Origin: a virus
Taxonomy: Duplodnaviria > Heunggongvirae > Uroviricota > Caudoviricetes
DNA length: 64,000 nucleotides
IMG/VR virus record: IMGVR_UViG_3300035696_001272
Reading direction: 5' to 3' (one strand)
The notes beneath the pieces are model-generated. The model saw only the letters and a program-made list of their open reading frames with translations. It was not told the DNA's origin and did not search any database. A program made the position numbers and the translations under genes. Of the stretch, positions 1 through 64,000 are shown one piece after another. Position 1 is the first letter of the stretch. Each line of letters begins with the position of its first letter.

Positions 1-2784
1 GTCACTGTCACTAACGTAGTTTCTTCTACCTCATACGAAGTCGATTCCAACACTTTCTCTTACATCCTCAACAATAGAAAGGATTTGACAGTCCTTTACA
101 TTGTCTCGTCAGTAGTAACTGGAACTGGAAGTTCAGCAACTACTGCGCTCACTATCCGTGATGTTAGAAGATTCGTTAACGACTCTGATTCCAGCGTTCC
201 TGCCGTTTTGACTAGCGACAACTCGCAAGGTAACTTCAAGACACTCGCTGCCGCTCTAAATTGGCTCAAATTTAACGCTGCTTTCCAAGACCAGCTACAG
301 GTTAAGGGCGCATTCGCAATATCTACCGATCCTGGTTTGAATTTCCCGCTGTACATCAGTGGTGGTGGTTCAACAGCAAGCTTAACATTCAATACTACCA
401 TGAATATGTCAAACGTTACATTCAACAATGTAACTGTAGTATTCAACGGAGCACTAACTGCAACTAACGTCACCTTCAATAACTGCAATATCACTTTCAA
501 TGCAGCAACTACACTAACTAATGTCATTATCGACCCGTCTGTAGTTAATGTCGCCGGTTTGGTGACCGTTTCACAAACATCAATCCTAAATTCGACTGTC
601 AATGTCAGCGTTACACAAGGATTTGCCCTTGGTTCAACCAACACTTTCGCTGGCTCGACTTTCAACTACACTGCCAACCCAGTAGGTGGCGGCGGTTACA
701 GCACTTCTGATTTGGTCAATGCCGGATCAGGTATGATGTATGCCAACGTTACTACTTCACTTGGTGGATTGACCGTTAGAAAGTGTACTTTCAACAACAC
801 TCTAGCCGATCACTTTCCATTCATTAGCTTGCAGCTCGGTGGAGCCATGGCCCCATTTGCTTACAGCGCAATTGTTCGTGGAATAGATATCGACGACAAC
901 CAATTCAACAACCTGTTCGTTGGTAATGATCGCAGAGCCGTAATCGCTATTACATCTACTATCACCGCAGCTCCTCCAGCCAGCAGTTACCCGGCGTTTC
1001 CAAAATTGGTGGATGTCAGCATTACTGACAACGTTTGCAACTATGATCAGATGATCCTATTGTCCACCGTTAGAATTGCCGGTTCGCCAATCACTGGCTC
1101 TATGTTGACCTGTGTGGACTGTACCATTCAAGACAACGTTTGCGGTGTAATTGGTTACATGACTGCTTCCGATGTAATTTCCAGCGGAGACAACTCGGAG
1201 ACTGCCAATCTTGGAGCTATCCGAGACAAGATTGACCAGCTGGTTATCCAACACAACACCTGTAAACTGATTACCAACTTGGATTCAGTAGGACAGTACA
1301 TCGCCTTCAATACTTCTGAACAAGCAACTCCTGTAGATTGGGTCAAGGTCGGAACTGGTGCTGTTACCATAGAGAAAAATGCAAGCAGCTGGATTCTAGT
1401 CGGAGCTTCAAATTGGAGCCAAAACACTGCAGTCTATACAAATCTTAATGGTGAGGGAGCAATCATTTCCAAGAACAGGCTCTCAGCATACAACTCTGCC
1501 TTCTTGAATGCTTATCAAGACGTCAACAACAGCGGACTCGTACCTCCAAATATTGCTATCCATCTAAGATACGATGCTTATCAGCAATCTGATTTTAACA
1601 TTACCCAAAGCGTCATCAATGATAATATCATTGATTCTAGAACTTGGTTAGAGTCGGTAGGTTTCGTTTACAACACCTTTAACTATGCTATCGGTATCAA
1701 GTGTGAAAATAGCGCTAATATAATCAACAACACCATAGATCGTCCAGGACGTTCTTCTACTATGATTCTATTGGGCGGCACTGCCTCCGGTGGACCAATT
1801 ATCAGATGCAATGGAAACATACTGAGCCGTGGAAGCACCATCATAGCAGCTTATTTCCAGGGCATCAACAATACCGCTATTAACAATGTTAATATCACCG
1901 GCAACACTCTTGATAGTCCAACTATCGATGGAAGCACTACCACTGTAGGCATTAACATCTCTCCTTACTGGACATTCCACACCAACGTCAATCAAACAGC
2001 TTACCTATCTATTTCTGCAACTGATTACCAGAATTACGCATCAAGTCTTGGTCTGTCAAATGAAAATACAGCTAGCGGTGCAGTTGGAGCAGGTGGTGGA
2101 CAAGGTACTTTTGGAACTGACTATAACGGAGCTTTCTATATAGATTCTAGCAACGGATTCCAAGTTGCCAGGGTAGTTGGATCTCTTAGCTTTGGTCTTG
2201 GAACAAGCTATGGTCCAGCCGCCGAGTACATGATTGTTTCTGATTACACTTACGTGCCAGCTGCTGGTGAAAGAAACTACAGCTTTACTGTTCCACTAGA
2301 TCACGGCTTGCCAATGGGCGCCAAGATCATTTCTGTCACCATGGGTATTTATTTGACACAGAACGGAGCAACCTTGGATATTTCTGCCGGTACAAATAAC
2401 CAGTACACGCTGAGCTTGATACCTTATCTCCCAACCGCAACTGCCAACTCTGCAAACGGAGTAGCAGATGTCAAGAGTAACATAAGGCTACTTGGCGGTA
2501 TAACTGACGAAGCTTTGAATATCTTCGGACTTCTACAAAGTACTTTCTTTGTCGGTAGCTCTACCACATCAAATCAAAGACAAATATCAGATTTGACCAG
2601 CGCAACTCAATACATGACTATTACAGCTGCGCAGACTTCCGCAAACCAACAATGGTATACCGTGGATGGTCTCCACAGAATTGCAGCAACCTTTGATTTC
2701 AACTATAAGAGAATGGGTGGTACCACAGCCGCGCATTTCGTAACCTGGTACCTATCTCCAATAGTTGTACAATACAGATGGTAA
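1..2784 (+). CDS. Virion/tail-fibre-like protein with parallel beta-helix repeats (5'-truncated)
   Basis: Frame is open from base 1. Asn/Thr/Ile-rich repeats (e.g. VTFNNVTVVFNG, ITDNVC, IQDNVC, ITGNTL) are typical of pectin-lyase-like beta-helices. Lies upstream of the tail genes. Confidence 0.6.
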   Translation, partial: VTVTNVVSSTSYEVDSNTFSYILNNRKDLTVLYIVSSVVTGTGSSATTALTIRDVRRFVNDSDSSVPAVLTSDNSQGNFKTLAAALNWLKFNAAFQDQLQVKGAFAISTDPGLNFPLYISGGGSTASLTFNTTMNMSNVTFNNVTVVFNGALTATNVTFNNCNITFNAATTLTNVIIDPSVVNVAGLVTVSQTSILNSTVNVSVTQGFALGSTNTFAGSTFNYTANPVGGGGYSTSDLVNAGSGMMYANVTTSLGGLTVRKCTFNNTLADHFPFISLQLGGAMAPFAYSAIVRGIDIDDNQFNNLFVGNDRRAVIAITSTITAAPPASSYPAFPKLVDVSITDNVCNYDQMILLSTVRIAGSPITGSMLTCVDCTIQDNVCGVIGYMTASDVISSGDNSETANLGAIRDKIDQLVIQHNTCKLITNLDSVGQYIAFNTSEQATPVDWVKVGTGAVTIEKNASSWILVGASNWSQNTAVYTNLNGEGAIISKNRLSAYNSAFLNAYQDVNNSGLVPPNIAIHLRYDAYQQSDFNITQSVINDNIIDSRTWLESVGFVYNTFNYAIGIKCENSANIINNTIDRPGRSSTMILLGGTASGGPIIRCNGNILSRGSTIIAAYFQGINNTAINNVNITGNTLDSPTIDGSTTTVGINISPYWTFHTNVNQTAYLSISATDYQNYASSLGLSNENTASGAVGAGGGQGTFGTDYNGAFYIDSSNGFQVARVVGSLSFGLGTSYGPAAEYMIVSDYTYVPAAGERNYSFTVPLDHGLPMGAKIISVTMGIYLTQNGATLDISAGTNNQYTLSLIPYLPTATANSANGVADVKSNIRLLGGITDEALNIFGLLQSTFFVGSSTTSNQRQISDLTSATQYMTITAAQTSANQQWYTVDGLHRIAATFDFNYKRMGGTTAAHFVTWYLSPIVVQYRW

Positions 2785-2787
2785 ATA

Positions 2788-3615
2788 ATGGGTACTAATA
2801 ATTTCTCTAAAACAGACCTGAATAATATCTACAATATCGTTCAATCTTCGATGATAGTGTATCCAAAGGAAATCATTATTGCTACATTACGTGATTTCTT
2901 TTCACAGGATAGTTATTACCATTTTTCTAAGGATCAATGGGGATTTGCAAACACAACAGATCACACCGATCTGCCACCCGGAGCCGACTTGCCTAGAGGG
3001 CCGGGTGCTAACCCACAATTGAACCCGAGCCCAATTCTGCCCACTCGTATCTTCATTGGTGAAAACTGGAGATACGATGCTATTTTTTATCCTGCTATCC
3101 TGGTTAAGAGTGGCGGCACTAGATATGTACCAATTTCTATCAATCGTAACCAAGGCGGCATTGAGTTTAGTAAAATTCTCTTTGCGGATGGGTATGGTAA
3201 TGAAACAGCTATCTACAGACCTGTGGCCGTCGTAACAAATGGTGCTTGGGAAGGGTCAATTTTGATAGATGTTATGAGCAGGAGTTTAAGAGCTAGAGAT
3301 GATTTGGTAGAGCTAATTGGAATGTGTTTCACAGAAATACATTTCGACACACTACACGACATAGGCATTATAGTCAAGCCAATTACAGTCAGTGGCACAA
3401 CCGAGACAGACGACCGAAACGACAAGCTATTTAGGCAAACTCTAACATTAGATATAAGAACTGAGTGGAAGAGAGTGATACCAATAGAGAATACTATTGA
3501 CTCTATTTTCTTTACAGCCACCTTTTCAGATTTGTCGCAGCCAAACAGCCCAATAGCAGCCAATCTAACTATCAATACAGAAGTTGGTATGGTGGATATG
3601 CTACTAAATATGTAA
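2788..3615 (+). CDS. Putative tail completion/terminator (neck) protein
   Basis: 275 aa immediately upstream of the sheath; YPAILVK...IDVMSRS..ARDDL..LI pattern resembles tail terminator proteins. Confidence 0.5.
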   Translation: MGTNNFSKTDLNNIYNIVQSSMIVYPKEIIIATLRDFFSQDSYYHFSKDQWGFANTTDHTDLPPGADLPRGPGANPQLNPSPILPTRIFIGENWRYDAIFYPAILVKSGGTRYVPISINRNQGGIEFSKILFADGYGNETAIYRPVAVVTNGAWEGSILIDVMSRSLRARDDLVELIGMCFTEIHFDTLHDIGIIVKPITVSGTTETDDRNDKLFRQTLTLDIRTEWKRVIPIENTIDSIFFTATFSDLSQPNSPIAANLTINTEVGMVDMLLNM

Positions 3616-3752
3616 AATAGGGTGGGTAGATTTAGGCATAATTATAAAGTTTAAGACCGGCAAGCCACAAAATGTGTGAATATGACTTCAAGGATAGCAA
3701 TATTACTACATTTTAGTGATGCAGTCCACAAACCGAGTGAGAAGGATTTAAC

Positions 3753-6584
3753 ATGGCAAATATACCAGGCGCAACAAATGCCTTACCAGGAGTATTTACA
3801 AACGTAATAACACAGTCAAGTGGTGTTGCGATTCCTGGAGGTTCACGTGTTACAGCCATGATTGGCCAAGGTTCTACCAATGAGACCTTAGTTGCCCAGG
3901 CTTTAGGTGGTGGTCAAGACGGACTAAACCCAGAATACACAAGTAGCACAGGCTCTGACGGCAGACACTTTGCTACAGCAAATTTTCCCCTAGTTTCTAA
4001 CCGTACTACTATATTCAAGAATGGTATTCCACTAGTTGGATTTGAATTAGGTCCAATTACACCAACTACAACTTTTAGTGATATTTACGATTATCAACTC
4101 GATCCTACTACCGGACATATTTTGTTACAGTCTGCCCATCTACAAGATCAGGGCGGAACTTTTTATGTACCACTCAGCACCAACGTTGGTTTGGGTACTT
4201 TAAACAACCTGACACTAGAAGATCCAAATGCTCCACCAGAGACTTGGACCATTCGTTGTGTTGGCGTTCAAAGAAATGCCATGAACCAACCAATTGCCGG
4301 AACTGCAGATTTCCAAGCTTTCGGAACTGTCTCTGGCTCTCCACTAGATGCAAATGGTAATCCAATTATCTGGATTGCAAATGGCGAGACCGTTACTAAC
4401 GGAATTCTAAGCTTCAGCATTACCGAAACACAAGTAGGCGGTATGGCTGTTTCTCCATTCCGTCAAGGTGACGCATTTACTATCATCGTCGCTAGCGGCG
4501 TTCTAGTGCGTGGTGACTCTTTGACTACAAATGAGATTCCAGTAAACAACATCAACTTGCCAACTGTTCTCACAGGAATTTCCGATGCAACCAATTTCTG
4601 CGGACCAGCAAGTTTGACAAACAACTTGAGCTTAGGCGCTCAAATGTTCTTCGCAAACGGAGCTTCTTCCTTGCTCGCTCTACAAGCGGCCCCACCATTG
4701 CCAAGAAGAACATCTTATGTTTTGGATCCAAGCGTAAATGCTCTATCCACAAATCCAGATGACTTTACCTTCCCTTTCCCAATTGGTGTTGTTCCAGATT
4801 TCAACTCTGACATCCATGTCTTCGTAACCAATCCAGCCACTCAAGTAGAAACTCAGGTACTACCTAACAAGTTTACCTATTACACCCTGAATACTGCTGG
4901 CCAGCCAACTACTCAAGAATTCGTCTTCAGTAACCTTCAGCCTCCAGCAGGATACTCCTTCGATTATACTGTCGTCAACAGCTTCGAAACCGTGGTTAGC
5001 GAATTTGACGGTTACATTGGTAGACTACCAGCTTTCGGAACGACAGCAGTCTTCAACTCACCAAGTGTTGAATTTGATTTAAGCTATGTCGGACAGTTAC
5101 TAAAGGTTATCGACTCTAACAACAGAGCCAACGTTGGTATCTTCAACATCACTGGTGTTTCCAGCGGTCAATTGACTATCCAGACCATCACAACTGGTGA
5201 GCCTGGTGATCCAATTCCATATCCAACTCCAAGCGGCTTCCCCGATTTCGTTCAGGATCCTCTTCCACAAACATTTGAACTCATCTATGTCCCAACTGGT
5301 TTGCCAGTGGTGGGCGGATCTGGTACAGATGGTACATTGGTTGGTTTCACAAACACCGCACAAGCTACGCTACACAGCACCGCTGTTAACTTCAGTACCT
5401 TCCCTAACTTGATAGCAGATTACAGACTGCAAATCAATGGATCAACTGTTGGAAACAATGGTCTATACGATATCATTGGCTACAACTCTCTAACCAACAC
5501 TTTGACAATACAAATGGCCTTTGTTAGCGAGAGCGGTCTGAGATATGAAGTCCTAGATCCAGATCTCACCAGCACTTACTTGGTTTTGAACCACAACGTT
5601 GTTCCAAACGGCAACCAACTTAGAGTTACTATCGTTGACGCCAGAGACGCAGCTTTCTATGATGCTGGCTGGGTCAATGCTCTCGAAGTTCTAACAACTG
5701 TCGAATGCGATATCTTGGTTCCACTACCAAATCAAACCATCACAGTTATTTTCCAGAACTGCTTGAGTCATTGTATCACAATGAGCAATATTGCGAACAG
5801 AAAAGAAAGAGTGTTGTTCATCGGAGCTATCCAAGGTTTGACACCAGCCAACTTGACTGGCGCACAACTGGCCGCAGTTGAAGATTTGGGTATCCTGGAA
5901 GGAATTCCTAACAACGATATTACTAGCACTTTGGCTGGTAACATCCAGGACATTGCTAACTACTCTGTACCAGATGCTTATGGCGAGACATTCAGAGCCG
6001 TTTATTTCTATCCTGACCAGATCGTGGTACAGGCTGGCAGTGAAAACGTGCTCATCGATGGATTCTATATCGCAGCTGCTGCCGCAGGTTATGCTAACGC
6101 GGACCTCAACTTGGCAAATCCATTCACCAACAAGGTGTTCAGCGGATTTACCATCCTCAGAAACAAGACCTTCTCTACTATGGTCTTGGAGCAATTGGCT
6201 CAAGCAGGCGTCACTACTCTACAACCAGTCGCTGGTGGTGGAAGAGTGGTCTGGGGTATTACCACTTCACAAAGTGGATTCCCAGAGGAACAAGAAATCT
6301 CTATCGTCTTCATCAGAGACAGAGTTGCTAAGGTATTGCGTTCTGGATTCGCAGGCTTCATTGGAACTCCACAAACCGCCAATACACCAATCGCTTTGAA
6401 TACAGAAGCTGTGCTCTTGCTCAACTCTCTAGTTACCCAAGGATTGATTGCTGGTTACAAGGGATTGACAGTAACACAAGATCAAGTAGACCCACGTCAA
6501 TTCGATATTGCTGTTAGTGTTCAGCCAATTTATCCACTCAACTGGATCTATATCGTAGTGAATGTTGGTAATTTGGGAATATGA
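3753..6584 (+). CDS. Contractile tail sheath protein with inserted surface domains
   Basis: N-terminal LPGVFT. C-terminal sheath domain (VVWGITT...EISIVFIRDRV...QPIYPLNWIYI). AAGGA SD upstream. Confidence 0.9.
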   Translation: MANIPGATNALPGVFTNVITQSSGVAIPGGSRVTAMIGQGSTNETLVAQALGGGQDGLNPEYTSSTGSDGRHFATANFPLVSNRTTIFKNGIPLVGFELGPITPTTTFSDIYDYQLDPTTGHILLQSAHLQDQGGTFYVPLSTNVGLGTLNNLTLEDPNAPPETWTIRCVGVQRNAMNQPIAGTADFQAFGTVSGSPLDANGNPIIWIANGETVTNGILSFSITETQVGGMAVSPFRQGDAFTIIVASGVLVRGDSLTTNEIPVNNINLPTVLTGISDATNFCGPASLTNNLSLGAQMFFANGASSLLALQAAPPLPRRTSYVLDPSVNALSTNPDDFTFPFPIGVVPDFNSDIHVFVTNPATQVETQVLPNKFTYYTLNTAGQPTTQEFVFSNLQPPAGYSFDYTVVNSFETVVSEFDGYIGRLPAFGTTAVFNSPSVEFDLSYVGQLLKVIDSNNRANVGIFNITGVSSGQLTIQTITTGEPGDPIPYPTPSGFPDFVQDPLPQTFELIYVPTGLPVVGGSGTDGTLVGFTNTAQATLHSTAVNFSTFPNLIADYRLQINGSTVGNNGLYDIIGYNSLTNTLTIQMAFVSESGLRYEVLDPDLTSTYLVLNHNVVPNGNQLRVTIVDARDAAFYDAGWVNALEVLTTVECDILVPLPNQTITVIFQNCLSHCITMSNIANRKERVLFIGAIQGLTPANLTGAQLAAVEDLGILEGIPNNDITSTLAGNIQDIANYSVPDAYGETFRAVYFYPDQIVVQAGSENVLIDGFYIAAAAAGYANADLNLANPFTNKVFSGFTILRNKTFSTMVLEQLAQAGVTTLQPVAGGGRVVWGITTSQSGFPEEQEISIVFIRDRVAKVLRSGFAGFIGTPQTANTPIALNTEAVLLLNSLVTQGLIAGYKGLTVTQDQVDPRQFDIAVSVQPIYPLNWIYIVVNVGNLGI

Positions 6585-6615
6585 AAGATATATACCCTTT
6601 AGGGAGTAATAACTT

Positions 6616-7329
6616 ATGACTTCGAGTTCAACTTATCCACAAACAGGTTCAACCTTATACGTACCAGGCGGAAGTACTACAGTTGGTGCAATTAACGTAA
6701 CTGCTACATCAATTGCTACTAACATATTGATTACAGTTAGAAATCCAAATGCTCCAGGTGGTTATGTACCAGTAGGTGCAGTTCAGTCGATGGCTATTTC
6801 CGAAAGACGTCCACTTAAGATGATTGATGAAGTTGGAACAGATGGTCATATTGACTCTACTCCAAATCAATCTACAAACATCACTGGAACTTGCCAGAGA
6901 GTAAGATTCGATCAATTAAGAGTTGCTGAAGCTTTTGATAGAAGCTTTTTGCATGCATCAGCTCAAGTTTATCCTTTTGATATTATCATTTTCGATAAAC
7001 AAAAATTTGTTACAGGTAGCCAAATTCAAACGGTTATTAAGAACGTTTGGATCTCTGGTATTGATTATACTTACCAAGTTACTGACTGGGTTATCACAGA
7101 CAGCATGACCTGGGAAGCAGAAACAATCTTTAGCATGACCCTTGGTGGCAACCCAGCTGCTCAAGGTGGATACAACCAGATTCAGTCCTTCCAGCAAGGC
7201 AATCCAGCTTGGATTGAAGTTGCAACTGATATGGGTCTCAATGGTAGAAGAGGTTCTTTGGATGCTGCCGGACTTATCGATATTGGTTCTGCCAACTACG
7301 GTACTGTCAATACAACCAACATCTTCTAA
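6616..7329 (+). CDS. Tail tube protein
   Basis: Follows the sheath; VGAVQSMAISERR...EVG and IKNVWISGIDYTY motifs are typical of myophage tubes. GGGAG SD. Confidence 0.8.
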   Translation: MTSSSTYPQTGSTLYVPGGSTTVGAINVTATSIATNILITVRNPNAPGGYVPVGAVQSMAISERRPLKMIDEVGTDGHIDSTPNQSTNITGTCQRVRFDQLRVAEAFDRSFLHASAQVYPFDIIIFDKQKFVTGSQIQTVIKNVWISGIDYTYQVTDWVITDSMTWEAETIFSMTLGGNPAAQGGYNQIQSFQQGNPAWIEVATDMGLNGRRGSLDAAGLIDIGSANYGTVNTTNIF

Positions 7330-7361
7330 TTCAATAGAATAACATCCATAAATAGTTCTTA

Positions 7362-7400
7362 AAGTACCCTGTAATGATATATAATCTTTGCAGGGTATTT
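7362..7400 (+). terminator. Inverted repeat after tail tube (possible terminator or hairpin promoter)
   Basis: AAGTACCCTGTAA / TTGCAGGGTATTT 13-bp stem with G-U pairs, followed by a T-rich tract; loop contains GATATATA. Confidence 0.5.
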
Positions 7401-7418
7401 ATTTTGTGGAGTTAAACA

Positions 7419-8081
7419 ATGCCAAAATTTGAAAGTCCATTAGGTAGTAGAGAGTTTCGTAATCCAGGAATGAGAGAGATCAATGTTCCTGATGAAAGTG
7501 GACAAGCACCTTTACCAGCACGTCCTCATCAATCACCACCTGTTCTTGACCAGGCAGCATTCCAAGAGTTTCAATCTCGTATGCAACCACCTCCTCCTCA
7601 AATGAGAGAGATGTCGCCAGCAGAACAAGATATTCTAGCAGCTAAAAGAGCTAGAAGAGAAGGTAAAGAAAGATTGACAGATGGTGCCAAGCGTCGTATT
7701 GAGATGCTAATTGGTATGACCAGATCAAGCAAGGATTTAGATATTGCTGGACAACATTATAGATTGCAGACACTAACATCACAGGAATTACGTGATGCTA
7801 TTACTGGAGCAGCCGAATATGATGGTACTGTTCAGTTTATTTTTGAAACTAGAAAACAACTACTGGCTCGTTCACTTGTAATAGTGGCTGGAGTGGAAGT
7901 TGATCAGTTCTTAAATTCTACTGAAATGGAAGCTCGTTTAGAGTTCATCGAGTTGATGGATCACGCCCTATTACAAAGATTATACAATGAATATGTAGCC
8001 TTGGCACAGGAAGCTCAGGATAAATACGCTATGAAGACTGAGGCCCAGGTTAAGGAGGTACTGGAAGATCTAAAAAAATAA
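7419..8081 (+). CDS. Tail assembly chaperone (gpG-like)
   Basis: Between tube and tape measure genes; ends CTA AAA AAA TAA on a slippery A7 run. Confidence 0.75.
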   Translation: MPKFESPLGSREFRNPGMREINVPDESGQAPLPARPHQSPPVLDQAAFQEFQSRMQPPPPQMREMSPAEQDILAAKRARREGKERLTDGAKRRIEMLIGMTRSSKDLDIAGQHYRLQTLTSQELRDAITGAAEYDGTVQFIFETRKQLLARSLVIVAGVEVDQFLNSTEMEARLEFIELMDHALLQRLYNEYVALAQEAQDKYAMKTEAQVKEVLEDLKK

Positions 8082-8428
8082 TAAATGAACCGGAACACCG
8101 TTTCATTTGGCATTTGTGTAAGATGTACCAGAAATTGCCAATTGATCCATTTATTACTGAAATGGATCCGGTTCTAAAGATGTGGCTGTATGAACAATGG
8201 CTAGGCGATCATCGAGATGATGCAGAACTAGCTAAAAATCACGCATATCTATTAGGCTCCTTCTTTAACTCTGAAGCGGTACAACAACTACTAAATGATA
8301 ATGTTCACGAATCCTCCGATGAGGATTATGAAGAGTCTCTGAGAATGGTTAGAGACACCAATCTCAAGCTACTACAAGCTGAGAAAGCCCCGAAAAGAAG
8401 AAAGCGTAAGGCAACCCTAAAGGAATGA
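8078..8428 (+). CDS. Tail assembly chaperone frameshift extension (gpT-like), reached by -1 frameshift
   Basis: The -1 frame is open from the A7 run (8072-8078): IINEPEHRFIWHLCKMYQK...; no good own ATG/SD. Confidence 0.75.
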   Translation: MINEPEHRFIWHLCKMYQKLPIDPFITEMDPVLKMWLYEQWLGDHRDDAELAKNHAYLLGSFFNSEAVQQLLNDNVHESSDEDYEESLRMVRDTNLKLLQAEKAPKRRKRKATLKE

Positions 8429-8431
8429 TAA

Positions 8432-10849
8432 ATGGCCAACGGAACTGACCCAACGACAACAGCAACTACCGACATAGTGACGCCTAGTGCTGATGATCAG
8501 CAACAGTGGCAACAGTTTAATACACTTATCGATAGTACTGGCACCAGCCTAACCAATGTCGGTAATATTGGCCATACAATCACCAACGTTTTCAATAGCC
8601 TTGGTGGCCAAATATCAACCTTAGGTAATTCATTCAATTCGCTAAGTGGTATGACAGACGATACCGCTGCTAAATTTGGTTTGATTACAACATCTGTTAT
8701 TGGTGCCACAGAAGCATTCAAAAATCTGGCTGGTGTAGATACCACTCGTCTAGTTACTTTCAAAGGCCAACTGAAAGACCTTCTTGACATCGTTAGAGAA
8801 GGTCCCGGAACTCAATTAGCAGCTAGAGCCATCTCTGACATAATTGGCGAAATGACATCCCTAGGCGCATCATCGGATATAACCAAAAAAGCCTTTGCAG
8901 AACTTAAGACTGGTGTTACAACAATGGCCGCAGCATTTCTAAACAGCGCCGATAACATTGTTAGACTTCAAAATTCTTTCATGCAAATGACCATTCAAGG
9001 AAGTGGTTCAAATGCCCTCTTTAGAAACATCTCTGAAACCATTAAGGGAGTAGGAACAGATTTCAACAATATAAACGATGTTACATCACGTTACACCGCA
9101 GTTTTGAACAATGCTACTAGGGCTTTAGGTGGCAATCAAGAATTAGCATCACAGTACATGGCAGAAATCAATAGAATGCCTGGTGGTCTAAAAGCACTAC
9201 TGACACAAACGGAACTGGCTGGCAACAAAACTGATCTCCTGACTGCTAGCATGCATTATGCTGTAGGGGCTGGCCGAGATCAAAAATCTGTCTTCGATGA
9301 CATGAACAAGGCCATGACAGAATATAGTTTGACTGGTGGTGACGCCCTTAGGTTCTCTGCCAGAATGACTGAAGTAGCTGATACGTTAGGCGCTCAAGTT
9401 AGAGATGTGCAGGGTGCTTTGACAGAATCAGCTGACGCTTTTAAGATGTTTGTTTCTGATGGCGCTAACGCTGCCAACATGACGCAGGGCATGGCCGATG
9501 CGATGAGAAACTATGTTGGTGAACTAACTTCAGTTGGTATTCCGGCACAAAATGCTATCCAAATGTTTAGAAACTATACCAGCGTTATGAAAGATATGAA
9601 TCTTGGTCAACAGGCATTCGTATCTACCATGACTGGTGGACCGGGCGGACTTCGTGGCGCTTTTCAAATGGACCAGCTAGTTAGACAGGGCAATTTCGAA
9701 GAGATTCGACGCAAAGTTGAGCAAACAATTAGAAGAATGACTGGCCCCCTCGTTTCCTTGGATGAAGCTTCCAAAAGTGAAGGCGCTGCAGCCCAATACA
9801 CTCGTCAAATTCAATTGCTACAAAGTGGACCATTGGGTGGTTTGGCTAAAACCAGACCAGAAGCTGAAGCTCTCTTGCAAGCTATGAAAGAAGGTAAGAA
9901 AATTCCTACTACCGGAAAGACTGCCGAACAATCTTTGAATGAGACCGTAGCACGTGGTACCAAGTGGCAAGAAGGAACTTATACGGAAGTATCTAAAGCT
10001 GTAGGTATTCTAAGGGAAAGGCAAGTACAAGCTGGTACAATTAACTTAAGAACTGTCAGAGGACTGACTGGAGCTACTGGAATGTTGGGTGGCGGTATGG
10101 GTGGAGCTGGGGCTGGAATTTCTCCCGCTATACAAGAAAGAATAAGGGCCGCTCAGAGAGTTGCTACAACAGGTGGAACTGGCGCAGATGTATTCAAAGA
10201 ATTGGGTGAGTCAATCGGTAATTTGCCGGCCTCAGTAAAAGAAGCTATGAATACACTCAGAGATGCAGTTTCATCTGGTAAACGAGAAACTATTACCCAG
10301 GCCAACCAACGTGTAACTGAGGCCGTACAGGGCGCTGTAAGTCGTCAAAATGTATCACTCGGTGCTTTCAGTCAAATTGAAGACTATGCCCCAGCTGGAA
10401 GACAACTTGGTCGTAACGTGACAACTGGAGGTGGCGGCGGAACTGATGCAGTTTCATCTGGTAAACGAGAAACTATTACCCAGGCCAACCAACGTGTAAC
10501 TGAGGCCGTACAGGGCGCTGTAAGTCGTCAAAATGTATCACTCGGTGCTTTCAGTCAAATTGAAGACTATGCCCCAGCTGGAAGACAACTTGGTCGTAAC
10601 GTGACAACTGGAGGTGGCGGCGGAACTACAACAGGTGGTCACACAGCAGGTAAGACTGCACTGACACCAACTCAATTAGGTGGTGGACAGTCCAGTGGTC
10701 AACCAATACCAGTAGTATTGGCTAGTGGTTCCGCAATCAGCGTTAACTTTACAGGCGTCTGTCCTCATTGTGGAAAAGGCGTTCACACTACCGAAGTGGC
10801 ACACACTGTTGCACCGCAAGCTTTGGGTGGTTTTGGAGCAGGATTTTAA
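8432..10849 (+). CDS. Tape measure protein
   Basis: 805 aa, Ala/Gly/Thr/Met-rich and helical; directly follows the G/GT chaperone. Confidence 0.8.
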   Translation: MANGTDPTTTATTDIVTPSADDQQQWQQFNTLIDSTGTSLTNVGNIGHTITNVFNSLGGQISTLGNSFNSLSGMTDDTAAKFGLITTSVIGATEAFKNLAGVDTTRLVTFKGQLKDLLDIVREGPGTQLAARAISDIIGEMTSLGASSDITKKAFAELKTGVTTMAAAFLNSADNIVRLQNSFMQMTIQGSGSNALFRNISETIKGVGTDFNNINDVTSRYTAVLNNATRALGGNQELASQYMAEINRMPGGLKALLTQTELAGNKTDLLTASMHYAVGAGRDQKSVFDDMNKAMTEYSLTGGDALRFSARMTEVADTLGAQVRDVQGALTESADAFKMFVSDGANAANMTQGMADAMRNYVGELTSVGIPAQNAIQMFRNYTSVMKDMNLGQQAFVSTMTGGPGGLRGAFQMDQLVRQGNFEEIRRKVEQTIRRMTGPLVSLDEASKSEGAAAQYTRQIQLLQSGPLGGLAKTRPEAEALLQAMKEGKKIPTTGKTAEQSLNETVARGTKWQEGTYTEVSKAVGILRERQVQAGTINLRTVRGLTGATGMLGGGMGGAGAGISPAIQERIRAAQRVATTGGTGADVFKELGESIGNLPASVKEAMNTLRDAVSSGKRETITQANQRVTEAVQGAVSRQNVSLGAFSQIEDYAPAGRQLGRNVTTGGGGGTDAVSSGKRETITQANQRVTEAVQGAVSRQNVSLGAFSQIEDYAPAGRQLGRNVTTGGGGGTTTGGHTAGKTALTPTQLGGGQSSGQPIPVVLASGSAISVNFTGVCPHCGKGVHTTEVAHTVAPQALGGFGAGF
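10262..10627 (+). repeat. Exact 183-bp tandem duplication (61 aa) inside tape measure gene
   Basis: 10262-10444 and 10445-10627 are identical by eye comparison; reading frame preserved. Confidence 0.95.
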
Positions 10850-10868
10850 CTGATAACAAGGAAATAAT

Positions 10869-11804
10869 ATGGCTACCTTTTCATTAGACTCATCAATAAG
10901 CGGTGTAAATAATTTAGCCGCTACCATAAATGGTCTGAACCCAGTTACACAACAGCAATTGGGCTTGGCTCAGCAAAGTGGATTCCTGGTTGGAGCTACT
11001 CCAGCAGATGATGGCAACGGATTACCATTTACCCAAATTAGCCCAAATGTTAATGCTTCAATTAACAGAAATATTATTACTTGGTTCGTTCCACAGTATG
11101 GAACAGTGCGTATGTTTATCAACCCGCAGAATATTTCCTATGTTCACAAAAAACTAATTAATAAGGACAGAACTAAGGGTGGATTTACTTTGCAATACTG
11201 GGGAGAAGAATTAAGCCAACTCAATATTGGTGGTACGACTGGTAGTTCTGGTATCGAAGGCATTAATATGTTGTACGAGATTTATCGTGCTGAGCAATAT
11301 GCTTTTGACGCTATTGGCCTCACCTTAGCTGCAAATAATGCTTCAGCTGACGTGGCTAACAACTTAAATCAGGGTATTGGTGGCGCTATAGGGCAGACAA
11401 TTGGTACCAACAATTTCGTACAAGCTTCCAACGGAGCTGGTCTTCTAGGTGGTATATTAGGATTAGATTCCCCTAGCAATCTCTTATCGGCTAGAAATAT
11501 TCCATCTTTGGCATCTTTGGCCTTCGCAGTGGAAATGTATTATGATGGCTGGGTTTATAGAGGATACTTTGAGAATATGACTATTAATGAGCGAGCTGAC
11601 AATTTTCTATTGGAATACAGCATGCTATTTACTGTTACTCAGAGAAGAGGTTACAGAACCAATTACTTCCCATGGAGTAACAGCCCAATTAATGGTCCAA
11701 GCAGTTACAACACTCCACCGTCTTTCAGTGGTTTTACTCAAGTAAATGCAACTGCAGCTTCTCAAGGAGCAACTATTAATGCTAATACTTTGGTGAACCT
11801 GTAA
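10869..11804 (+). CDS. Baseplate tube-initiator-like protein
   Basis: MFINPQNIS...RTKGG..LQYWGEEL..L.I.GTTG and YRGYFENM.I.E motifs; located after the tape measure gene. Confidence 0.65.
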   Translation: MATFSLDSSISGVNNLAATINGLNPVTQQQLGLAQQSGFLVGATPADDGNGLPFTQISPNVNASINRNIITWFVPQYGTVRMFINPQNISYVHKKLINKDRTKGGFTLQYWGEELSQLNIGGTTGSSGIEGINMLYEIYRAEQYAFDAIGLTLAANNASADVANNLNQGIGGAIGQTIGTNNFVQASNGAGLLGGILGLDSPSNLLSARNIPSLASLAFAVEMYYDGWVYRGYFENMTINERADNFLLEYSMLFTVTQRRGYRTNYFPWSNSPINGPSSYNTPPSFSGFTQVNATAASQGATINANTLVNL

Positions 11805-11811
11805 GGATTTT

Positions 11812-14800
11812 ATGAGTTTTTTGGGTGATTTATCAGATCAGATCAGTAGTCAGTATAGTCTGGGTGAAAACACTACTACTTCATTAAATTCTATTGTAGA
11901 TGGTCAACAAACACAATATGGAAATTTGGGATCTTTTCCCTTCGATCATTCTGCTGAAAGAAGATATGTGGAAGAGGGATATTTAAGAAGAGATCCTTAC
12001 AGTACACTTCCAAAATCGAATGATATTCTATGGCAAGAGCCTAATGCTACAGTTTTAATTAAGAAGAGAATGTATTCTTCTGTAGCTGAGAATTATCGTC
12101 CTGATTTTATGGATGCTGATGATAAGCTGTATTACAAGGCCATGAGCATATTGTTTCAGAACAAATGCAATCAAATATCAGCCCTTGAAAAATTAAGTAA
12201 AATAGCACACGTTACCGCTGCTGTTGGAAATGTTAATGAGCAGCTTCTTCCAGTAATCGTTACCCTAGCAGACATTGCTAACAACGCATACGCCACTGGT
12301 GGAGCCATTAATAACACTGGTAACGTTTTCGGATCATATCCTGGTGGCACTAATCCATTTACAACTCAGGATGGAACTAGCTTTATTAAAACGGTAGATA
12401 GATTAAGAGTCCTATTAGCTTTTAATCATACTAATCCGTACACTACTTGGATTACGGACGCCACTAATTTGTATCAGTCCACTTTAGGAGCCGGCACCGG
12501 TGTAATTGAAATAACTAACTTCACCACTATCAATACGACTACTACTACAACTTTAGATGGTGGACGTTTCAGTCTCAGTATCGTTGATCCATATGAATCA
12601 ATGTTAATTTCTGACTATGATATTGAAGTGGCCCTTAGCGATGCAACTAATCTATTCTACAATAACAAAGCATTTCAATTTGGCGTTCAAAGCTCTAACC
12701 AAGTAATTGCTGATCAACAGAATCAACTAAGCTCTCTTCGCAGCAGTAGAAATGCTAGCCCTCTCGATTTTCAAATTGACACGAATACATTAGCAGGCCC
12801 AAGAGTAACTGTTATTATCGAACGTTCTGGTATAGAGATTCCGTTCACCTATAATGCTTTAGGCATCATTCCTGGATTGGGGGGATCTGGCGGTAGCGTA
12901 ACTGTTCCAGATGATTACCTCGAAGGTGGAGCTGTTGCTGGTTATGATGGTTTGAGCACTGCACCGAGTCCATTAGGTATTGGTCAGAATGTCGCAAGAC
13001 TCTTCAATCAGAATGAATTGAGTCTATTTCAAAGCATCATCACGGCCATCTTTCAACAACTAGATTTGTTAGCCAGTACAGCCGGAACTTTTTCCAACAA
13101 TAACCAACTAACCAACTATGCTCGTCGTAAACTTCGTTTTAACTTTTCAGGAAAACTGATCATTCAACCGATGGATGTTGCCCACATCTATATGAGTTCC
13201 AAAACTCAGATGGACAACAAAATAATGACAGGTCTTACGCAAATGTTTAGCGGATTGGGTATTTTGCAAAACATTGCCAACATGCAAAATTCGATAACCA
13301 ACGCCACTGATATTTTGTTCAACCCATCAGCTAACATATCGCTTCAAGCTGAAAAATCCATGTATGTGGGTCCAGATTTTCCTAATTACCTTTGGGCTTT
13401 GGTCAGAACACAGTTCGTAACGGAAAAAGAAGGCACGCACGTTTTTGGTGGAGTTGTTGAAAGCGCCATAGATACATGGCAAAGTGGAAAGTTCACCATT
13501 GATGTAAGTGGTATGGACAATAGCTACTATTTTAAGCAGGGAAAAATCAATTTTAAGCCAGGAGCTGATGCATTCAATGGATTAATTTTTGATCCTCTTA
13601 CTCCGTTTAAATCCAATTTTGACAGCATTATTGTTAACAATGTTCCTGGTACACTGGAACTGTTAGACGAGAACAAAGCTATCCTTTCCGAAACTGGTGC
13701 TGGCTCCATGGTTAAGTTCAAGCAGGGGGCTTTAGCTGGAGAAAAGGCTACTCAAGGAAACTACATTCAAGATCAAAGCATCGATCAAACAACTGGTAGA
13801 CTCACACGAGTTCTTTATGCTCCAGATGGTTTGGTTTACAAATGGAAACAAGGAATTGGCGTCTTCACGCAGGCAGGCTCTTCCAGCACTATCAACGATC
13901 CAAGTTTGGTAGGAACTCCAAACATCTATAAAGAACCATTTGCTGGTTTGGATGTTATGAACGTAATTTCTCTGTTAATCACTGGAACACCGTATAACTT
14001 CGCTACTTACTACAAAGCTACGCAGGATTTATTTGGTTTCAGTGGAGATCCACAGAGCAAGCAATCTTCTTCATACTCATTTATCAATTCTCTAAGAACC
14101 AGTTTGACCAAGAGCAATACACTATGGGGAAATTTCATTCCATATAAGAATCTGGTCATGAATGAACAGGCTATTGCCCAGGCCATGCAGGCTCAATTGA
14201 CAGTGACCAATGCCAATGCAGATCTTGACAGCAAGCTCAAGAAGTTTAACGATTTGCAAAAAGCTTTGACTGGATTAGGTGCCATCAACGCTTTATCTAC
14301 AAACCTACCAGCAAACATTAGTCAGAGTGTCGCGTCCCAGATCAAAGACCTCCAAGGTCAAGTATCTAACTTAACCAATAACATCAATAATTCAATCTTA
14401 GCTGTTCAATCTGCTACTAAGACTTTCTTTAATCAAGTAAACAATAGTCCAACCTATGATAGTAATTATCTCATTGATGGTCAAAACAATCCATCGGATA
14501 GCGTAGCAAGGAAACAATTACGCAGACAGACTAACTATTTGACTAGACGTATGTCATACGATGTTCGCGCCAATCAGGATAAGAATCTATTCATTGTGGA
14601 TGATTACTATGATGTCGATTACGATATTGCCGCTTTCAATAAAGCTCTGGCTAATGGTATCGATTTGTATAGCACAGAGTATAGCAACGTAGTAGATAAA
14701 ATTAGACAGGCAGCGGATTTGCTTAACTTGGAAGTCTTTTGCGATTCCCAAGGACACATAAGAGCAAGATCTCCTCAGTACAATAGAATGCCAAGCTCTG

Positions 14801-16920
14801 TATTTTACAGAATGCTTTACTTGAAACAAGCGCTGAATATACAAATTTTCCCACAATTCCTCAATAGTTTGTTTACAGATCAGTTACAAACTTTGAGACA
14901 AAATATAGAAATTCTAGAAGACCAAATCAGGTTGGATTGTGCTATCTTGGGACAATATCCTAGCATCGATGCTACCGGAGACGCTACTGCATCAAGCTTT
15001 CTCACTAGCCAACAGGTAACACAGGGCATGGGCGGAACTTTCAATTTCATCTCGGATTCTACGGATACTATTACGGATATCCAAAATCTAGTGGCTCAGG
15101 CCAATCCAGAAGTTACAGATGGTGCTATACCCCAAAGCAACTCGGACTACAGCAAATTGGTTGCCTCCGGAACATCCACCAAACAACTGTTCGGTAATGC
15201 TGAGCAGTATGTTATTTTATTTCAGGCGTTGCAAGCACAAAATCAAGTACAACAGGGACAGAACACAGGTAGCGGAACCAGTACTTCTATTTTCCAGAAC
15301 ACCGTGGTACAACAACTTATCACACGCATCCAAACCAAATCTGGACAAACTATTAACAGCAAAGACTATTTAACTTCTGCTGGACCAAACCAAGCAATCG
15401 AAGTAGATACTGGTCAAGTCGTTGATTTGTTCAAAGTAACCAATGAACTCACTCAATACATGCAGCAATGGCAAAATGCTGTAAAATTATTCTACCACAC
15501 TGTTAAGAATGCGGCTGAATACAAATCTCTTGATGATAACAGCACGATAGCTAGCAGTCTAACTAACCCAGGACTTTTCGGTAATCAAAACATTCCCGAA
15601 GTGTATGAACATATGATTGAGGACGAATCGTATGATGATTACGGCCCAGGCTCAGGTTCTAGATATGTTATCAAACAAGTGCAAATAAGAAGTATTAGAA
15701 TTGGCGAAAATGCACCACCTTATACAGCCGTTGAAGTTCATGGAACCTTTCCATTCTTCTCAGAAACACAAGGCGGTGGTGGTCCAAATGGATTGCAATC
15801 ATTCCCAGGTGGTGGTAACGCTCTAGTAACTGCCTACGCCATAGATTATGATATGTGGCGTAATTATGGTTTCAAAGAACCATACATCGTCAACGTACCA
15901 TTTTTGCAAGATCCGGTCTCCCAACTGGGACCATATGCAAGTATGATATTGAGCCGTAACCGCTATAATATTTTAAGAGGAACACTGACTATATCTGGCA
16001 ACGAGTATATGCAACCTGGAGAGGTAATATACTTAGAAAATCGTAATCTACTATTTTACGTTACTTCAGTTAGCCACTCTCTAACACAAGGTGCTGGCTT
16101 TACTACCACCCTAGAGCTATCATATGGACATAGTATTGGAGAATATATTCCAACTGTTTTGGATACTATTGGTAAATTAATTTATAAGAACCAAGAAGTA
16201 ACCAACACAATTATTCACAGACAAGATTCTTCAGCCACAGAAGAAAACTTGGGCGTTCTTCAGATAGACGGTAATAATCCTACCGTTCCAGTCACTGGAA
16301 ACTCAAGTGATAACGCAAGCAACGTTAGCCCATATGCTGCTACCAATCAGACAGTTATTAACAACATATTGTATACTGCGGCTTACGTAATTAACGCTAA
16401 CAATACTGTTGGTAATAACGTAAAGGCCGCTGTTGAATTAAGAATTTTTTACGACAAAAACAATCCAGTAAATTCACAACTTATGACTCAAGCCACTGCG
16501 GCTATGCAAAGTTTGACTGGCGGATCGCAGAGTATCAATAATGCAGCCGTTCAAAATCAACCAGTACAAAATATTACATTACCAGCTGATGCAGTAACTA
16601 TAGCAACAATAAGTATGGATGATGAAACAGATAGAAGGTCACCTTCTCAAAAAGCTCTTGATGCTGCTAGAAATCAAATGAATAATGTAAGTACTAATAC
16701 TGGTACACCAAATCCTTCAAATCCAAGTCCTAATCCAGGAACCAATTCAAGTGGCAGCAATACTGGAACAAATGCATCAGCAATTACAGCAAACAACAAT
16801 CAACTAAGAATTTCACTGTTTAGTTATATTATTGACTGTTGGGTAACCTTCACTCAGGTTTCAGACTCAATGGCTAACCCAACCAGCACTACAACAGGTA
16901 ATTTTGGGCCTGGGTTTTAA
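11812..16920 (+). CDS. Baseplate hub protein (gp27/gpD-like), large
   Basis: EVFCDSQGHIRAR.PQYN and RGTLTISGNEYMQPGE...YVTSVSHS....FTTTLELSYG hub motifs. Confidence 0.7.
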   Translation: MSFLGDLSDQISSQYSLGENTTTSLNSIVDGQQTQYGNLGSFPFDHSAERRYVEEGYLRRDPYSTLPKSNDILWQEPNATVLIKKRMYSSVAENYRPDFMDADDKLYYKAMSILFQNKCNQISALEKLSKIAHVTAAVGNVNEQLLPVIVTLADIANNAYATGGAINNTGNVFGSYPGGTNPFTTQDGTSFIKTVDRLRVLLAFNHTNPYTTWITDATNLYQSTLGAGTGVIEITNFTTINTTTTTTLDGGRFSLSIVDPYESMLISDYDIEVALSDATNLFYNNKAFQFGVQSSNQVIADQQNQLSSLRSSRNASPLDFQIDTNTLAGPRVTVIIERSGIEIPFTYNALGIIPGLGGSGGSVTVPDDYLEGGAVAGYDGLSTAPSPLGIGQNVARLFNQNELSLFQSIITAIFQQLDLLASTAGTFSNNNQLTNYARRKLRFNFSGKLIIQPMDVAHIYMSSKTQMDNKIMTGLTQMFSGLGILQNIANMQNSITNATDILFNPSANISLQAEKSMYVGPDFPNYLWALVRTQFVTEKEGTHVFGGVVESAIDTWQSGKFTIDVSGMDNSYYFKQGKINFKPGADAFNGLIFDPLTPFKSNFDSIIVNNVPGTLELLDENKAILSETGAGSMVKFKQGALAGEKATQGNYIQDQSIDQTTGRLTRVLYAPDGLVYKWKQGIGVFTQAGSSSTINDPSLVGTPNIYKEPFAGLDVMNVISLLITGTPYNFATYYKATQDLFGFSGDPQSKQSSSYSFINSLRTSLTKSNTLWGNFIPYKNLVMNEQAIAQAMQAQLTVTNANADLDSKLKKFNDLQKALTGLGAINALSTNLPANISQSVASQIKDLQGQVSNLTNNINNSILAVQSATKTFFNQVNNSPTYDSNYLIDGQNNPSDSVARKQLRRQTNYLTRRMSYDVRANQDKNLFIVDDYYDVDYDIAAFNKALANGIDLYSTEYSNVVDKIRQAADLLNLEVFCDSQGHIRARSPQYNRMPSSVFYRMLYLKQALNIQIFPQFLNSLFTDQLQTLRQNIEILEDQIRLDCAILGQYPSIDATGDATASSFLTSQQVTQGMGGTFNFISDSTDTITDIQNLVAQANPEVTDGAIPQSNSDYSKLVASGTSTKQLFGNAEQYVILFQALQAQNQVQQGQNTGSGTSTSIFQNTVVQQLITRIQTKSGQTINSKDYLTSAGPNQAIEVDTGQVVDLFKVTNELTQYMQQWQNAVKLFYHTVKNAAEYKSLDDNSTIASSLTNPGLFGNQNIPEVYEHMIEDESYDDYGPGSGSRYVIKQVQIRSIRIGENAPPYTAVEVHGTFPFFSETQGGGGPNGLQSFPGGGNALVTAYAIDYDMWRNYGFKEPYIVNVPFLQDPVSQLGPYASMILSRNRYNILRGTLTISGNEYMQPGEVIYLENRNLLFYVTSVSHSLTQGAGFTTTLELSYGHSIGEYIPTVLDTIGKLIYKNQEVTNTIIHRQDSSATEENLGVLQIDGNNPTVPVTGNSSDNASNVSPYAATNQTVINNILYTAAYVINANNTVGNNVKAAVELRIFYDKNNPVNSQLMTQATAAMQSLTGGSQSINNAAVQNQPVQNITLPADAVTIATISMDDETDRRSPSQKALDAARNQMNNVSTNTGTPNPSNPSPNPGTNSSGSNTGTNASAITANNNQLRISLFSYIIDCWVTFTQVSDSMANPTSTTTGNFGPGF

Positions 16921-16928
16921 GGGGTCTA

Positions 16929-19034
16929 ATGGCTACTGATAGACGCGGGGTAAATATATTCGATCCACCACCAGGTATGTTAAGATCTGGTTCAATAGTG
17001 GACTCTTCTGGCTCGAACTTTCGAGTCCAGTTAACGGAGGTATCTGCCTCTAGAGGAAAGCCCCTTGCTGTATCGGTACCACAAGCATTCCCACTAATAG
17101 ATAGTACAGGCATGTTTATTGGTGCCTTACCAGCCAAGAATACGCCAGTTACTGTGGCTCAGAGTTTAGGAGGCCAATATCATTTGGTCAATTATGAGCC
17201 AGAAAATGATCAAATCATTCCGAATCTATTACCTGGACAGATGTTGATTCAATCGACAGATACATCACGTATTTTATTCGATTCAGACAGTAACATCAAT
17301 ATAGGTTCTGACGCCAATTATATTCATGTCTTTGCCGGTAGTCAAAGATATCCTAAGATGAATTTGATTACTTTCAATTTCGAGAATGAGAATCATTTTA
17401 ATCAATCATTTCGTGAAATAGGTGGATTAGTTAAAAGAGATTTGCGCCCCAATCCACAAGCGGCTTCCTATAGTGGAAGTACTAAGTTAGAAGATGACAG
17501 TTATGACCCTATCTTTTCAATTATAGGATTGGATCCCTCCGCTACAGCTAACGATTTAGTAACGGGTTCTACAAAGAATCCTCCGTTCACAGAGCATCGT
17601 GAAATGCTATATGAATTTCAGTATCAGTCCAATGTAGATGATGATAAAACTGAATCTAATAAGTATACAACCACCGCTCAAAATCTGACTATCTACACTA
17701 CACCAAATCGTCGCAGCAGTCGTGCCGATACAATGAGTCTAAGCTTGGTCGCTCCTAACTTCTTGATTGAAGAGGTTAAGGGTACATCTGTTGATATTTT
17801 CGGCAACATTCTAGATATTAACAGATTACCAATACCTGTTGGTCTGAGCCCTACTACAACTTTACGTACCAACGGTACTGTTGCTACTACCAATGCTCAA
17901 CAATCATTTCTAAATATCAAGGCGCTAGAGCGAAAGAGTATTGCTTTCCACTGGGAGCTAAACGCTAGAAAAGATCCAAATCCAACTAATCAAGGCACTG
18001 CCCTAAGTATCAATGATGATAACTACAACGCTAAATTACAACGTAGTAGGTTCTTTATTGATGTGGATAAAGAAGGCCAATTCAAGTTAAACGTTCCAGC
18101 TTCCAGTGAAGTTGGTAACGTGCCACTACTGGTCCGCCCTGAGAACTATTCTACTTTCGCAACCACCGATAATAGCAACCCAAATCAACTTTGGTTCTTG
18201 CAGAGTGGCCAACCAACTAGCCAAGACGTTTATGTAGATTCCTTTGCTGCGGCTATGACTAGTCCAAGTGGTGCTGCCGTTGGATTCAATACAACATTCC
18301 CACACGGCTCCATTACACTAATGGATGCAAACACCAATGCAAATGCTGGACCAATTGATCGTATTAGTCAGTTCGTGAATAATAGTCCTTACAACATCAA
18401 ACATGGAACAGCTTATCACGACGTTTTACAAACAAACCAAGTACAGAGAAGCCCAGCCACTTTAGGCTATCCAACTGGCACAGTTTCCAACGTAGACCCC
18501 AGCTATATTGCCAGCGATCCAGCAACCAATGCTGCTGTAGCCGTTTCTACTATCAATGTCTCTGGACCTGGCGCCAATGCAGGCGGTCGTAGCGGCTCTA
18601 TTAACATGGATGGCTCTTTGGATTTGAACATTGGCGCAAATACTTCAGATAGACAATCCTTATGGTTAGATACTGCGGGTGGTGTGGTGGCCAATTTAGG
18701 CAGGGATCTAAATCAACGTAGTTTAATGTTGAGTATGAATGGACACGCCTTTATTCAAATAGGAGGATTTGGTGTAGCTGGAGATGCCAGATTTACATCA
18801 CTGGGCCAGGATGGAGCGCTTAATGGTATTCTTGATATTAGAATTGTAAACTCTGGATTCGTTCATTTGATAAGAGTTGACGACCAAGGTTTATTGATTA
18901 TGACGCCAGGGCGCATCGGCATTCATTCTGGACAGGGCACAACTCTTTCATCCGATGGTGATATTGTAATTGATTGTGAAACATTGACTATGCAAGAAAG
19001 AGCGCACAAGAAGATATTTGGTGGTTCTAGCTAA
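16929..19034 (+). CDS. Baseplate central spike (gp5/gpV-like)
   Basis: N-terminal OB-fold-like region followed by short beta repeats at the C-terminus; located after the hub. Confidence 0.55.
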   Translation: MATDRRGVNIFDPPPGMLRSGSIVDSSGSNFRVQLTEVSASRGKPLAVSVPQAFPLIDSTGMFIGALPAKNTPVTVAQSLGGQYHLVNYEPENDQIIPNLLPGQMLIQSTDTSRILFDSDSNINIGSDANYIHVFAGSQRYPKMNLITFNFENENHFNQSFREIGGLVKRDLRPNPQAASYSGSTKLEDDSYDPIFSIIGLDPSATANDLVTGSTKNPPFTEHREMLYEFQYQSNVDDDKTESNKYTTTAQNLTIYTTPNRRSSRADTMSLSLVAPNFLIEEVKGTSVDIFGNILDINRLPIPVGLSPTTTLRTNGTVATTNAQQSFLNIKALERKSIAFHWELNARKDPNPTNQGTALSINDDNYNAKLQRSRFFIDVDKEGQFKLNVPASSEVGNVPLLVRPENYSTFATTDNSNPNQLWFLQSGQPTSQDVYVDSFAAAMTSPSGAAVGFNTTFPHGSITLMDANTNANAGPIDRISQFVNNSPYNIKHGTAYHDVLQTNQVQRSPATLGYPTGTVSNVDPSYIASDPATNAAVAVSTINVSGPGANAGGRSGSINMDGSLDLNIGANTSDRQSLWLDTAGGVVANLGRDLNQRSLMLSMNGHAFIQIGGFGVAGDARFTSLGQDGALNGILDIRIVNSGFVHLIRVDDQGLLIMTPGRIGIHSGQGTTLSSDGDIVIDCETLTMQERAHKKIFGGSS

Positions 19035-19091
19035 AATAAAATGAAACAATTGAATAAGGGGATCCTAATAACTTGGATATATAAATAAACA

Positions 19092-21221
19092 ATGTCACCA
19101 TGTTCAGCGAATGACGTATCATTCCCATCACCTTCAGGTCCATCAGGTCCAGCAATTCCACCATTTGGTGTGCCATTTGCTACGCCACCCATTTCTACGC
19201 TACCATTCCCAGCTGGATTCCCTGAAGACTTATTAGCTATTCTTAATGAATTACAATTAATAATTCCTCCTGGTACATTAAACCCCGCCCTTAATCCAAA
19301 TTTCGGGAAAGATATTTTCGATGGTATCATGAAATTGCTTGATCAATTCATGCCATTCTTGATGCTCTATAAATTCTTCTTGCCAGTTCTAAATCTTATC
19401 ATATGTATTATCGAAGTTTTATGCGCTTTAATGAATCCATTCGCACTCATCAGCGCTATCGATAGATTATTTACACAATGCATTCCAGAGTTCCTTAATT
19501 TGTTCCCGCAGTTTGCATTGATTGTAATGATTATCTCTATTTTAATCTTATTGTTACAACTGATTTTATACATCATTGATCAAATTGTACTATTTGTTAA
19601 CGCTCTTCTAAAGAACATCAACGCTCTTGTTTTGGCTTTCCAAACGGCTAACGCTACCAGCGTAGCTTCCACGGCTAAGAAGCTATCTTCGCTTCTATGT
19701 GTTTTCCAAAACATGTTTACTATCTTATCTTTCTTCGATGTTATCATCTCTGTCTTTAAAGATATTTTAGGCTTACTCTTCTCTATTCCGCCGTGTGAAA
19801 GCGGCAGCAATAGCAACTGTTGTTCACCTACAACTTGCCCAGCAATTGTACAGACTCAATACACGAATACAACGGGAACGTTCCAGTACCTACCGGAAGC
19901 TGGTTTCTTAACTTCATTGCCTGGCGGATTTAACATAGACATAAGAAGTGAGAGTTGGCAACTTTTCGATGCCGATCAAACTATTCCTCAACAGTTTTGG
20001 AACATTGTTGATGGATATGATGTTACAACTACACCAAAGCCTATCTTCTTCCCAACTGATGCAAGCTATTCGGCTCAAACTTCTCCAATGCAAGCCGCAT
20101 ACACGCTTGATTTAAGATTATTCTATAATCCAGTACAATGGGGTAGAACCGGGACTGCTCAATACATTAGATTCAAAGACTGTATAATGCAGAAGGTCCC
20201 AACTCAAGATCTTCAAAATTATAATAACAGTAACGTATCGGAGCCAACTGGTGTTGTTTACTTAGTTGGAGGTTTGGGTTATTTGGATGATGGTGTCACA
20301 GAACTAACTGGTTTCGCATCAGACGGTGTAACTCCAATTACAGATCAGGCAACACTGGAAAACTTCGTTCATATGCCAGGACAATTCTCATTGATTCCTA
20401 CATTGAATCCAACAGATGGTTATACTTTCCAGGATATGACTTATACATTCAAGCCAAACCTACCAGTCTTGCTTCAAAAGAACTTGGTAACTTTAGGTTG
20501 TCAGCCAGCCGTTGCACTTAGCAAGGCTTTCGTGAACAACGTTTTGTTTGCGAACGTCGCTACACAAACTGCTAATTTGCAAGCTATAACGTTCCCAGAT
20601 CCAGCAGCAGCTCAACAGTGTTTGTTAGCTGCCGTATCTGGTCTACGTGCCAATATGACAACGACTGGTGTGGCTGATTTCCAGGCATCTTCAACTGTCT
20701 GTCTGAATAAGTTACAAACTGATACTGTAAATGCTCTTGGTGCAGTTATTAGTGCAGGCTTCAATCCTTGTGAAAGCAACTTCACATTAACTCCATCAAC
20801 ACAATTCACTACCAAATCAATCCTCGTTACCGTTAACCTGAACGAAAATAATGGATTGCCAATTACGTCAAATATTCCGGCCGCTACAGGACAGATATTG
20901 GCTAATCAAATAAAGGCGTATCCAACATTTGGTAATGTAACTAACTTCTCATACGACGGCTATCAAGCATTTACGGCTCAAATTACTAGCACCGAAGCAG
21001 GCAGTGGTACCATAATGGTTTCTTTCCAGAATCAGATATTGTGCACTAATACAATACCAACAGATGGTTCTTCTCCAACTCATACACTACAAGAACTACC
21101 ATATACATTCGTCTTCGCTCCATCTATCCTACCACCAACTGGTGAGGGTGATACTCCAGGTGCACCAAGAAGAGATGCTGGTGATTTGGCTAGGGACAGC
21201 TCAAATAATGGTGGTGATTAA
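19092..21221 (+). CDS. Baseplate-region protein with long hydrophobic segment
   Basis: Pro-rich N-terminus, hydrophobic helices at about aa 85-235, Cys cluster, beta-rich C-terminus. Confidence 0.5.
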   Translation: MSPCSANDVSFPSPSGPSGPAIPPFGVPFATPPISTLPFPAGFPEDLLAILNELQLIIPPGTLNPALNPNFGKDIFDGIMKLLDQFMPFLMLYKFFLPVLNLIICIIEVLCALMNPFALISAIDRLFTQCIPEFLNLFPQFALIVMIISILILLLQLILYIIDQIVLFVNALLKNINALVLAFQTANATSVASTAKKLSSLLCVFQNMFTILSFFDVIISVFKDILGLLFSIPPCESGSNSNCCSPTTCPAIVQTQYTNTTGTFQYLPEAGFLTSLPGGFNIDIRSESWQLFDADQTIPQQFWNIVDGYDVTTTPKPIFFPTDASYSAQTSPMQAAYTLDLRLFYNPVQWGRTGTAQYIRFKDCIMQKVPTQDLQNYNNSNVSEPTGVVYLVGGLGYLDDGVTELTGFASDGVTPITDQATLENFVHMPGQFSLIPTLNPTDGYTFQDMTYTFKPNLPVLLQKNLVTLGCQPAVALSKAFVNNVLFANVATQTANLQAITFPDPAAAQQCLLAAVSGLRANMTTTGVADFQASSTVCLNKLQTDTVNALGAVISAGFNPCESNFTLTPSTQFTTKSILVTVNLNENNGLPITSNIPAATGQILANQIKAYPTFGNVTNFSYDGYQAFTAQITSTEAGSGTIMVSFQNQILCTNTIPTDGSSPTHTLQELPYTFVFAPSILPPTGEGDTPGAPRRDAGDLARDSSNNGGD

Positions 21222-23047
21222 TGGCTACTGATACACCACAGACAAATTTCCAAAGTAATCAAAACTTTGACCCTGACGTAAGACAAATGTACAAACATTT
21301 CGTAACTGGTGGTGCCACTGTTGGTGACAACGAACAGGGCCAGAATGTTGGTATCGATGATTTACGAGGACAAATTAGCGTCAGCGTAACCAGTCAAAAT
21401 ACCAAAAACCTACTCGCCGCTCTAAATATCAGTCCCACATCAGAAACTCCAGCTCCCACCACTAACACTTCAACTCCTGTGCAATCAGTGCAGGAAAGTA
21501 GATGTCATACTTTCTACAGGATTATAGGTTTTCCAGTGGTCTCTCAGGATCAGGCTACCTTTTATAATCCAGGATTTGATAGTATCAAGGGAGTTAATAT
21601 CACTCGTAAGATTACTCTTGCTACAAAGATTATGATTGCTGGTAACGTTGGCTCAGCCTTTGAGGCTATTTCGCAGGCCCGTGAGACTTATGCGGCCGGT
21701 ACCTCGCAGATATTTTCTGTACCAGAATCAGTGGAGGCTGGTGTTTTGGCATTAACTTCCGGCACATATGGTAGTAATGGTAACGTTAACATTCGTAAAT
21801 TTGCTCAACCATTTTTACAGAGTACGTATGCGTTCGATTTCAATGTAAACAATCAATCATATGCTGCTCCTGGTGATATTCTATCTACCACAAGTTTGGT
21901 AGGGGACAAAGAAATTACATTAGCAGATTATCAGGATGCTACCGGCGTTAAACCAAATCCTGGTGCTGGTGGATACAAAATATTGCTCCAACATAGACAC
22001 ATTATCAAACCATTCATGGTGGATCCAAGAATTGACTTCAGTGTCTGGACTGCTGAATCCAAGACTGCTCCCGGAATAGCCAAGAGAATAGCAGTTCCCT
22101 TCGTACCAAACGCCAGTTATTTGAAAACCAGCGATACTGGTACTGCCGAGAGACCATTGCTAGAAAAAGTTATTACGGAAAGATTCTCTAGCTTTAACAC
22201 CGCTACAGATGCTGGTATGGCAACAGCTGATTTGATAAGTTATGTTCAAAACTTCAAAACCATTCAAAGCATCAATATAGGTAGCACACCAATCAGTAAC
22301 ATTTTCACCAATAGCGCGTTCAAAGTATCTCAGCAACAATCATTTGCACAATATCTATCAACTATACAAGCGCTGATGTTTAAACTGGTAGATTCTATGC
22401 GTATTATACATGCTAGACAGGGCAGCTATTACTGGCTACCAATCCCATCCATTAGTGGTCCAGAGGGTGGTTCAACCGTAAGAAGTGTGCCACTTAATTC
22501 AAATGTCTCCACAGACCTGATGACCATTAATGATTTTGATATTATTAACAATCAGGCACAAGTAATATTGTCCAGCCTAACACCCACTATTGCAACATCC
22601 ACATCTACTCCAGATGCGGGCGGGTACGCCTTCTCCAACTACAAGCTGACTTTTGACACAAGCACTTCAGATTCAGTGGGTGACTTGAGCACCAGAACGC
22701 AAAACAATCTAAATACACAAAGAAATCGACTACTAAGTCAGGCAAGTGATGCTCTCCAAATTGTGGAAATGATTATGGGCGAGTTTAGTGGTTTGGGACT
22801 GGCTGATATTGTAGCTGTTATGGGCGCCCTTTATGTTATGCCAGCTACAGACCTTTTAGGATTTTTAGACGATGATGCCATCGTTCGTGCAGAAACAGTT
22901 TTGGGGCAGCAATCAGGCTCTTTGCAGTCACAAAGACCGAACATTGCAGATGCTATGGCTTCCTTGGCCAATACGGTCAATGCTTTTTATCAGATTATGG
23001 ACCAGGTATTTCAGGATTATCTGAACAATAACGCCCTGAACCTTTAA
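21221..23047 (+). CDS. Hypothetical virion protein
   Basis: 608-aa ORF coupled to the upstream gene (TAATG overlap) within the baseplate cluster. Confidence 0.5.
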   Translation: MATDTPQTNFQSNQNFDPDVRQMYKHFVTGGATVGDNEQGQNVGIDDLRGQISVSVTSQNTKNLLAALNISPTSETPAPTTNTSTPVQSVQESRCHTFYRIIGFPVVSQDQATFYNPGFDSIKGVNITRKITLATKIMIAGNVGSAFEAISQARETYAAGTSQIFSVPESVEAGVLALTSGTYGSNGNVNIRKFAQPFLQSTYAFDFNVNNQSYAAPGDILSTTSLVGDKEITLADYQDATGVKPNPGAGGYKILLQHRHIIKPFMVDPRIDFSVWTAESKTAPGIAKRIAVPFVPNASYLKTSDTGTAERPLLEKVITERFSSFNTATDAGMATADLISYVQNFKTIQSINIGSTPISNIFTNSAFKVSQQQSFAQYLSTIQALMFKLVDSMRIIHARQGSYYWLPIPSISGPEGGSTVRSVPLNSNVSTDLMTINDFDIINNQAQVILSSLTPTIATSTSTPDAGGYAFSNYKLTFDTSTSDSVGDLSTRTQNNLNTQRNRLLSQASDALQIVEMIMGEFSGLGLADIVAVMGALYVMPATDLLGFLDDDAIVRAETVLGQQSGSLQSQRPNIADAMASLANTVNAFYQIMDQVFQDYLNNNALNL

Positions 23048-23090
23048 TCTGATGATTTACCTAATAATTTTGCATTAAGGTGGAGTCGGT

Positions 23091-23522
23091 ATGTCTTTTG
23101 ACTTAAAAATTATAAATGGAGACCTTGTTATCAACCAGGGCGATCTTCAGACGGTAAAAGATAGCGAAAAGCTTATCCAGGACATCCTTAAAATTTGTTT
23201 AACGGATGTTGGAAGCAACCCTTTGCATCCATCTTACGGTTCATATTTGTCGAGATCAGTTATCGGAAATCCACAAAGTACTAGTGTAATAGTCCAAGTT
23301 GCCACTTCTCAGTTAAATACTTGTTTAACAAATCTACAGTATTTGCAGCAATTACAGATAAAATCTTTTCAAAAAGTAAGTGCTGATGAACAACTTGCAG
23401 CTATTTTAGGTATATCTGTAGTAAGGAGTTCTTTTGATCCGAGACTTTTCAACGTGAAGGTCAAATGTATTACTAAGGGCTTCCAACCAGTTTCAACTGC
23501 TTTTAGCATATCAACAATCTAA
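23091..23522 (+). CDS. Baseplate wedge gp25-like protein
   Basis: DL.I..GDL...KL.QDI.KI.LT..GSNPLHP.YGS motif; 143 aa; precedes baseplate J. Confidence 0.85.
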   Translation: MSFDLKIINGDLVINQGDLQTVKDSEKLIQDILKICLTDVGSNPLHPSYGSYLSRSVIGNPQSTSVIVQVATSQLNTCLTNLQYLQQLQIKSFQKVSADEQLAAILGISVVRSSFDPRLFNVKVKCITKGFQPVSTAFSISTI

Positions 23523-23531
23523 GGATAGCTC

Positions 23532-26500
23532 ATGGTTACGATTCGTTCGGTAAATGAAATCATCTCTAACCTGATAGATTTTTTCAGGATGGCTCAGCCT
23601 GATTTGGACACCAAACCAGGAACAGTAGCTAGAGATTTATTCATTGAAGGACCATCTTCCCAATTATCACTTCTGTATGATGAATTGCAGGGAGTCTCAA
23701 ATAAGCAATCCCTTAGACTAGTTGTTGGTACCGACTTGGATAAGTTGGGTAAAAACTTTGGTTTGATTAGAAAGCAAGCCACACCATCTACAGGTGTAGC
23801 ACTACTCACATTTTCTTCCCTTAGTGCTGCCGTCAACGTTAATGCTGGAGCACCAGTTTACACAGATGGTGGCTTGAGCTTCACTGTATCTAGTGGACTT
23901 TCTCTGGTACCTTCCAACATTAATTTTTATCGTTCGGTTGCTACTAAATTTGCGGCTCAATTAGCTTTCGTAGGAATCACAGATCAATATGCTGTGGAAG
24001 TAACGGTTACAGCGTCATCTCCAGGATCTTCCGGTAATATTGGCCAGTATACTTTAACAAAGGTCAATATTCCAGGTATAAGTAACGTAACTAACGTGGC
24101 TAACTTTGCAGGTGGTACAGACCAGGAAACTGATGCCGCTTTCAGAAATCGTATCCTATCGACTTTTAGCGGTTCCAGTGTTGGAACCAGCTTGGGCTAT
24201 CTGAACGCAGCCCTGAGCGTAACTGGAGTCCAGGACGCAGTGGTTATTGGCCCAGGTAACCCATTGATGACGCGTGACGGAACTGTCACTGAGGTTATTA
24301 ACGGAACACTAACTATTGTTTCCGAAGGTTCTGGTGGAAAGGTAGACGTTGTTATTCTGGGAGCAAATGATGTTTCCAATACAGACACCTTTATTTACCA
24401 AGACAAAAGCAACGATAACGATCCAACCAGCCCAAAGAACAATTTCGTACTTGGACAGTTAGCATCAAATGCCAACCTAACAATTAACCAGCGAAGAATA
24501 ACTGATATTCAAAACGGCCAATTGCCAAGTCAACCTGTTGATTCTATAATTCAAGTCACTGGTTCACAGAGCGGATCTAACTTCGTAGAATTCAGTGTAG
24601 ATGGTTATGGACGTGGTTCTGGTAACTATGAATTAGTCAAGGATACAGGCGTATATGGTGGAAGTCCGTTTGGCTTTGATACATTTGTTTGGAAGAGCAA
24701 TCAAATAGACTTTCAGGAAGACCTGATCAAAGGTCAGACAAACGGTCAAGACGCTACAACTTTCACGCAGGTTTTACAGATTACCGACGCCCAGCAACAA
24801 TTGGGTATCACAAACGAAAACAGTACAGTTACCAGCGATCGATCGATCATTCAATTGCTGCACACTCCAGCCACTAACGTTACCAGAGTATTTAATACAA
24901 ATACAGGTGAAAGATACATTATCACCAACCAAAACTTGGATGCCACTACACCTTACAATAACACTGGCAGAATCCAAATCTCAGGAAATACCCTGCCTTC
25001 TCCAAGTAATGTATTACAGGTAGATTATACTTGGATAGTGGATTACGATAGATATTCTGATTTTGACGGCCTGGTCGATACTCAAAATCCAAGACCAGTT
25101 ACCGATAGCGTTGACTGGGGATATCCTTCTGCTATTCGAAATGAAGTAGTAGAATTTACTGTCAGCCCAGGCAATAATTTCTTCATTGGAACTACTAGCC
25201 ATCCGGTAGATACTATTATTTCTGCCAACACTTTCTTGGAAGTTGATGGGTACGTTCAGACGGTGCCTTCTGGTATTTATGTCAACCGTATGTCCGTGGT
25301 AATTAGTAATTTGGCCATACCAACCAACACCGTTAATTCTGTTACTTGGAATAACTCCAATGTTGAATTATACGATACGGCCCAAAACAATGGAATCTTC
25401 TCCAGTGTGGCAGAGGTTGTTGGTATCGAGGTGCTTTACAATACAACTATCATTTTGCCAACAGATACTGTAGCTCAAAATGGAGATAAGGTTACCGCAT
25501 ATCTAAATGTTACCAACGTGTTCCAGTCCACTACAGCTCAGGGAAGCAGCAACGGTACACAAGTTACTATTCCAGCTTCATTGATTGACACGACTGCTGA
25601 TAGGCTCAATTTGGAGGTTATCTATATAGCTAATGTTAACGATCTGTTTTCAGCAGTCACACCATCTTTGCCAGCAAGTCGTATCGGAAATGGTTATGTG
25701 CTCAATGATAACAATGGATTCAATAACTTTAGCATTGTAAACACTTTTAGACGCGAGAATCAAGTTGTTCAGCTGAATCTGAGCAACCAATTTTATGTGG
25801 AACTTAATCTTTCTACGTCTGATTATATGTTATCCGCAGATCAGGTACTATCAGTTATCAGACTATCAGATGGTAAAGAATTATGGAACCCAGATAATGA
25901 AGGCCAAGTAGTCAATGGTATAGATGGCAACTTTCAGTTAATTTTTACTGGATTTAATACCCCAGCTACTGCTGATAGAGTTTTGGTTATTTATCAAGCC
26001 ACAGATATAAGAAGATTTCAGCCTTTCAGCTTTAGTAATCAAGTTATCAAGACCTATATTAATCAGCTGGGATTTGATTCTGCCACTAACAGCTTCACTA
26101 TTCCATTAGTCACCTTCACCTCTCAAGCTAGTGGACTTAATTTTGAAGTAGTAGATGAAAACAGTGATACAGTTTATTTCAGCGTAACTGATGGCTACCT
26201 AACACCTATCAGCCCTACGCAGGCTACTTTGAACAGTCTAAAGGTAGTTTTCTCTTCTCTTCCAGATTTAACCAATAAGAAAGTCAAAATTACTGGAGCT
26301 ACTACTCCTAACAATGATGGTTACTATGATATTACGGGCTACAACGTTAATACCAACAACATCACCATTACTCTTACCTTGAATCATATCACGGCCGATC
26401 AGATTTCAGTAATTAGATTGTTGGATGGACAAGAGGTATGGAACTACACTGGAACTATTGATCAGACCAATGATAGGTTATTGATACCCAAGACGCCTAA

Positions 26501-27626
26501 TGCAGCAACTGGTGACACGGTATTCGTCATGTACTTTAACTTCAACAATTTACGTGAAGCACCAACTCGTATCATCGGTACCACTTTGGATCAAGTCATC
26601 AATACTGGAGTCATTTCAATAGCTGGAACCACCATGGCATTGGCCGAAAACGTAATTTTCACAGCCACTTCCACGGGCCTTCAACAAGATTTGCAACAGG
26701 CTTTGCGTACAGCTTTGAATCTCAACTCCACGGCTAGCCTACCAACCAATGTTAGAATAGCCAAAATTGTTTCAATGGAGAAGGTAGCTACTTATAGCCC
26801 AGGTAGCAGTATTGTATTAGAAACTCTAGCTACTTACGACACAATTGGAACAACTATCGCCAACAACTTGTATTTTTCAAACACGATGTTGTCCAATCCT
26901 AGTTTGTCAGCCACTGAATTCATTTTGCCAAGCACCACCAACAATACTATGGTTGTGCCTACAAATAATCTACCAACACTGGGAGATCAAATTCAAATAA
27001 CCTTCTATTATACAACTGATAATGATTCTGAAAATCTATCATATACTAGAATTGGTTCGTTATATACTGATAAGAAGTTTGCCCTTATTAACCAAATTTA
27101 TGTAAGCAGTGGTTTCCAAACTTCCACCTCAACTAAGTTTACTGCAACTTCGTTTACAAAACCAAGTGTGGGCGCTAGGTATACAGTTTTCTATGACTAT
27201 CTAGCTCCAAAACAAAACGAAAGAATTCTAATACAGTACAACTACAATCAATTGATATCAACCGCTACTTTTACTGTAGAAAATAGCCGCCCAATCAATG
27301 CCGATGTACTTGTTAGAGCAGCCAAGCTAGTTCAACTCAATCTGACCATGAACGTGGTTATCGATCAGAGCTTCTTGAGTACCCAAACAACTGTGCTTCA
27401 GAATTTGCGTAATCAATTGGTGTCGGCTTTAACCAGCACTACTTTGGGCCAAACTATAGACCAAATTACACTTATCAATATAGCACAAGGTGTTCAGGGT
27501 ATAGATAGAGCAAGAATACTAGCTTTCAATGTTGCGGGTGAGTCCGGACAGGTTCTCAGCATCACTGCCAATGAAGACCAGTACTTCCAGCCACTTACCA
27601 TAACCATCAACACCGAATCCATATGA
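23532..27626 (+). CDS. Baseplate J/gp6-like wedge protein with large insertions
   Basis: DLDKLG.NFGL.RK, GGTDQETDAAFRNRIL and V.GV.DA.V motifs. Confidence 0.85.
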   Translation: MVTIRSVNEIISNLIDFFRMAQPDLDTKPGTVARDLFIEGPSSQLSLLYDELQGVSNKQSLRLVVGTDLDKLGKNFGLIRKQATPSTGVALLTFSSLSAAVNVNAGAPVYTDGGLSFTVSSGLSLVPSNINFYRSVATKFAAQLAFVGITDQYAVEVTVTASSPGSSGNIGQYTLTKVNIPGISNVTNVANFAGGTDQETDAAFRNRILSTFSGSSVGTSLGYLNAALSVTGVQDAVVIGPGNPLMTRDGTVTEVINGTLTIVSEGSGGKVDVVILGANDVSNTDTFIYQDKSNDNDPTSPKNNFVLGQLASNANLTINQRRITDIQNGQLPSQPVDSIIQVTGSQSGSNFVEFSVDGYGRGSGNYELVKDTGVYGGSPFGFDTFVWKSNQIDFQEDLIKGQTNGQDATTFTQVLQITDAQQQLGITNENSTVTSDRSIIQLLHTPATNVTRVFNTNTGERYIITNQNLDATTPYNNTGRIQISGNTLPSPSNVLQVDYTWIVDYDRYSDFDGLVDTQNPRPVTDSVDWGYPSAIRNEVVEFTVSPGNNFFIGTTSHPVDTIISANTFLEVDGYVQTVPSGIYVNRMSVVISNLAIPTNTVNSVTWNNSNVELYDTAQNNGIFSSVAEVVGIEVLYNTTIILPTDTVAQNGDKVTAYLNVTNVFQSTTAQGSSNGTQVTIPASLIDTTADRLNLEVIYIANVNDLFSAVTPSLPASRIGNGYVLNDNNGFNNFSIVNTFRRENQVVQLNLSNQFYVELNLSTSDYMLSADQVLSVIRLSDGKELWNPDNEGQVVNGIDGNFQLIFTGFNTPATADRVLVIYQATDIRRFQPFSFSNQVIKTYINQLGFDSATNSFTIPLVTFTSQASGLNFEVVDENSDTVYFSVTDGYLTPISPTQATLNSLKVVFSSLPDLTNKKVKITGATTPNNDGYYDITGYNVNTNNITITLTLNHITADQISVIRLLDGQEVWNYTGTIDQTNDRLLIPKTPNAATGDTVFVMYFNFNNLREAPTRIIGTTLDQVINTGVISIAGTTMALAENVIFTATSTGLQQDLQQALRTALNLNSTASLPTNVRIAKIVSMEKVATYSPGSSIVLETLATYDTIGTTIANNLYFSNTMLSNPSLSATEFILPSTTNNTMVVPTNNLPTLGDQIQITFYYTTDNDSENLSYTRIGSLYTDKKFALINQIYVSSGFQTSTSTKFTATSFTKPSVGARYTVFYDYLAPKQNERILIQYNYNQLISTATFTVENSRPINADVLVRAAKLVQLNLTMNVVIDQSFLSTQTTVLQNLRNQLVSALTSTTLGQTIDQITLINIAQGVQGIDRARILAFNVAGESGQVLSITANEDQYFQPLTITINTESI

Positions 27627-30600
27627 CAGCTATCCTTAGAATCGTTAACGTAATAATCAATAGTAGCTCTAGTATCGACGTATTTTTTACGGAAGATCTA
27701 ACTCAAAATTTGGTTCCAGCTAACGTTTCCATACTTTCACAAACTGCTAATGTGCCTGATTCACAGGTTTTACAGGTTACTGTAAGTACCAATGTCTTAT
27801 CTATTACCTGTCAACCGTTGATTCCATACGCAGCCTACTATTTACAATTTCAGTCAACACCCAACAATCCGTTCATCTCAGTTAATGGCGATGCCAAAAT
27901 TTCTCAAGATGGAGTTTCTAACAAATTCCTAATCACTGGTCCATTACAGTCAGATAATCCAGTCATGGATTACTTGCAATCCTTTTATCAGAATAACATT
28001 TATAATGCCAGTGATACCACTACTATAATCAATGGATATCTACAATCTATCGCTGTCAACTTTTCCAGAGCCCTTTATGATATTAGACAGAGTAAAAATG
28101 AAAACTATCTGTCATTCACAGTAATTGATGAATTACACACCAGAGGAGAAGGTGCTTTTGACAGATTGTATGAAGAGGCTGCCTATGATATTTTTAGAGT
28201 TGGTTATGCGCCAACCAATGCAGCCGTAAATACATCTTTCGTCTTTACTGACTTTCCATACTTTCCAGTTACATTGCAGAGACAAATAGTTACAGAAGCC
28301 AGTGTGCCAAGCTCCAATAATGAAAATGGCACTTTCAATATAAACACGCTAACTTTCAACCTAAAGAATAATCCAGTCACTAAAGTTGATAGCATAGTGT
28401 TTACTCTAACTACTGCAAATCCTGTCTATACCTACAACATTCAAGATCTAGGATATCAACTCTTAGACTCTACATTCGACCAGGCTTATGCGTCTAGCTA
28501 TTTATTGTTGGAACCTAATCAAGTTAGGTTGAATAGCGCTATTTTGCAGGACCCAAATTTTTCACTGGATCAAATTTTCAGCATTACTATTCAATACGAG
28601 TATAAAGAACTTGGTATTGAAGTGGACGAAACCACGGTAGAGGTTTTTACTACACTACAATCTGTAAGAGAAGTTCTGCCACCAATTATCAACATCTTCA
28701 GTTTGCAGCACGCTCCAATAACGGACGCCAGTAACAATATTCCGACACTTGGTGGAGTGGTATTCACAGATCCAAACTCTAATACCGGCGCACCACATCC
28801 AGCTTTTATAACTGAAATTCCATTCAGTTTGAGTGCATTACCATCTGTACCAGGAATCTATTCTATAGATTATCCTACAGCAACAGTTTATGTATACGGC
28901 GCAAGCTCAACCAATGATGGTACAGGCCCATCTCCCCCACTAGCTACCTATTACTATAGATTTACCTATGTTTCGCAGGTCGATTATGTATACGATCCCG
29001 ATTCATTGGAGCTTGTAGCGTTGCCACTTGGTAACTTACTAAACTCCCCTGGCACCATCAATTTCAACTACGAACAGGTTCTAGTTCCTGGCGTCGATTA
29101 TGTAGCCGATTCCCACATTGAATCCATCAATGAAAGAATTCTAAATAATCTAAATGCGCTCAATGAACTAACTACCCAAAACTCTCCAATCACTAATGTG
29201 TTTCAAATTTATAATGAAACTTCTGGAGAAATTTATCTATTGGATAGATGGAACGACAATAAAGTCTACTTCAAGTTCAATAAGCCGCCCCGTGTTTTGC
29301 AGGAAGTTGGGGAAAGAGCTACTTTTGCAACCGTTTCAAATGAATTGCTAGGAATCAATGCTACATCAACTAACGGTGGTGGCGTTAGGATTTTTACTAT
29401 CTTCTTAGCCAATAACACAATCATCAACTCTTCACAGGACGGCATTGCCGCTTCCTTTAATACCAGTTTGATCTTCACTGACGGTAATGTATTCGTTACT
29501 GAAATTTGGTATGATAGAGAGTTCGACGCTGCCTTCAATATAAACAAATTATCTGTTGGTCAATATACTGTTGACTATGAGAATGGCATCATCTACGTAG
29601 CCGTTTCTAATACACAAGACAATGACATAGGCACTGCTACATATAAAATGGATAGCATTGTACCTGACTTCCCACATATTATTAGCGTAGACGATATTTA
29701 CTATCAAATCAGTGTTCTCAATCCAAAGAACAAACAGTTTTCTTACATATCATTTACAGATGGCGCCATAGTTCCAGCTAATTTAGATGTTTCGGACGAA
29801 GCTTACCTCAACAATGTTACATCATCTCCATTTCAATTAATCAATGGAATGGTGGGAGCTTTCGTAGATGGCACATTTGTACCTGGTGTAACTTACGCCG
29901 TCAAATTTGTACGTAGCGTGTACGAGTTTAATGATCTAACTCACAACACTAACCCTATCAACTTTGCTTTCGTCAGTACTAGCAATAATTTTAACATCAC
30001 AGTTGGTTCTATTAACAAACAATCTTTTGAGAGCGTGCAGTTTGATGGAACTAATTATTTCATTACACTAAATGAAAATATTCCTTACTTATCTCCGGAC
30101 ATTCAGTACACATTTAGTGTGGTCAGAGTTTCAGACTCTCAACAACTTTGGAATGGTTCTGGAACTATAGTTCCTGGTAACCCGCTCAAGTTGATTTTGC
30201 CTGGAATAGGATCTCCACATCTTGGCGATCTAGTTGATGTTACCTATTCTTTTACCATTAGCCAAGCTGCCAGAGTAATTGTGGATTATAACAAGGGAGA
30301 TTTCTTTGTTGATTACACCTATTTGGCTGATGAAATTTTGGTTAGCTACGAATACGGTGATAACGTACTAGATTTCAGTCAGAACACCAATCTACCTACT
30401 GGAACACAGTATTATGTTTCCTACAAAGCTGGTGCTCTACGTGATGCCTTGCTACAAAACTTTGGAACACTCGTTAACGTACCTGACTTGTCAACCTTTG
30501 ATTTGAGCCTAAATAGAGAGCGTTATCGTGAAGCCCTGCAAGCCGCACTATCCTCCTTTATTCAAGGACCAACAGTTGCTGCTATTAAGAATTTGGTACA

Positions 30601-33600
30601 GATAATTACCCACATAGAACCTCAACTAATTGAATCAGCATTTGAGGCTTGGTCACTGGGTAGTGGATTACTATTCCCGGCCGGTATACAAACAACTGGA
30701 AGTTTTCAATTATTGTCGGCACATTTTGGTAATGGTGTTTTGATTGATCAGCCCGATCAAACCATAACCATGCCAATCAATTCAAATATTAGATTGGAAG
30801 AGGGCACCTTTGAAACTTGGGTTTTGCCACAGTGGAATGGTTTGGATAATGATGCCGCTCTCACGTTCACCATTACTAGAAACAATTTACCTATTGACGC
30901 ATTCAGAGTATTTATTGGTGGTTCGGAATATCACCCAACCATTACTAATGGCTCTTTTACAATTACTAAACAGTCTAACGTAACCGGAAATCCAAATACG
31001 AATAAAGACGGCATCTTCATTTATTATGCTAATGACATGTCTGGAAATTTCCAGCGTTGGTACCTAGAGGTCATCGATGGCTATGTGTCTCCTAACAATA
31101 ATACTTACAAATTCACAATTGCCTCCAGTGGTAAATTCTATGATGTTAAACCTCTTAGTGTCGTTAAGCCAGCTAACATGACTACCTTTACCGGTACCAA
31201 CAAAGTCACCATGACAATTACACCGCTCATGGATGGCTATGGTATCGATGAAGGATTAACTTTCATATCAGATCTAGAACATTACATCTTAGATTTTGGT
31301 TTGGAACAGGATAGAAGCAGATTCTCTATTTACAAAGATCCTAGTGGATATTTGAACTTCCGAGTTTATGGAAGAGATCGCAAAATGTATATGGTCAGTG
31401 CCGATGTTTCATCTTGGAAAGTCAACCAAGCACACATGGTTGGTGCATCGTGGAAACTCAATACTAGAAATAACCGTGATGAGATGCACCTCTTCGTAGA
31501 CGGCCTAGAAGTACCAAACATTATAAAATACGGTCAAAAGCTACAACCGTATCTGCATGAGAAGTTCAGGACTGTCGATCCAGAAGAGGTTGTGGGATTG
31601 GCTACCCGAGACATTGTTGGTTCCGACGATTTAGTTACTACAGCTGGCAGTCCGGTTGTAACTTCTAGTATAAACTTTAGCGCATTCCATATCTTCGTGG
31701 GCGATCCTATTTTCATCAATGAAACTGGATTTTCTACAACGGGCTACACGATTGAATCTATCAACGGACAGACGCTATCTCTTAATGCTCCTATGCCATT
31801 GAGTTTAACCAATGGTAAGTTCTCTGTCAATCAAACTCAATATTTTATCACTTCAGAAATTAACATCGTACCAAATATTGCCGTTTCCACTATTCACACA
31901 TTCATAGAAGGTAGTGATTTATCAGGAACAGCAGGTAGCCCTAATGTTTCCTCTGGAACTAATTTTACAACCAGTGGTGTTGAACCTGGGTACTCAATTA
32001 GAATCGTAGATGGATACTCATCACCAGTTGTCTATACAATTGTACAGGTAGCTGGCAATACTCTTACCATTACAGATTCTTTACCAGTTAATCTGTTGAA
32101 TGCGACATACTATATCTATTCTAATACTGAAAATGAAATACCTGGCGTCCGTGCCCTTGATCCTGCCTATAGTATTAGTCAAGATGCTAACTTCGATAAC
32201 GTACTAACTATTTTCAATGATGTATTCGCTAATGATTTAATTCTTGTTAGAACTTTGGGCCTTAACTTCCGTGATATCAGCAAACAGTATTATGTTTGGA
32301 GCAACCAGGTGGAAAATGTTTTAATGACTCAACTACCTCCTCCAATTGATTTGGATCAGGCGGACATCACTAGGATCATTTTACCATCTGTAGCTATTGG
32401 ACCGGCCAATTCTACTTTGATTAGTGGAGTATTCGTTTCCAACCAACTGCCGACTGCACAGCCTTCCAATTCACAAACTGGTAGAAGCATTCAAGCCACA
32501 ATTAGTGGAACTAATGTTGACTTTACCACCCCAGTTGAAGTTACTATTCATGGTGTGACTGGTATCACCACAATTACTGAAACTATTACATTTACCGATT
32601 ATGGCACTTTAAATTTTGCTAACCTATATGTTCAAGTCGACTACATACAAGTAAATGCCAAACCACTCAATTCATCTAAAAATGTTTTAGCTATTGTTGT
32701 TGAAGAAAGATATCCTATCACCTACAGTGAATTCGATGAATTGGTTCCAGTGGTTAGATATAGCTATCCAATTAATGCTGGTTACAATTTACAAACAGAT
32801 GGTTATGATGGTTACAGTTTCGTTAGAGACGGATACAACTTCTTTAGCGGACTTGATATTGGTAATTATTTGGTTATCAATTCACCAGCTTCGGTGGCAG
32901 GTTATTACATAATCACCGGATTGTCAACTGATAGACATGGTATCAGTATACAGTCAACTGTTGCATCTGTCCCAACTCCTTTGCCGCAATTTACAAATGG
33001 AGTTTATCAAGTACTTAATGTGACTGCGTACCGCAGTGGATTGCAAAACGGATTCTTTACTTTGGAAATGTCTGATTTGCCTGGCCAGCCTTATTTCTTA
33101 GATCAGGGAACGTATGAATTAGATTATTCGACTTATGCTAGCATAAAGTTTGATCATCTCAATGGCAACATCTACTTTGGTAGTGATTTCATGGGCAACA
33201 ATCAAGCTAATTCAATTTTGAACCAGGCAATTAGCTATTCTATCATGTTGACTGATACACGAATTGGAGAAGTAGTAATGGCTAATAGTTTATCTATTAC
33301 CAAAGACTATAACTCACTAACTCCTATTCAGCCGAATGCCAATATTTTGTTCCTGATTAGCTTTAATAATTTTCCGTTCACTAACAGTGCTAGCTTTTAT
33401 TCTAACACGAACGATGACCATATGCACTTCCAATCTGATTGGGTTGTTAACGATAATTTCGGACAGAGCATAGTAATACTGGACGAACCTATTTTAGTTC
33501 CTAATACCGGAATACTTGATACTAGAAAACAAGGCACCATTGAATTCTGGATGAGCCCAATATTTGATACTGCTAATGATCCTAATGTTAGATACTATTT

Positions 33601-34777
33601 CGATGCCTACGGGGCTGTTGTAGAAGAGGTTACCAGTGTCAGTAACGTAGCTGTCAAAGTATCAACACCGGCCAGCCAAATTTTGAAAGTCACTCTAACC
33701 AACGGTAACCAGAAGATTGATTATTTTGCTGGTGGTAAGCTAGAAATAGATACTCAAAATGCTATTCAAGAAGATAGCGTCAGTATTGGTACCAGCACAG
33801 TTATCGTGTCGGAACCAATTCTACAAGTGATTACAGTAAAAATAGCTGGAGACTTTACAGGAACAGACTATTTCGATGGTGGATCAATTGGTACTGATAT
33901 GAAAACAATCTACTTGGGTAAAGTGTTACCAGTCCCAAATTTGAATTTGATTGTGACATATCAGAGTACTCTTAACCAGAATACACATTTTAATACGCAA
34001 GTCATTAGACTCAATAGAGCACTACCGGCACAAAATTCTCAAGTAACAGTCACTTACATACCAAGCGGTTTGCAGGGAGACAGAATATCTATATTTAAAG
34101 ATGAATACGGTTACATAAACTTCGGGATTATAGCTTCTGGTACCGATTTCGTAATCCGAGCACCAACTCGTTGGGCAAGAAATACCTGGCATAGGGTCAA
34201 AGCTAGCTACATGATAAATGGTGGTATGGGCAATGACGAAATGAGACTGTTCCTCGATGGATATCAATATACTGATGTCCTGTTCGGTTCAGGTCTAATC
34301 TTTGGAAAGTTTCCATTTGTCATGGGTCAAGTTAACGTTGGTGATGGTTATGCTTTGATTAGTAGTATTACCTTCAAGGACCCAATTAATGATTTGTTTA
34401 TTGGAACTGATTATACACAATCAAATCCAATCTTCACTTTACTGGATAATTTCCGAATCAGCAACATCTCTCGTCCAATTTATGCACCTTATGGTGAGCC
34501 AATTGATGTCAACTACAGCAACAACTTGAGTACTGTCTTCCCAGTGACAGCAGACTTGTATACTACGTACCTGATGAATTTCGATACAATGATCGCTCTA
34601 AATACCAATTTTGCTACGTTAGTTGATAGAGAAACTGGTGCTTTTGATTTTACCCTTAATATCTTCGATTCTTTTGGTATAGTTAGTAGTAGTGCCCAAG
34701 TACAACAAGTATTGGAAAACCTTATTAATATCCTGAAACCAGCAACCAGTCAGGTGTTTATTAAGTATATTACCTGA
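27623..34777 (+). CDS. Giant baseplate wedge protein (gpI/gp7-like) with LamG/concanavalin-like domains
   Basis: RERYREAL...QGPT..AIK motif and C-terminal LKPA. LamG-like motifs GTFETWV, GTIEFWM, WHRVKASY, LFLDG, LDNFRISN. Confidence 0.65.
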   Translation: MTAILRIVNVIINSSSSIDVFFTEDLTQNLVPANVSILSQTANVPDSQVLQVTVSTNVLSITCQPLIPYAAYYLQFQSTPNNPFISVNGDAKISQDGVSNKFLITGPLQSDNPVMDYLQSFYQNNIYNASDTTTIINGYLQSIAVNFSRALYDIRQSKNENYLSFTVIDELHTRGEGAFDRLYEEAAYDIFRVGYAPTNAAVNTSFVFTDFPYFPVTLQRQIVTEASVPSSNNENGTFNINTLTFNLKNNPVTKVDSIVFTLTTANPVYTYNIQDLGYQLLDSTFDQAYASSYLLLEPNQVRLNSAILQDPNFSLDQIFSITIQYEYKELGIEVDETTVEVFTTLQSVREVLPPIINIFSLQHAPITDASNNIPTLGGVVFTDPNSNTGAPHPAFITEIPFSLSALPSVPGIYSIDYPTATVYVYGASSTNDGTGPSPPLATYYYRFTYVSQVDYVYDPDSLELVALPLGNLLNSPGTINFNYEQVLVPGVDYVADSHIESINERILNNLNALNELTTQNSPITNVFQIYNETSGEIYLLDRWNDNKVYFKFNKPPRVLQEVGERATFATVSNELLGINATSTNGGGVRIFTIFLANNTIINSSQDGIAASFNTSLIFTDGNVFVTEIWYDREFDAAFNINKLSVGQYTVDYENGIIYVAVSNTQDNDIGTATYKMDSIVPDFPHIISVDDIYYQISVLNPKNKQFSYISFTDGAIVPANLDVSDEAYLNNVTSSPFQLINGMVGAFVDGTFVPGVTYAVKFVRSVYEFNDLTHNTNPINFAFVSTSNNFNITVGSINKQSFESVQFDGTNYFITLNENIPYLSPDIQYTFSVVRVSDSQQLWNGSGTIVPGNPLKLILPGIGSPHLGDLVDVTYSFTISQAARVIVDYNKGDFFVDYTYLADEILVSYEYGDNVLDFSQNTNLPTGTQYYVSYKAGALRDALLQNFGTLVNVPDLSTFDLSLNRERYREALQAALSSFIQGPTVAAIKNLVQIITHIEPQLIESAFEAWSLGSGLLFPAGIQTTGSFQLLSAHFGNGVLIDQPDQTITMPINSNIRLEEGTFETWVLPQWNGLDNDAALTFTITRNNLPIDAFRVFIGGSEYHPTITNGSFTITKQSNVTGNPNTNKDGIFIYYANDMSGNFQRWYLEVIDGYVSPNNNTYKFTIASSGKFYDVKPLSVVKPANMTTFTGTNKVTMTITPLMDGYGIDEGLTFISDLEHYILDFGLEQDRSRFSIYKDPSGYLNFRVYGRDRKMYMVSADVSSWKVNQAHMVGASWKLNTRNNRDEMHLFVDGLEVPNIIKYGQKLQPYLHEKFRTVDPEEVVGLATRDIVGSDDLVTTAGSPVVTSSINFSAFHIFVGDPIFINETGFSTTGYTIESINGQTLSLNAPMPLSLTNGKFSVNQTQYFITSEINIVPNIAVSTIHTFIEGSDLSGTAGSPNVSSGTNFTTSGVEPGYSIRIVDGYSSPVVYTIVQVAGNTLTITDSLPVNLLNATYYIYSNTENEIPGVRALDPAYSISQDANFDNVLTIFNDVFANDLILVRTLGLNFRDISKQYYVWSNQVENVLMTQLPPPIDLDQADITRIILPSVAIGPANSTLISGVFVSNQLPTAQPSNSQTGRSIQATISGTNVDFTTPVEVTIHGVTGITTITETITFTDYGTLNFANLYVQVDYIQVNAKPLNSSKNVLAIVVEERYPITYSEFDELVPVVRYSYPINAGYNLQTDGYDGYSFVRDGYNFFSGLDIGNYLVINSPASVAGYYIITGLSTDRHGISIQSTVASVPTPLPQFTNGVYQVLNVTAYRSGLQNGFFTLEMSDLPGQPYFLDQGTYELDYSTYASIKFDHLNGNIYFGSDFMGNNQANSILNQAISYSIMLTDTRIGEVVMANSLSITKDYNSLTPIQPNANILFLISFNNFPFTNSASFYSNTNDDHMHFQSDWVVNDNFGQSIVILDEPILVPNTGILDTRKQGTIEFWMSPIFDTANDPNVRYYFDAYGAVVEEVTSVSNVAVKVSTPASQILKVTLTNGNQKIDYFAGGKLEIDTQNAIQEDSVSIGTSTVIVSEPILQVITVKIAGDFTGTDYFDGGSIGTDMKTIYLGKVLPVPNLNLIVTYQSTLNQNTHFNTQVIRLNRALPAQNSQVTVTYIPSGLQGDRISIFKDEYGYINFGIIASGTDFVIRAPTRWARNTWHRVKASYMINGGMGNDEMRLFLDGYQYTDVLFGSGLIFGKFPFVMGQVNVGDGYALISSITFKDPINDLFIGTDYTQSNPIFTLLDNFRISNISRPIYAPYGEPIDVNYSNNLSTVFPVTADLYTTYLMNFDTMIALNTNFATLVDRETGAFDFTLNIFDSFGIVSSSAQVQQVLENLINILKPATSQVFIKYIT

Positions 34778-34785
34778 GAGAAGCA

Positions 34786-37700
34786 ATGACAAAACGCGCC
34801 CCAGTATCAGTACAAAGACCAATTTGGTATGATTCACAGCAGGTGGATGAAACAGATATGAATTCTGAGCAGACCGCCAATGTTACCATTGAGTCTTCTA
34901 CTATCGATAATCATGTTGGTAACGGCGTTTTGCCAGAAGACCTGGTAAATCATGTACTTTTCGATTCCTCTCTGGCCGTAGGATTCTTGGACGGTTTGGC
35001 TATCCAAACACAAAGTCAGCCTTCTGATAACAACTTTGGTAACCAGCTAGCCATCACTCTGAGCAATTCAACGGCTTCGGGTAAACGTCAAGTCAAGGTA
35101 TGCGTCATTGGATTGGATTTTAACAGCGCTCTCCAATATGAAGAGTTTTACTTTGAGACCAATGAGACACAGGTAAGTAGACGTCACTTTACTGAAATTT
35201 TGGTTCTTCTATTTAATGACTTCATTGGCGATCCTGATCTGTCTTTTAATTTAGGTGGTCGAATTGTTATTTCTGAAGCTAGTCCAATGACTCTTTCTAG
35301 AGATGTCATTATGATCGCTCAAGATCAACAGCCTAATCTATTTTTTAGAGACTTCTTCCTAGATCCTTCCATTAGCCAACTAACATTACAGGCAATGTTG
35401 CAAGCTGCAATGCCACTGTATAACGTAACCGATTTGAATATTTACACCGAGCCATTGGATAACTTGGTTTTGTCAAGTGGAGATGTGACTACACAAATTG
35501 GCCAAAAGTTTCAAGCTACGACTAACAATATTGAGAAAGTAACTCTATTACTATCGGTCAGAAACCTTAGTGCAGGTCAACAAAATAATTTAGTCTGGAC
35601 TGGCGATATCATAGTCAGCATTTATCCATTGCAGACAACAATAGATTGTCCAACTGATTTAGTACCAAATCAAGCAATTCAATTTTCGCCATCCAATATC
35701 CCAATTGCCCAAATCAGCTACAACTATAATAGTTTGCTAGCTGCTGGTACATTGTTGGATTCAGTTCCACAACCAGTAGATTTCGTATTCAGCAATAGCT
35801 CGGTAGCTGGCGGTAACGTAATGACCGTTGGACAGTATTACGCCGTTGCTATGAAGCGTTCTGGTGCGGCTAATCAGTGTGATATCCTATTGGCTGTAGG
35901 TCAGGACTTAGTTCCAAATTCTGAAATTACGACGTTCTCAGGTAATCTATGGGTTGATATTCCAGATGAAGACTTATGGTTCAGAATTTGGACAGATGCT
36001 GCTAAGGTATCTGATGGTCAAGCTTATGACCAGGGTAATGGAGTAATTATCCCAAAAACCACAACCGATCCAACCACACAAGCTACGATCGATTATATTT
36101 TCGGACAACAAGAATTCGTTGGCGGTGATGTTTTTAGTGCAGTACTGGCAGCCGTTACACAAGATTCTGATCCAGTACCCGATCAAAGAACTGGTAATCC
36201 GGTCGATTCTCGTCAACAGTTTGTTCCTCAAGTTACTTTATTGAATACCATTGACGTTACTAATCTAGAAAATTCTTCCGAGCCACTTATTTTGGGAGCA
36301 ATATCTGACAGGAACATCAAATTCTTCGATCCAAGTCAGGCTACAAGCAACGCTCCATTATTCAGTGCGACTATGGCTAAGGATGAGTTGCTCATTAGAA
36401 TTGTAGAAGATCCTACTGATGCAGTCAGATTCAATACACAAGTCAATGCTTTGGTTACAAGTTTATTAAACGGTAACTTAGTTGGAGCAGAAATTATTCC
36501 AGATGCTAGCAAGCCAACCGCTTTCTATAGAATAGCTGGTGCCAGACTATGTTCCATGATTGTGGGAGATGTTGATGGTAATGGTATTATCGATGATAAC
36601 GATTTAAACTTACTCAATAGCTTTTTAGGTTACAACCTCAATGTTGGTTTGCCAGCCCACACAGTAATTACAACTGATGGTTACACCACAACTTTCACAA
36701 ACGGTTACCAAACCCTAACTCAACCATTTTCTAACTTATTCAATATTAGTTTCCAATTGATTGATCCAAACGATGGTTACGTGGTAGCTCATGGTAGTGA
36801 TGGTGTATTGGTAGCCAATCCAACTGATCCAACATTAGCTCAATTTACTAGTGCCAGTGTATCATTCGTTGACATCATCGGTCTAAGCTCTTATAACTTA
36901 GTTATCCTAAGCAATGGGGCGAATGAAGCTGATTGGGGTGGTTGGGTAATTACTGCTTTAGATTCAACTGCAGACGTATTGACTCTTCAAAAGATCTACC
37001 TAACCGGTGACACTATTGCTCAAATGTTGAGAGCTGATATTGATGGTGATTTTGCTATTACTTTCTCTGATGGTTATCTGTTGGATAGCTACATCGAAAG
37101 AGTTCAAAATCCAGTTATTCCTCCTCCATTATATCCTGCTCCAACAACTAATCCGTATAATAAGATTGGTACTAGATTTAATGTAATTAGACTGAGACTA
37201 GAAGAATTTGTTGACAGAGCAGACGATTACGCTTCAGATCCAAATACACGTGCCCAATCCGTGCATCCAATACAAGACATCTTTGATGGTGATGGATATT
37301 TCGCCAGCCACAATTTCTATACTGGTCCATCCCAAATGATATTTATGCAGCAATTAATTTGGGATCCTACTTTGGTAGTAGCTAGCGCTCTGCCTAGACT
37401 TGTGCCAGCTGTATTTACTTCAGAGACTGGATTCGTGCAAAACTCTTGTACCATCGAGGGTGTTCAGTGCAACGTTTATCCAGTGGTACAGCCATTTGAT
37501 CCAGGACGAGTTGACTTCTTCGTGCCAAATAATCTGATAATTGGAGAGGGTGGAGAACTTCAAAGACCAGATGGTGATTTCTATAAGGTAGACTTTGAAG
37601 TTGGAAGCATTGTTCTAGAGATTCCAGATGGATTATTTGGAACTGAAAGAACCATCGATATTATGACAGACTTCATAGTTGACTATACTGGAAATGGTGC

Positions 37701-38343
37701 AACACGTCTAGGATTCCCTTCAATGAGATTCGCAGACTGTTCTTTCGTCACCGCCAATGCTTTGGCCGATGATCAAATTAGATTCTCTGTTGCCGTTCAG
37801 TCCTTCTCTCCTAATATAAACGGTGAAAGTTCTGACGGATATTTCGGAGCTATCGTTGATGGTAAGATGGGCGTCAGTATGGATTTCGATACTGGATTGC
37901 TAACTCTAAACTTCAGCAATTTGTATCAAGATCAAGTACTACAGACTTTGAGTACCAAAGTACAAGTTAACGTCTTCCTAAAGAAGGGCGGATTCAATAA
38001 CCAAACTCTATTTGTGGATTCTACACAAGTAGGTAACATATTGAATTTGATCAGCATCTTTAGCGGAGCCAATGTCGGCGGTCCATCAGCTTTGGTAGAT
38101 TTGCAGAACGATATAGCTCCAGATAGTATTCTACCAATTTTGAATGGTGGTACTGGACTGGATAACGTAGGTGCTTTTGGTACTGTATTAACGAGTACCG
38201 GTAGTGGCGTCAGTTATCAATTCGTAACAGCTGCTAGTGTGGAGTATAATCCGGCTAGCTCAGCAAATTGGAATAATAATCCTCCAACAACTATTCAAGC
38301 GGCACTGGATCGTATTGCGGCTATGATAGGTCCAATTACATAA
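34786..38343 (+). CDS. Baseplate/tail-fibre attachment protein with dockerin-like Ca-binding repeats
   Basis: N-terminal WYDSQQVDETDMN.EQ; GDVDGNGIIDDNDL and ADIDGDFAITFSD motifs; LPI.NGGTG fibre motif near the C-terminus. Confidence 0.55.
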   Translation: MTKRAPVSVQRPIWYDSQQVDETDMNSEQTANVTIESSTIDNHVGNGVLPEDLVNHVLFDSSLAVGFLDGLAIQTQSQPSDNNFGNQLAITLSNSTASGKRQVKVCVIGLDFNSALQYEEFYFETNETQVSRRHFTEILVLLFNDFIGDPDLSFNLGGRIVISEASPMTLSRDVIMIAQDQQPNLFFRDFFLDPSISQLTLQAMLQAAMPLYNVTDLNIYTEPLDNLVLSSGDVTTQIGQKFQATTNNIEKVTLLLSVRNLSAGQQNNLVWTGDIIVSIYPLQTTIDCPTDLVPNQAIQFSPSNIPIAQISYNYNSLLAAGTLLDSVPQPVDFVFSNSSVAGGNVMTVGQYYAVAMKRSGAANQCDILLAVGQDLVPNSEITTFSGNLWVDIPDEDLWFRIWTDAAKVSDGQAYDQGNGVIIPKTTTDPTTQATIDYIFGQQEFVGGDVFSAVLAAVTQDSDPVPDQRTGNPVDSRQQFVPQVTLLNTIDVTNLENSSEPLILGAISDRNIKFFDPSQATSNAPLFSATMAKDELLIRIVEDPTDAVRFNTQVNALVTSLLNGNLVGAEIIPDASKPTAFYRIAGARLCSMIVGDVDGNGIIDDNDLNLLNSFLGYNLNVGLPAHTVITTDGYTTTFTNGYQTLTQPFSNLFNISFQLIDPNDGYVVAHGSDGVLVANPTDPTLAQFTSASVSFVDIIGLSSYNLVILSNGANEADWGGWVITALDSTADVLTLQKIYLTGDTIAQMLRADIDGDFAITFSDGYLLDSYIERVQNPVIPPPLYPAPTTNPYNKIGTRFNVIRLRLEEFVDRADDYASDPNTRAQSVHPIQDIFDGDGYFASHNFYTGPSQMIFMQQLIWDPTLVVASALPRLVPAVFTSETGFVQNSCTIEGVQCNVYPVVQPFDPGRVDFFVPNNLIIGEGGELQRPDGDFYKVDFEVGSIVLEIPDGLFGTERTIDIMTDFIVDYTGNGATRLGFPSMRFADCSFVTANALADDQIRFSVAVQSFSPNINGESSDGYFGAIVDGKMGVSMDFDTGLLTLNFSNLYQDQVLQTLSTKVQVNVFLKKGGFNNQTLFVDSTQVGNILNLISIFSGANVGGPSALVDLQNDIAPDSILPILNGGTGLDNVGAFGTVLTSTGSGVSYQFVTAASVEYNPASSANWNNNPPTTIQAALDRIAAMIGPIT

Positions 38344-38355
38344 TAATTTCGGACC

Positions 38356-38384
38356 TTGACAGATAATTTTTAAAGTTATACTAT
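38356..38384 (+). promoter_or_regulatory. Sigma70-like promoter upstream of the glycosyltransferase cluster
   Basis: TTGACA (38356-61), 17-bp spacer, TACTAT (38379-84). Confidence 0.6.
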
Positions 38385-38430
38385 TACGCACGGGCCAGAG
38401 TCCAAATTTATTCCTGATATAGAAGCCTCT

Positions 38431-39567
38431 ATGAAGATTTGTTGGTTTGGATTTCTTGGTAGAAATCATAGTTGGTCTATTGTTGCGCAAAACCTATCCA
38501 GAGAATTTATTAGGATGGGGCATCATGTTGATCTTTTTTCCACTAATGGTACTGACCATTTCCCCGAAGACTTAAAACCATATCTCAAGGGAGTCGCTGA
38601 AGAAGACTTCGTCATTACCCCCGAAAATTATCACAAATTAGTTGGCTCTAAATTAGATCCACAATATGATATGCAGATGTCATACACGGCACTTCGTAAT
38701 TTTTGTCATTTTTTCGTACGTGGTGAAAAGAATAGATTTGGTATTTGGAACTACGAAACGACAATTCTGCCAAAAGCCTTTGCTAAGTATTATCGTTGTG
38801 TAGATAAGGTGTTACCTTCTTCACAGTTTTCTAAAAAGATTTTCACCGATAATGGAATGCCGGCTGACCATCAAGTGGTGGTACCTCACGGTATTTATCT
38901 AGAGCGATTTATGAATCTCGGCAAATATCCTTTGAAGACTAAAAAGAAGTACAAGATACTAGCCAATATTGCACAGCCTCATTTAAGAAAGAATATACCT
39001 GGTTTATTAAGGGCGTACGGTAAGGCATTTACCAGTCAAGACGATGTTTGTTTAGTCTTGAAGGTATCTCGTAAAAGTCCACAACCAGGATTCGATGTAC
39101 CGTTCAATGACATTTTCAATCAATGGAAGAAGACTTTTCCAAAACATGCAGAAGTTGAGATCATTGATAAATTCATAACTGATATTGAGCCACTGTATAA
39201 CGCATGCGATGTAGTCTTTACCATGTCCCACGCTGAATGTTTTTGGATGCCAGGACTGGAAGGATTCGCTGCCAATAAGATTGTAGTTTCCCCTCGTTAT
39301 GGTGGTCAATTGGATTTTATGAATGATGATAACTCTATTCTGATAGATGGTAAAGAAATGAGAGCCGATTTAAGGATGCAATATTGGGAACCATCATCAT
39401 TCGCTAAGGTATTTAATCCTGATGTTGATCAGGCTGCTACTAAGTTGAGAGATGTTATCAAAAACTATGATGACTATCTCAAAAAGTTTTCGCCTAGTAT
39501 GCAAGAGTTGGTACAAAAATATACTTGGGAGAACGCAGCTAAACAAATAATAGGATTGTGCAAATGA
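38431..39567 (+). CDS. Glycosyltransferase family 4 (GT-B)
   Basis: RKNIPGLLRAY, LYNACD, ECFWMPGLEG..A, YGGQLDF and YTWENAA motifs. Confidence 0.85.
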   Translation: MKICWFGFLGRNHSWSIVAQNLSREFIRMGHHVDLFSTNGTDHFPEDLKPYLKGVAEEDFVITPENYHKLVGSKLDPQYDMQMSYTALRNFCHFFVRGEKNRFGIWNYETTILPKAFAKYYRCVDKVLPSSQFSKKIFTDNGMPADHQVVVPHGIYLERFMNLGKYPLKTKKKYKILANIAQPHLRKNIPGLLRAYGKAFTSQDDVCLVLKVSRKSPQPGFDVPFNDIFNQWKKTFPKHAEVEIIDKFITDIEPLYNACDVVFTMSHAECFWMPGLEGFAANKIVVSPRYGGQLDFMNDDNSILIDGKEMRADLRMQYWEPSSFAKVFNPDVDQAATKLRDVIKNYDDYLKKFSPSMQELVQKYTWENAAKQIIGLCK

Positions 39568-40334
39568 CATTTACAGTAAAAGAAAAGATTGGTCAAGCCA
39601 TCGTTAATCCACGCGGCATTTGGAGAAAACTTAGTATTGTTATTCCAATTTTCAATAAATGGAATTTTACCAAGTCTTGTCTAAAGGACCTAATTAGACT
39701 GCCAGATGATCATGAGGTTATTATCATAGATAATGGTAGTAGTGACGAAACCAATAAAGAACTTGTTCCGTTCTGCAATGAATTACTTGGGCAGAATCCA
39801 AATCAATGTTGGATTAGGTGTGTCCAAAATACTGAAAATACTTTCCATTCCAAAGCCTGTAATCAAGGTTACAAAATGGCAAATGGTGACAACATTTTGT
39901 TCCTAAACAACGACGTTAAAGTAAGGCAAAACCACACAGATTGGACCAAGGTTATCACAGACGCTTGCGCATCCACCAACGGCTTAGTCGGTCCAACTAT
40001 GGGTCAACTGGATAAGGATTTGAATTTCGTTAAAGAAGCAAATGAACAGCTTACTGGTAATTCTTACTTAGGTGGATGGTGTATTGCTGCCAAAAAAGAT
40101 GTTTGGAAACAACTTGATGTAGACGGAACTGACCAAATTTGGAATGAAGAGTTTCCATTCTATTTCAACGATACAGATTTAAGCTTTCGAGCCCGTAAGA
40201 AACAAATTCCTCTAACCGTCGTTTCTTTGCCAGACATTGTTCATTTTGGTAAGATATCAGCCGCCCAAATAAATATTCCTAAATTATACAAAGAAGGAAG
40301 ACAAGTCTTCGTTAAAAAATGGGGTAATCGATAA
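39564..40334 (+). CDS. Glycosyltransferase family 2
   Basis: SIVIPIFN, IIIDNGSSD, LFLNND, YFNDTDLSFR. ATG at 39564 overlaps the upstream TGA. Confidence 0.85.
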   Translation: MTFTVKEKIGQAIVNPRGIWRKLSIVIPIFNKWNFTKSCLKDLIRLPDDHEVIIIDNGSSDETNKELVPFCNELLGQNPNQCWIRCVQNTENTFHSKACNQGYKMANGDNILFLNNDVKVRQNHTDWTKVITDACASTNGLVGPTMGQLDKDLNFVKEANEQLTGNSYLGGWCIAAKKDVWKQLDVDGTDQIWNEEFPFYFNDTDLSFRARKKQIPLTVVSLPDIVHFGKISAAQINIPKLYKEGRQVFVKKWGNR

Positions 40335-40340
40335 TCGATC

Positions 40341-40697
40341 ATGGAAGAGATTGTAGTCGGAAAACTAAAATTCACCAAATGGTATTTGTACCAAACCAGT
40401 ATTACCAAAGATGAATGGAGACGCGATTGTCGTATTGATGCTGAAGAGGCGGTAAAGTATCCTGATAACCATGTGATTCTGATACGAGAAAAGGATATGA
40501 AGCCAGGAGCGAGTCTTGAAAGCATCGCCAGGGCACCATTCTTTTATAGGGTTAATTTTCATGGCAGCGAGGCACGTAAGTTTGCCCCTTATTTTGACAA
40601 ATTTGAGATTAGAGAAGACTTTAGCGATGTCGAGAGTGCCAAGAATTGTGTAGATAATGCTTTGCTTAGACTCAATAAGTTGATGATATTCACGTGA
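40341..40697 (+). CDS. Hypothetical protein, C-terminal tag family (RLNKLMIFT)
   Basis: 118-aa ORF; C-terminus is a divergent match to the shared 9-residue tag. Confidence 0.6.
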   Translation: MEEIVVGKLKFTKWYLYQTSITKDEWRRDCRIDAEEAVKYPDNHVILIREKDMKPGASLESIARAPFFYRVNFHGSEARKFAPYFDKFEIREDFSDVESAKNCVDNALLRLNKLMIFT

Positions 40698-40707
40698 GGT
40701 AAATATT

Positions 40708-41541
40708 ATGCCAGAAGGCCCCGAAGTTAAATTGAGTGCGGATTTGATTAGACCATTGGTAGTAAATAAAACATTAAAGAGCGCCCACTCTACGGCAAAT
40801 AGTAGATACGGCGATAGTAGAAATGGGTATTCCAGCGAATTGGGGGAATTTGGAAGATTTCAAGATTTTACTATGGACACTAAAGTACTGAGTGTCGATG
40901 TTCGTGGTAAGTTTATGTACTGGACTTTTACTGATAACTGGTACATGTCTTGTACCTTCGGTATGACTGGTCAATGGTCACCTCAAGAAGGTAAACATCC
41001 CTGTTTCATTTTTGAATTCACTGACGGCTCAAAAATGTGCTTCAATGATCACAGACATTTTGGTACGATTAAGTTTACCAACAATCCGCAAGCTATTATG
41101 GATAAACTGGATGAGCTGGGTTGGGATCCTTTGTCGATGCATTTGGTAGATAATATTCCGTGGCTTAAGTCCAAGCTGTCGCGGACTGGGAAGCCAATTG
41201 CTGAAGTTTTGATGGATCAAAGCGTTTTTGCAGGAGTTGGGAACTACATCAGGGCCGAAGCGTTATATCTATCTAAGATTTCACCATGGCGACCTGCTAA
41301 TTTGCTGACCCCTGATGAAATTCTTCGACTTGGCCAATCAGTTGTTGGTGTAATGAACGAATCTTATCAACATCAAGGCGCAACCATTAGCACCTATAAA
41401 ACTGCTTACGGTGAAGATGGTAACTACTCTACTCTATTCAAAGTTTATGGACAGAAAAAAGATCCATTGGGCAATGCAATTATTAAACAGAAGACACCAG
41501 ATAAAAGAATAATTCACTGGTGTCCAAGCGTGCAAGTATAA
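40708..41541 (+). CDS. Fpg/Nei family DNA glycosylase/AP lyase, zincless-finger type
   Basis: N-terminal PEGPEV, RGKF, FGMTG, H2TH motif AGVGNYIRAEALY; lacks the four-Cys zinc finger. Confidence 0.9.
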   Translation: MPEGPEVKLSADLIRPLVVNKTLKSAHSTANSRYGDSRNGYSSELGEFGRFQDFTMDTKVLSVDVRGKFMYWTFTDNWYMSCTFGMTGQWSPQEGKHPCFIFEFTDGSKMCFNDHRHFGTIKFTNNPQAIMDKLDELGWDPLSMHLVDNIPWLKSKLSRTGKPIAEVLMDQSVFAGVGNYIRAEALYLSKISPWRPANLLTPDEILRLGQSVVGVMNESYQHQGATISTYKTAYGEDGNYSTLFKVYGQKKDPLGNAIIKQKTPDKRIIHWCPSVQV

Positions 41542-41550
41542 AGGTGTTTC

Positions 41551-42561
41551 ATGTCTCCCACATTAGTTAAAATTCTCGTAGCTGTTGGCGCAATCGTCAC
41601 TTTAGGTGCTCTAGCATTCATTGCTTACACCCAACACGAACTCAAGGTTCAACAGACAGCAATCCAGACTCAGATTGTTCAACAACAACAATTGGTAGAT
41701 GGAATTGTTAGAAGCCAAAGTCAATACGCCACCAAGGATGATATGGCCAATTTTGCTGCCGCTAATAATATCAACCTGAAGGCCATTCAAGATAACTTGA
41801 GCACGTTAAATTCTCAGCTGGCTGCAATCAATATCATTACTGCAGATAGCACTGGACAGACAGTGGGTAATTTGCCCAGCACTAGTGTTGGAGGTAAGAA
41901 CCCTAATCCAACCACTGCGCCAGTGTGCAAAGACGGAACAACTTGCCCAAACACTGATGCATTTGGATATCAGTTGGCAACACAGAACTTAGCACTGAAT
42001 GAAGATTTTGCTAATGTCAAAGTTCCAATTGGCACTGTAGGTTTTAGTGCCTGGCAGCAATCTCCATGGAGCATCAACATTGCTCCAAGAGAATACAACG
42101 TAGATACCGTGGTTGGTGTTGATGAAAACCAAAGACAGACTTTCTACAACAAATTTACTGTCAAAGTGGGTGACAAGGATTACGATATTCCAATCAAGAA
42201 TGCTACCACCAAACAACAGTATCCATCTCCTACCTTTAGCTTCTGGAATCCAAGACTCCTGTTGGGATTAGATGGTGGTATCAATATTTCCCGTCTTACC
42301 GGAGAAATTGTCCCAAGCGTAAATCTTGGCATCATGTCCTATGGTCAATATAAAACAACCCCCGACTTCTCTATTCTAGAAATAGGTCTTGGGTATGGGG
42401 CGATTAACAAAACTGGTGAGTTGATTATCACACCAGTTGCGTATAATATTGGCAAAAATCTATTTTCGCCTCTAATGAATAACACTTACATCGGAGCAAG
42501 CTTTATGGTTGGAACTGATGGAAGCATGGGGGTCATAGGTGGCCTCAGAGTAGGATTCTAA
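41551..42561 (+). CDS. Membrane protein: N-terminal TM, coiled coil, C-terminal beta-strands (candidate spanin)
   Basis: Hydrophobic aa 5-26, Gln-rich coiled coil, alternating beta-strands ending GVIGGLRVGF. Confidence 0.5.
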   Translation: MSPTLVKILVAVGAIVTLGALAFIAYTQHELKVQQTAIQTQIVQQQQLVDGIVRSQSQYATKDDMANFAAANNINLKAIQDNLSTLNSQLAAINIITADSTGQTVGNLPSTSVGGKNPNPTTAPVCKDGTTCPNTDAFGYQLATQNLALNEDFANVKVPIGTVGFSAWQQSPWSINIAPREYNVDTVVGVDENQRQTFYNKFTVKVGDKDYDIPIKNATTKQQYPSPTFSFWNPRLLLGLDGGINISRLTGEIVPSVNLGIMSYGQYKTTPDFSILEIGLGYGAINKTGELIITPVAYNIGKNLFSPLMNNTYIGASFMVGTDGSMGVIGGLRVGF

Positions 42562-43388
42562 TGTTACATATTCTAACTTTAACTTGGAATGGTTCTGACA
42601 AATTATCCAAGCTGTATGATTCTCTTATGCCAGCTTTAGAAGGTGTGAATTATCGTTGGCTAATTAAAGATAATGCTTCTAAAGATGATACAGTTGCTAA
42701 AGCTTCTGCCTGGCAGGGTAATATTGAAGTTATCCCTTACAAAGATAATAGACAAAACTTTTCAGAGGGATGTAATTTCCTATTTCATGCTGCTAAGCCA
42801 AGTGATAATGACTTTATCATGCTACTCAATAATGATATCATCTTCAATGATAAAGAGTCTATCAAGAATATGCTGGCCATTATTCAGAAAGACAGTTCTA
42901 TAGGTGTAGTTGGTTCTAGACTATTGTATACCAATACAGATACTCTGCAACATGCGGGTGTTGTGTTTAGTCCGGCCTACAAAACTCCAATGCATTTCCG
43001 TGCAGGTCAGAAGACAGACAATGACGCATCTCGTAACAGAGAATTTCAGGTTGTTACCGGAGCTGTTTGCATTACTAAAGCTGATTACTTCAAGAACGCT
43101 TTTGATAAAAATAAGTCGGGCGTCAAAGGTATGGATGAAAATTATCATTGGGCATTTGACGACGTAGATCTGTGTCTATCTATCAAATACAACATGAACA
43201 AAAAAATTGTGTATTGCGGAAAGACCAATATTTTTCATGAAGAAAGTGCCTCTTTGAAAAAGAATCCAACTAACAAATTATTTTTGTCCCACAATCTTCA
43301 ATATCTTTTTAGAAAATGGGATAACCGATATATGATTGATCAGGACACCTACAATAAGGATCCTAGACATAATCTCTATCGAGATTAA
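42561..43388 (+). CDS. Glycosyltransferase family 2
   Basis: IKDNASKD, NFSEGCN, LLNND, LQHAG, VTGA, FDDVDLCL, HEESAS motifs. Confidence 0.85.
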   Translation: MLHILTLTWNGSDKLSKLYDSLMPALEGVNYRWLIKDNASKDDTVAKASAWQGNIEVIPYKDNRQNFSEGCNFLFHAAKPSDNDFIMLLNNDIIFNDKESIKNMLAIIQKDSSIGVVGSRLLYTNTDTLQHAGVVFSPAYKTPMHFRAGQKTDNDASRNREFQVVTGAVCITKADYFKNAFDKNKSGVKGMDENYHWAFDDVDLCLSIKYNMNKKIVYCGKTNIFHEESASLKKNPTNKLFLSHNLQYLFRKWDNRYMIDQDTYNKDPRHNLYRD

Positions 43389-43399
43389 ACTGGAGACAG

Positions 43400-44374
43400 A
43401 TGAAGAAAGTACTTGTCACAGGTTCATGCGGATTTATTTTTGGTAATTTTATTCGTAAAGCTATCTACGATCAAAATCAGAAAAAACCACAGGACAGGAA
43501 TTATACATTTACGAGTGTGGATCGTGTAACAGCGAATGCTCTCAACTCAATGTATTGGAACAAGAACCACATCTTTCATCCGGCAGATATTCGTGATGCC
43601 CACGTCATGGATATTATCTTCCAATTTGAGAAGCCAGATATCGTCATCCATGGAGCGGCTGAAACCTTCGTGGATACTTCATTGAAGGATCCTAATTCCT
43701 TCGTGACTTCCAACGTATTGGGAACCCAAGTCATAATCAACTGCTGTCTAAAACACCAGGTTGAAAAGCTAATTTATATTTCTACAGATGAAGTCTATGG
43801 TCAACTTACCAGCGATTCTGAGCCTGCCTGGACAGAAGAATCGCCCCTCAATCCTAGAAACCCCTATTCAGCCACAAAAGCAGCCGGGGAACTGATGGTA
43901 AAGGCCGCTCACCAGACGCATGGGTTAATTTATAACATTACCAGAAGCTCTAACTGCTATGGACCTCGCCAATTGCCTGAAAAGCTGATTCCAAAGGCTA
44001 TAAAGTGCGTGTTGAACGGCGAAAAGATTCCAATATACGGCAAGGGCCAACAGATTAGGGATTGGACCTACGTGGCGGATAACTGTTCGGCTTTAATGAC
44101 TATTTTGGATAAAGGCGCCCCAAATGAAATTTATAATATTTCAGCCAAGCAAGAATTCACCAATATAGAGACCATCCAATCCGTTTGTAATGCGATGAGC
44201 AAAGGACACGACTTGATTTCATTCATTGAAGATCCAAGAGGCGGACACGATTTTAGGTACTCTATCACTACTGATAAAGTCCAAAAATTGGGATGGAAGC
44301 CCTCTTACAAATTCAAAGATGGTATTAAGGATACAGTACAGTGGTACTTAGACAACCAGTGGTTTTTGAAGTGA
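43400..44374 (+). CDS. rfbB: dTDP-glucose 4,6-dehydratase-like extended SDR
   Basis: TGSCGFI, H.AAETFVD.S, STDEVYG, PYSATKA, SNCYGPRQ.PEKLIP, RDW.YV.D, GHDFRYS motifs. Confidence 0.85.
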   Translation: MKKVLVTGSCGFIFGNFIRKAIYDQNQKKPQDRNYTFTSVDRVTANALNSMYWNKNHIFHPADIRDAHVMDIIFQFEKPDIVIHGAAETFVDTSLKDPNSFVTSNVLGTQVIINCCLKHQVEKLIYISTDEVYGQLTSDSEPAWTEESPLNPRNPYSATKAAGELMVKAAHQTHGLIYNITRSSNCYGPRQLPEKLIPKAIKCVLNGEKIPIYGKGQQIRDWTYVADNCSALMTILDKGAPNEIYNISAKQEFTNIETIQSVCNAMSKGHDLISFIEDPRGGHDFRYSITTDKVQKLGWKPSYKFKDGIKDTVQWYLDNQWFLK

Positions 44375-44399
44375 TATAAATAGGTCGCAAGGAGCAATA

Positions 44400-45761
44400 A
44401 TGCCAGCTACGTCAGTTACAGAACAGGGACAAAAAGAAGAAGTAGTGGACGATGTGTCCAGTGTAGAAGTTAAATCAGAAGATGCGGTAGATGCCAGCAA
44501 AATGGCCGCGCTAAAAGCTAAAAATCAAGCCAAGCAACAGGAGAGTAAGATGGCTGCAAAAATTGTGTCGAAAAAAGAAAGAAGTATCGCTTTAGGAGTA
44601 GTTGGATCTGGTCAAGCTGGTTCTAGAATTGCTGAAGCCTTTTATAAGCTAGGTTATGATTCAATAGCAATTAACACTGCTATGCAAGACTTAAAGTTCA
44701 TTGATATTCCAGATTCTAACAAGTTACTTTTGGAATACGGTTTGGGTGGAGCTGCTAAGGAAATTGAAATTGGTCGTGCTGCGGCCGATTCTCATCGTGG
44801 AGAAATTCTACAACTCATTAATGAGAAACTGCAAAATTCGCAAGTCAACGTACTTTGCTTGAGTTTGGGCGGTGGTTCTGGTGCAGGCTCTTGCGAAACT
44901 ATGGTAGATGTTCTGTCCGGTTTAGGTAAGCCATTAGTCGTAATCACTGTGTTGCCAATGGATACTGAAGATGCACAGACTAAAGCAAATGCTCTAGAGA
45001 CGCTCTCTAAGTTAGCTAAGTTAACTCAAAGTAAGAGAGTTAATAATTTGATTGTGGTAGATAATGCTAAGATTGAGGCTATCTATCATAACATCAGCCA
45101 AGTCGATTTCTACGGTGTAGCCAATAAGGCCATTGTGGAACCAATCGATATCTTCAACTCACTTTCTTCCATGGCTTCATCTGTCAAAGGTCTTGACCCA
45201 ATGGAATGGGGCAAGCTGTTTACTGATGGTGAAGGATTAACTGTCTATGGTGAATTAACAGTTGATAACTTTGCAGAAGATACGGCAATCGCTGAAGCAG
45301 TTGTCAATAATCTAAATGGCAATTTGTTAGCTGGCGGTTTTGATCTGAAGCAATCTAGATACGTTGGTGTCATTATTGCTGCCAACAAAGAGACTTGGTC
45401 GAAGATTCCAAGTTCTAGCATTACTTATGCTATGGCGATGGTAAATGATCAATGTGGAACTCCCAAAGGTGTATTCAAGGGAATCTATACTGTAGAAACT
45501 CCTGACCCAGTTGTCAAAGTATACAGTATGTTCAGCGGTCTAGGATTGCCAGATTCACGTGTTACCCAGTTGAAGAAGGATGCTCAAGAACTTCTACAAA
45601 ATGTTAAGGGCAAAGACGAACAAAGAAACCTCAACCTTAATTTGGACACTGGAACTAACGAAACTGTTTCTGCCGCTCAAAAGGTTAAAGAGAAGATCGC
45701 TCAAAAGTCCTCCGCTTTCGGTAAGCTAGTTGGTGGTGTTGTTGACAGGAGAAAAGCATAA
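44400..45761 (+). CDS. Tubulin/FtsZ-family GTPase (PhuZ/TubZ-like)
   Basis: G.GQAG.RI, AINT...DL, tubulin signature LGGGSGAG, VLP, VVDN; C-terminal coiled tail. Confidence 0.85.
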   Translation: MPATSVTEQGQKEEVVDDVSSVEVKSEDAVDASKMAALKAKNQAKQQESKMAAKIVSKKERSIALGVVGSGQAGSRIAEAFYKLGYDSIAINTAMQDLKFIDIPDSNKLLLEYGLGGAAKEIEIGRAAADSHRGEILQLINEKLQNSQVNVLCLSLGGGSGAGSCETMVDVLSGLGKPLVVITVLPMDTEDAQTKANALETLSKLAKLTQSKRVNNLIVVDNAKIEAIYHNISQVDFYGVANKAIVEPIDIFNSLSSMASSVKGLDPMEWGKLFTDGEGLTVYGELTVDNFAEDTAIAEAVVNNLNGNLLAGGFDLKQSRYVGVIIAANKETWSKIPSSSITYAMAMVNDQCGTPKGVFKGIYTVETPDPVVKVYSMFSGLGLPDSRVTQLKKDAQELLQNVKGKDEQRNLNLNLDTGTNETVSAAQKVKEKIAQKSSAFGKLVGGVVDRRKA

Positions 45762-46057
45762 TGGAATCAGAAACACTTAAACACTTTATCGGTAAGGATG
45801 TTGAAATCTTGGTGGCAGGAGTTTGGGTTGAAGGTCATATGACCCCAATCGTAAAGGGAGTAATTACATTGCTTCCTTTTACAGATACAGCTGAATTCTA
45901 CGGTCCTACCGCATTAAAGATGGACGTCGTCCAAGCCATTAGACAAGTTAAAAGACAAAAGCAAGCTGCTGCACCTGTACAAACACCAACTGATGGTTCA
46001 GTTAGATCCAGTTTAGAACAAGTAAATCCAGCTCAACGTTTTGTGGTGAAAAAATGA
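45761..46057 (+). CDS. Putative Sm/LSm-fold protein
   Basis: LKHFIGKDVEILVAGVWVEG...YGPTALKMDVVQAIR resembles Sm1/Sm2 motifs. Confidence 0.45.
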   Translation: MESETLKHFIGKDVEILVAGVWVEGHMTPIVKGVITLLPFTDTAEFYGPTALKMDVVQAIRQVKRQKQAAAPVQTPTDGSVRSSLEQVNPAQRFVVKK

Positions 46058-46341
46058 AGCGAACAAAGAAATTAACTCGTAAACAAAAAAGGGCAGCTTT
46101 GCTTGCAACATTGGCAACCCCAAAGCCACCGCGTAAACCATTCAAACAAAAAGAGATGCTCAAGCTCTCTGTTGTATTGAAGAGGCAAGCTGTAAAGAAA
46201 GCTACCAAGCTATTAGCTCGTCAACAGAAGAAAGAAAAGCAAGGGCATGAACATCATGATCATGAGCATCATCATGTTCATGAAGAACACGAGCATGAGC
46301 ATGAAGAACACGAGCACGAAGGACATGAGGAACACGAGTAA
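46054..46341 (+). CDS. Small basic protein with His/Glu-rich C-terminal tail
   Basis: Lys/Arg-rich N-terminal ~60 aa, then HEHHDHEHHHVHEEHEHEHEEHEHEGHEEHE; overlaps both neighbours. Confidence 0.6.
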   Translation: MKRTKKLTRKQKRAALLATLATPKPPRKPFKQKEMLKLSVVLKRQAVKKATKLLARQQKKEKQGHEHHDHEHHHVHEEHEHEHEEHEHEGHEEHE

Positions 46342-46682
46342 TGCAAATTCAAGTATTGGAAAATTTTCTCAATCAACAAGTTGAGGTAACTGTTGCGAAT
46401 AAAACGTTCAGCGGCATCCTGAGAATGTCTGAATCGTGTGCCAACGCAATAGAACTAGATCCTACCGACGACCACGTGACGAGACGCTACGGGGCTGTGA
46501 CTATAATGGCAGACCAAATCGTTACTATTCGTGCGATGAAGCCGCGCCAAGTGGAAAAAGATATGGATATAGACTCAGAGGATTGGGATGATGTAAAATG
46601 TGCCTCTTCTGATTTTAAAACTACTGGAAGTGATGTTAAAATGCCTGCCGACCTACAAGACTATGTGAAAGATAAGGTGTAA
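46341..46682 (+). CDS. Putative Sm/LSm-fold protein
   Basis: LENFLNQQVEVTV..KTFSGIL.....NAIEL...YGAVTIMADQIVTIR fits the LSm pattern. Confidence 0.5.
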   Translation: MQIQVLENFLNQQVEVTVANKTFSGILRMSESCANAIELDPTDDHVTRRYGAVTIMADQIVTIRAMKPRQVEKDMDIDSEDWDDVKCASSDFKTTGSDVKMPADLQDYVKDKV

Positions 46683-47516
46683 ATGACAGACTTAATTAAG
46701 GGAGTTGATATCTCTACCATTCAAGGTAATGTTGATTTCAAGGCTCTCGCAGCTTCAGGAGTTCAATTCGTTATTTGTAGATGTGGTGTTGGCAACAACG
46801 GAGTCGATAACTTATACAAACAAAATGTAGCTAATGCTAAAGCCGCCGGTCTAAAAGTAATGGCATATCATTTCGTATTTCCATTGCCCACAATACCTTC
46901 ACAACCTTTACGTGATCCAAAGGCTCAGGCTCAAATGCACGTCAGTGCAGCTTGCGGGGAATTAGCCGCCTGTGATTTAGAGTGGCCAGAGCAACAAGAC
47001 TGGTCCAAGTGGGGATGTAGTGCACCTCAAATTGTTCGGTGGGCTATTGATTATCTAGCCGCCTATGAACAGCTAAGTGGTATCCGTCCAATTGTTTACA
47101 CATTCCCTAATTTTGCTGAATGTATTAATTTGCCAACTGAGTTTGGTCAGCAATACAAATTGTGGATTGCTAGTTATGAACCAACTCCATTTATTCCTAA
47201 GCCATGGACCGATTGGGTCATTTGGCAGGATAGTGGTGGAACATCACATCTGCCAAACGGCGTGCCGGTGGACACAGACAAAGCTAAAGATTTATCATTG
47301 TGGGATGCTCAACCAGCCGCTGCTCCTGCTCCAGCATTTCCTGCTGTTCAGGCACCCGTTACACCAGATCCAATTCTGGTTCCAATTCCAGAACCGGCTC
47401 CCGCACCTGTTGCGCCAGCACCTGCTCCAATCGTACCAGTTCAACCACAAGCAAATCTTTGGTCTCTGATAGTACAAGTGGTTCGTGCATTGTTCGCTAA
47501 GTACTTCAAAAAATAA
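46683..47516 (+). CDS. GH25 muramidase (endolysin) with Pro/Ala linker and amphipathic C-terminal helix
   Basis: GVDIS..QG.VDF, AYHF, CDLE, PIVYT, LWIASY, W.IWQ, VD.D motifs. Confidence 0.85.
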   Translation: MTDLIKGVDISTIQGNVDFKALAASGVQFVICRCGVGNNGVDNLYKQNVANAKAAGLKVMAYHFVFPLPTIPSQPLRDPKAQAQMHVSAACGELAACDLEWPEQQDWSKWGCSAPQIVRWAIDYLAAYEQLSGIRPIVYTFPNFAECINLPTEFGQQYKLWIASYEPTPFIPKPWTDWVIWQDSGGTSHLPNGVPVDTDKAKDLSLWDAQPAAAPAPAFPAVQAPVTPDPILVPIPEPAPAPVAPAPAPIVPVQPQANLWSLIVQVVRALFAKYFKK

Positions 47517-47594
47517 TTCCATAACGGCCCCGGCAGCTTTTCTATTTGAGTAAGATTTGTCGAGAAAAAGGTACCAGTTATATATGGTACCACA

Positions 47595-49112
47595 ATGGCC
47601 AAAATTGTTATCAAGGGCAATACCTCTCAAATTATCGAAGAGCCGGATGTTGAACACATCTTGGCCCTAGACAAACATTTGTCATTTTTCGTACAAGGCG
47701 CAGAACACACCGCCGCCTTCAAGGGATTCCTCAATCGTGATGGTGACTATGTCAAGTGGGATGGCTTTAAGAAGTTACTGACACCAACTCTACAATTCGC
47801 AACTGGTCTGGTGGAAAGAGTACAGGATTTCTATCGCGAGGCCAATAAACCAATTGAGATAGTGGATAAACGTCCAGCCAAATCGGTTGGTGTTCCTAGA
47901 AATATCTTAGACAATTTAAAAAAGATTGATAAGAGCCCGTATCCATATCAAACAGAAATTTTGGATGTCATTGACAAGAATGATCGAGGAATTATTAAAG
48001 TAGCTACTGGAGGTGGCAAATCTTTAATTGCGGCACTTATTGCTGCCAAATTAGGAAAAAAATGTATCATCTATGTAATTGGAAAAGATCTACTTTATCA
48101 ATTCCATCAATTTTTTTCGCAATGTTTCGATGAGCCAATTGGAATTATTGGAGATGGTCTGTGTCAGATTCATGACATCAACATAGCCAGTGTCTGGACT
48201 GTAGGTCAAGCCATTGGCATGAAGAAAAATGAAATCTTACTTGACTCGGATGATGATGAGGAAAGCCTAAGCAAAACAAAATACGCTGATATTCTAAAGA
48301 TGATGAAAGAAGCTAAACTTCACATCATTGATGAATGTCATATGTCGGCATGTGACACTATCCAACAGATTTACAAACACTCTCGGTCAGAGCACATCTA
48401 TGGTTTGAGTGGCTCTCCTTGGCGTGATGATGGTGCCGATCTTATGATCGAATCCATTCTTGGCAAATACATTGTTAACATACCGGCTTCCCGCCTAATC
48501 AAAGAGGGTTATCTAGCACAAGCAGTTATACGTTTTAGGGTAGTGCCGCCATATCCTGTTCCACTAGATAGAGTTTACCAATCAGTTTACAAACGCTACG
48601 TAGTGGAGAATGATGTTCGCAACGGATTGGTATTAGAGGCAGCTAAAGCCCTGGTCGGTAAGGGCTATCAAACTCTAGTCTTATTCAACAGTCTAAAGCA
48701 TGGCAAGATTCTATATGACGTTTTCAAGAAGCATATGAAATGCGCCATTCTAGATGGCTCTAATGATAAAGACGAAAGAGAAGCAGTTAAAAAAGATTTG
48801 ATGAATCATAAAATTGATTGCGTCTTGGCTTCTCGCATTTTTGACATTGGTGTAGATATTCCAAGCCTTTCTGGTTTGGTTATAGCTTGTGGCGGCAAAT
48901 CCACTGTTAAAGCTTTACAAAGAGTTGGTAGAGTTATTCGCAAGTATCCTGGTAAGAAATTTGCTGTAGTAATCGACTTTGCCGATCAAGCACCATTCCT
49001 AGATACACATTCTAGAACAAGATTTCGTATTTATACATCTGAAGAAGGATTTGATGTTTCCTGGCCAACTGAAATAAAACAGCCAAGAAAATCGAAAAAG
49101 AAACATGACTAA
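47595..49112 (+). CDS. Superfamily 2 DNA helicase (UvsW/XPB-like)
   Basis: ATGGGKS Walker A, IIDECH, GLSGSP.R.D, GVDIPSL, QRVGRVIR. Confidence 0.9.
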   Translation: MAKIVIKGNTSQIIEEPDVEHILALDKHLSFFVQGAEHTAAFKGFLNRDGDYVKWDGFKKLLTPTLQFATGLVERVQDFYREANKPIEIVDKRPAKSVGVPRNILDNLKKIDKSPYPYQTEILDVIDKNDRGIIKVATGGGKSLIAALIAAKLGKKCIIYVIGKDLLYQFHQFFSQCFDEPIGIIGDGLCQIHDINIASVWTVGQAIGMKKNEILLDSDDDEESLSKTKYADILKMMKEAKLHIIDECHMSACDTIQQIYKHSRSEHIYGLSGSPWRDDGADLMIESILGKYIVNIPASRLIKEGYLAQAVIRFRVVPPYPVPLDRVYQSVYKRYVVENDVRNGLVLEAAKALVGKGYQTLVLFNSLKHGKILYDVFKKHMKCAILDGSNDKDEREAVKKDLMNHKIDCVLASRIFDIGVDIPSLSGLVIACGGKSTVKALQRVGRVIRKYPGKKFAVVIDFADQAPFLDTHSRTRFRIYTSEEGFDVSWPTEIKQPRKSKKKHD

Positions 49113-49374
49113 AACTGATGGTAACGATTGGGTATTCCGTTTAGGCGAAATTGAAGTAATAGATGACGACACGGGGGACGTGTACACCCTAGAAGTAGGT
49201 TATGTAGTTACTCAGACAACTTTGTATGTTAGATTATGGAAGGGCGCAGAATTTGAATTCATGGGTGGTGATTTTATTTATGATTTGCAGGATTGCCTTG
49301 CTGTATCGCCAAAGATGTTAAAGGTATGTGTCGATCGCGCCAAGCGTATAGAAAAATTGAAAGCATTTGCATGA
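49105..49374 (+). CDS. Hypothetical protein, C-terminal tag family (RIEKLKAFA)
   Basis: 89-aa ORF overlapping both neighbours; carries the shared C-terminal tag. Confidence 0.65.
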   Translation: MTKTDGNDWVFRLGEIEVIDDDTGDVYTLEVGYVVTQTTLYVRLWKGAEFEFMGGDFIYDLQDCLAVSPKMLKVCVDRAKRIEKLKAFA

Positions 49375-49979
49375 CTAAAGATAAAGTAGAGGAAACTGGT
49401 GGTGAACTAACTACCATTCCCAACGATAAGTACAAAAAGTTCTTTGACAAGTTTGCAGAAATAGAAACGCTGGATGTGTCGCAATGGAAAGTTGCACACA
49501 TCCTTGGTTATTTCTGCAAGAAATACAAAGAGATCCTAGGCACAGATTATTCTTGGAAGTTCAATAATCCCAGTCCCACCAAATGCTTTGAGGTATGGCA
49601 GGTTAATACGTTGACTGCTAAACTTTCAGCCAATCCTAAAATTGTAAAGGAATACATTGATTGGGCATTTGAAACTCAGGTAAAGAATACCAATTACAGG
49701 CCACGTTCTATATCCTTCCTTACTAAAGAAGAGGTGGTTATCCCATATAAGATGAATGTCTTACTGGCTGGCCAGAAAAATCTCCACGTGGATCGTTCTA
49801 CTAGGTTGCCCGCTCCCTATCGAGATGTTTTAAGAGAGGTTGGCCACATCAACGTTGAAACCTACGGTGATTTGGCCTTCATTTCGCAAATGGATTCGAT
49901 GCCCAATGACATTGTATCTGCTATGGATAAAATGGTAGAAATGGGTTTTGACAGAGAAGTACTGAAGAGGATTGTATGA
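49371..49979 (+). CDS. Hypothetical replication-associated protein (possible initiator)
   Basis: Probable start is the ATG at 49371 (ATGA overlap); helical protein upstream of the DnaC/DnaB-like genes. Confidence 0.45.
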   Translation: MTKDKVEETGGELTTIPNDKYKKFFDKFAEIETLDVSQWKVAHILGYFCKKYKEILGTDYSWKFNNPSPTKCFEVWQVNTLTAKLSANPKIVKEYIDWAFETQVKNTNYRPRSISFLTKEEVVIPYKMNVLLAGQKNLHVDRSTRLPAPYRDVLREVGHINVETYGDLAFISQMDSMPNDIVSAMDKMVEMGFDREVLKRIV

Positions 49980-50425
49980 TTCCAGAAAAAGGTCAGCAGG
50001 TTAAGTGTTACATGCGTTCCGGTATTGTGCTAGAAGGAACAGTGGTAAGTTGGGGCAATGCAGAAGTTATATTAAAACTTTTGGATCGAAACTTAATGAT
50101 TATCCATCGGCCGACCGACGATATAATGCTCACCAAGGTTATGATTTTCGAAGAACCTGCCGAGTCGCAGGATGACGAACCAAAACCAGAAAAACCAATG
50201 CCTGATGCGAAGGGAAGAGAAGATCGTATAAGGAAGAAATTGCAGGAAATGCAAGATTCTCACGATCTTGATCTTCAGAAAAAGAGTGTCGAAGAGTTGC
50301 GACAAATGATCTTGGAAGAAGATAGAAAAATGATTGCCGAAAAGACGAAAGAACATTTCGGCTCTATTAGTTCTCCAAAGATGACGCAATACAGTTCGCC
50401 TTATACCCCCAAGCGTCATAAGTAA
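49976..50425 (+). CDS. Hfq/Sm-like N-terminal domain plus charged helical tail
   Basis: GQQVKCYMRSGIVLEGTVVSW...VILK resembles the Hfq Sm1 pattern V.IYL.NG..L.G.I.SFD...ILLK. Confidence 0.45.
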   Translation: MIPEKGQQVKCYMRSGIVLEGTVVSWGNAEVILKLLDRNLMIIHRPTDDIMLTKVMIFEEPAESQDDEPKPEKPMPDAKGREDRIRKKLQEMQDSHDLDLQKKSVEELRQMILEEDRKMIAEKTKEHFGSISSPKMTQYSSPYTPKRHK

Positions 50426-50441
50426 GCACTGAAGGATGTAG

Positions 50442-51149
50442 ATGGAACCATTAGATTTTACTAGAAGCCGAGCCCTCAACAATATTCCAGCTAAAAAGCT
50501 ACAGGAAGAGCTATCTAACATACAGAACAGCGAAGATGCCCTTGACGTTAAAACTGTCAAATTGATTGCTACCAATCGTTATGCTGAGAGCAACATCCCT
50601 ATCGAATATTGGAAGCTCAAAATGGAAAAGGATTTCGTTGGAGATCCTCGCCTCAAAACAAAATATGACGAATACACATCCGATATCAAAGCTTCCTACA
50701 ATGCAGGCAACTCCATTTGTTTGGCCGGTGGCCATGGTCTAGGCAAGACTATGACGGTAACCTGTATTCTCAAAAAGGCCAGCCAAAAAGGTTACTCTTG
50801 CTTGTACACGACTCTCAGCGATATCGTTAGTGTTTTGACTCAAGCCAGTGGTGAAGATAGATTTCTGGCCAGACATGAATTAGTCCTGGTTGATTTTCTA
50901 GCTATCGATGAGTTCGATCCTAGATTTATGGCCACAGAAAATGCAGCAGACTTGTATGCTAGAACATTGGAGAATGTTTTCCGTGTTCGCAGTGCAAACA
51001 AACTACCCACGCTTATGTGCACTAACAGTCCTAACGTAGTTGAAAGCTTTAGTGGTCCCCTCAGAGCCAGCATTGATAGCTTGATGAAGGGTTATTTGAA
51101 AGTATTCCCTGTTCTTGGTGAGGACTTTAGAAAGAAAGGTGCCAAATGA
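50442..51149 (+). CDS. DnaC/IstB-like AAA+ helicase loader
   Basis: GGHGLGKT Walker A, FLAIDEF Walker B, R.ANKLPTLMCTN, GEDFRK. Confidence 0.85.
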   Translation: MEPLDFTRSRALNNIPAKKLQEELSNIQNSEDALDVKTVKLIATNRYAESNIPIEYWKLKMEKDFVGDPRLKTKYDEYTSDIKASYNAGNSICLAGGHGLGKTMTVTCILKKASQKGYSCLYTTLSDIVSVLTQASGEDRFLARHELVLVDFLAIDEFDPRFMATENAADLYARTLENVFRVRSANKLPTLMCTNSPNVVESFSGPLRASIDSLMKGYLKVFPVLGEDFRKKGAK

Positions 51150-52555
51150 GCTTTGATAATTTGGATTTAAGAGTTCTCAAAACTATCATTACTAACAAAA
51201 AGCACGGATTAGATTTTGCTAACGACAGCGATCCTAATCTCTTCTCTGGCGATTTGTGGAATTTTGCCAACTTAACTGTTGGTTACATACGAACCTACAA
51301 AGAACTGCCGACTCTACGTGTCATCACTGAGAAGCTTTCCAAAGGCAATAATGAAAACCTAATGAAGAAGGTTACATCCGTTTGGGAAGAGTTGGATAAG
51401 ATACACGTTGATGATAAAGAATACAAGCATGACTTGGAGAAAATCAAGAAACGTTTTGCCGAGAAGCAATTGCTGGCCACTGGCGGATTCCTTAGTAAAC
51501 TAGAACCTGGTAACGTGGACGTTGGCAAAGCAGTTGTAGAATTGCAGAAGGCCGTCCAATCTATCAAGGGACTTAATCAAATTCGTACCTTCGAAAGAAG
51601 AACTCTGAAAGATGATGTGCCACTCTTTCGAGACGAATACATGGCTAAGCAGGAAGATCCAGATTTCGATGCTGGTATCAAGACTGGTTATTCGTATTTA
51701 GATTTGGTGACTGATGGCCTACGACCTGGTGAACTGTTGCTGATTGGTGGTGAATCTGGTGGCGGTAAATCCATGCTCTTGATGAACATGGCCCTTCAAA
51801 TTTGGTTGCAGAACAACAACGTTGATATGGAAGAAAAAGACTTTAAGCCAGGTTTCAACGTACTATACTTTTCGTTGGAGATGCCGTTCAAGCCCTGTCG
51901 TAACCGTATCTTGGGTAGATTGTCATCCAATCCAACCAAGCTCATTCGCACAGCTAAGCTGGGCCTCCCGGAAGCCGAGAAGCTTAAGAAAGTATTGCGC
52001 TTCATTAAAAAATATCCTGCTCAATTCGAAATCGTGGATATCCCTCGTGGAGCCACTATGGAGAGTCTTGAGCTGTTATATGAAGAAGCCAAGTTGCTCT
52101 ACGACCCAAAAGTAATCGTAATAGACTACTTAGGATTGATGGACTACGAAGGCGCCGATATGGAGGATTGGCTCAAGTTAGGAAAGATTGCAGAAAGAAT
52201 CCACGAGTTCGCCAGAGTTCATAACGTAATCGTTTTGAGCGCTGTGCAACTCAACCGACCAAAAGGGGCCAAAGAGGAAGACCGAATTGGTTTGCATCGT
52301 ATTGGTCGCTCGGCTTTGATTATGCAAAACGCAAACATTGCTATCCAAATTGAGACTCGTCCCAATGAGAAGAACTTCCCAGATATGAAGTATCATGTTA
52401 TCAAAAACAGAGACGGAGAACTGGGTGATGGTAGGCTAATAAAGAACCTAGCTTATGGCACTTTGATAGATGAAAAAGTAGATGAAGATCCGACCACTTT
52501 TACTATGCGTGACCCTGACGATATTTCGGAAAAGATTGAATTATTTGACATATAA
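51146..52555 (+). CDS. dnaB: Replicative DNA helicase, DnaB family
   Basis: IKTGY..LD..T.GL.PGEL..IGGESGGGKS, YFSLEM, IDYLGLM, AVQLNR, KNRDG. Confidence 0.9.
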   Translation: MSFDNLDLRVLKTIITNKKHGLDFANDSDPNLFSGDLWNFANLTVGYIRTYKELPTLRVITEKLSKGNNENLMKKVTSVWEELDKIHVDDKEYKHDLEKIKKRFAEKQLLATGGFLSKLEPGNVDVGKAVVELQKAVQSIKGLNQIRTFERRTLKDDVPLFRDEYMAKQEDPDFDAGIKTGYSYLDLVTDGLRPGELLLIGGESGGGKSMLLMNMALQIWLQNNNVDMEEKDFKPGFNVLYFSLEMPFKPCRNRILGRLSSNPTKLIRTAKLGLPEAEKLKKVLRFIKKYPAQFEIVDIPRGATMESLELLYEEAKLLYDPKVIVIDYLGLMDYEGADMEDWLKLGKIAERIHEFARVHNVIVLSAVQLNRPKGAKEEDRIGLHRIGRSALIMQNANIAIQIETRPNEKNFPDMKYHVIKNRDGELGDGRLIKNLAYGTLIDEKVDEDPTTFTMRDPDDISEKIELFDI

Positions 52556-52566
52556 TAGAGGTCAAA

Positions 52567-52746
52567 ATGCAAGATAAAGTAGTGGCGGAAGCCGTCCGAA
52601 TTGAGTATGAAGAGAAGACTGGAAAGCTGTTTATTGTCTTCGAAGTTAAAGATGAAAAATATAAGCAAGATATCAAAAAGAACTGGACTAAAGATATAGA
52701 ATATAGGTTAGTAGATAAAACATTAGTTGAGTCAAGTAATGAATGA
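52567..52746 (+). CDS. Small hypothetical protein (59 aa, not in ORF track)
   Basis: GAGG SD then MQDKVVAEAVRIEYEEKTGKLFIVFEV...; fills the gap after dnaB. Confidence 0.65.
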   Translation: MQDKVVAEAVRIEYEEKTGKLFIVFEVKDEKYKQDIKKNWTKDIEYRLVDKTLVESSNE

Positions 52747-53122
52747 ACGAGAGATTAAAAATCTTAGACGATTGGTATCTGAAATAGATGTTATCTGTTT
52801 ATGTTTAGCAGATCACAATTATGCGCATACATATCTTAAAGATTTATACGAGCCCTTTTATTCTGATCAAATGATAGATGTTGTTAAGAGAGGCTGTTTC
52901 GGTCGTTTCAAACATTCAGAAAATGTTTGGGCAGGTCATTGTTTTGTTGGTAAGAAAACCAAGCGTGGACACTTCAAAATTTTGATAGGTAATCAAGAGC
53001 CAAGTGACGCGATTTGGGGACAACCAACATGGTCGGAAAATTTCAGTTTATCAGATGATAAAGCCGTGGAAAAAGCAATCAATATGGTAGAAAGATTTAA
53101 TAACTTGAAAGCTTTTTGGTGA
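52739..53122 (+). CDS. Hypothetical protein, C-terminal tag family (RFNNLKAFW)
   Basis: Probable ATG at 52739; carries the shared C-terminal tag. Confidence 0.65.
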   Translation: MNEREIKNLRRLVSEIDVICLCLADHNYAHTYLKDLYEPFYSDQMIDVVKRGCFGRFKHSENVWAGHCFVGKKTKRGHFKILIGNQEPSDAIWGQPTWSENFSLSDDKAVEKAINMVERFNNLKAFW

Positions 53123-53129
53123 GGAACAA

Positions 53130-53465
53130 ATGCCAACTTATGAATTCAAATGTCAAGCCGTATTAGAAGAAGAAAAACCATGTGACCATGAGTGGGAAGA
53201 ATTTCTTTCCATCACTGCTCCAGATCCTGAGGAGTGCCCTAAGTGTCATTCAAAGGGCAAGATACTTCGCTTGATCAGCGGAGGTTCTGGTCGTGGAACT
53301 GTGGAATTATACGGTCAAGAATTAGTAGATAAGCTTAAGGCCGATGCAAACAAAATCAAGGGCGAGGCAGCAAAGAACGAGAAGGTCTATGCGAATCTAT
53401 TAGGTGAAGATCGCTATCAACAGTTACAGACACAAATGGATCAAAGGAAACGTGATCGTCGATAA
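53130..53465 (+). CDS. FmdB-family zinc-ribbon protein
   Basis: MPTYEFKC...C.H..E.......ECPKC....LRLIS. Confidence 0.8.
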   Translation: MPTYEFKCQAVLEEEKPCDHEWEEFLSITAPDPEECPKCHSKGKILRLISGGSGRGTVELYGQELVDKLKADANKIKGEAAKNEKVYANLLGEDRYQQLQTQMDQRKRDRR

Positions 53466-53478
53466 TCTTACTATCAAA

Positions 53479-53670
53479 ATGTTAGTATCTCATCTTACTG
53501 TTAAAAATTTATTGGCGAAAATTTCCGCACTGGAAGTCGATACAGAAATGACATTGGAAGAAAAACTTTCTCAAATCAAAAAGATTAAGGAAGAATTAAC
53601 TAAAGTTGGCACGGAAATTGACAGTATAAAAAAAGAGATTACATTACTAAACACTTGTAACGTAAATTGA
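53479..53670 (+). CDS. Small coiled-coil hypothetical protein
   Basis: Heptad-like LEEKLSQIKKIKEELTKV; start uncertain. Confidence 0.45.
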   Translation: MLVSHLTVKNLLAKISALEVDTEMTLEEKLSQIKKIKEELTKVGTEIDSIKKEITLLNTCNVN

Positions 53671-53676
53671 GGATAA

Positions 53677-53868
53677 ATGCCGACCTACTTGTATGAGTGC
53701 CCAATTCATGGAGAATTTGAACATCAACATTCCGTCACGGAAGAGTTAGAGTCTTGCCCAATATGTCAGGTAGAAAAACGTGAGCCGCAGAAAGTAAAGC
53801 GTCTCATTGCTGGTGGCACAGGTTTCATGTTGCTCGGCGGGGGCTGGGCAAAAGAAGGATACAAGTAA
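53677..53868 (+). CDS. FmdB-family zinc-ribbon protein
   Basis: MPTYLYEC..HGEFE...CPIC...KRLI....F.L.G.GW...GY; GAGG SD. Confidence 0.8.
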   Translation: MPTYLYECPIHGEFEHQHSVTEELESCPICQVEKREPQKVKRLIAGGTGFMLLGGGWAKEGYK

Positions 53869-53872
53869 CGTC

Positions 53873-54022
53873 ATGGGAAACAAAAAAGATGGAAGTGATA
53901 AACATAAGCTAGAACAAGTCGTTGAACTGCTTAAATTCGCTTTAACTCTTGATGATGAAGAAATAATAAAGTCTACAGTGGAATCGGTCATAGAAATTTT
54001 GGAAGAAGAAATCGGCAAGTGA
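53873..54022 (+). CDS. Small hypothetical protein
   Basis: ATG at 53873; acidic helical ORF of 49 aa. Confidence 0.45.
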   Translation: MGNKKDGSDKHKLEQVVELLKFALTLDDEEIIKSTVESVIEILEEEIGK

Positions 54023-54116
54023 ATTCAGCGTGTTGTTGCGTTGATGGCGATCTATTTTCTTGATCGTATCAATAATTGAGTATACCATTACTTTAGAACT
54101 GAAGTGAGAAAAATTA

Positions 54117-54746
54117 ATGTTGACAGAACAAGAAGCACATGACCTGATGATCAAGCTAATCGACCTCAGGACCCAGTTTAAAGACACTGGAGACCAAAAG
54201 ATTGAAGCACAGCTAAAGCGTCATGAAAAAGAATGCATCGAAAAATTTCGTTATCTAGTTACAATGAAAACTGGACGTTACAAAGCGTTTAGTAACTATG
54301 AGGATTTGAATCAAGAAGGCTTTGAAGCTCTAATCAAAGCAATGAAAACTTTCAAGCCAAACAAGGGAAACTTCTTTGCGTGGGCGCATAATTACATTGG
54401 TACTCGTATTTCGAGGAGTGCCAACTTGCACACCACTATTCGTTATCCTTTGAAGGTTGCAAAGGCAAACACTCCACACAAGGAATCTGTAATGCCAGTG
54501 CAAATTGAAGAAAGATATTGCCCTGATAAGGAGCTTGAAGAATCTCAAACCACTCATGCCGTGCAAGATGCTTTGTCTGTCCTAACTACAGAACAAAAGG
54601 AAATTATCAGTCTGGCATATGGATTTGACGGTGACAAGCCAATGTCCATTAACAAGATATGTAAGAAACTTAACATATCTCGATTGAGCTGTATCAAGAC
54701 TATAAACAGCGCTCTTTCTACGATGAAAGAGAACATCAAAATATAA
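54117..54746 (+). CDS. Sigma-70-family RNA polymerase sigma factor
   Basis: Region 2 (EDL.QEG..ALIKA...F.P.KG.F..WA) and region 4 HTH (LT.EQKEII.L.YG......S...I...LNIS). Confidence 0.85.
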   Translation: MLTEQEAHDLMIKLIDLRTQFKDTGDQKIEAQLKRHEKECIEKFRYLVTMKTGRYKAFSNYEDLNQEGFEALIKAMKTFKPNKGNFFAWAHNYIGTRISRSANLHTTIRYPLKVAKANTPHKESVMPVQIEERYCPDKELEESQTTHAVQDALSVLTTEQKEIISLAYGFDGDKPMSINKICKKLNISRLSCIKTINSALSTMKENIKI

Positions 54747-54800
54747 CCGTCACCAAATAACAAGTTGGGACTTTAACTTAATTCTCTTCAAGGATGGATT

Positions 54801-57305
54801 ATGCAGGGATACATTTATTCTCAGGTTTTGGAAGCATCAATAGAATACTTCGGAGGCGATGAATTCGCAGCTAAGGTATTTGTAGACAAATATGCTTTGC
54901 AAGACATGAAAGGTACATATTTGGAATTGACTCCAACAGATATGCACCACCGTTTAGCAAAAGAGTTCGCAAGGGTTGAAAATAAATATCCCAATCCACT
55001 TTCCGAAGATATAATTTTTTCTTTGCTAGATCATTACAAGTTTATTGTACCACAGGGCAGTCCTATGTCTGCTATTGGTAATCCATATCAGCTTCAAAGT
55101 TTATCTAATTGTTTTGTCATTCAAGGCGTTCATTCAGATAAACTAGATTCTTATGGTGGAATTATGTTAGCCGATCAAGAGCTAGCCCAAATCATGAAGC
55201 GCAGAGGTGGTGTTGGTTTGGATATTTCAGGCATTCGACCTAAAGATGTAATCACTAACAACGCAGCTAGAACAACTGATGGCATCGGCGTATTCATGGA
55301 GAGGTTCTCCAATACTTGTCGTGAGGTCGCACAGAATGGTAGGCGTGGCGCAGAGATGATTACCATTTCAGTTAATCATCCGGAGATTGAACGATTTATC
55401 AATATCAAACGTAATCTAACCAAAGTAACTGGTGCTAATATTTCTATTCGTCTAACTGATGAATTTATGAAGGCCGTAAAGAACGATCAAGAATATACTC
55501 TCCGTTGGCCAGTTGATCGTTCTCCAGAAGATGCAAAAGTGACAAAGCAGGTAAAGGCCAAGGAGATTTGGGATCAGATAATAGACTCCGCTTGGGCATC
55601 TGCCGAGCCGGGTCTTTTGTTTTGGGACACTGTTAAGAAAAACACTCCTTCTGATATCTACCATGAATTTGGTCACAATTCAATTTCTACTAATCCATGT
55701 GGTGAAATTGTATTGCCCGCTTATGATGCTTGTAGATTATTGGTTCTCAATTTATCCTCTTATGTCAAAAATCCATTTACCGATGATGCCTCTTTTGATT
55801 TCAAAAAGTTTCATCAGCATACTATAGTTGCTCAGCGTTTGATGGATGACATTATTGATTTAGAGATTGAGTGCATTGATAGAATTATTGCTAAGATTGA
55901 GAAGGATCCGGAGCCAGAAGAAGTCAAGGCAGCTGAAGTTCGGTTATGGCATAAGATTCGTCGTATGAACACGTCTGGCCGCAGAACTGGTTTGGGTATC
56001 ACTGCTTTAGGAGATACTCTTGCTATGTTAGGCATCAAGTACGGCTCTCCGAAGTCCATTGAAATGACTCGTAAGATTTATCGTGCTTTGGCTGTTGGTT
56101 CACACACCTCTTCCTGCATAATGGCTAAGGAGCGTGGAGCATTCCCAATCTTCAATTACGAATTAGAAAAGAATCACGCTTACCTCAAGGATATTTTTGC
56201 TGACTGCACTCCTGAAGTAAGAAAAATGTGGAAAACAACCGGCCGAAGAAACATTGCTAACACAACCACGGCCCCCGCAGGATCAGTATCCTCGCAGACT
56301 AGAACCTCTTCCGGTATTGAGCCAGTTTATATGCTAGAGCACATTCGACGCAAAAAGCATAATCCGTCTGATAAAAATGCACGTGTAGACTTCGTAGATG
56401 CGTTGGGTGATTCGTGGCAAGAATTTACTGTTTACCACCACGGTGTTAAAGAGTGGATGCTGGCTACTAACGAAACTGATATTACCAAGTCACCATATTT
56501 TGGAGCGACTGCTAACGAAATTGATTGGGTGGCGTCTGTTGATTTACAGGCTGCCGCACAAGAATCAATTGATCATAGCATTAGCAAAACTTGTAACTTG
56601 CCCGAGAGCGCAAGCAAAGATTTGGTTTCTCAGGTGTACATGAGAGCCTGGGAAAAGGGATGCAAAGGATTTACAGTTTATCGTGATAAGTGTCGCGATG
56701 GTGTGTTGATTAGCAAGCCAACTGCCACTCGTAAACCTGATGAAAGGCCAGAAGCCATTGAAGTATCTATGGCGCCTAAACGTCCTCTGGAACTTCCATG
56801 TGAAATTAAGAAAGCAAAAATTCAGGGTGAGCAGTGGACCATTTTCGTTGGGCTCCTCAATAACAAACCGTATGAAGTTTTCGGAGGTTTGTCTAGGTAT
56901 GTAGATATCCCAAATAAATTCAAAATGGGTAAAGTCGTCAAGAATGGTAAAGTCGACGATATCACAACCTACAATTTGATTATTGGCGAAGGTGAAGATC
57001 AAATGACCATTAAAGATATCGCTAACGTTTTTGAGAATGGTAACTTTGGAGCCTTTACCAGAACTATTTCGCTAGCTTTGCGTCATGGCACTCCGGTGCA
57101 GTATGTGGTGGAGCAGCTTCAAAAAGACAAACATTCTGATATTACTTCTTTTTCTAAAGTGATTGCTAGAGTGCTTAAGAACTATATTGCCGACGGTACC
57201 AAGTCTACTGCCGAACGAAAATGTCCTAAGTGTGGTAGCGAAAATTCCTTTGCCTATCAAGAAAAGTGTCTTAAGTGCATGAATTGTGATTGGAGCAAGT
57301 GCTAA
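54801..57305 (+). CDS. nrdJ: Class II (B12-dependent) ribonucleotide reductase
   Basis: SNCFV, GGVG, TNPCGEI, RRTGLG, TTAPAGS, SSGIEP, SISKT.N, KG.TVYRD; C-terminal zinc-ribbon; no beta subunit adjacent. Confidence 0.85.
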   Translation: MQGYIYSQVLEASIEYFGGDEFAAKVFVDKYALQDMKGTYLELTPTDMHHRLAKEFARVENKYPNPLSEDIIFSLLDHYKFIVPQGSPMSAIGNPYQLQSLSNCFVIQGVHSDKLDSYGGIMLADQELAQIMKRRGGVGLDISGIRPKDVITNNAARTTDGIGVFMERFSNTCREVAQNGRRGAEMITISVNHPEIERFINIKRNLTKVTGANISIRLTDEFMKAVKNDQEYTLRWPVDRSPEDAKVTKQVKAKEIWDQIIDSAWASAEPGLLFWDTVKKNTPSDIYHEFGHNSISTNPCGEIVLPAYDACRLLVLNLSSYVKNPFTDDASFDFKKFHQHTIVAQRLMDDIIDLEIECIDRIIAKIEKDPEPEEVKAAEVRLWHKIRRMNTSGRRTGLGITALGDTLAMLGIKYGSPKSIEMTRKIYRALAVGSHTSSCIMAKERGAFPIFNYELEKNHAYLKDIFADCTPEVRKMWKTTGRRNIANTTTAPAGSVSSQTRTSSGIEPVYMLEHIRRKKHNPSDKNARVDFVDALGDSWQEFTVYHHGVKEWMLATNETDITKSPYFGATANEIDWVASVDLQAAAQESIDHSISKTCNLPESASKDLVSQVYMRAWEKGCKGFTVYRDKCRDGVLISKPTATRKPDERPEAIEVSMAPKRPLELPCEIKKAKIQGEQWTIFVGLLNNKPYEVFGGLSRYVDIPNKFKMGKVVKNGKVDDITTYNLIIGEGEDQMTIKDIANVFENGNFGAFTRTISLALRHGTPVQYVVEQLQKDKHSDITSFSKVIARVLKNYIADGTKSTAERKCPKCGSENSFAYQEKCLKCMNCDWSKC

Positions 57306-57334
57306 ATATCAATTAACTAGCATTGCTATTAAAG

Positions 57335-57736
57335 ATGAAAGCAACAGTACTTCTCAATTATAGCGATAACACGCGCCAGGTAGAAGAAGAAGAGAAAACT
57401 CGCTTTCTACGAGGCATACTGGAACAGTGTTTCGAAGGAACTGACGTAATTAATCAAATTCAAACAATTTGGCCTGAAGAAGGTTTACTGTCTGTTACGC
57501 AAAAAGTAAAATTGAGAAACATTCTTGGCACATACAACCTTCAGGTCATAGATGACCTCGATGGTCATATGAAGATCTATCTTGAGAACGATTTGATTGC
57601 TGAATGGTTTAAGTGTACCTACAAGCTTAAAAGAGATCTAAAAGTTATGGATCCCAAGCACCGCATTTATCTTGAAATGGAAGTTAACTGCTGGTCAGTC
57701 TTTGACGCGCCAGAAGAACCTGAAGAGACAGAATGA
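57335..57736 (+). CDS. Hypothetical protein
   Basis: ATG at 57335; ATGA overlap with the phoH-like gene. Confidence 0.6.
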   Translation: MKATVLLNYSDNTRQVEEEEKTRFLRGILEQCFEGTDVINQIQTIWPEEGLLSVTQKVKLRNILGTYNLQVIDDLDGHMKIYLENDLIAEWFKCTYKLKRDLKVMDPKHRIYLEMEVNCWSVFDAPEEPEETE

Positions 57737-59043
57737 GAAGAACATACGTACTTGATACGTCTACCTTAATTTATGATCCTTGTGCTTTTAAACAATTCTC
57801 TGACAGCGATGTGACAATCCCAATTGCTGTTCTCAATGAACTTGACAAGCTCAAAAAGATGCCAAGTGATGTTGGTAAGAATGCAAGAGTCGCTATTAGA
57901 CTGCTAGATGAAATTAGTGGCAAAGGCGATATTAGCACTGGCATCTTGTTAGATAATGATATCCTTCTAAAAGTAGATGCCACCTATATTGATTTGTCTG
58001 AACCGCAATATCGTGGGCTGGGCGCTCCTGATTATGCTGACACTCAGATTCTAGCCTGTGCTCAGTCTATCTGGCATTCGCATACATTGCATGATGTTAT
58101 TTTGGTTAGCAATGACATCAACCTGCGTATCAAAGCCAAAGCTCGTGGCATTGAGGCCGAAGCTCATGAAGGAACCAAGTCTTCCTTAAGTGATTTGTAT
58201 TCTGGCATTCAAACCGTTCACAATGAAGAGGCTGGTCTGGAATTGCAAAGACTGGGAGCAATCAATGCGACACAATACGGATTGCAATTATCTCCCAATG
58301 AGTGTGTTTTGTTTCAGAGCAACAACGGAGATGGCATTGCCATGGGTCGCAAAACTTCTTCCGACATTGTTAGATTGATACGCAAGTCTTATCCGTGGGG
58401 CATTGCTAGCCGCAACAAAGAGCAAGCTTTCTCCATTGATCTAATATTAGATAGAAGTGTTAACTTGGTTACACTAATTGGTAGAGCTGGTACCGGCAAA
58501 AGCTTAATGGTGTTATCTTCTGCTTTAGAATTAGTTCTCAACAGAAAAGAATATGACAAATTCATTATCTACCGACCAATTCAGCCAGTGGGTAACGACA
58601 TCGGTTATCTACCTGGTACAATGGAAGAGAAATTGGCTCCATGGTTTGGTGCTATTATGGACAATTTTGAAATCCTCTTCTCCAATAAAAATGGTGGTGA
58701 CTGGTTAAGAGAATTGGAAATGTATCAAAGAAAGGGTAAGATCGAAATGGAAGCTATTACCTATATTAGAGGTCGTAGTATTCCAAACGCCATTATCTTA
58801 GTTGATGAATGTCAAAACTTAAGTAAAGAAGATGTTAAAACAATACTTACCCGTGCAGGTGAAAACACCAAAATTATCCTAACAGGTGATATAGAGCAGA
58901 TCGATAATTCGTCACTAGATGCAACTAGCAACGGATTAACTCATGTTATCGAAAGGTTCAAGGATTCTGAGCTGGCCGGACATATTACTTTCACTCAAGG
59001 TGAACGTAGCAAGCTAGCCTCAATAGCCGCTGAAATTTTGTAA
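57733..59043 (+). CDS. phoH: PIN-PhoH (PhoH2-type) protein
   Basis: PIN motifs VLDTS, ELDKLK, D..IL, SND.NLR.KA; PhoH motifs G.AGTGKS, GYLPG...EK, RGRS, DECQN, TGD..QID. Confidence 0.9.
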   Translation: MRRTYVLDTSTLIYDPCAFKQFSDSDVTIPIAVLNELDKLKKMPSDVGKNARVAIRLLDEISGKGDISTGILLDNDILLKVDATYIDLSEPQYRGLGAPDYADTQILACAQSIWHSHTLHDVILVSNDINLRIKAKARGIEAEAHEGTKSSLSDLYSGIQTVHNEEAGLELQRLGAINATQYGLQLSPNECVLFQSNNGDGIAMGRKTSSDIVRLIRKSYPWGIASRNKEQAFSIDLILDRSVNLVTLIGRAGTGKSLMVLSSALELVLNRKEYDKFIIYRPIQPVGNDIGYLPGTMEEKLAPWFGAIMDNFEILFSNKNGGDWLRELEMYQRKGKIEMEAITYIRGRSIPNAIILVDECQNLSKEDVKTILTRAGENTKIILTGDIEQIDNSSLDATSNGLTHVIERFKDSELAGHITFTQGERSKLASIAAEIL

Positions 59044-59053
59044 GGAGTTTTTA

Positions 59054-59434
59054 ATGTCCAATAAAATGAAACAAATTGATCAACCTGCTCAACCTGCTCC
59101 TGAAGTTGTGTTGACCCCAGAAGTCGTAGCACCAGCCACTACTGCCAATGGCGTACCACTTGGTTCTGTGGTCCCTGTTCCGGTAGCGACCCCAAAACCA
59201 GAAAAGTTAGCAGATGTGGATAAATTGACTTTAGAATTGTCCAGGCAACAAAGACAAACCGCATTGGCAGAAGCAAGAACCGCTTTGGCCCAGAATGAAA
59301 AAGCAGAATTGGCTTATAAGTATGTTGTGCTACAACTTTATATGAAGTATGGTCTAACTGATGCAGATGCTATTAGTGAGGCCGGTGATATCGTTAGAGG
59401 TGGCGCTCTTCCCAAAGCACCAGTCGGAAAATAA
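59054..59434 (+). CDS. Hypothetical protein (Pro-rich N-terminus, coiled coil)
   Basis: AAGGAG SD; 126-aa ORF. Confidence 0.6.
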   Translation: MSNKMKQIDQPAQPAPEVVLTPEVVAPATTANGVPLGSVVPVPVATPKPEKLADVDKLTLELSRQQRQTALAEARTALAQNEKAELAYKYVVLQLYMKYGLTDADAISEAGDIVRGGALPKAPVGK

Positions 59435-59685
59435 TGGATTTCGAAGAACTCATCTTTCTAATTAAGATAAGAGAATATGTTGTTAACTCAACTGCTCTTC
59501 CTGCCATTGACAGGAAAGTAGTTGGCGAATTAAATGGAATTCTCTTACTTTTAGATGAAAAAATTATCGGCATCTTGACAGGCCCCGACTTCAAGGATTA
59601 CATTGGCTATAAAGATGTGCAGTTAGCTAAAGAGCGTGCTGCTAAGATTACGAATATTTATTCTGGAATCAAAGGTAGAAAGTAA
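59434..59685 (+). CDS. Hypothetical protein
   Basis: 83-aa ORF with TAATG overlap. Confidence 0.55.
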   Translation: MDFEELIFLIKIREYVVNSTALPAIDRKVVGELNGILLLLDEKIIGILTGPDFKDYIGYKDVQLAKERAAKITNIYSGIKGRK

Positions 59686-59692
59686 TTAACTA

Positions 59693-60856
59693 ATGAGAAC
59701 GAACGCTCCTAAAGAGTTGTTCACTGAAAACAGCTTAGTCCGTCTGAAGGGCAAAGATTGGTTAGATAAACAAAGGGTCGCTGGCAGAATTGCTGCCGAG
59801 ACCCTTTCTCTTTTGCAAGAGATTATTTTTAGTGGTGAACATACTAAACTGTCTGAACTAAATAAAATAGCCGAAGACTATATCGTAAATGCTGGCGGAA
59901 TTTGCACCTTCAAAGGTTACAAAGGATTTCCTGCTGGTGTTTGTATCTCTGTTAATAAACAATTAGTTCATGGCATACCAACTGACTACGTATTACAAGA
60001 GGGCGATCTGGTTAGCTTTGATCTTGGCGTTACTATAGGTGGTGCTATTGCGGATACGGCCATCACTTGTATTTTTGGTCAGCCCAAATCTGATCAACAC
60101 GTCCGATTGGTAAAAGCTACTGAGGAAGCTTTGATGAAAGGCATTCAGGCCATTAAAGTTGGTGATAGACTTGGTGCCATTGGTTACGCCATTTCTAGAT
60201 GCGGTAAGGGTTATGGTTATGGAGTCATCAACAATTACGGTGGTCATGGACTGGATTGGGACATTCCACATGCCCCGCCTTTTGTAGAAAATAAATCTGA
60301 TCCTGAAAAAGGAATTAGAATTCAACCTGGCCTGGCTATTGCTATAGAGCCGATGTTTGTTCTTGGGTCAACTGTCACCACAACGCTTGATGATGGTTGG
60401 ACAGTGGTAACTCCTGATTTGAGCGCTCACTTTGAACATTCGGTGTTTGTACATGAAAGCCATGTTGAGATTATTACTGATAGAATTATAACAAAAACTC
60501 CTATTCAAGAAATTCTGGATTATTGCAAAAATTTGATTAATATTCCATACGTATATTCCACAGATTGGGAAGAGATAGTTAAAGATTCGATGAATTTCAA
60601 GGATCTGATTCCTTTTGTTGGAGATCATAGTCAAAATTCTTTCTATATTCATTTCCCGAATCCGACTGATCACGTTGCTAATTCTATTAGAGAAAAATTA
60701 GATGCAGTAGCAAAACAAGAGCCTAATCTAGTATGGTGTCTGTATCAGCAAAATAATCCGGGACTTACTTTGCACACTATTTCTTCCCGAAGTTCATCAC
60801 CGGAACAAATTGTAGACGAGTTAAAACGATTAAGAAATCTAAAAGCGTTTTTATGA
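59693..60856 (+). CDS. map: Type I methionine aminopeptidase fused to a 123-aa tag-family domain
   Basis: YKGFP..VCISVN..LVHGIP, FDLG, ADTA, GGHG, AIEPM and SAHFEHSV metal ligands intact; extension ends RLRNLKAFL. Confidence 0.9.
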   Translation: MRTNAPKELFTENSLVRLKGKDWLDKQRVAGRIAAETLSLLQEIIFSGEHTKLSELNKIAEDYIVNAGGICTFKGYKGFPAGVCISVNKQLVHGIPTDYVLQEGDLVSFDLGVTIGGAIADTAITCIFGQPKSDQHVRLVKATEEALMKGIQAIKVGDRLGAIGYAISRCGKGYGYGVINNYGGHGLDWDIPHAPPFVENKSDPEKGIRIQPGLAIAIEPMFVLGSTVTTTLDDGWTVVTPDLSAHFEHSVFVHESHVEIITDRIITKTPIQEILDYCKNLINIPYVYSTDWEEIVKDSMNFKDLIPFVGDHSQNSFYIHFPNPTDHVANSIREKLDAVAKQEPNLVWCLYQQNNPGLTLHTISSRSSSPEQIVDELKRLRNLKAFL

Positions 60857-61101
60857 AGACGGAGCCGTTGAAATTATCACAGCTAGAAAACTATAGAATC
60901 ATAGAATGTCTGAATGATTATTCTCCTAAATTCATTCAAGATTTTAATAGGTCAATGCCAGTCGTTGCCGGTAATGATATTTACATTTTAGTTTGGCGTG
61001 CAGGTGATCGTACATACGAACTCGAACTGGATTGGAATAATCTATATGATGACTTTTGGATCAGGTGGGATCGCTTTACAAACTTAGTGGCTTTTCTATG
61101 A
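60853..61101 (+). CDS. Hypothetical protein, C-terminal tag family (RFTNLVAFL)
   Basis: ATGA overlaps at both ends; carries the shared tag. Confidence 0.65.
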   Translation: MKTEPLKLSQLENYRIIECLNDYSPKFIQDFNRSMPVVAGNDIYILVWRAGDRTYELELDWNNLYDDFWIRWDRFTNLVAFL

Positions 61102-61403
61102 GAAAAATAAAAGAGGCAGCCAGAATAAAATTTGAAGAGCACCAAAAAATAGGGGAGGAACTTTCTCAGTATTCGAGGAATATAGTAGATGAGTTTGAAA
61201 AAGTATTTCCTCCTGAAACTCATTATGACCCACCCGGAAGTTCTGCTGGAGGAAAATGGGGCAAGCATAATTACTATCATCTAAATATTATTCCCAAAGA
61301 AGGGCGAGCCCATGTCACCAGCGTAACCCTTCTCTACGAAAATACTTTCAATCATTTTTGGTTGAGATGGAATAGATTTAAAAACCTAAAGGTATTTCTA
61401 TGA
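61098..61403 (+). CDS. Hypothetical protein, C-terminal tag family (RFKNLKVFL)
   Basis: Probable ATG at 61098 (ATGA overlap); carries the shared tag. Confidence 0.65.
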   Translation: MRKIKEAARIKFEEHQKIGEELSQYSRNIVDEFEKVFPPETHYDPPGSSAGGKWGKHNYYHLNIIPKEGRAHVTSVTLLYENTFNHFWLRWNRFKNLKVFL

Positions 61404-61576
61404 AAATTACATTTGAAGATAAAAGCTATATTGAGTGTGTTAAGTCAGATAATCCTGGCAAGATAGTTGTTACAATCTCGGCCAAAGATCATACTGATCC
61501 TCTCAAGAAAATCACCAACGCAGTAGAGATTACTGTCGAAGAATTCAAGAAGTTGATTTCTGATGTACAGCTCTAA
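61400..61576 (+). CDS. Small hypothetical protein (58 aa, not in ORF track)
   Basis: ATGA overlap; MKITFEDKSYIECVKSDNPGKIVVTISAKD...DVQL. Confidence 0.6.
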   Translation: MKITFEDKSYIECVKSDNPGKIVVTISAKDHTDPLKKITNAVEITVEEFKKLISDVQL

Positions 61577-61895
61577 AGTCTGTGATTTGTTAAAAACGTA
61601 CGATTGGAATTGGGTTGATAAGTTTTTGTTTTCTGCTTTTGGCAAATTTTCATATGTGCACACACTTTCTGAATGCGGTTTAGATTGTTATCTCAGCAAT
61701 CGTCATGATGTTAGTAAAAGTCACCCGGATGATGCTGGCTGTGTGGACTTTTTACTCTACACCGGAGAAATAATAACAACGTGGGATAACAAAAAGAAAG
61801 CGGGAGTGAGGCTCTACAATATGGTTGATTTCAAAGATCCAGATAAGTTTATTGAAGAATTCGCTAGGTACAGTAACCTAAAGGCATTCCTATGA
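61563..61895 (+). CDS. Hypothetical protein, C-terminal tag family (RYSNLKAFL)
   Basis: 110-aa ORF; carries the shared tag; ATGA overlap with the next gene. Confidence 0.65.
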   Translation: MYSSKVCDLLKTYDWNWVDKFLFSAFGKFSYVHTLSECGLDCYLSNRHDVSKSHPDDAGCVDFLLYTGEIITTWDNKKKAGVRLYNMVDFKDPDKFIEEFARYSNLKAFL

Positions 61896-62440
61896 AAGTT
61901 TACTTTATTGGCGCTCATAGCACAGGCAAAACCACTTGTGCCAGATATGTATCTGAAAAATATAGTTTACCCATGATAACTGAAGTGGCTCGTATGATCT
62001 TGTCCGAGAAGGAACTTCAGCTAGATTCACTGCGCTATAATATGAGTCTGGTAAACGATTATCAAAGACAAATCTTTTTTCGTCAATTGCACGAGGAAGA
62101 AAAGCATCAGAAATTCGTTTCTGATAGAAGCTTTGATTGTTTGGCTTATGCGGCCCAACATAGTCACGTTTTGCCCGAGCTTGTTCGTTCGCCCGAGCTA
62201 ACCAAGTATTTGGCTTCGCTAAGGCAGCCAGACGTATTTATATTTTTCGTTCGCCCCTGCAAGGCTACCCTGACCGCTGACGGGGTGCGAGAAAGTTTAA
62301 CTTGGGATGGTGTAGTGGCAATCGATGCTATGATCAAATTCATGTTAGAAATGTGGCAACTATCTCATTTTCAAATTAATATGGATAATATGCAAGAACG
62401 CGTCCAGCTAATTGATTCGGTTTTGGCGCTTCAGAAATAA
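61892..62440 (+). CDS. P-loop nucleotide kinase-like protein (NadR/AAA_28 type)
   Basis: GAHSTGKTT, ITEVAR, FVSDRS.D.LAY, DGVRE. Confidence 0.75.
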   Translation: MKVYFIGAHSTGKTTCARYVSEKYSLPMITEVARMILSEKELQLDSLRYNMSLVNDYQRQIFFRQLHEEEKHQKFVSDRSFDCLAYAAQHSHVLPELVRSPELTKYLASLRQPDVFIFFVRPCKATLTADGVRESLTWDGVVAIDAMIKFMLEMWQLSHFQINMDNMQERVQLIDSVLALQK

Positions 62441-62493
62441 GGATATACTAAAAATTCGGCATTCTCTTGAGCGAAAGGCCAAGAGGACACTAA

Positions 62494-64000
<1,507 letters not shown>

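Follow-up and report, generated by a model that had tools for sequence, protein, structure and literature searches.

A nine-residue C-terminal ending on diverse small proteins of huge phages resembles an address label

In the window, the whole stretch of 64,000 nucleotides of Caudoviricetes DNA that was analysed, the seven open reading frames of Table 1 all have the C-terminus [KR]-hydrophobic-x-[NK]-L-x-x-F-x-stop. The evidence supports an ending that is a feature of the peptide and is fixed to the C-terminus, and sequence comparison supports its presence on bodies that appear not to be detectably related. The ending looks like an address label not described before; literature searches by motif strings and topic words gave nothing relevant, and no paper describing it was found. 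We tentatively favour the reading that the nine residues are a portable C-terminal docking peptide for one common partner, and a single partner that reads the tag is what we infer.

The ending and its register

The seven C-termini had been pointed out in the first-pass annotation, and both their sequences and their end positions were borne out. A strict regular expression run over the six frames of the window gave 7 matches, each of them directly before a stop. Scoring was done with a matrix of 10 residues trained on the tagged genes of another genome (G004 or G005). The seven ORFs reached 10.7-24.1 bits and the other 46 ORFs of the window stayed at or below -9.4. Among 20,139 internal windows scored with the G004 matrix, none reached 8 bits, and the matrices applied across genomes gave 44/596 and 71/737 terminal matches, compared with 9/116,817 and 7/131,012 internal windows; the motif is commoner at C-termini than internally.

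The distance to the chain end is equally strict. In G004, L-x-x-F is followed by a single residue in 91 genes; 1 gene stops at the Phe itself and 3 have two residues beyond it, and over 95% of cases keep the exact register. KLKAF-x was terminal in 27 of its 27 occurrences and LKAF-x in 35 of 36. Phe at -2 and [LMI] at -5 are nearly invariant, the consensus has Lys/Arg at -9, -6, and -4 with no acidic positions, and the hydrophobic positions (-1/-2, -5, -8, and -12) are flanked by Lys. This hydrophobic periodicity reaches 15-20 residues back, as in a folded amphipathic helix, both in the consensus and in the AF2 models.

The synonymous codon variation claimed earlier was confirmed for the Arg, Leu, Lys, Ala, and Phe codons of the window, and in the relatives the codons at the tag positions follow genome-wide usage, with the exception of an excess of TTC at Phe -2 in G005. 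With codons this variable and in line with genome usage, neither a repeat in the DNA nor a signal at the RNA level was retained as an explanation. Mean pairwise identity was 68% in the last nine residues and 34% in the body among genes in the same position, and 43% and 18%, respectively, among paralogues. The tag is under selection at the level of the peptide. All seven stops in the window are TGA, and in five of the seven genes an ATGA overlap joins the gene to the next one.

Table 1: Carriers of the ending in the window, with the matrix score of the tag.
Feature	Position	Strand	Ending	Score (bits)	Remarks
118-aa orphan protein	40341..40697	+	RLNKLMIFT-TGA	16.5	glycosyltransferase gene on one side, Fpg/Nei gene on the other
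89-aa orphan protein	49105..49374	+	RIEKLKAFA-TGA	19.3	ATGA overlap with next gene
131-aa protein	52727..53122	+	RFNNLKAFW-TGA	24.1	TTG start uncertain
387-aa fusion, Met-aminopeptidase (residues 1-264) + tagged module	59693..60856	+	RLRNLKAFL-TGA	21.1	
Tagged module of ~120 aa within the fusion	~60485 to 60856	+			
82-aa protein	60853..61101	+	RFTNLVAFL-TGA	10.7	paralogue of next gene
101-aa protein	61098..61403	+	RFKNLKVFL-TGA	17.7	listed from TTG 61056
110-aa orphan protein	61563..61895	+	RYSNLKAFL-TGA	20.1	ATGA overlap with next gene

Spread, positions, and bodies of the carriers

The window belongs to a group of uncultured phages of 340-480 kb. L-x-x-F-x closes 28, 56, and 91 genes of three whole relatives, where 2-3 were expected, and proteins with the ending make up 2-15% of the proteome in the relatives; gene calls in these genomes were crude (longest ORFs). 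Enrichment was found in at least 16 IMG/VR contigs of the group. G006, whose relatedness to the window is about that of the tag-bearing G005, has no tag, and its carrier slots between core genes are empty. The tag-minus status of G008 (1 strict pattern match) and the low count of the incomplete G002 come from one DNA pattern only. Bacillus phage G, also a huge phage with dozens of small Zn-ribbon paralogues, offers a comparison, as the largest carrier family here is Zn-ribbon too and a lineage-specific expansion of a Zn-ribbon protein has been described in that phage (PMC7824862). It differs in that its C-termini are not enriched in the ending, L-x-x-F-x closing 4 of 684 genes, which is the chance level.

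The carrier genes are small and change fast, and they are inserted among core non-structural genes; their neighbours, with which they are coupled in translation, are replication, tRNA, and nucleotide-metabolism genes. That they are scattered among core genes as a variable accessory set had been proposed from the window, and the comparison of slots in relatives agrees. The slot of gene 40341..40697 holds four tagged genes in G004 and zero in G006. After the helicase gene, where 49105..49374 is located, G004 has a tagged gene of 115 aa and the slot is empty in G001 and G006, while at the slot of 61563..61895 G001, G004, and G005 have tagged genes of 91, 126, and 147 aa, respectively, and G006 has no gene. 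Gene 52727..53122 lies downstream of DnaB and of a 59-aa gene; at its position the ending was kept in 8 of 8 relatives, with bodies 15-29% identical to the window protein. After DnaB the window has an alpha/beta protein and G004 a repeat protein, so the tag is kept and the body differs. The carrier genes behave like cassettes.

When the last 12 residues of 196 carriers were removed, the bodies fell into 113 HMM clusters, and the best HHalign probability between the 15 largest clusters was 10.7%. There are at least three predicted architectures, namely, Zn-ribbon/all-beta (AF2 pLDDT 79), alpha/beta (pLDDT 76), and HRxDGPA repeats; two AF2 models were made, and alpha/beta and all-beta with Zn ribbon refer to the order of their secondary-structure elements. 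In the alpha/beta model, that of the 52727..53122 protein, the last helix spans residues 111-130, and in both models the tag continues a confidently predicted helix of 17-20 residues. The repeat family has relatives in Agrobacterium phage Atu_ph07, with similarity confined to the repeats; a C-terminal stretch of the Atu_ph07 protein aligns with the start of the helix and the KLKAF ending is absent. Searches against Pfam and PHROGs gave no match for the seven window bodies (the 40341..40697 protein belongs to no family of either) and none common to 90 carriers of G004, and the searches with the larger tagged proteins were uninformative. Neither AF2 model had a Foldseek match in the PDB at E<=0.001, and the best Z values in the VIA wide fold search, 4.3 and 5.8, were within the noise stated for the tool. 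For 61563-61895 the model stored in the ESM Atlas was poor, with no look-alike.

The earlier description required three corrections. The 59693-60856 protein has 387 aa, in place of the 80-130 aa stated, with a Pfam M24 match at residues 27-255. Its Met-aminopeptidase orthologues in three relatives have 267-275 aa and no extension; in G004 the Met-aminopeptidase gene is followed directly by a tagged gene of 83 aa that is separate from it. An enzyme with a grafted tag was therefore rejected; a Met-aminopeptidase was joined to a small tagged gene by gene fusion. The lack of similarity between bodies holds as well, except for 60853-61101 and 61056-61403, which are full-length paralogues (24% identity over 96 columns). 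For the second of these the ATG at 61098, which overlaps the previous stop, is the likelier start rather than the TTG at 61056. Members of the 60853..61101 family in L028 end in NRFLNLKAFL and NRFCKLKAFW.

A single, very diverged paralogue family, with the last helix as part of its fold, would account for the tandem paralogue arrays (41 Zn-ribbon and 19 repeat-protein members), for the paralogy of window genes 60853 and 61098, and for a tag that is helical in both AF2 models. We regard it as very improbable: without the tag there is no profile-level similarity between families, the predicted secondary-structure architectures differ, the repeat family occurs elsewhere without the ending, and the register is exact, where a helix with a structural role could gain or lose a terminal residue. 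The HMM clustering and HHalign results speak against one diverged family, and the matrix counts against a motif as common internally as at C-termini, the two outcomes that the first-pass annotation had named as contrary to its reading. Poxvirus ankyrin/PRANC (F-box-like) adaptors are alike in forming large, fast-evolving families whose target-binding part varies and whose C-terminal element, which is constant, connects them to one machine; however, the PRANC element is a domain with its own fold in a single homologous family, and here a helix of 9-20 residues is found on nonhomologous bodies.

Candidate partners and competing readings

According to the docking model, the tag would form the two C-terminal turns of a basic amphipathic helix, whose free carboxyl must come exactly one residue past the invariant Phe. 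Leu -5, Phe -2, and the terminal carboxylate would enter a pocket of the common partner, and Lys/Arg at -9, -6, and -4 would face an acidic rim of that pocket. A large, fast-changing accessory set would thereby gain a single destination, with the variable bodies as interchangeable target-binding or effector heads. Considering the continuity of the helix with the body in the AF2 models, the tag may be partly packed on its own body instead of being free. It would also be unusual for at least 10% of a proteome to compete for a single site, which we count against docking.

The first-pass annotation was right about a peptide-level C-terminal feature, unrelated bodies, and an accessory set; its receptor, its analogy with the T4 clamp, and its virion loading did not fare as well. 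No common receptor was found among the candidates searched in five relatives and in the subtraction set. The latter, proteins present in G001, G004, and G005 and missing from G006, has 40 members, and among the roughly 20 largest, which were scanned, there were metabolic and RNA-repair enzymes, RF2, and unnamed proteins, with no obvious reader. In the five relatives BRCT was confined to a ligase of ~630 aa, that of the tag-less G006 included, with no small BRCT protein, and PDZ_2 gave a single sub-threshold match in one genome, with no conserved phage PDZ. A conserved kinase-like protein of 209-224 aa adjoins RF2 and is also found in G008, which is without RF2; its predicted complex with a Zn-ribbon carrier scored 0.00, which speaks neither for nor against. 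The tag may resemble the C-terminal peptide of FtsZ (IPAFL) and the ribosome-binding helix at the C-terminus of E. coli peptide deformylase, and the spacing L-x-x-F-hydrophobic is similar to that of clamp and PIP-box motifs. The C-termini of T4 gp43, gp55, and gp33 bind the sliding clamp through a hydrophobic and acidic motif that follows a flexible linker (PMC2988020). As here, a short, interchangeable peptide at the extreme C-terminus docks unrelated phage proteins on a hub. Nevertheless the analogy fits poorly, as the phage tag is basic and is the end of a helix of 17-20 residues, the T4 clients are a handful of DNA and RNA polymerase components in place of tens to ~100 small orphan proteins per genome, and no clamp gene was found in the five relatives with two Pfam models, PF09116 (gp45 C domain) and PF00712 (beta-clamp N domain).

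The exact register would also be expected of a C-terminal degron, which would have early accessory proteins destroyed on schedule by an unfoldase-protease with specificity for a free C-terminus, the protease being the host's or the phage ClpP1P2, in the way that ClpX reads ssrA-LAA or the basic MuA tail. Chain-end dependence is strict as a matter of sequence statistics (91 genes against 1 and 3), the last triplet is nonpolar with Lys before it, the carriers are small genes of non-structural regions, and two tandem bona fide ClpP genes were present in 5/5 relatives examined (E 1e-45 to 1e-52). Like the tag, the ssrA and MuA signals need a free C-terminus, and the MuA class is basic and then Ala plus hydrophobic; they differ in being unstructured tails of 3-8 residues, while the tag is conserved to -9 and beyond and is the end of a predicted stable helix, not of a floppy tail. 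The invariant -9, -6, and -5 positions reach further back than degrons known. Genomes with and without the tag have ClpP1P2 and AAA proteins, G006 with its ClpP pair included, and a ClpX-type partner was not recognised, weak AAA_2 matches in a conserved protein of ~370 aa being the only ones. We consider such a degron unlikely. A membrane-targeting amphipathic helix, of the type of the MinD and FtsA C-termini, would hold the carriers at the inner face of the host membrane. The basic C-terminal helix, predicted as helical in the AF2 models and with Leu/Phe on one face flanked by Lys, agrees with this, and by eye the carriers are without signal peptide or transmembrane segment; yet lipid binding requires neither a fixed distance to the chain end nor an invariant Phe -2 and Leu -5, and with the register exact in nearly every case this destination is improbable. 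As to virion loading, C-terminal loading peptides for HK97-fold shells exist in encapsulins, and the carriers are small, fast-evolving, and similar to host-takeover proteins that could be packed in the large head and ejected with the DNA. Encapsulin cargo peptides and the T4 capsid targeting sequence likewise bring diverse cargo to one shell with one short terminal peptide, but their cargo is encoded next to shell or head genes, and T4 uses a cleaved signal at the N-terminus. The tagged genes avoid the virion module, with 0 in the window at 1-38 kb and 0/22 in G004 at 320-360 kb (the core of the syntenic virion module), and are coupled to replication, tRNA, and nucleotide-metabolism genes, which makes a capsid-loading signal quite improbable.

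The remaining alternative places the reader in the ribosome. The last nine residues would be a nascent-chain or termination signal that acts with the stop codon in the A site, through tuned release by the phage RF2, competition with suppressor tRNAs, or re-initiation on the overlapping next gene, and we take this to be rather unlikely. In its pointed form, in which the tag would be a code read on the ribosome while on the P-site tRNA and would alter stop-codon handling rather than dock, with release by the phage RF2, protection from amber/ochre suppressor tRNAs, or passing of the ribosome to the overlapping gene as options, it is about as unlikely. The same counts in G004 (91 against 1 and 3) fix the register relative to the stop codon. 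G001, G003, G004, and G005 each have a true prfB (NCBIfam 398 bits, with the SPF and GGQ motifs), which G006, G008, phage G, and the incomplete G002 lack. In 16/16 contigs seen the densest tagged array contains RF2, and at full-length RF2 loci Phe is at -2 in 9-26 of 31-44 flanking genes. G001, G004, and G005 have amber-suppressor tRNAs and G006 has none, TAG stops are rarer in tagged genes (4/248 vs 108/1823, p=0.0025), and a larger share of these genes has an ATGA overlap (44% vs 18%). The association of the tag with RF2 and suppressor tRNAs points away from docking, to a ribosomal reading. TnaC, a peptide that blocks RF2, is a precedent; TnaC-type RF2-dependent peptides share the fixed distance from the stop and the connection with RF2, which here is a phage RF2 within tagged arrays. 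They differ in being a 24-residue leader with a terminal Pro and a ligand, while the phage tag ends ~100 folded proteins and is a candidate for stalling only. The arrest peptides known to us are in short leader ORFs, not at the ends of ~100 folded proteins, and the hydrophobic periodicity over 15-20 residues is that of a folded amphipathic helix. The TGA excess vanishes once ATGA overlaps are set aside, so TGA preference was rejected as an independent signal. Because all RF2-bearing contigs are relatives, the co-occurrence of RF2 and tag counts as few independent events, and RF2 with suppressor tRNAs has already been explained as a code-change kit (bioRxiv 10.1101/2021.08.26.457843).

Meaning for huge phages

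The tag is a practical annotation marker for this phage group. It would also give an experimental handle, as one bait could recover the partner, and a point change (at Phe -2, or the addition of a residue) could put all carriers out of action. With a host hub or protease as the partner, the carriers would amount to a natural library of adaptors or inhibitors. A tag that works with the phage RF2 would mean translational control of a new kind, and about a tenth of the phage genes would form a translational regulon under a phage-encoded release factor. Huge phages have hundreds of small orphan genes that are studied singly, and a common peptide would group many of them in one pathway.

The nine-residue ending in the window and its relatives

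All large ORFs of the window lie on the + strand. Very large virion genes occupy 1-38 kb; after them come glycosylation, tubulin-like, replication, sigma, RNR and PhoH genes. IMG/VR contigs of 340-481 kb encode relatives of the window DnaB with 78-82% identity; among cultured phages, Bacillus phage G comes nearest (DnaB identity 27%). The window is collinear with 321-391 kb of G004, one of the uncultured huge-phage genomes compared here; by identity to these relatives, the ribonucleotide reductase appears to have been replaced inside this otherwise collinear region (see the table).

The seven C-termini quoted in the first-pass annotation were confirmed in + strand ORFs ending at 40697, 49374, 53122, 60856, 61101, 61403 and 61895. 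The strict regular expression gave 7 matches in the six frames of the window, each directly followed by a stop, and the looser pattern R-hydrophobic-x-x-L-x-x-F gave 24, terminal only in the seven ORFs. With a 10-residue matrix derived from another genome these ORFs scored 10.7-24.1 bits, against at most -9.4 for the other 46 window ORFs, and with the G004-trained matrix none of 20,139 internal segments reached 8 bits. The stop codon was TGA in all seven; five overlap the next gene as ATGA, and in the remaining two the next start codon lies at most 11 nt after the stop, with the TGA inside a GAGG-like stretch. Synonymous codon variation among the seven copies, claimed before, was seen for Arg, Leu, Lys, Ala and Phe.

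A search of IMG/VR for the DNA pattern of NLKAFL-stop returned 23 loci, 8 of them with an open frame and a preceding [RK]-hydrophobic pair, and one containing nine small genes in tandem that carry the ending. LKAF-x-stop occurred 35 times in G004, 13 in G005, 9 in G001, 4 in G003 and 3 in G002 (reversed-pattern control, 0-1 matches), once in G008 and never in G006. G001, G004, G005, G006 and phage G were analysed as whole genomes, with crude gene calls. Proteins ending in L-x-x-F-x were encoded by 91/737 genes in G004, 56/596 in G005 and 28/685 in G001, versus 2-3 expected, and by 10/485 in G006 and 4/684 in phage G. Phe at -2, counting the last residue as -1, was found in 150, 103 and 68 genes of G004, G005 and G001 versus 24 in G006, which we call tag-less. 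The consensus of the tag is [KR]-hydrophobic-x-[KN]-L-K-A-F-[ILTW], with an upstream hydrophobic residue every 3-4 positions and variants in relatives that include KMKAFL, KIKAFL and K-x-Y-x-x-F-S. The register is exact: in G004 one residue follows the Phe in 91 genes, none in 1 and two in 3. Mean pairwise identity was 68% in the last nine residues versus 34% in the body for the genes after DnaB, and 43% versus 18% for Zn-ribbon paralogues, while codons at -5 to -2 matched genome-wide synonymous usage, with TTC at Phe -2 in G005 as sole exception. Selection thus acts on the peptide and not on the DNA. Three conserved core proteins of G004 also end in L-x-x-F-x and keep this ending in G006, perhaps as original clients of the putative partner of the tag, perhaps by chance.

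No paper describing the ending was found by motif string or topic. A jumbo-phage survey (PMC7824862) reports that Zn-ribbon proteins are expanded in phage G and that some phages encode ClpP, and mentions no terminal tag.

Bodies and placement of the tagged genes

After removal of the last 12 residues, 196 tagged proteins fell into 113 clusters by iterated HMM searches, two of them large, with 41 members (a CPxC Zn-ribbon family) and 19 members (an HRxDGPA repeat family). HHalign among the 15 largest clusters gave probabilities of at most 10.7%. The AF2 model of the window protein encoded after DnaB was alpha/beta (pLDDT 76, final helix at residues 111-130), and that of one Zn-ribbon protein was all-beta (pLDDT 79, final helix at residues 91-107). 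Relatives of the repeat family in Atu_ph07 and a Celeribacter phage match only in the repeats; the C-terminal stretch of the Atu_ph07 protein aligns with the start of the helix and lacks the KLKAF ending. The slot after DnaB holds an unlike pair, the alpha/beta protein in the window and a repeat protein in G004, both ending in the tag.

Two window genes need revision. The ORF 59693-60856 combines a Met-aminopeptidase (Pfam M24, residues 27-255) with a tagged extension of ~120 aa. In three relatives (G001, G004 and G005) the orthologues measure 267-275 aa and end where the extension starts; the next gene in G004 is a separate tagged one of 83 aa. This rules out a tag grafted onto an enzyme, and the ORF either is a gene fusion or has lost a stop. 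The lack of obvious similarity among the seven bodies did not hold for the genes at 60853 and 61056, which are paralogues; for the second, a start at ATG 61098 is likelier than at 61056.

Tagged genes (median product length 100 aa) form tandem arrays or occupy single slots that separate core genes, and the virion module contains none. An ATGA overlap with the next start was present in 44% of them versus 18% of other genes. In the window they lie between glycosyltransferase and Fpg, helicase and the next gene, DnaB plus 59 aa and the next gene, aminopeptidase and a 58-aa protein, and the 58-aa and a 182-aa protein. In at least one relative these slots hold one to five tagged genes, with bodies not recognisably related by BLAST. 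All are empty in G006, whose core proteins resemble those of the window about as closely as do those of tag-bearing G005. The tagged genes are thus an insertable accessory class with fast turnover.

Coordinates of genes and RNAs in the window and related genomes
Sequence	Position	Feature	Observation
Window	44400-46682	Tubulin/FtsZ-family gene	72-89% identity across relatives, G006 among them; three small genes coupled to it (one His/Glu-rich) are poorly conserved even in G001
Window	52727-53122	Tagged gene after DnaB	
Window	54801-57305	834-aa ribonucleotide reductase	86% identical to G001 enzyme; only 23-24% to best matches in G004, G005, G006
Window	62494-63999	Collagen-like Gly-X-Y repeat gene	Continues past window end; long antisense ORFs are repeat artefacts
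G004	381416-381682	Tagged HRxDGPA gene after DnaB	
G004	202810-203328	Core protein, ~170 aa	
G004	187756-188796	Core protein, ~346 aa	
G004	275007-276068	SLT-lysozyme, ~353 aa	
G004	L061:5360-6439	RF2	
G001	406809-407903	RF2	
G005	106874-107962	RF2	
G004	L061:2985-3632	Kinase-like RF2 neighbour	
G004	L051:1440-4369	DksA/TraR-type zinc-finger, two tandem ClpP, 463-aa helical protein	
G001	172924-173255; 50073-50149	Suppressor tRNAs (amber and ochre)	
G004	212881-213035	Amber-suppressor tRNAs	
G005	333703-333777	Amber-suppressor tRNA	
G004	145583-148094; 189454-198909; 102061-102897	NAD-salvage, RNA-repair and PARG genes	
G001	170047-170403	tmRNA	Tag peptide ANDNAFAMAA
G006	207749-208102	tmRNA	Tag peptide ANDNAFAPMALAA

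Candidate partners, RF2 and suppressor tRNAs

The two clamp models tried returned nothing, and neither a small BRCT protein nor a conserved PDZ protein was found. ClpP1-ClpP2 and several AAA proteins occur in the tag-bearing relatives, and in G006 too. The operon with the two tandem ClpP genes is conserved in G001, G005 and G006; its 463-aa helical protein belongs to no known family, and conservation in G006 is limited to the first 190 residues.

Forty G004 proteins are common to G001 and G005 and missing from G006. Among the ~20 largest, which were scanned, most with a named family were NAD, RNA-repair or Nudix-type enzymes; NAD salvage (NAMPT, NMNAT-Nudix), RNA repair (RlaP, PNKP) and PARG occur in all three tag-bearing genomes and are missing from G006. 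One of the forty is a true RF2 (prfB, 398 bits, SPF and GGQ motifs), present in G001, G003, G004 and G005 and missing from phage G, G006, G008 and G002 (83% complete). Sixteen related contigs have it within the densest tagged array, adjoining a conserved kinase-like protein of 209-224 aa that is also found in G008, and around full-length RF2 loci 9-26 of the 31-44 genes within 10 kb have Phe at -2. The kinase-like protein shows the kinase-like motifs SSGSSRIVY, KLAKN, PGD and IDAGLT, and its tip is acidic and Tyr-rich (EFYEDSSS). In the ESM Atlas, the named clusters closest to it are families of phage kinases, with a low share of members.

Amber-suppressor tRNAs (anticodon CTA) were detected in G001, G004 and G005, not in G006; an ochre suppressor (TTA) was detected in G001 as well, and the tRNA totals are 59 in G001 and 38 in G004. 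TAG stops were fourfold rarer in tagged genes (p=0.0025). The excess of TGA in these genes is due to the ATGA overlaps and was discarded as a separate signal. The tmRNA tag style of G001 and G006 is proteobacterial, a hint to the host.

Possible roles of the ending

A C-terminal degron is an unlikely explanation, considering that ClpP1-ClpP2 is also present in tag-less G006. A ribosomal or RF2-linked signal, which the position of RF2 in the tagged arrays would favour, seems rather improbable: the RF2-bearing contigs are all relatives, and RF2 with suppressor tRNAs is a known code-change kit of recoded phages (bioRxiv 10.1101/2021.08.26.457843), so that the link to the tag is suggestive only. 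Membrane targeting is very doubtful, since the exact register speaks against a lipid-binding helix, and still less can be expected of capsid loading, against which stand the location of the genes outside the virion module and their translational coupling.

The least probable reading, to which we give very little credit, is a single paralogous family with the tag as a structural helix. The exact register speaks against a merely structural helix, and the one diverged family that would have undone the first-pass annotation was not what we found, because the bodies lack profile-level similarity, their models differ, and the repeat family occurs elsewhere without the ending. The most likely reading, which we favour tentatively, is that the tag is a docking peptide for one shared partner. 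The exact register indicates that the chain end itself is what is recognised, and the basic flanks suggest that the counterpart is acidic or phosphate-rich.
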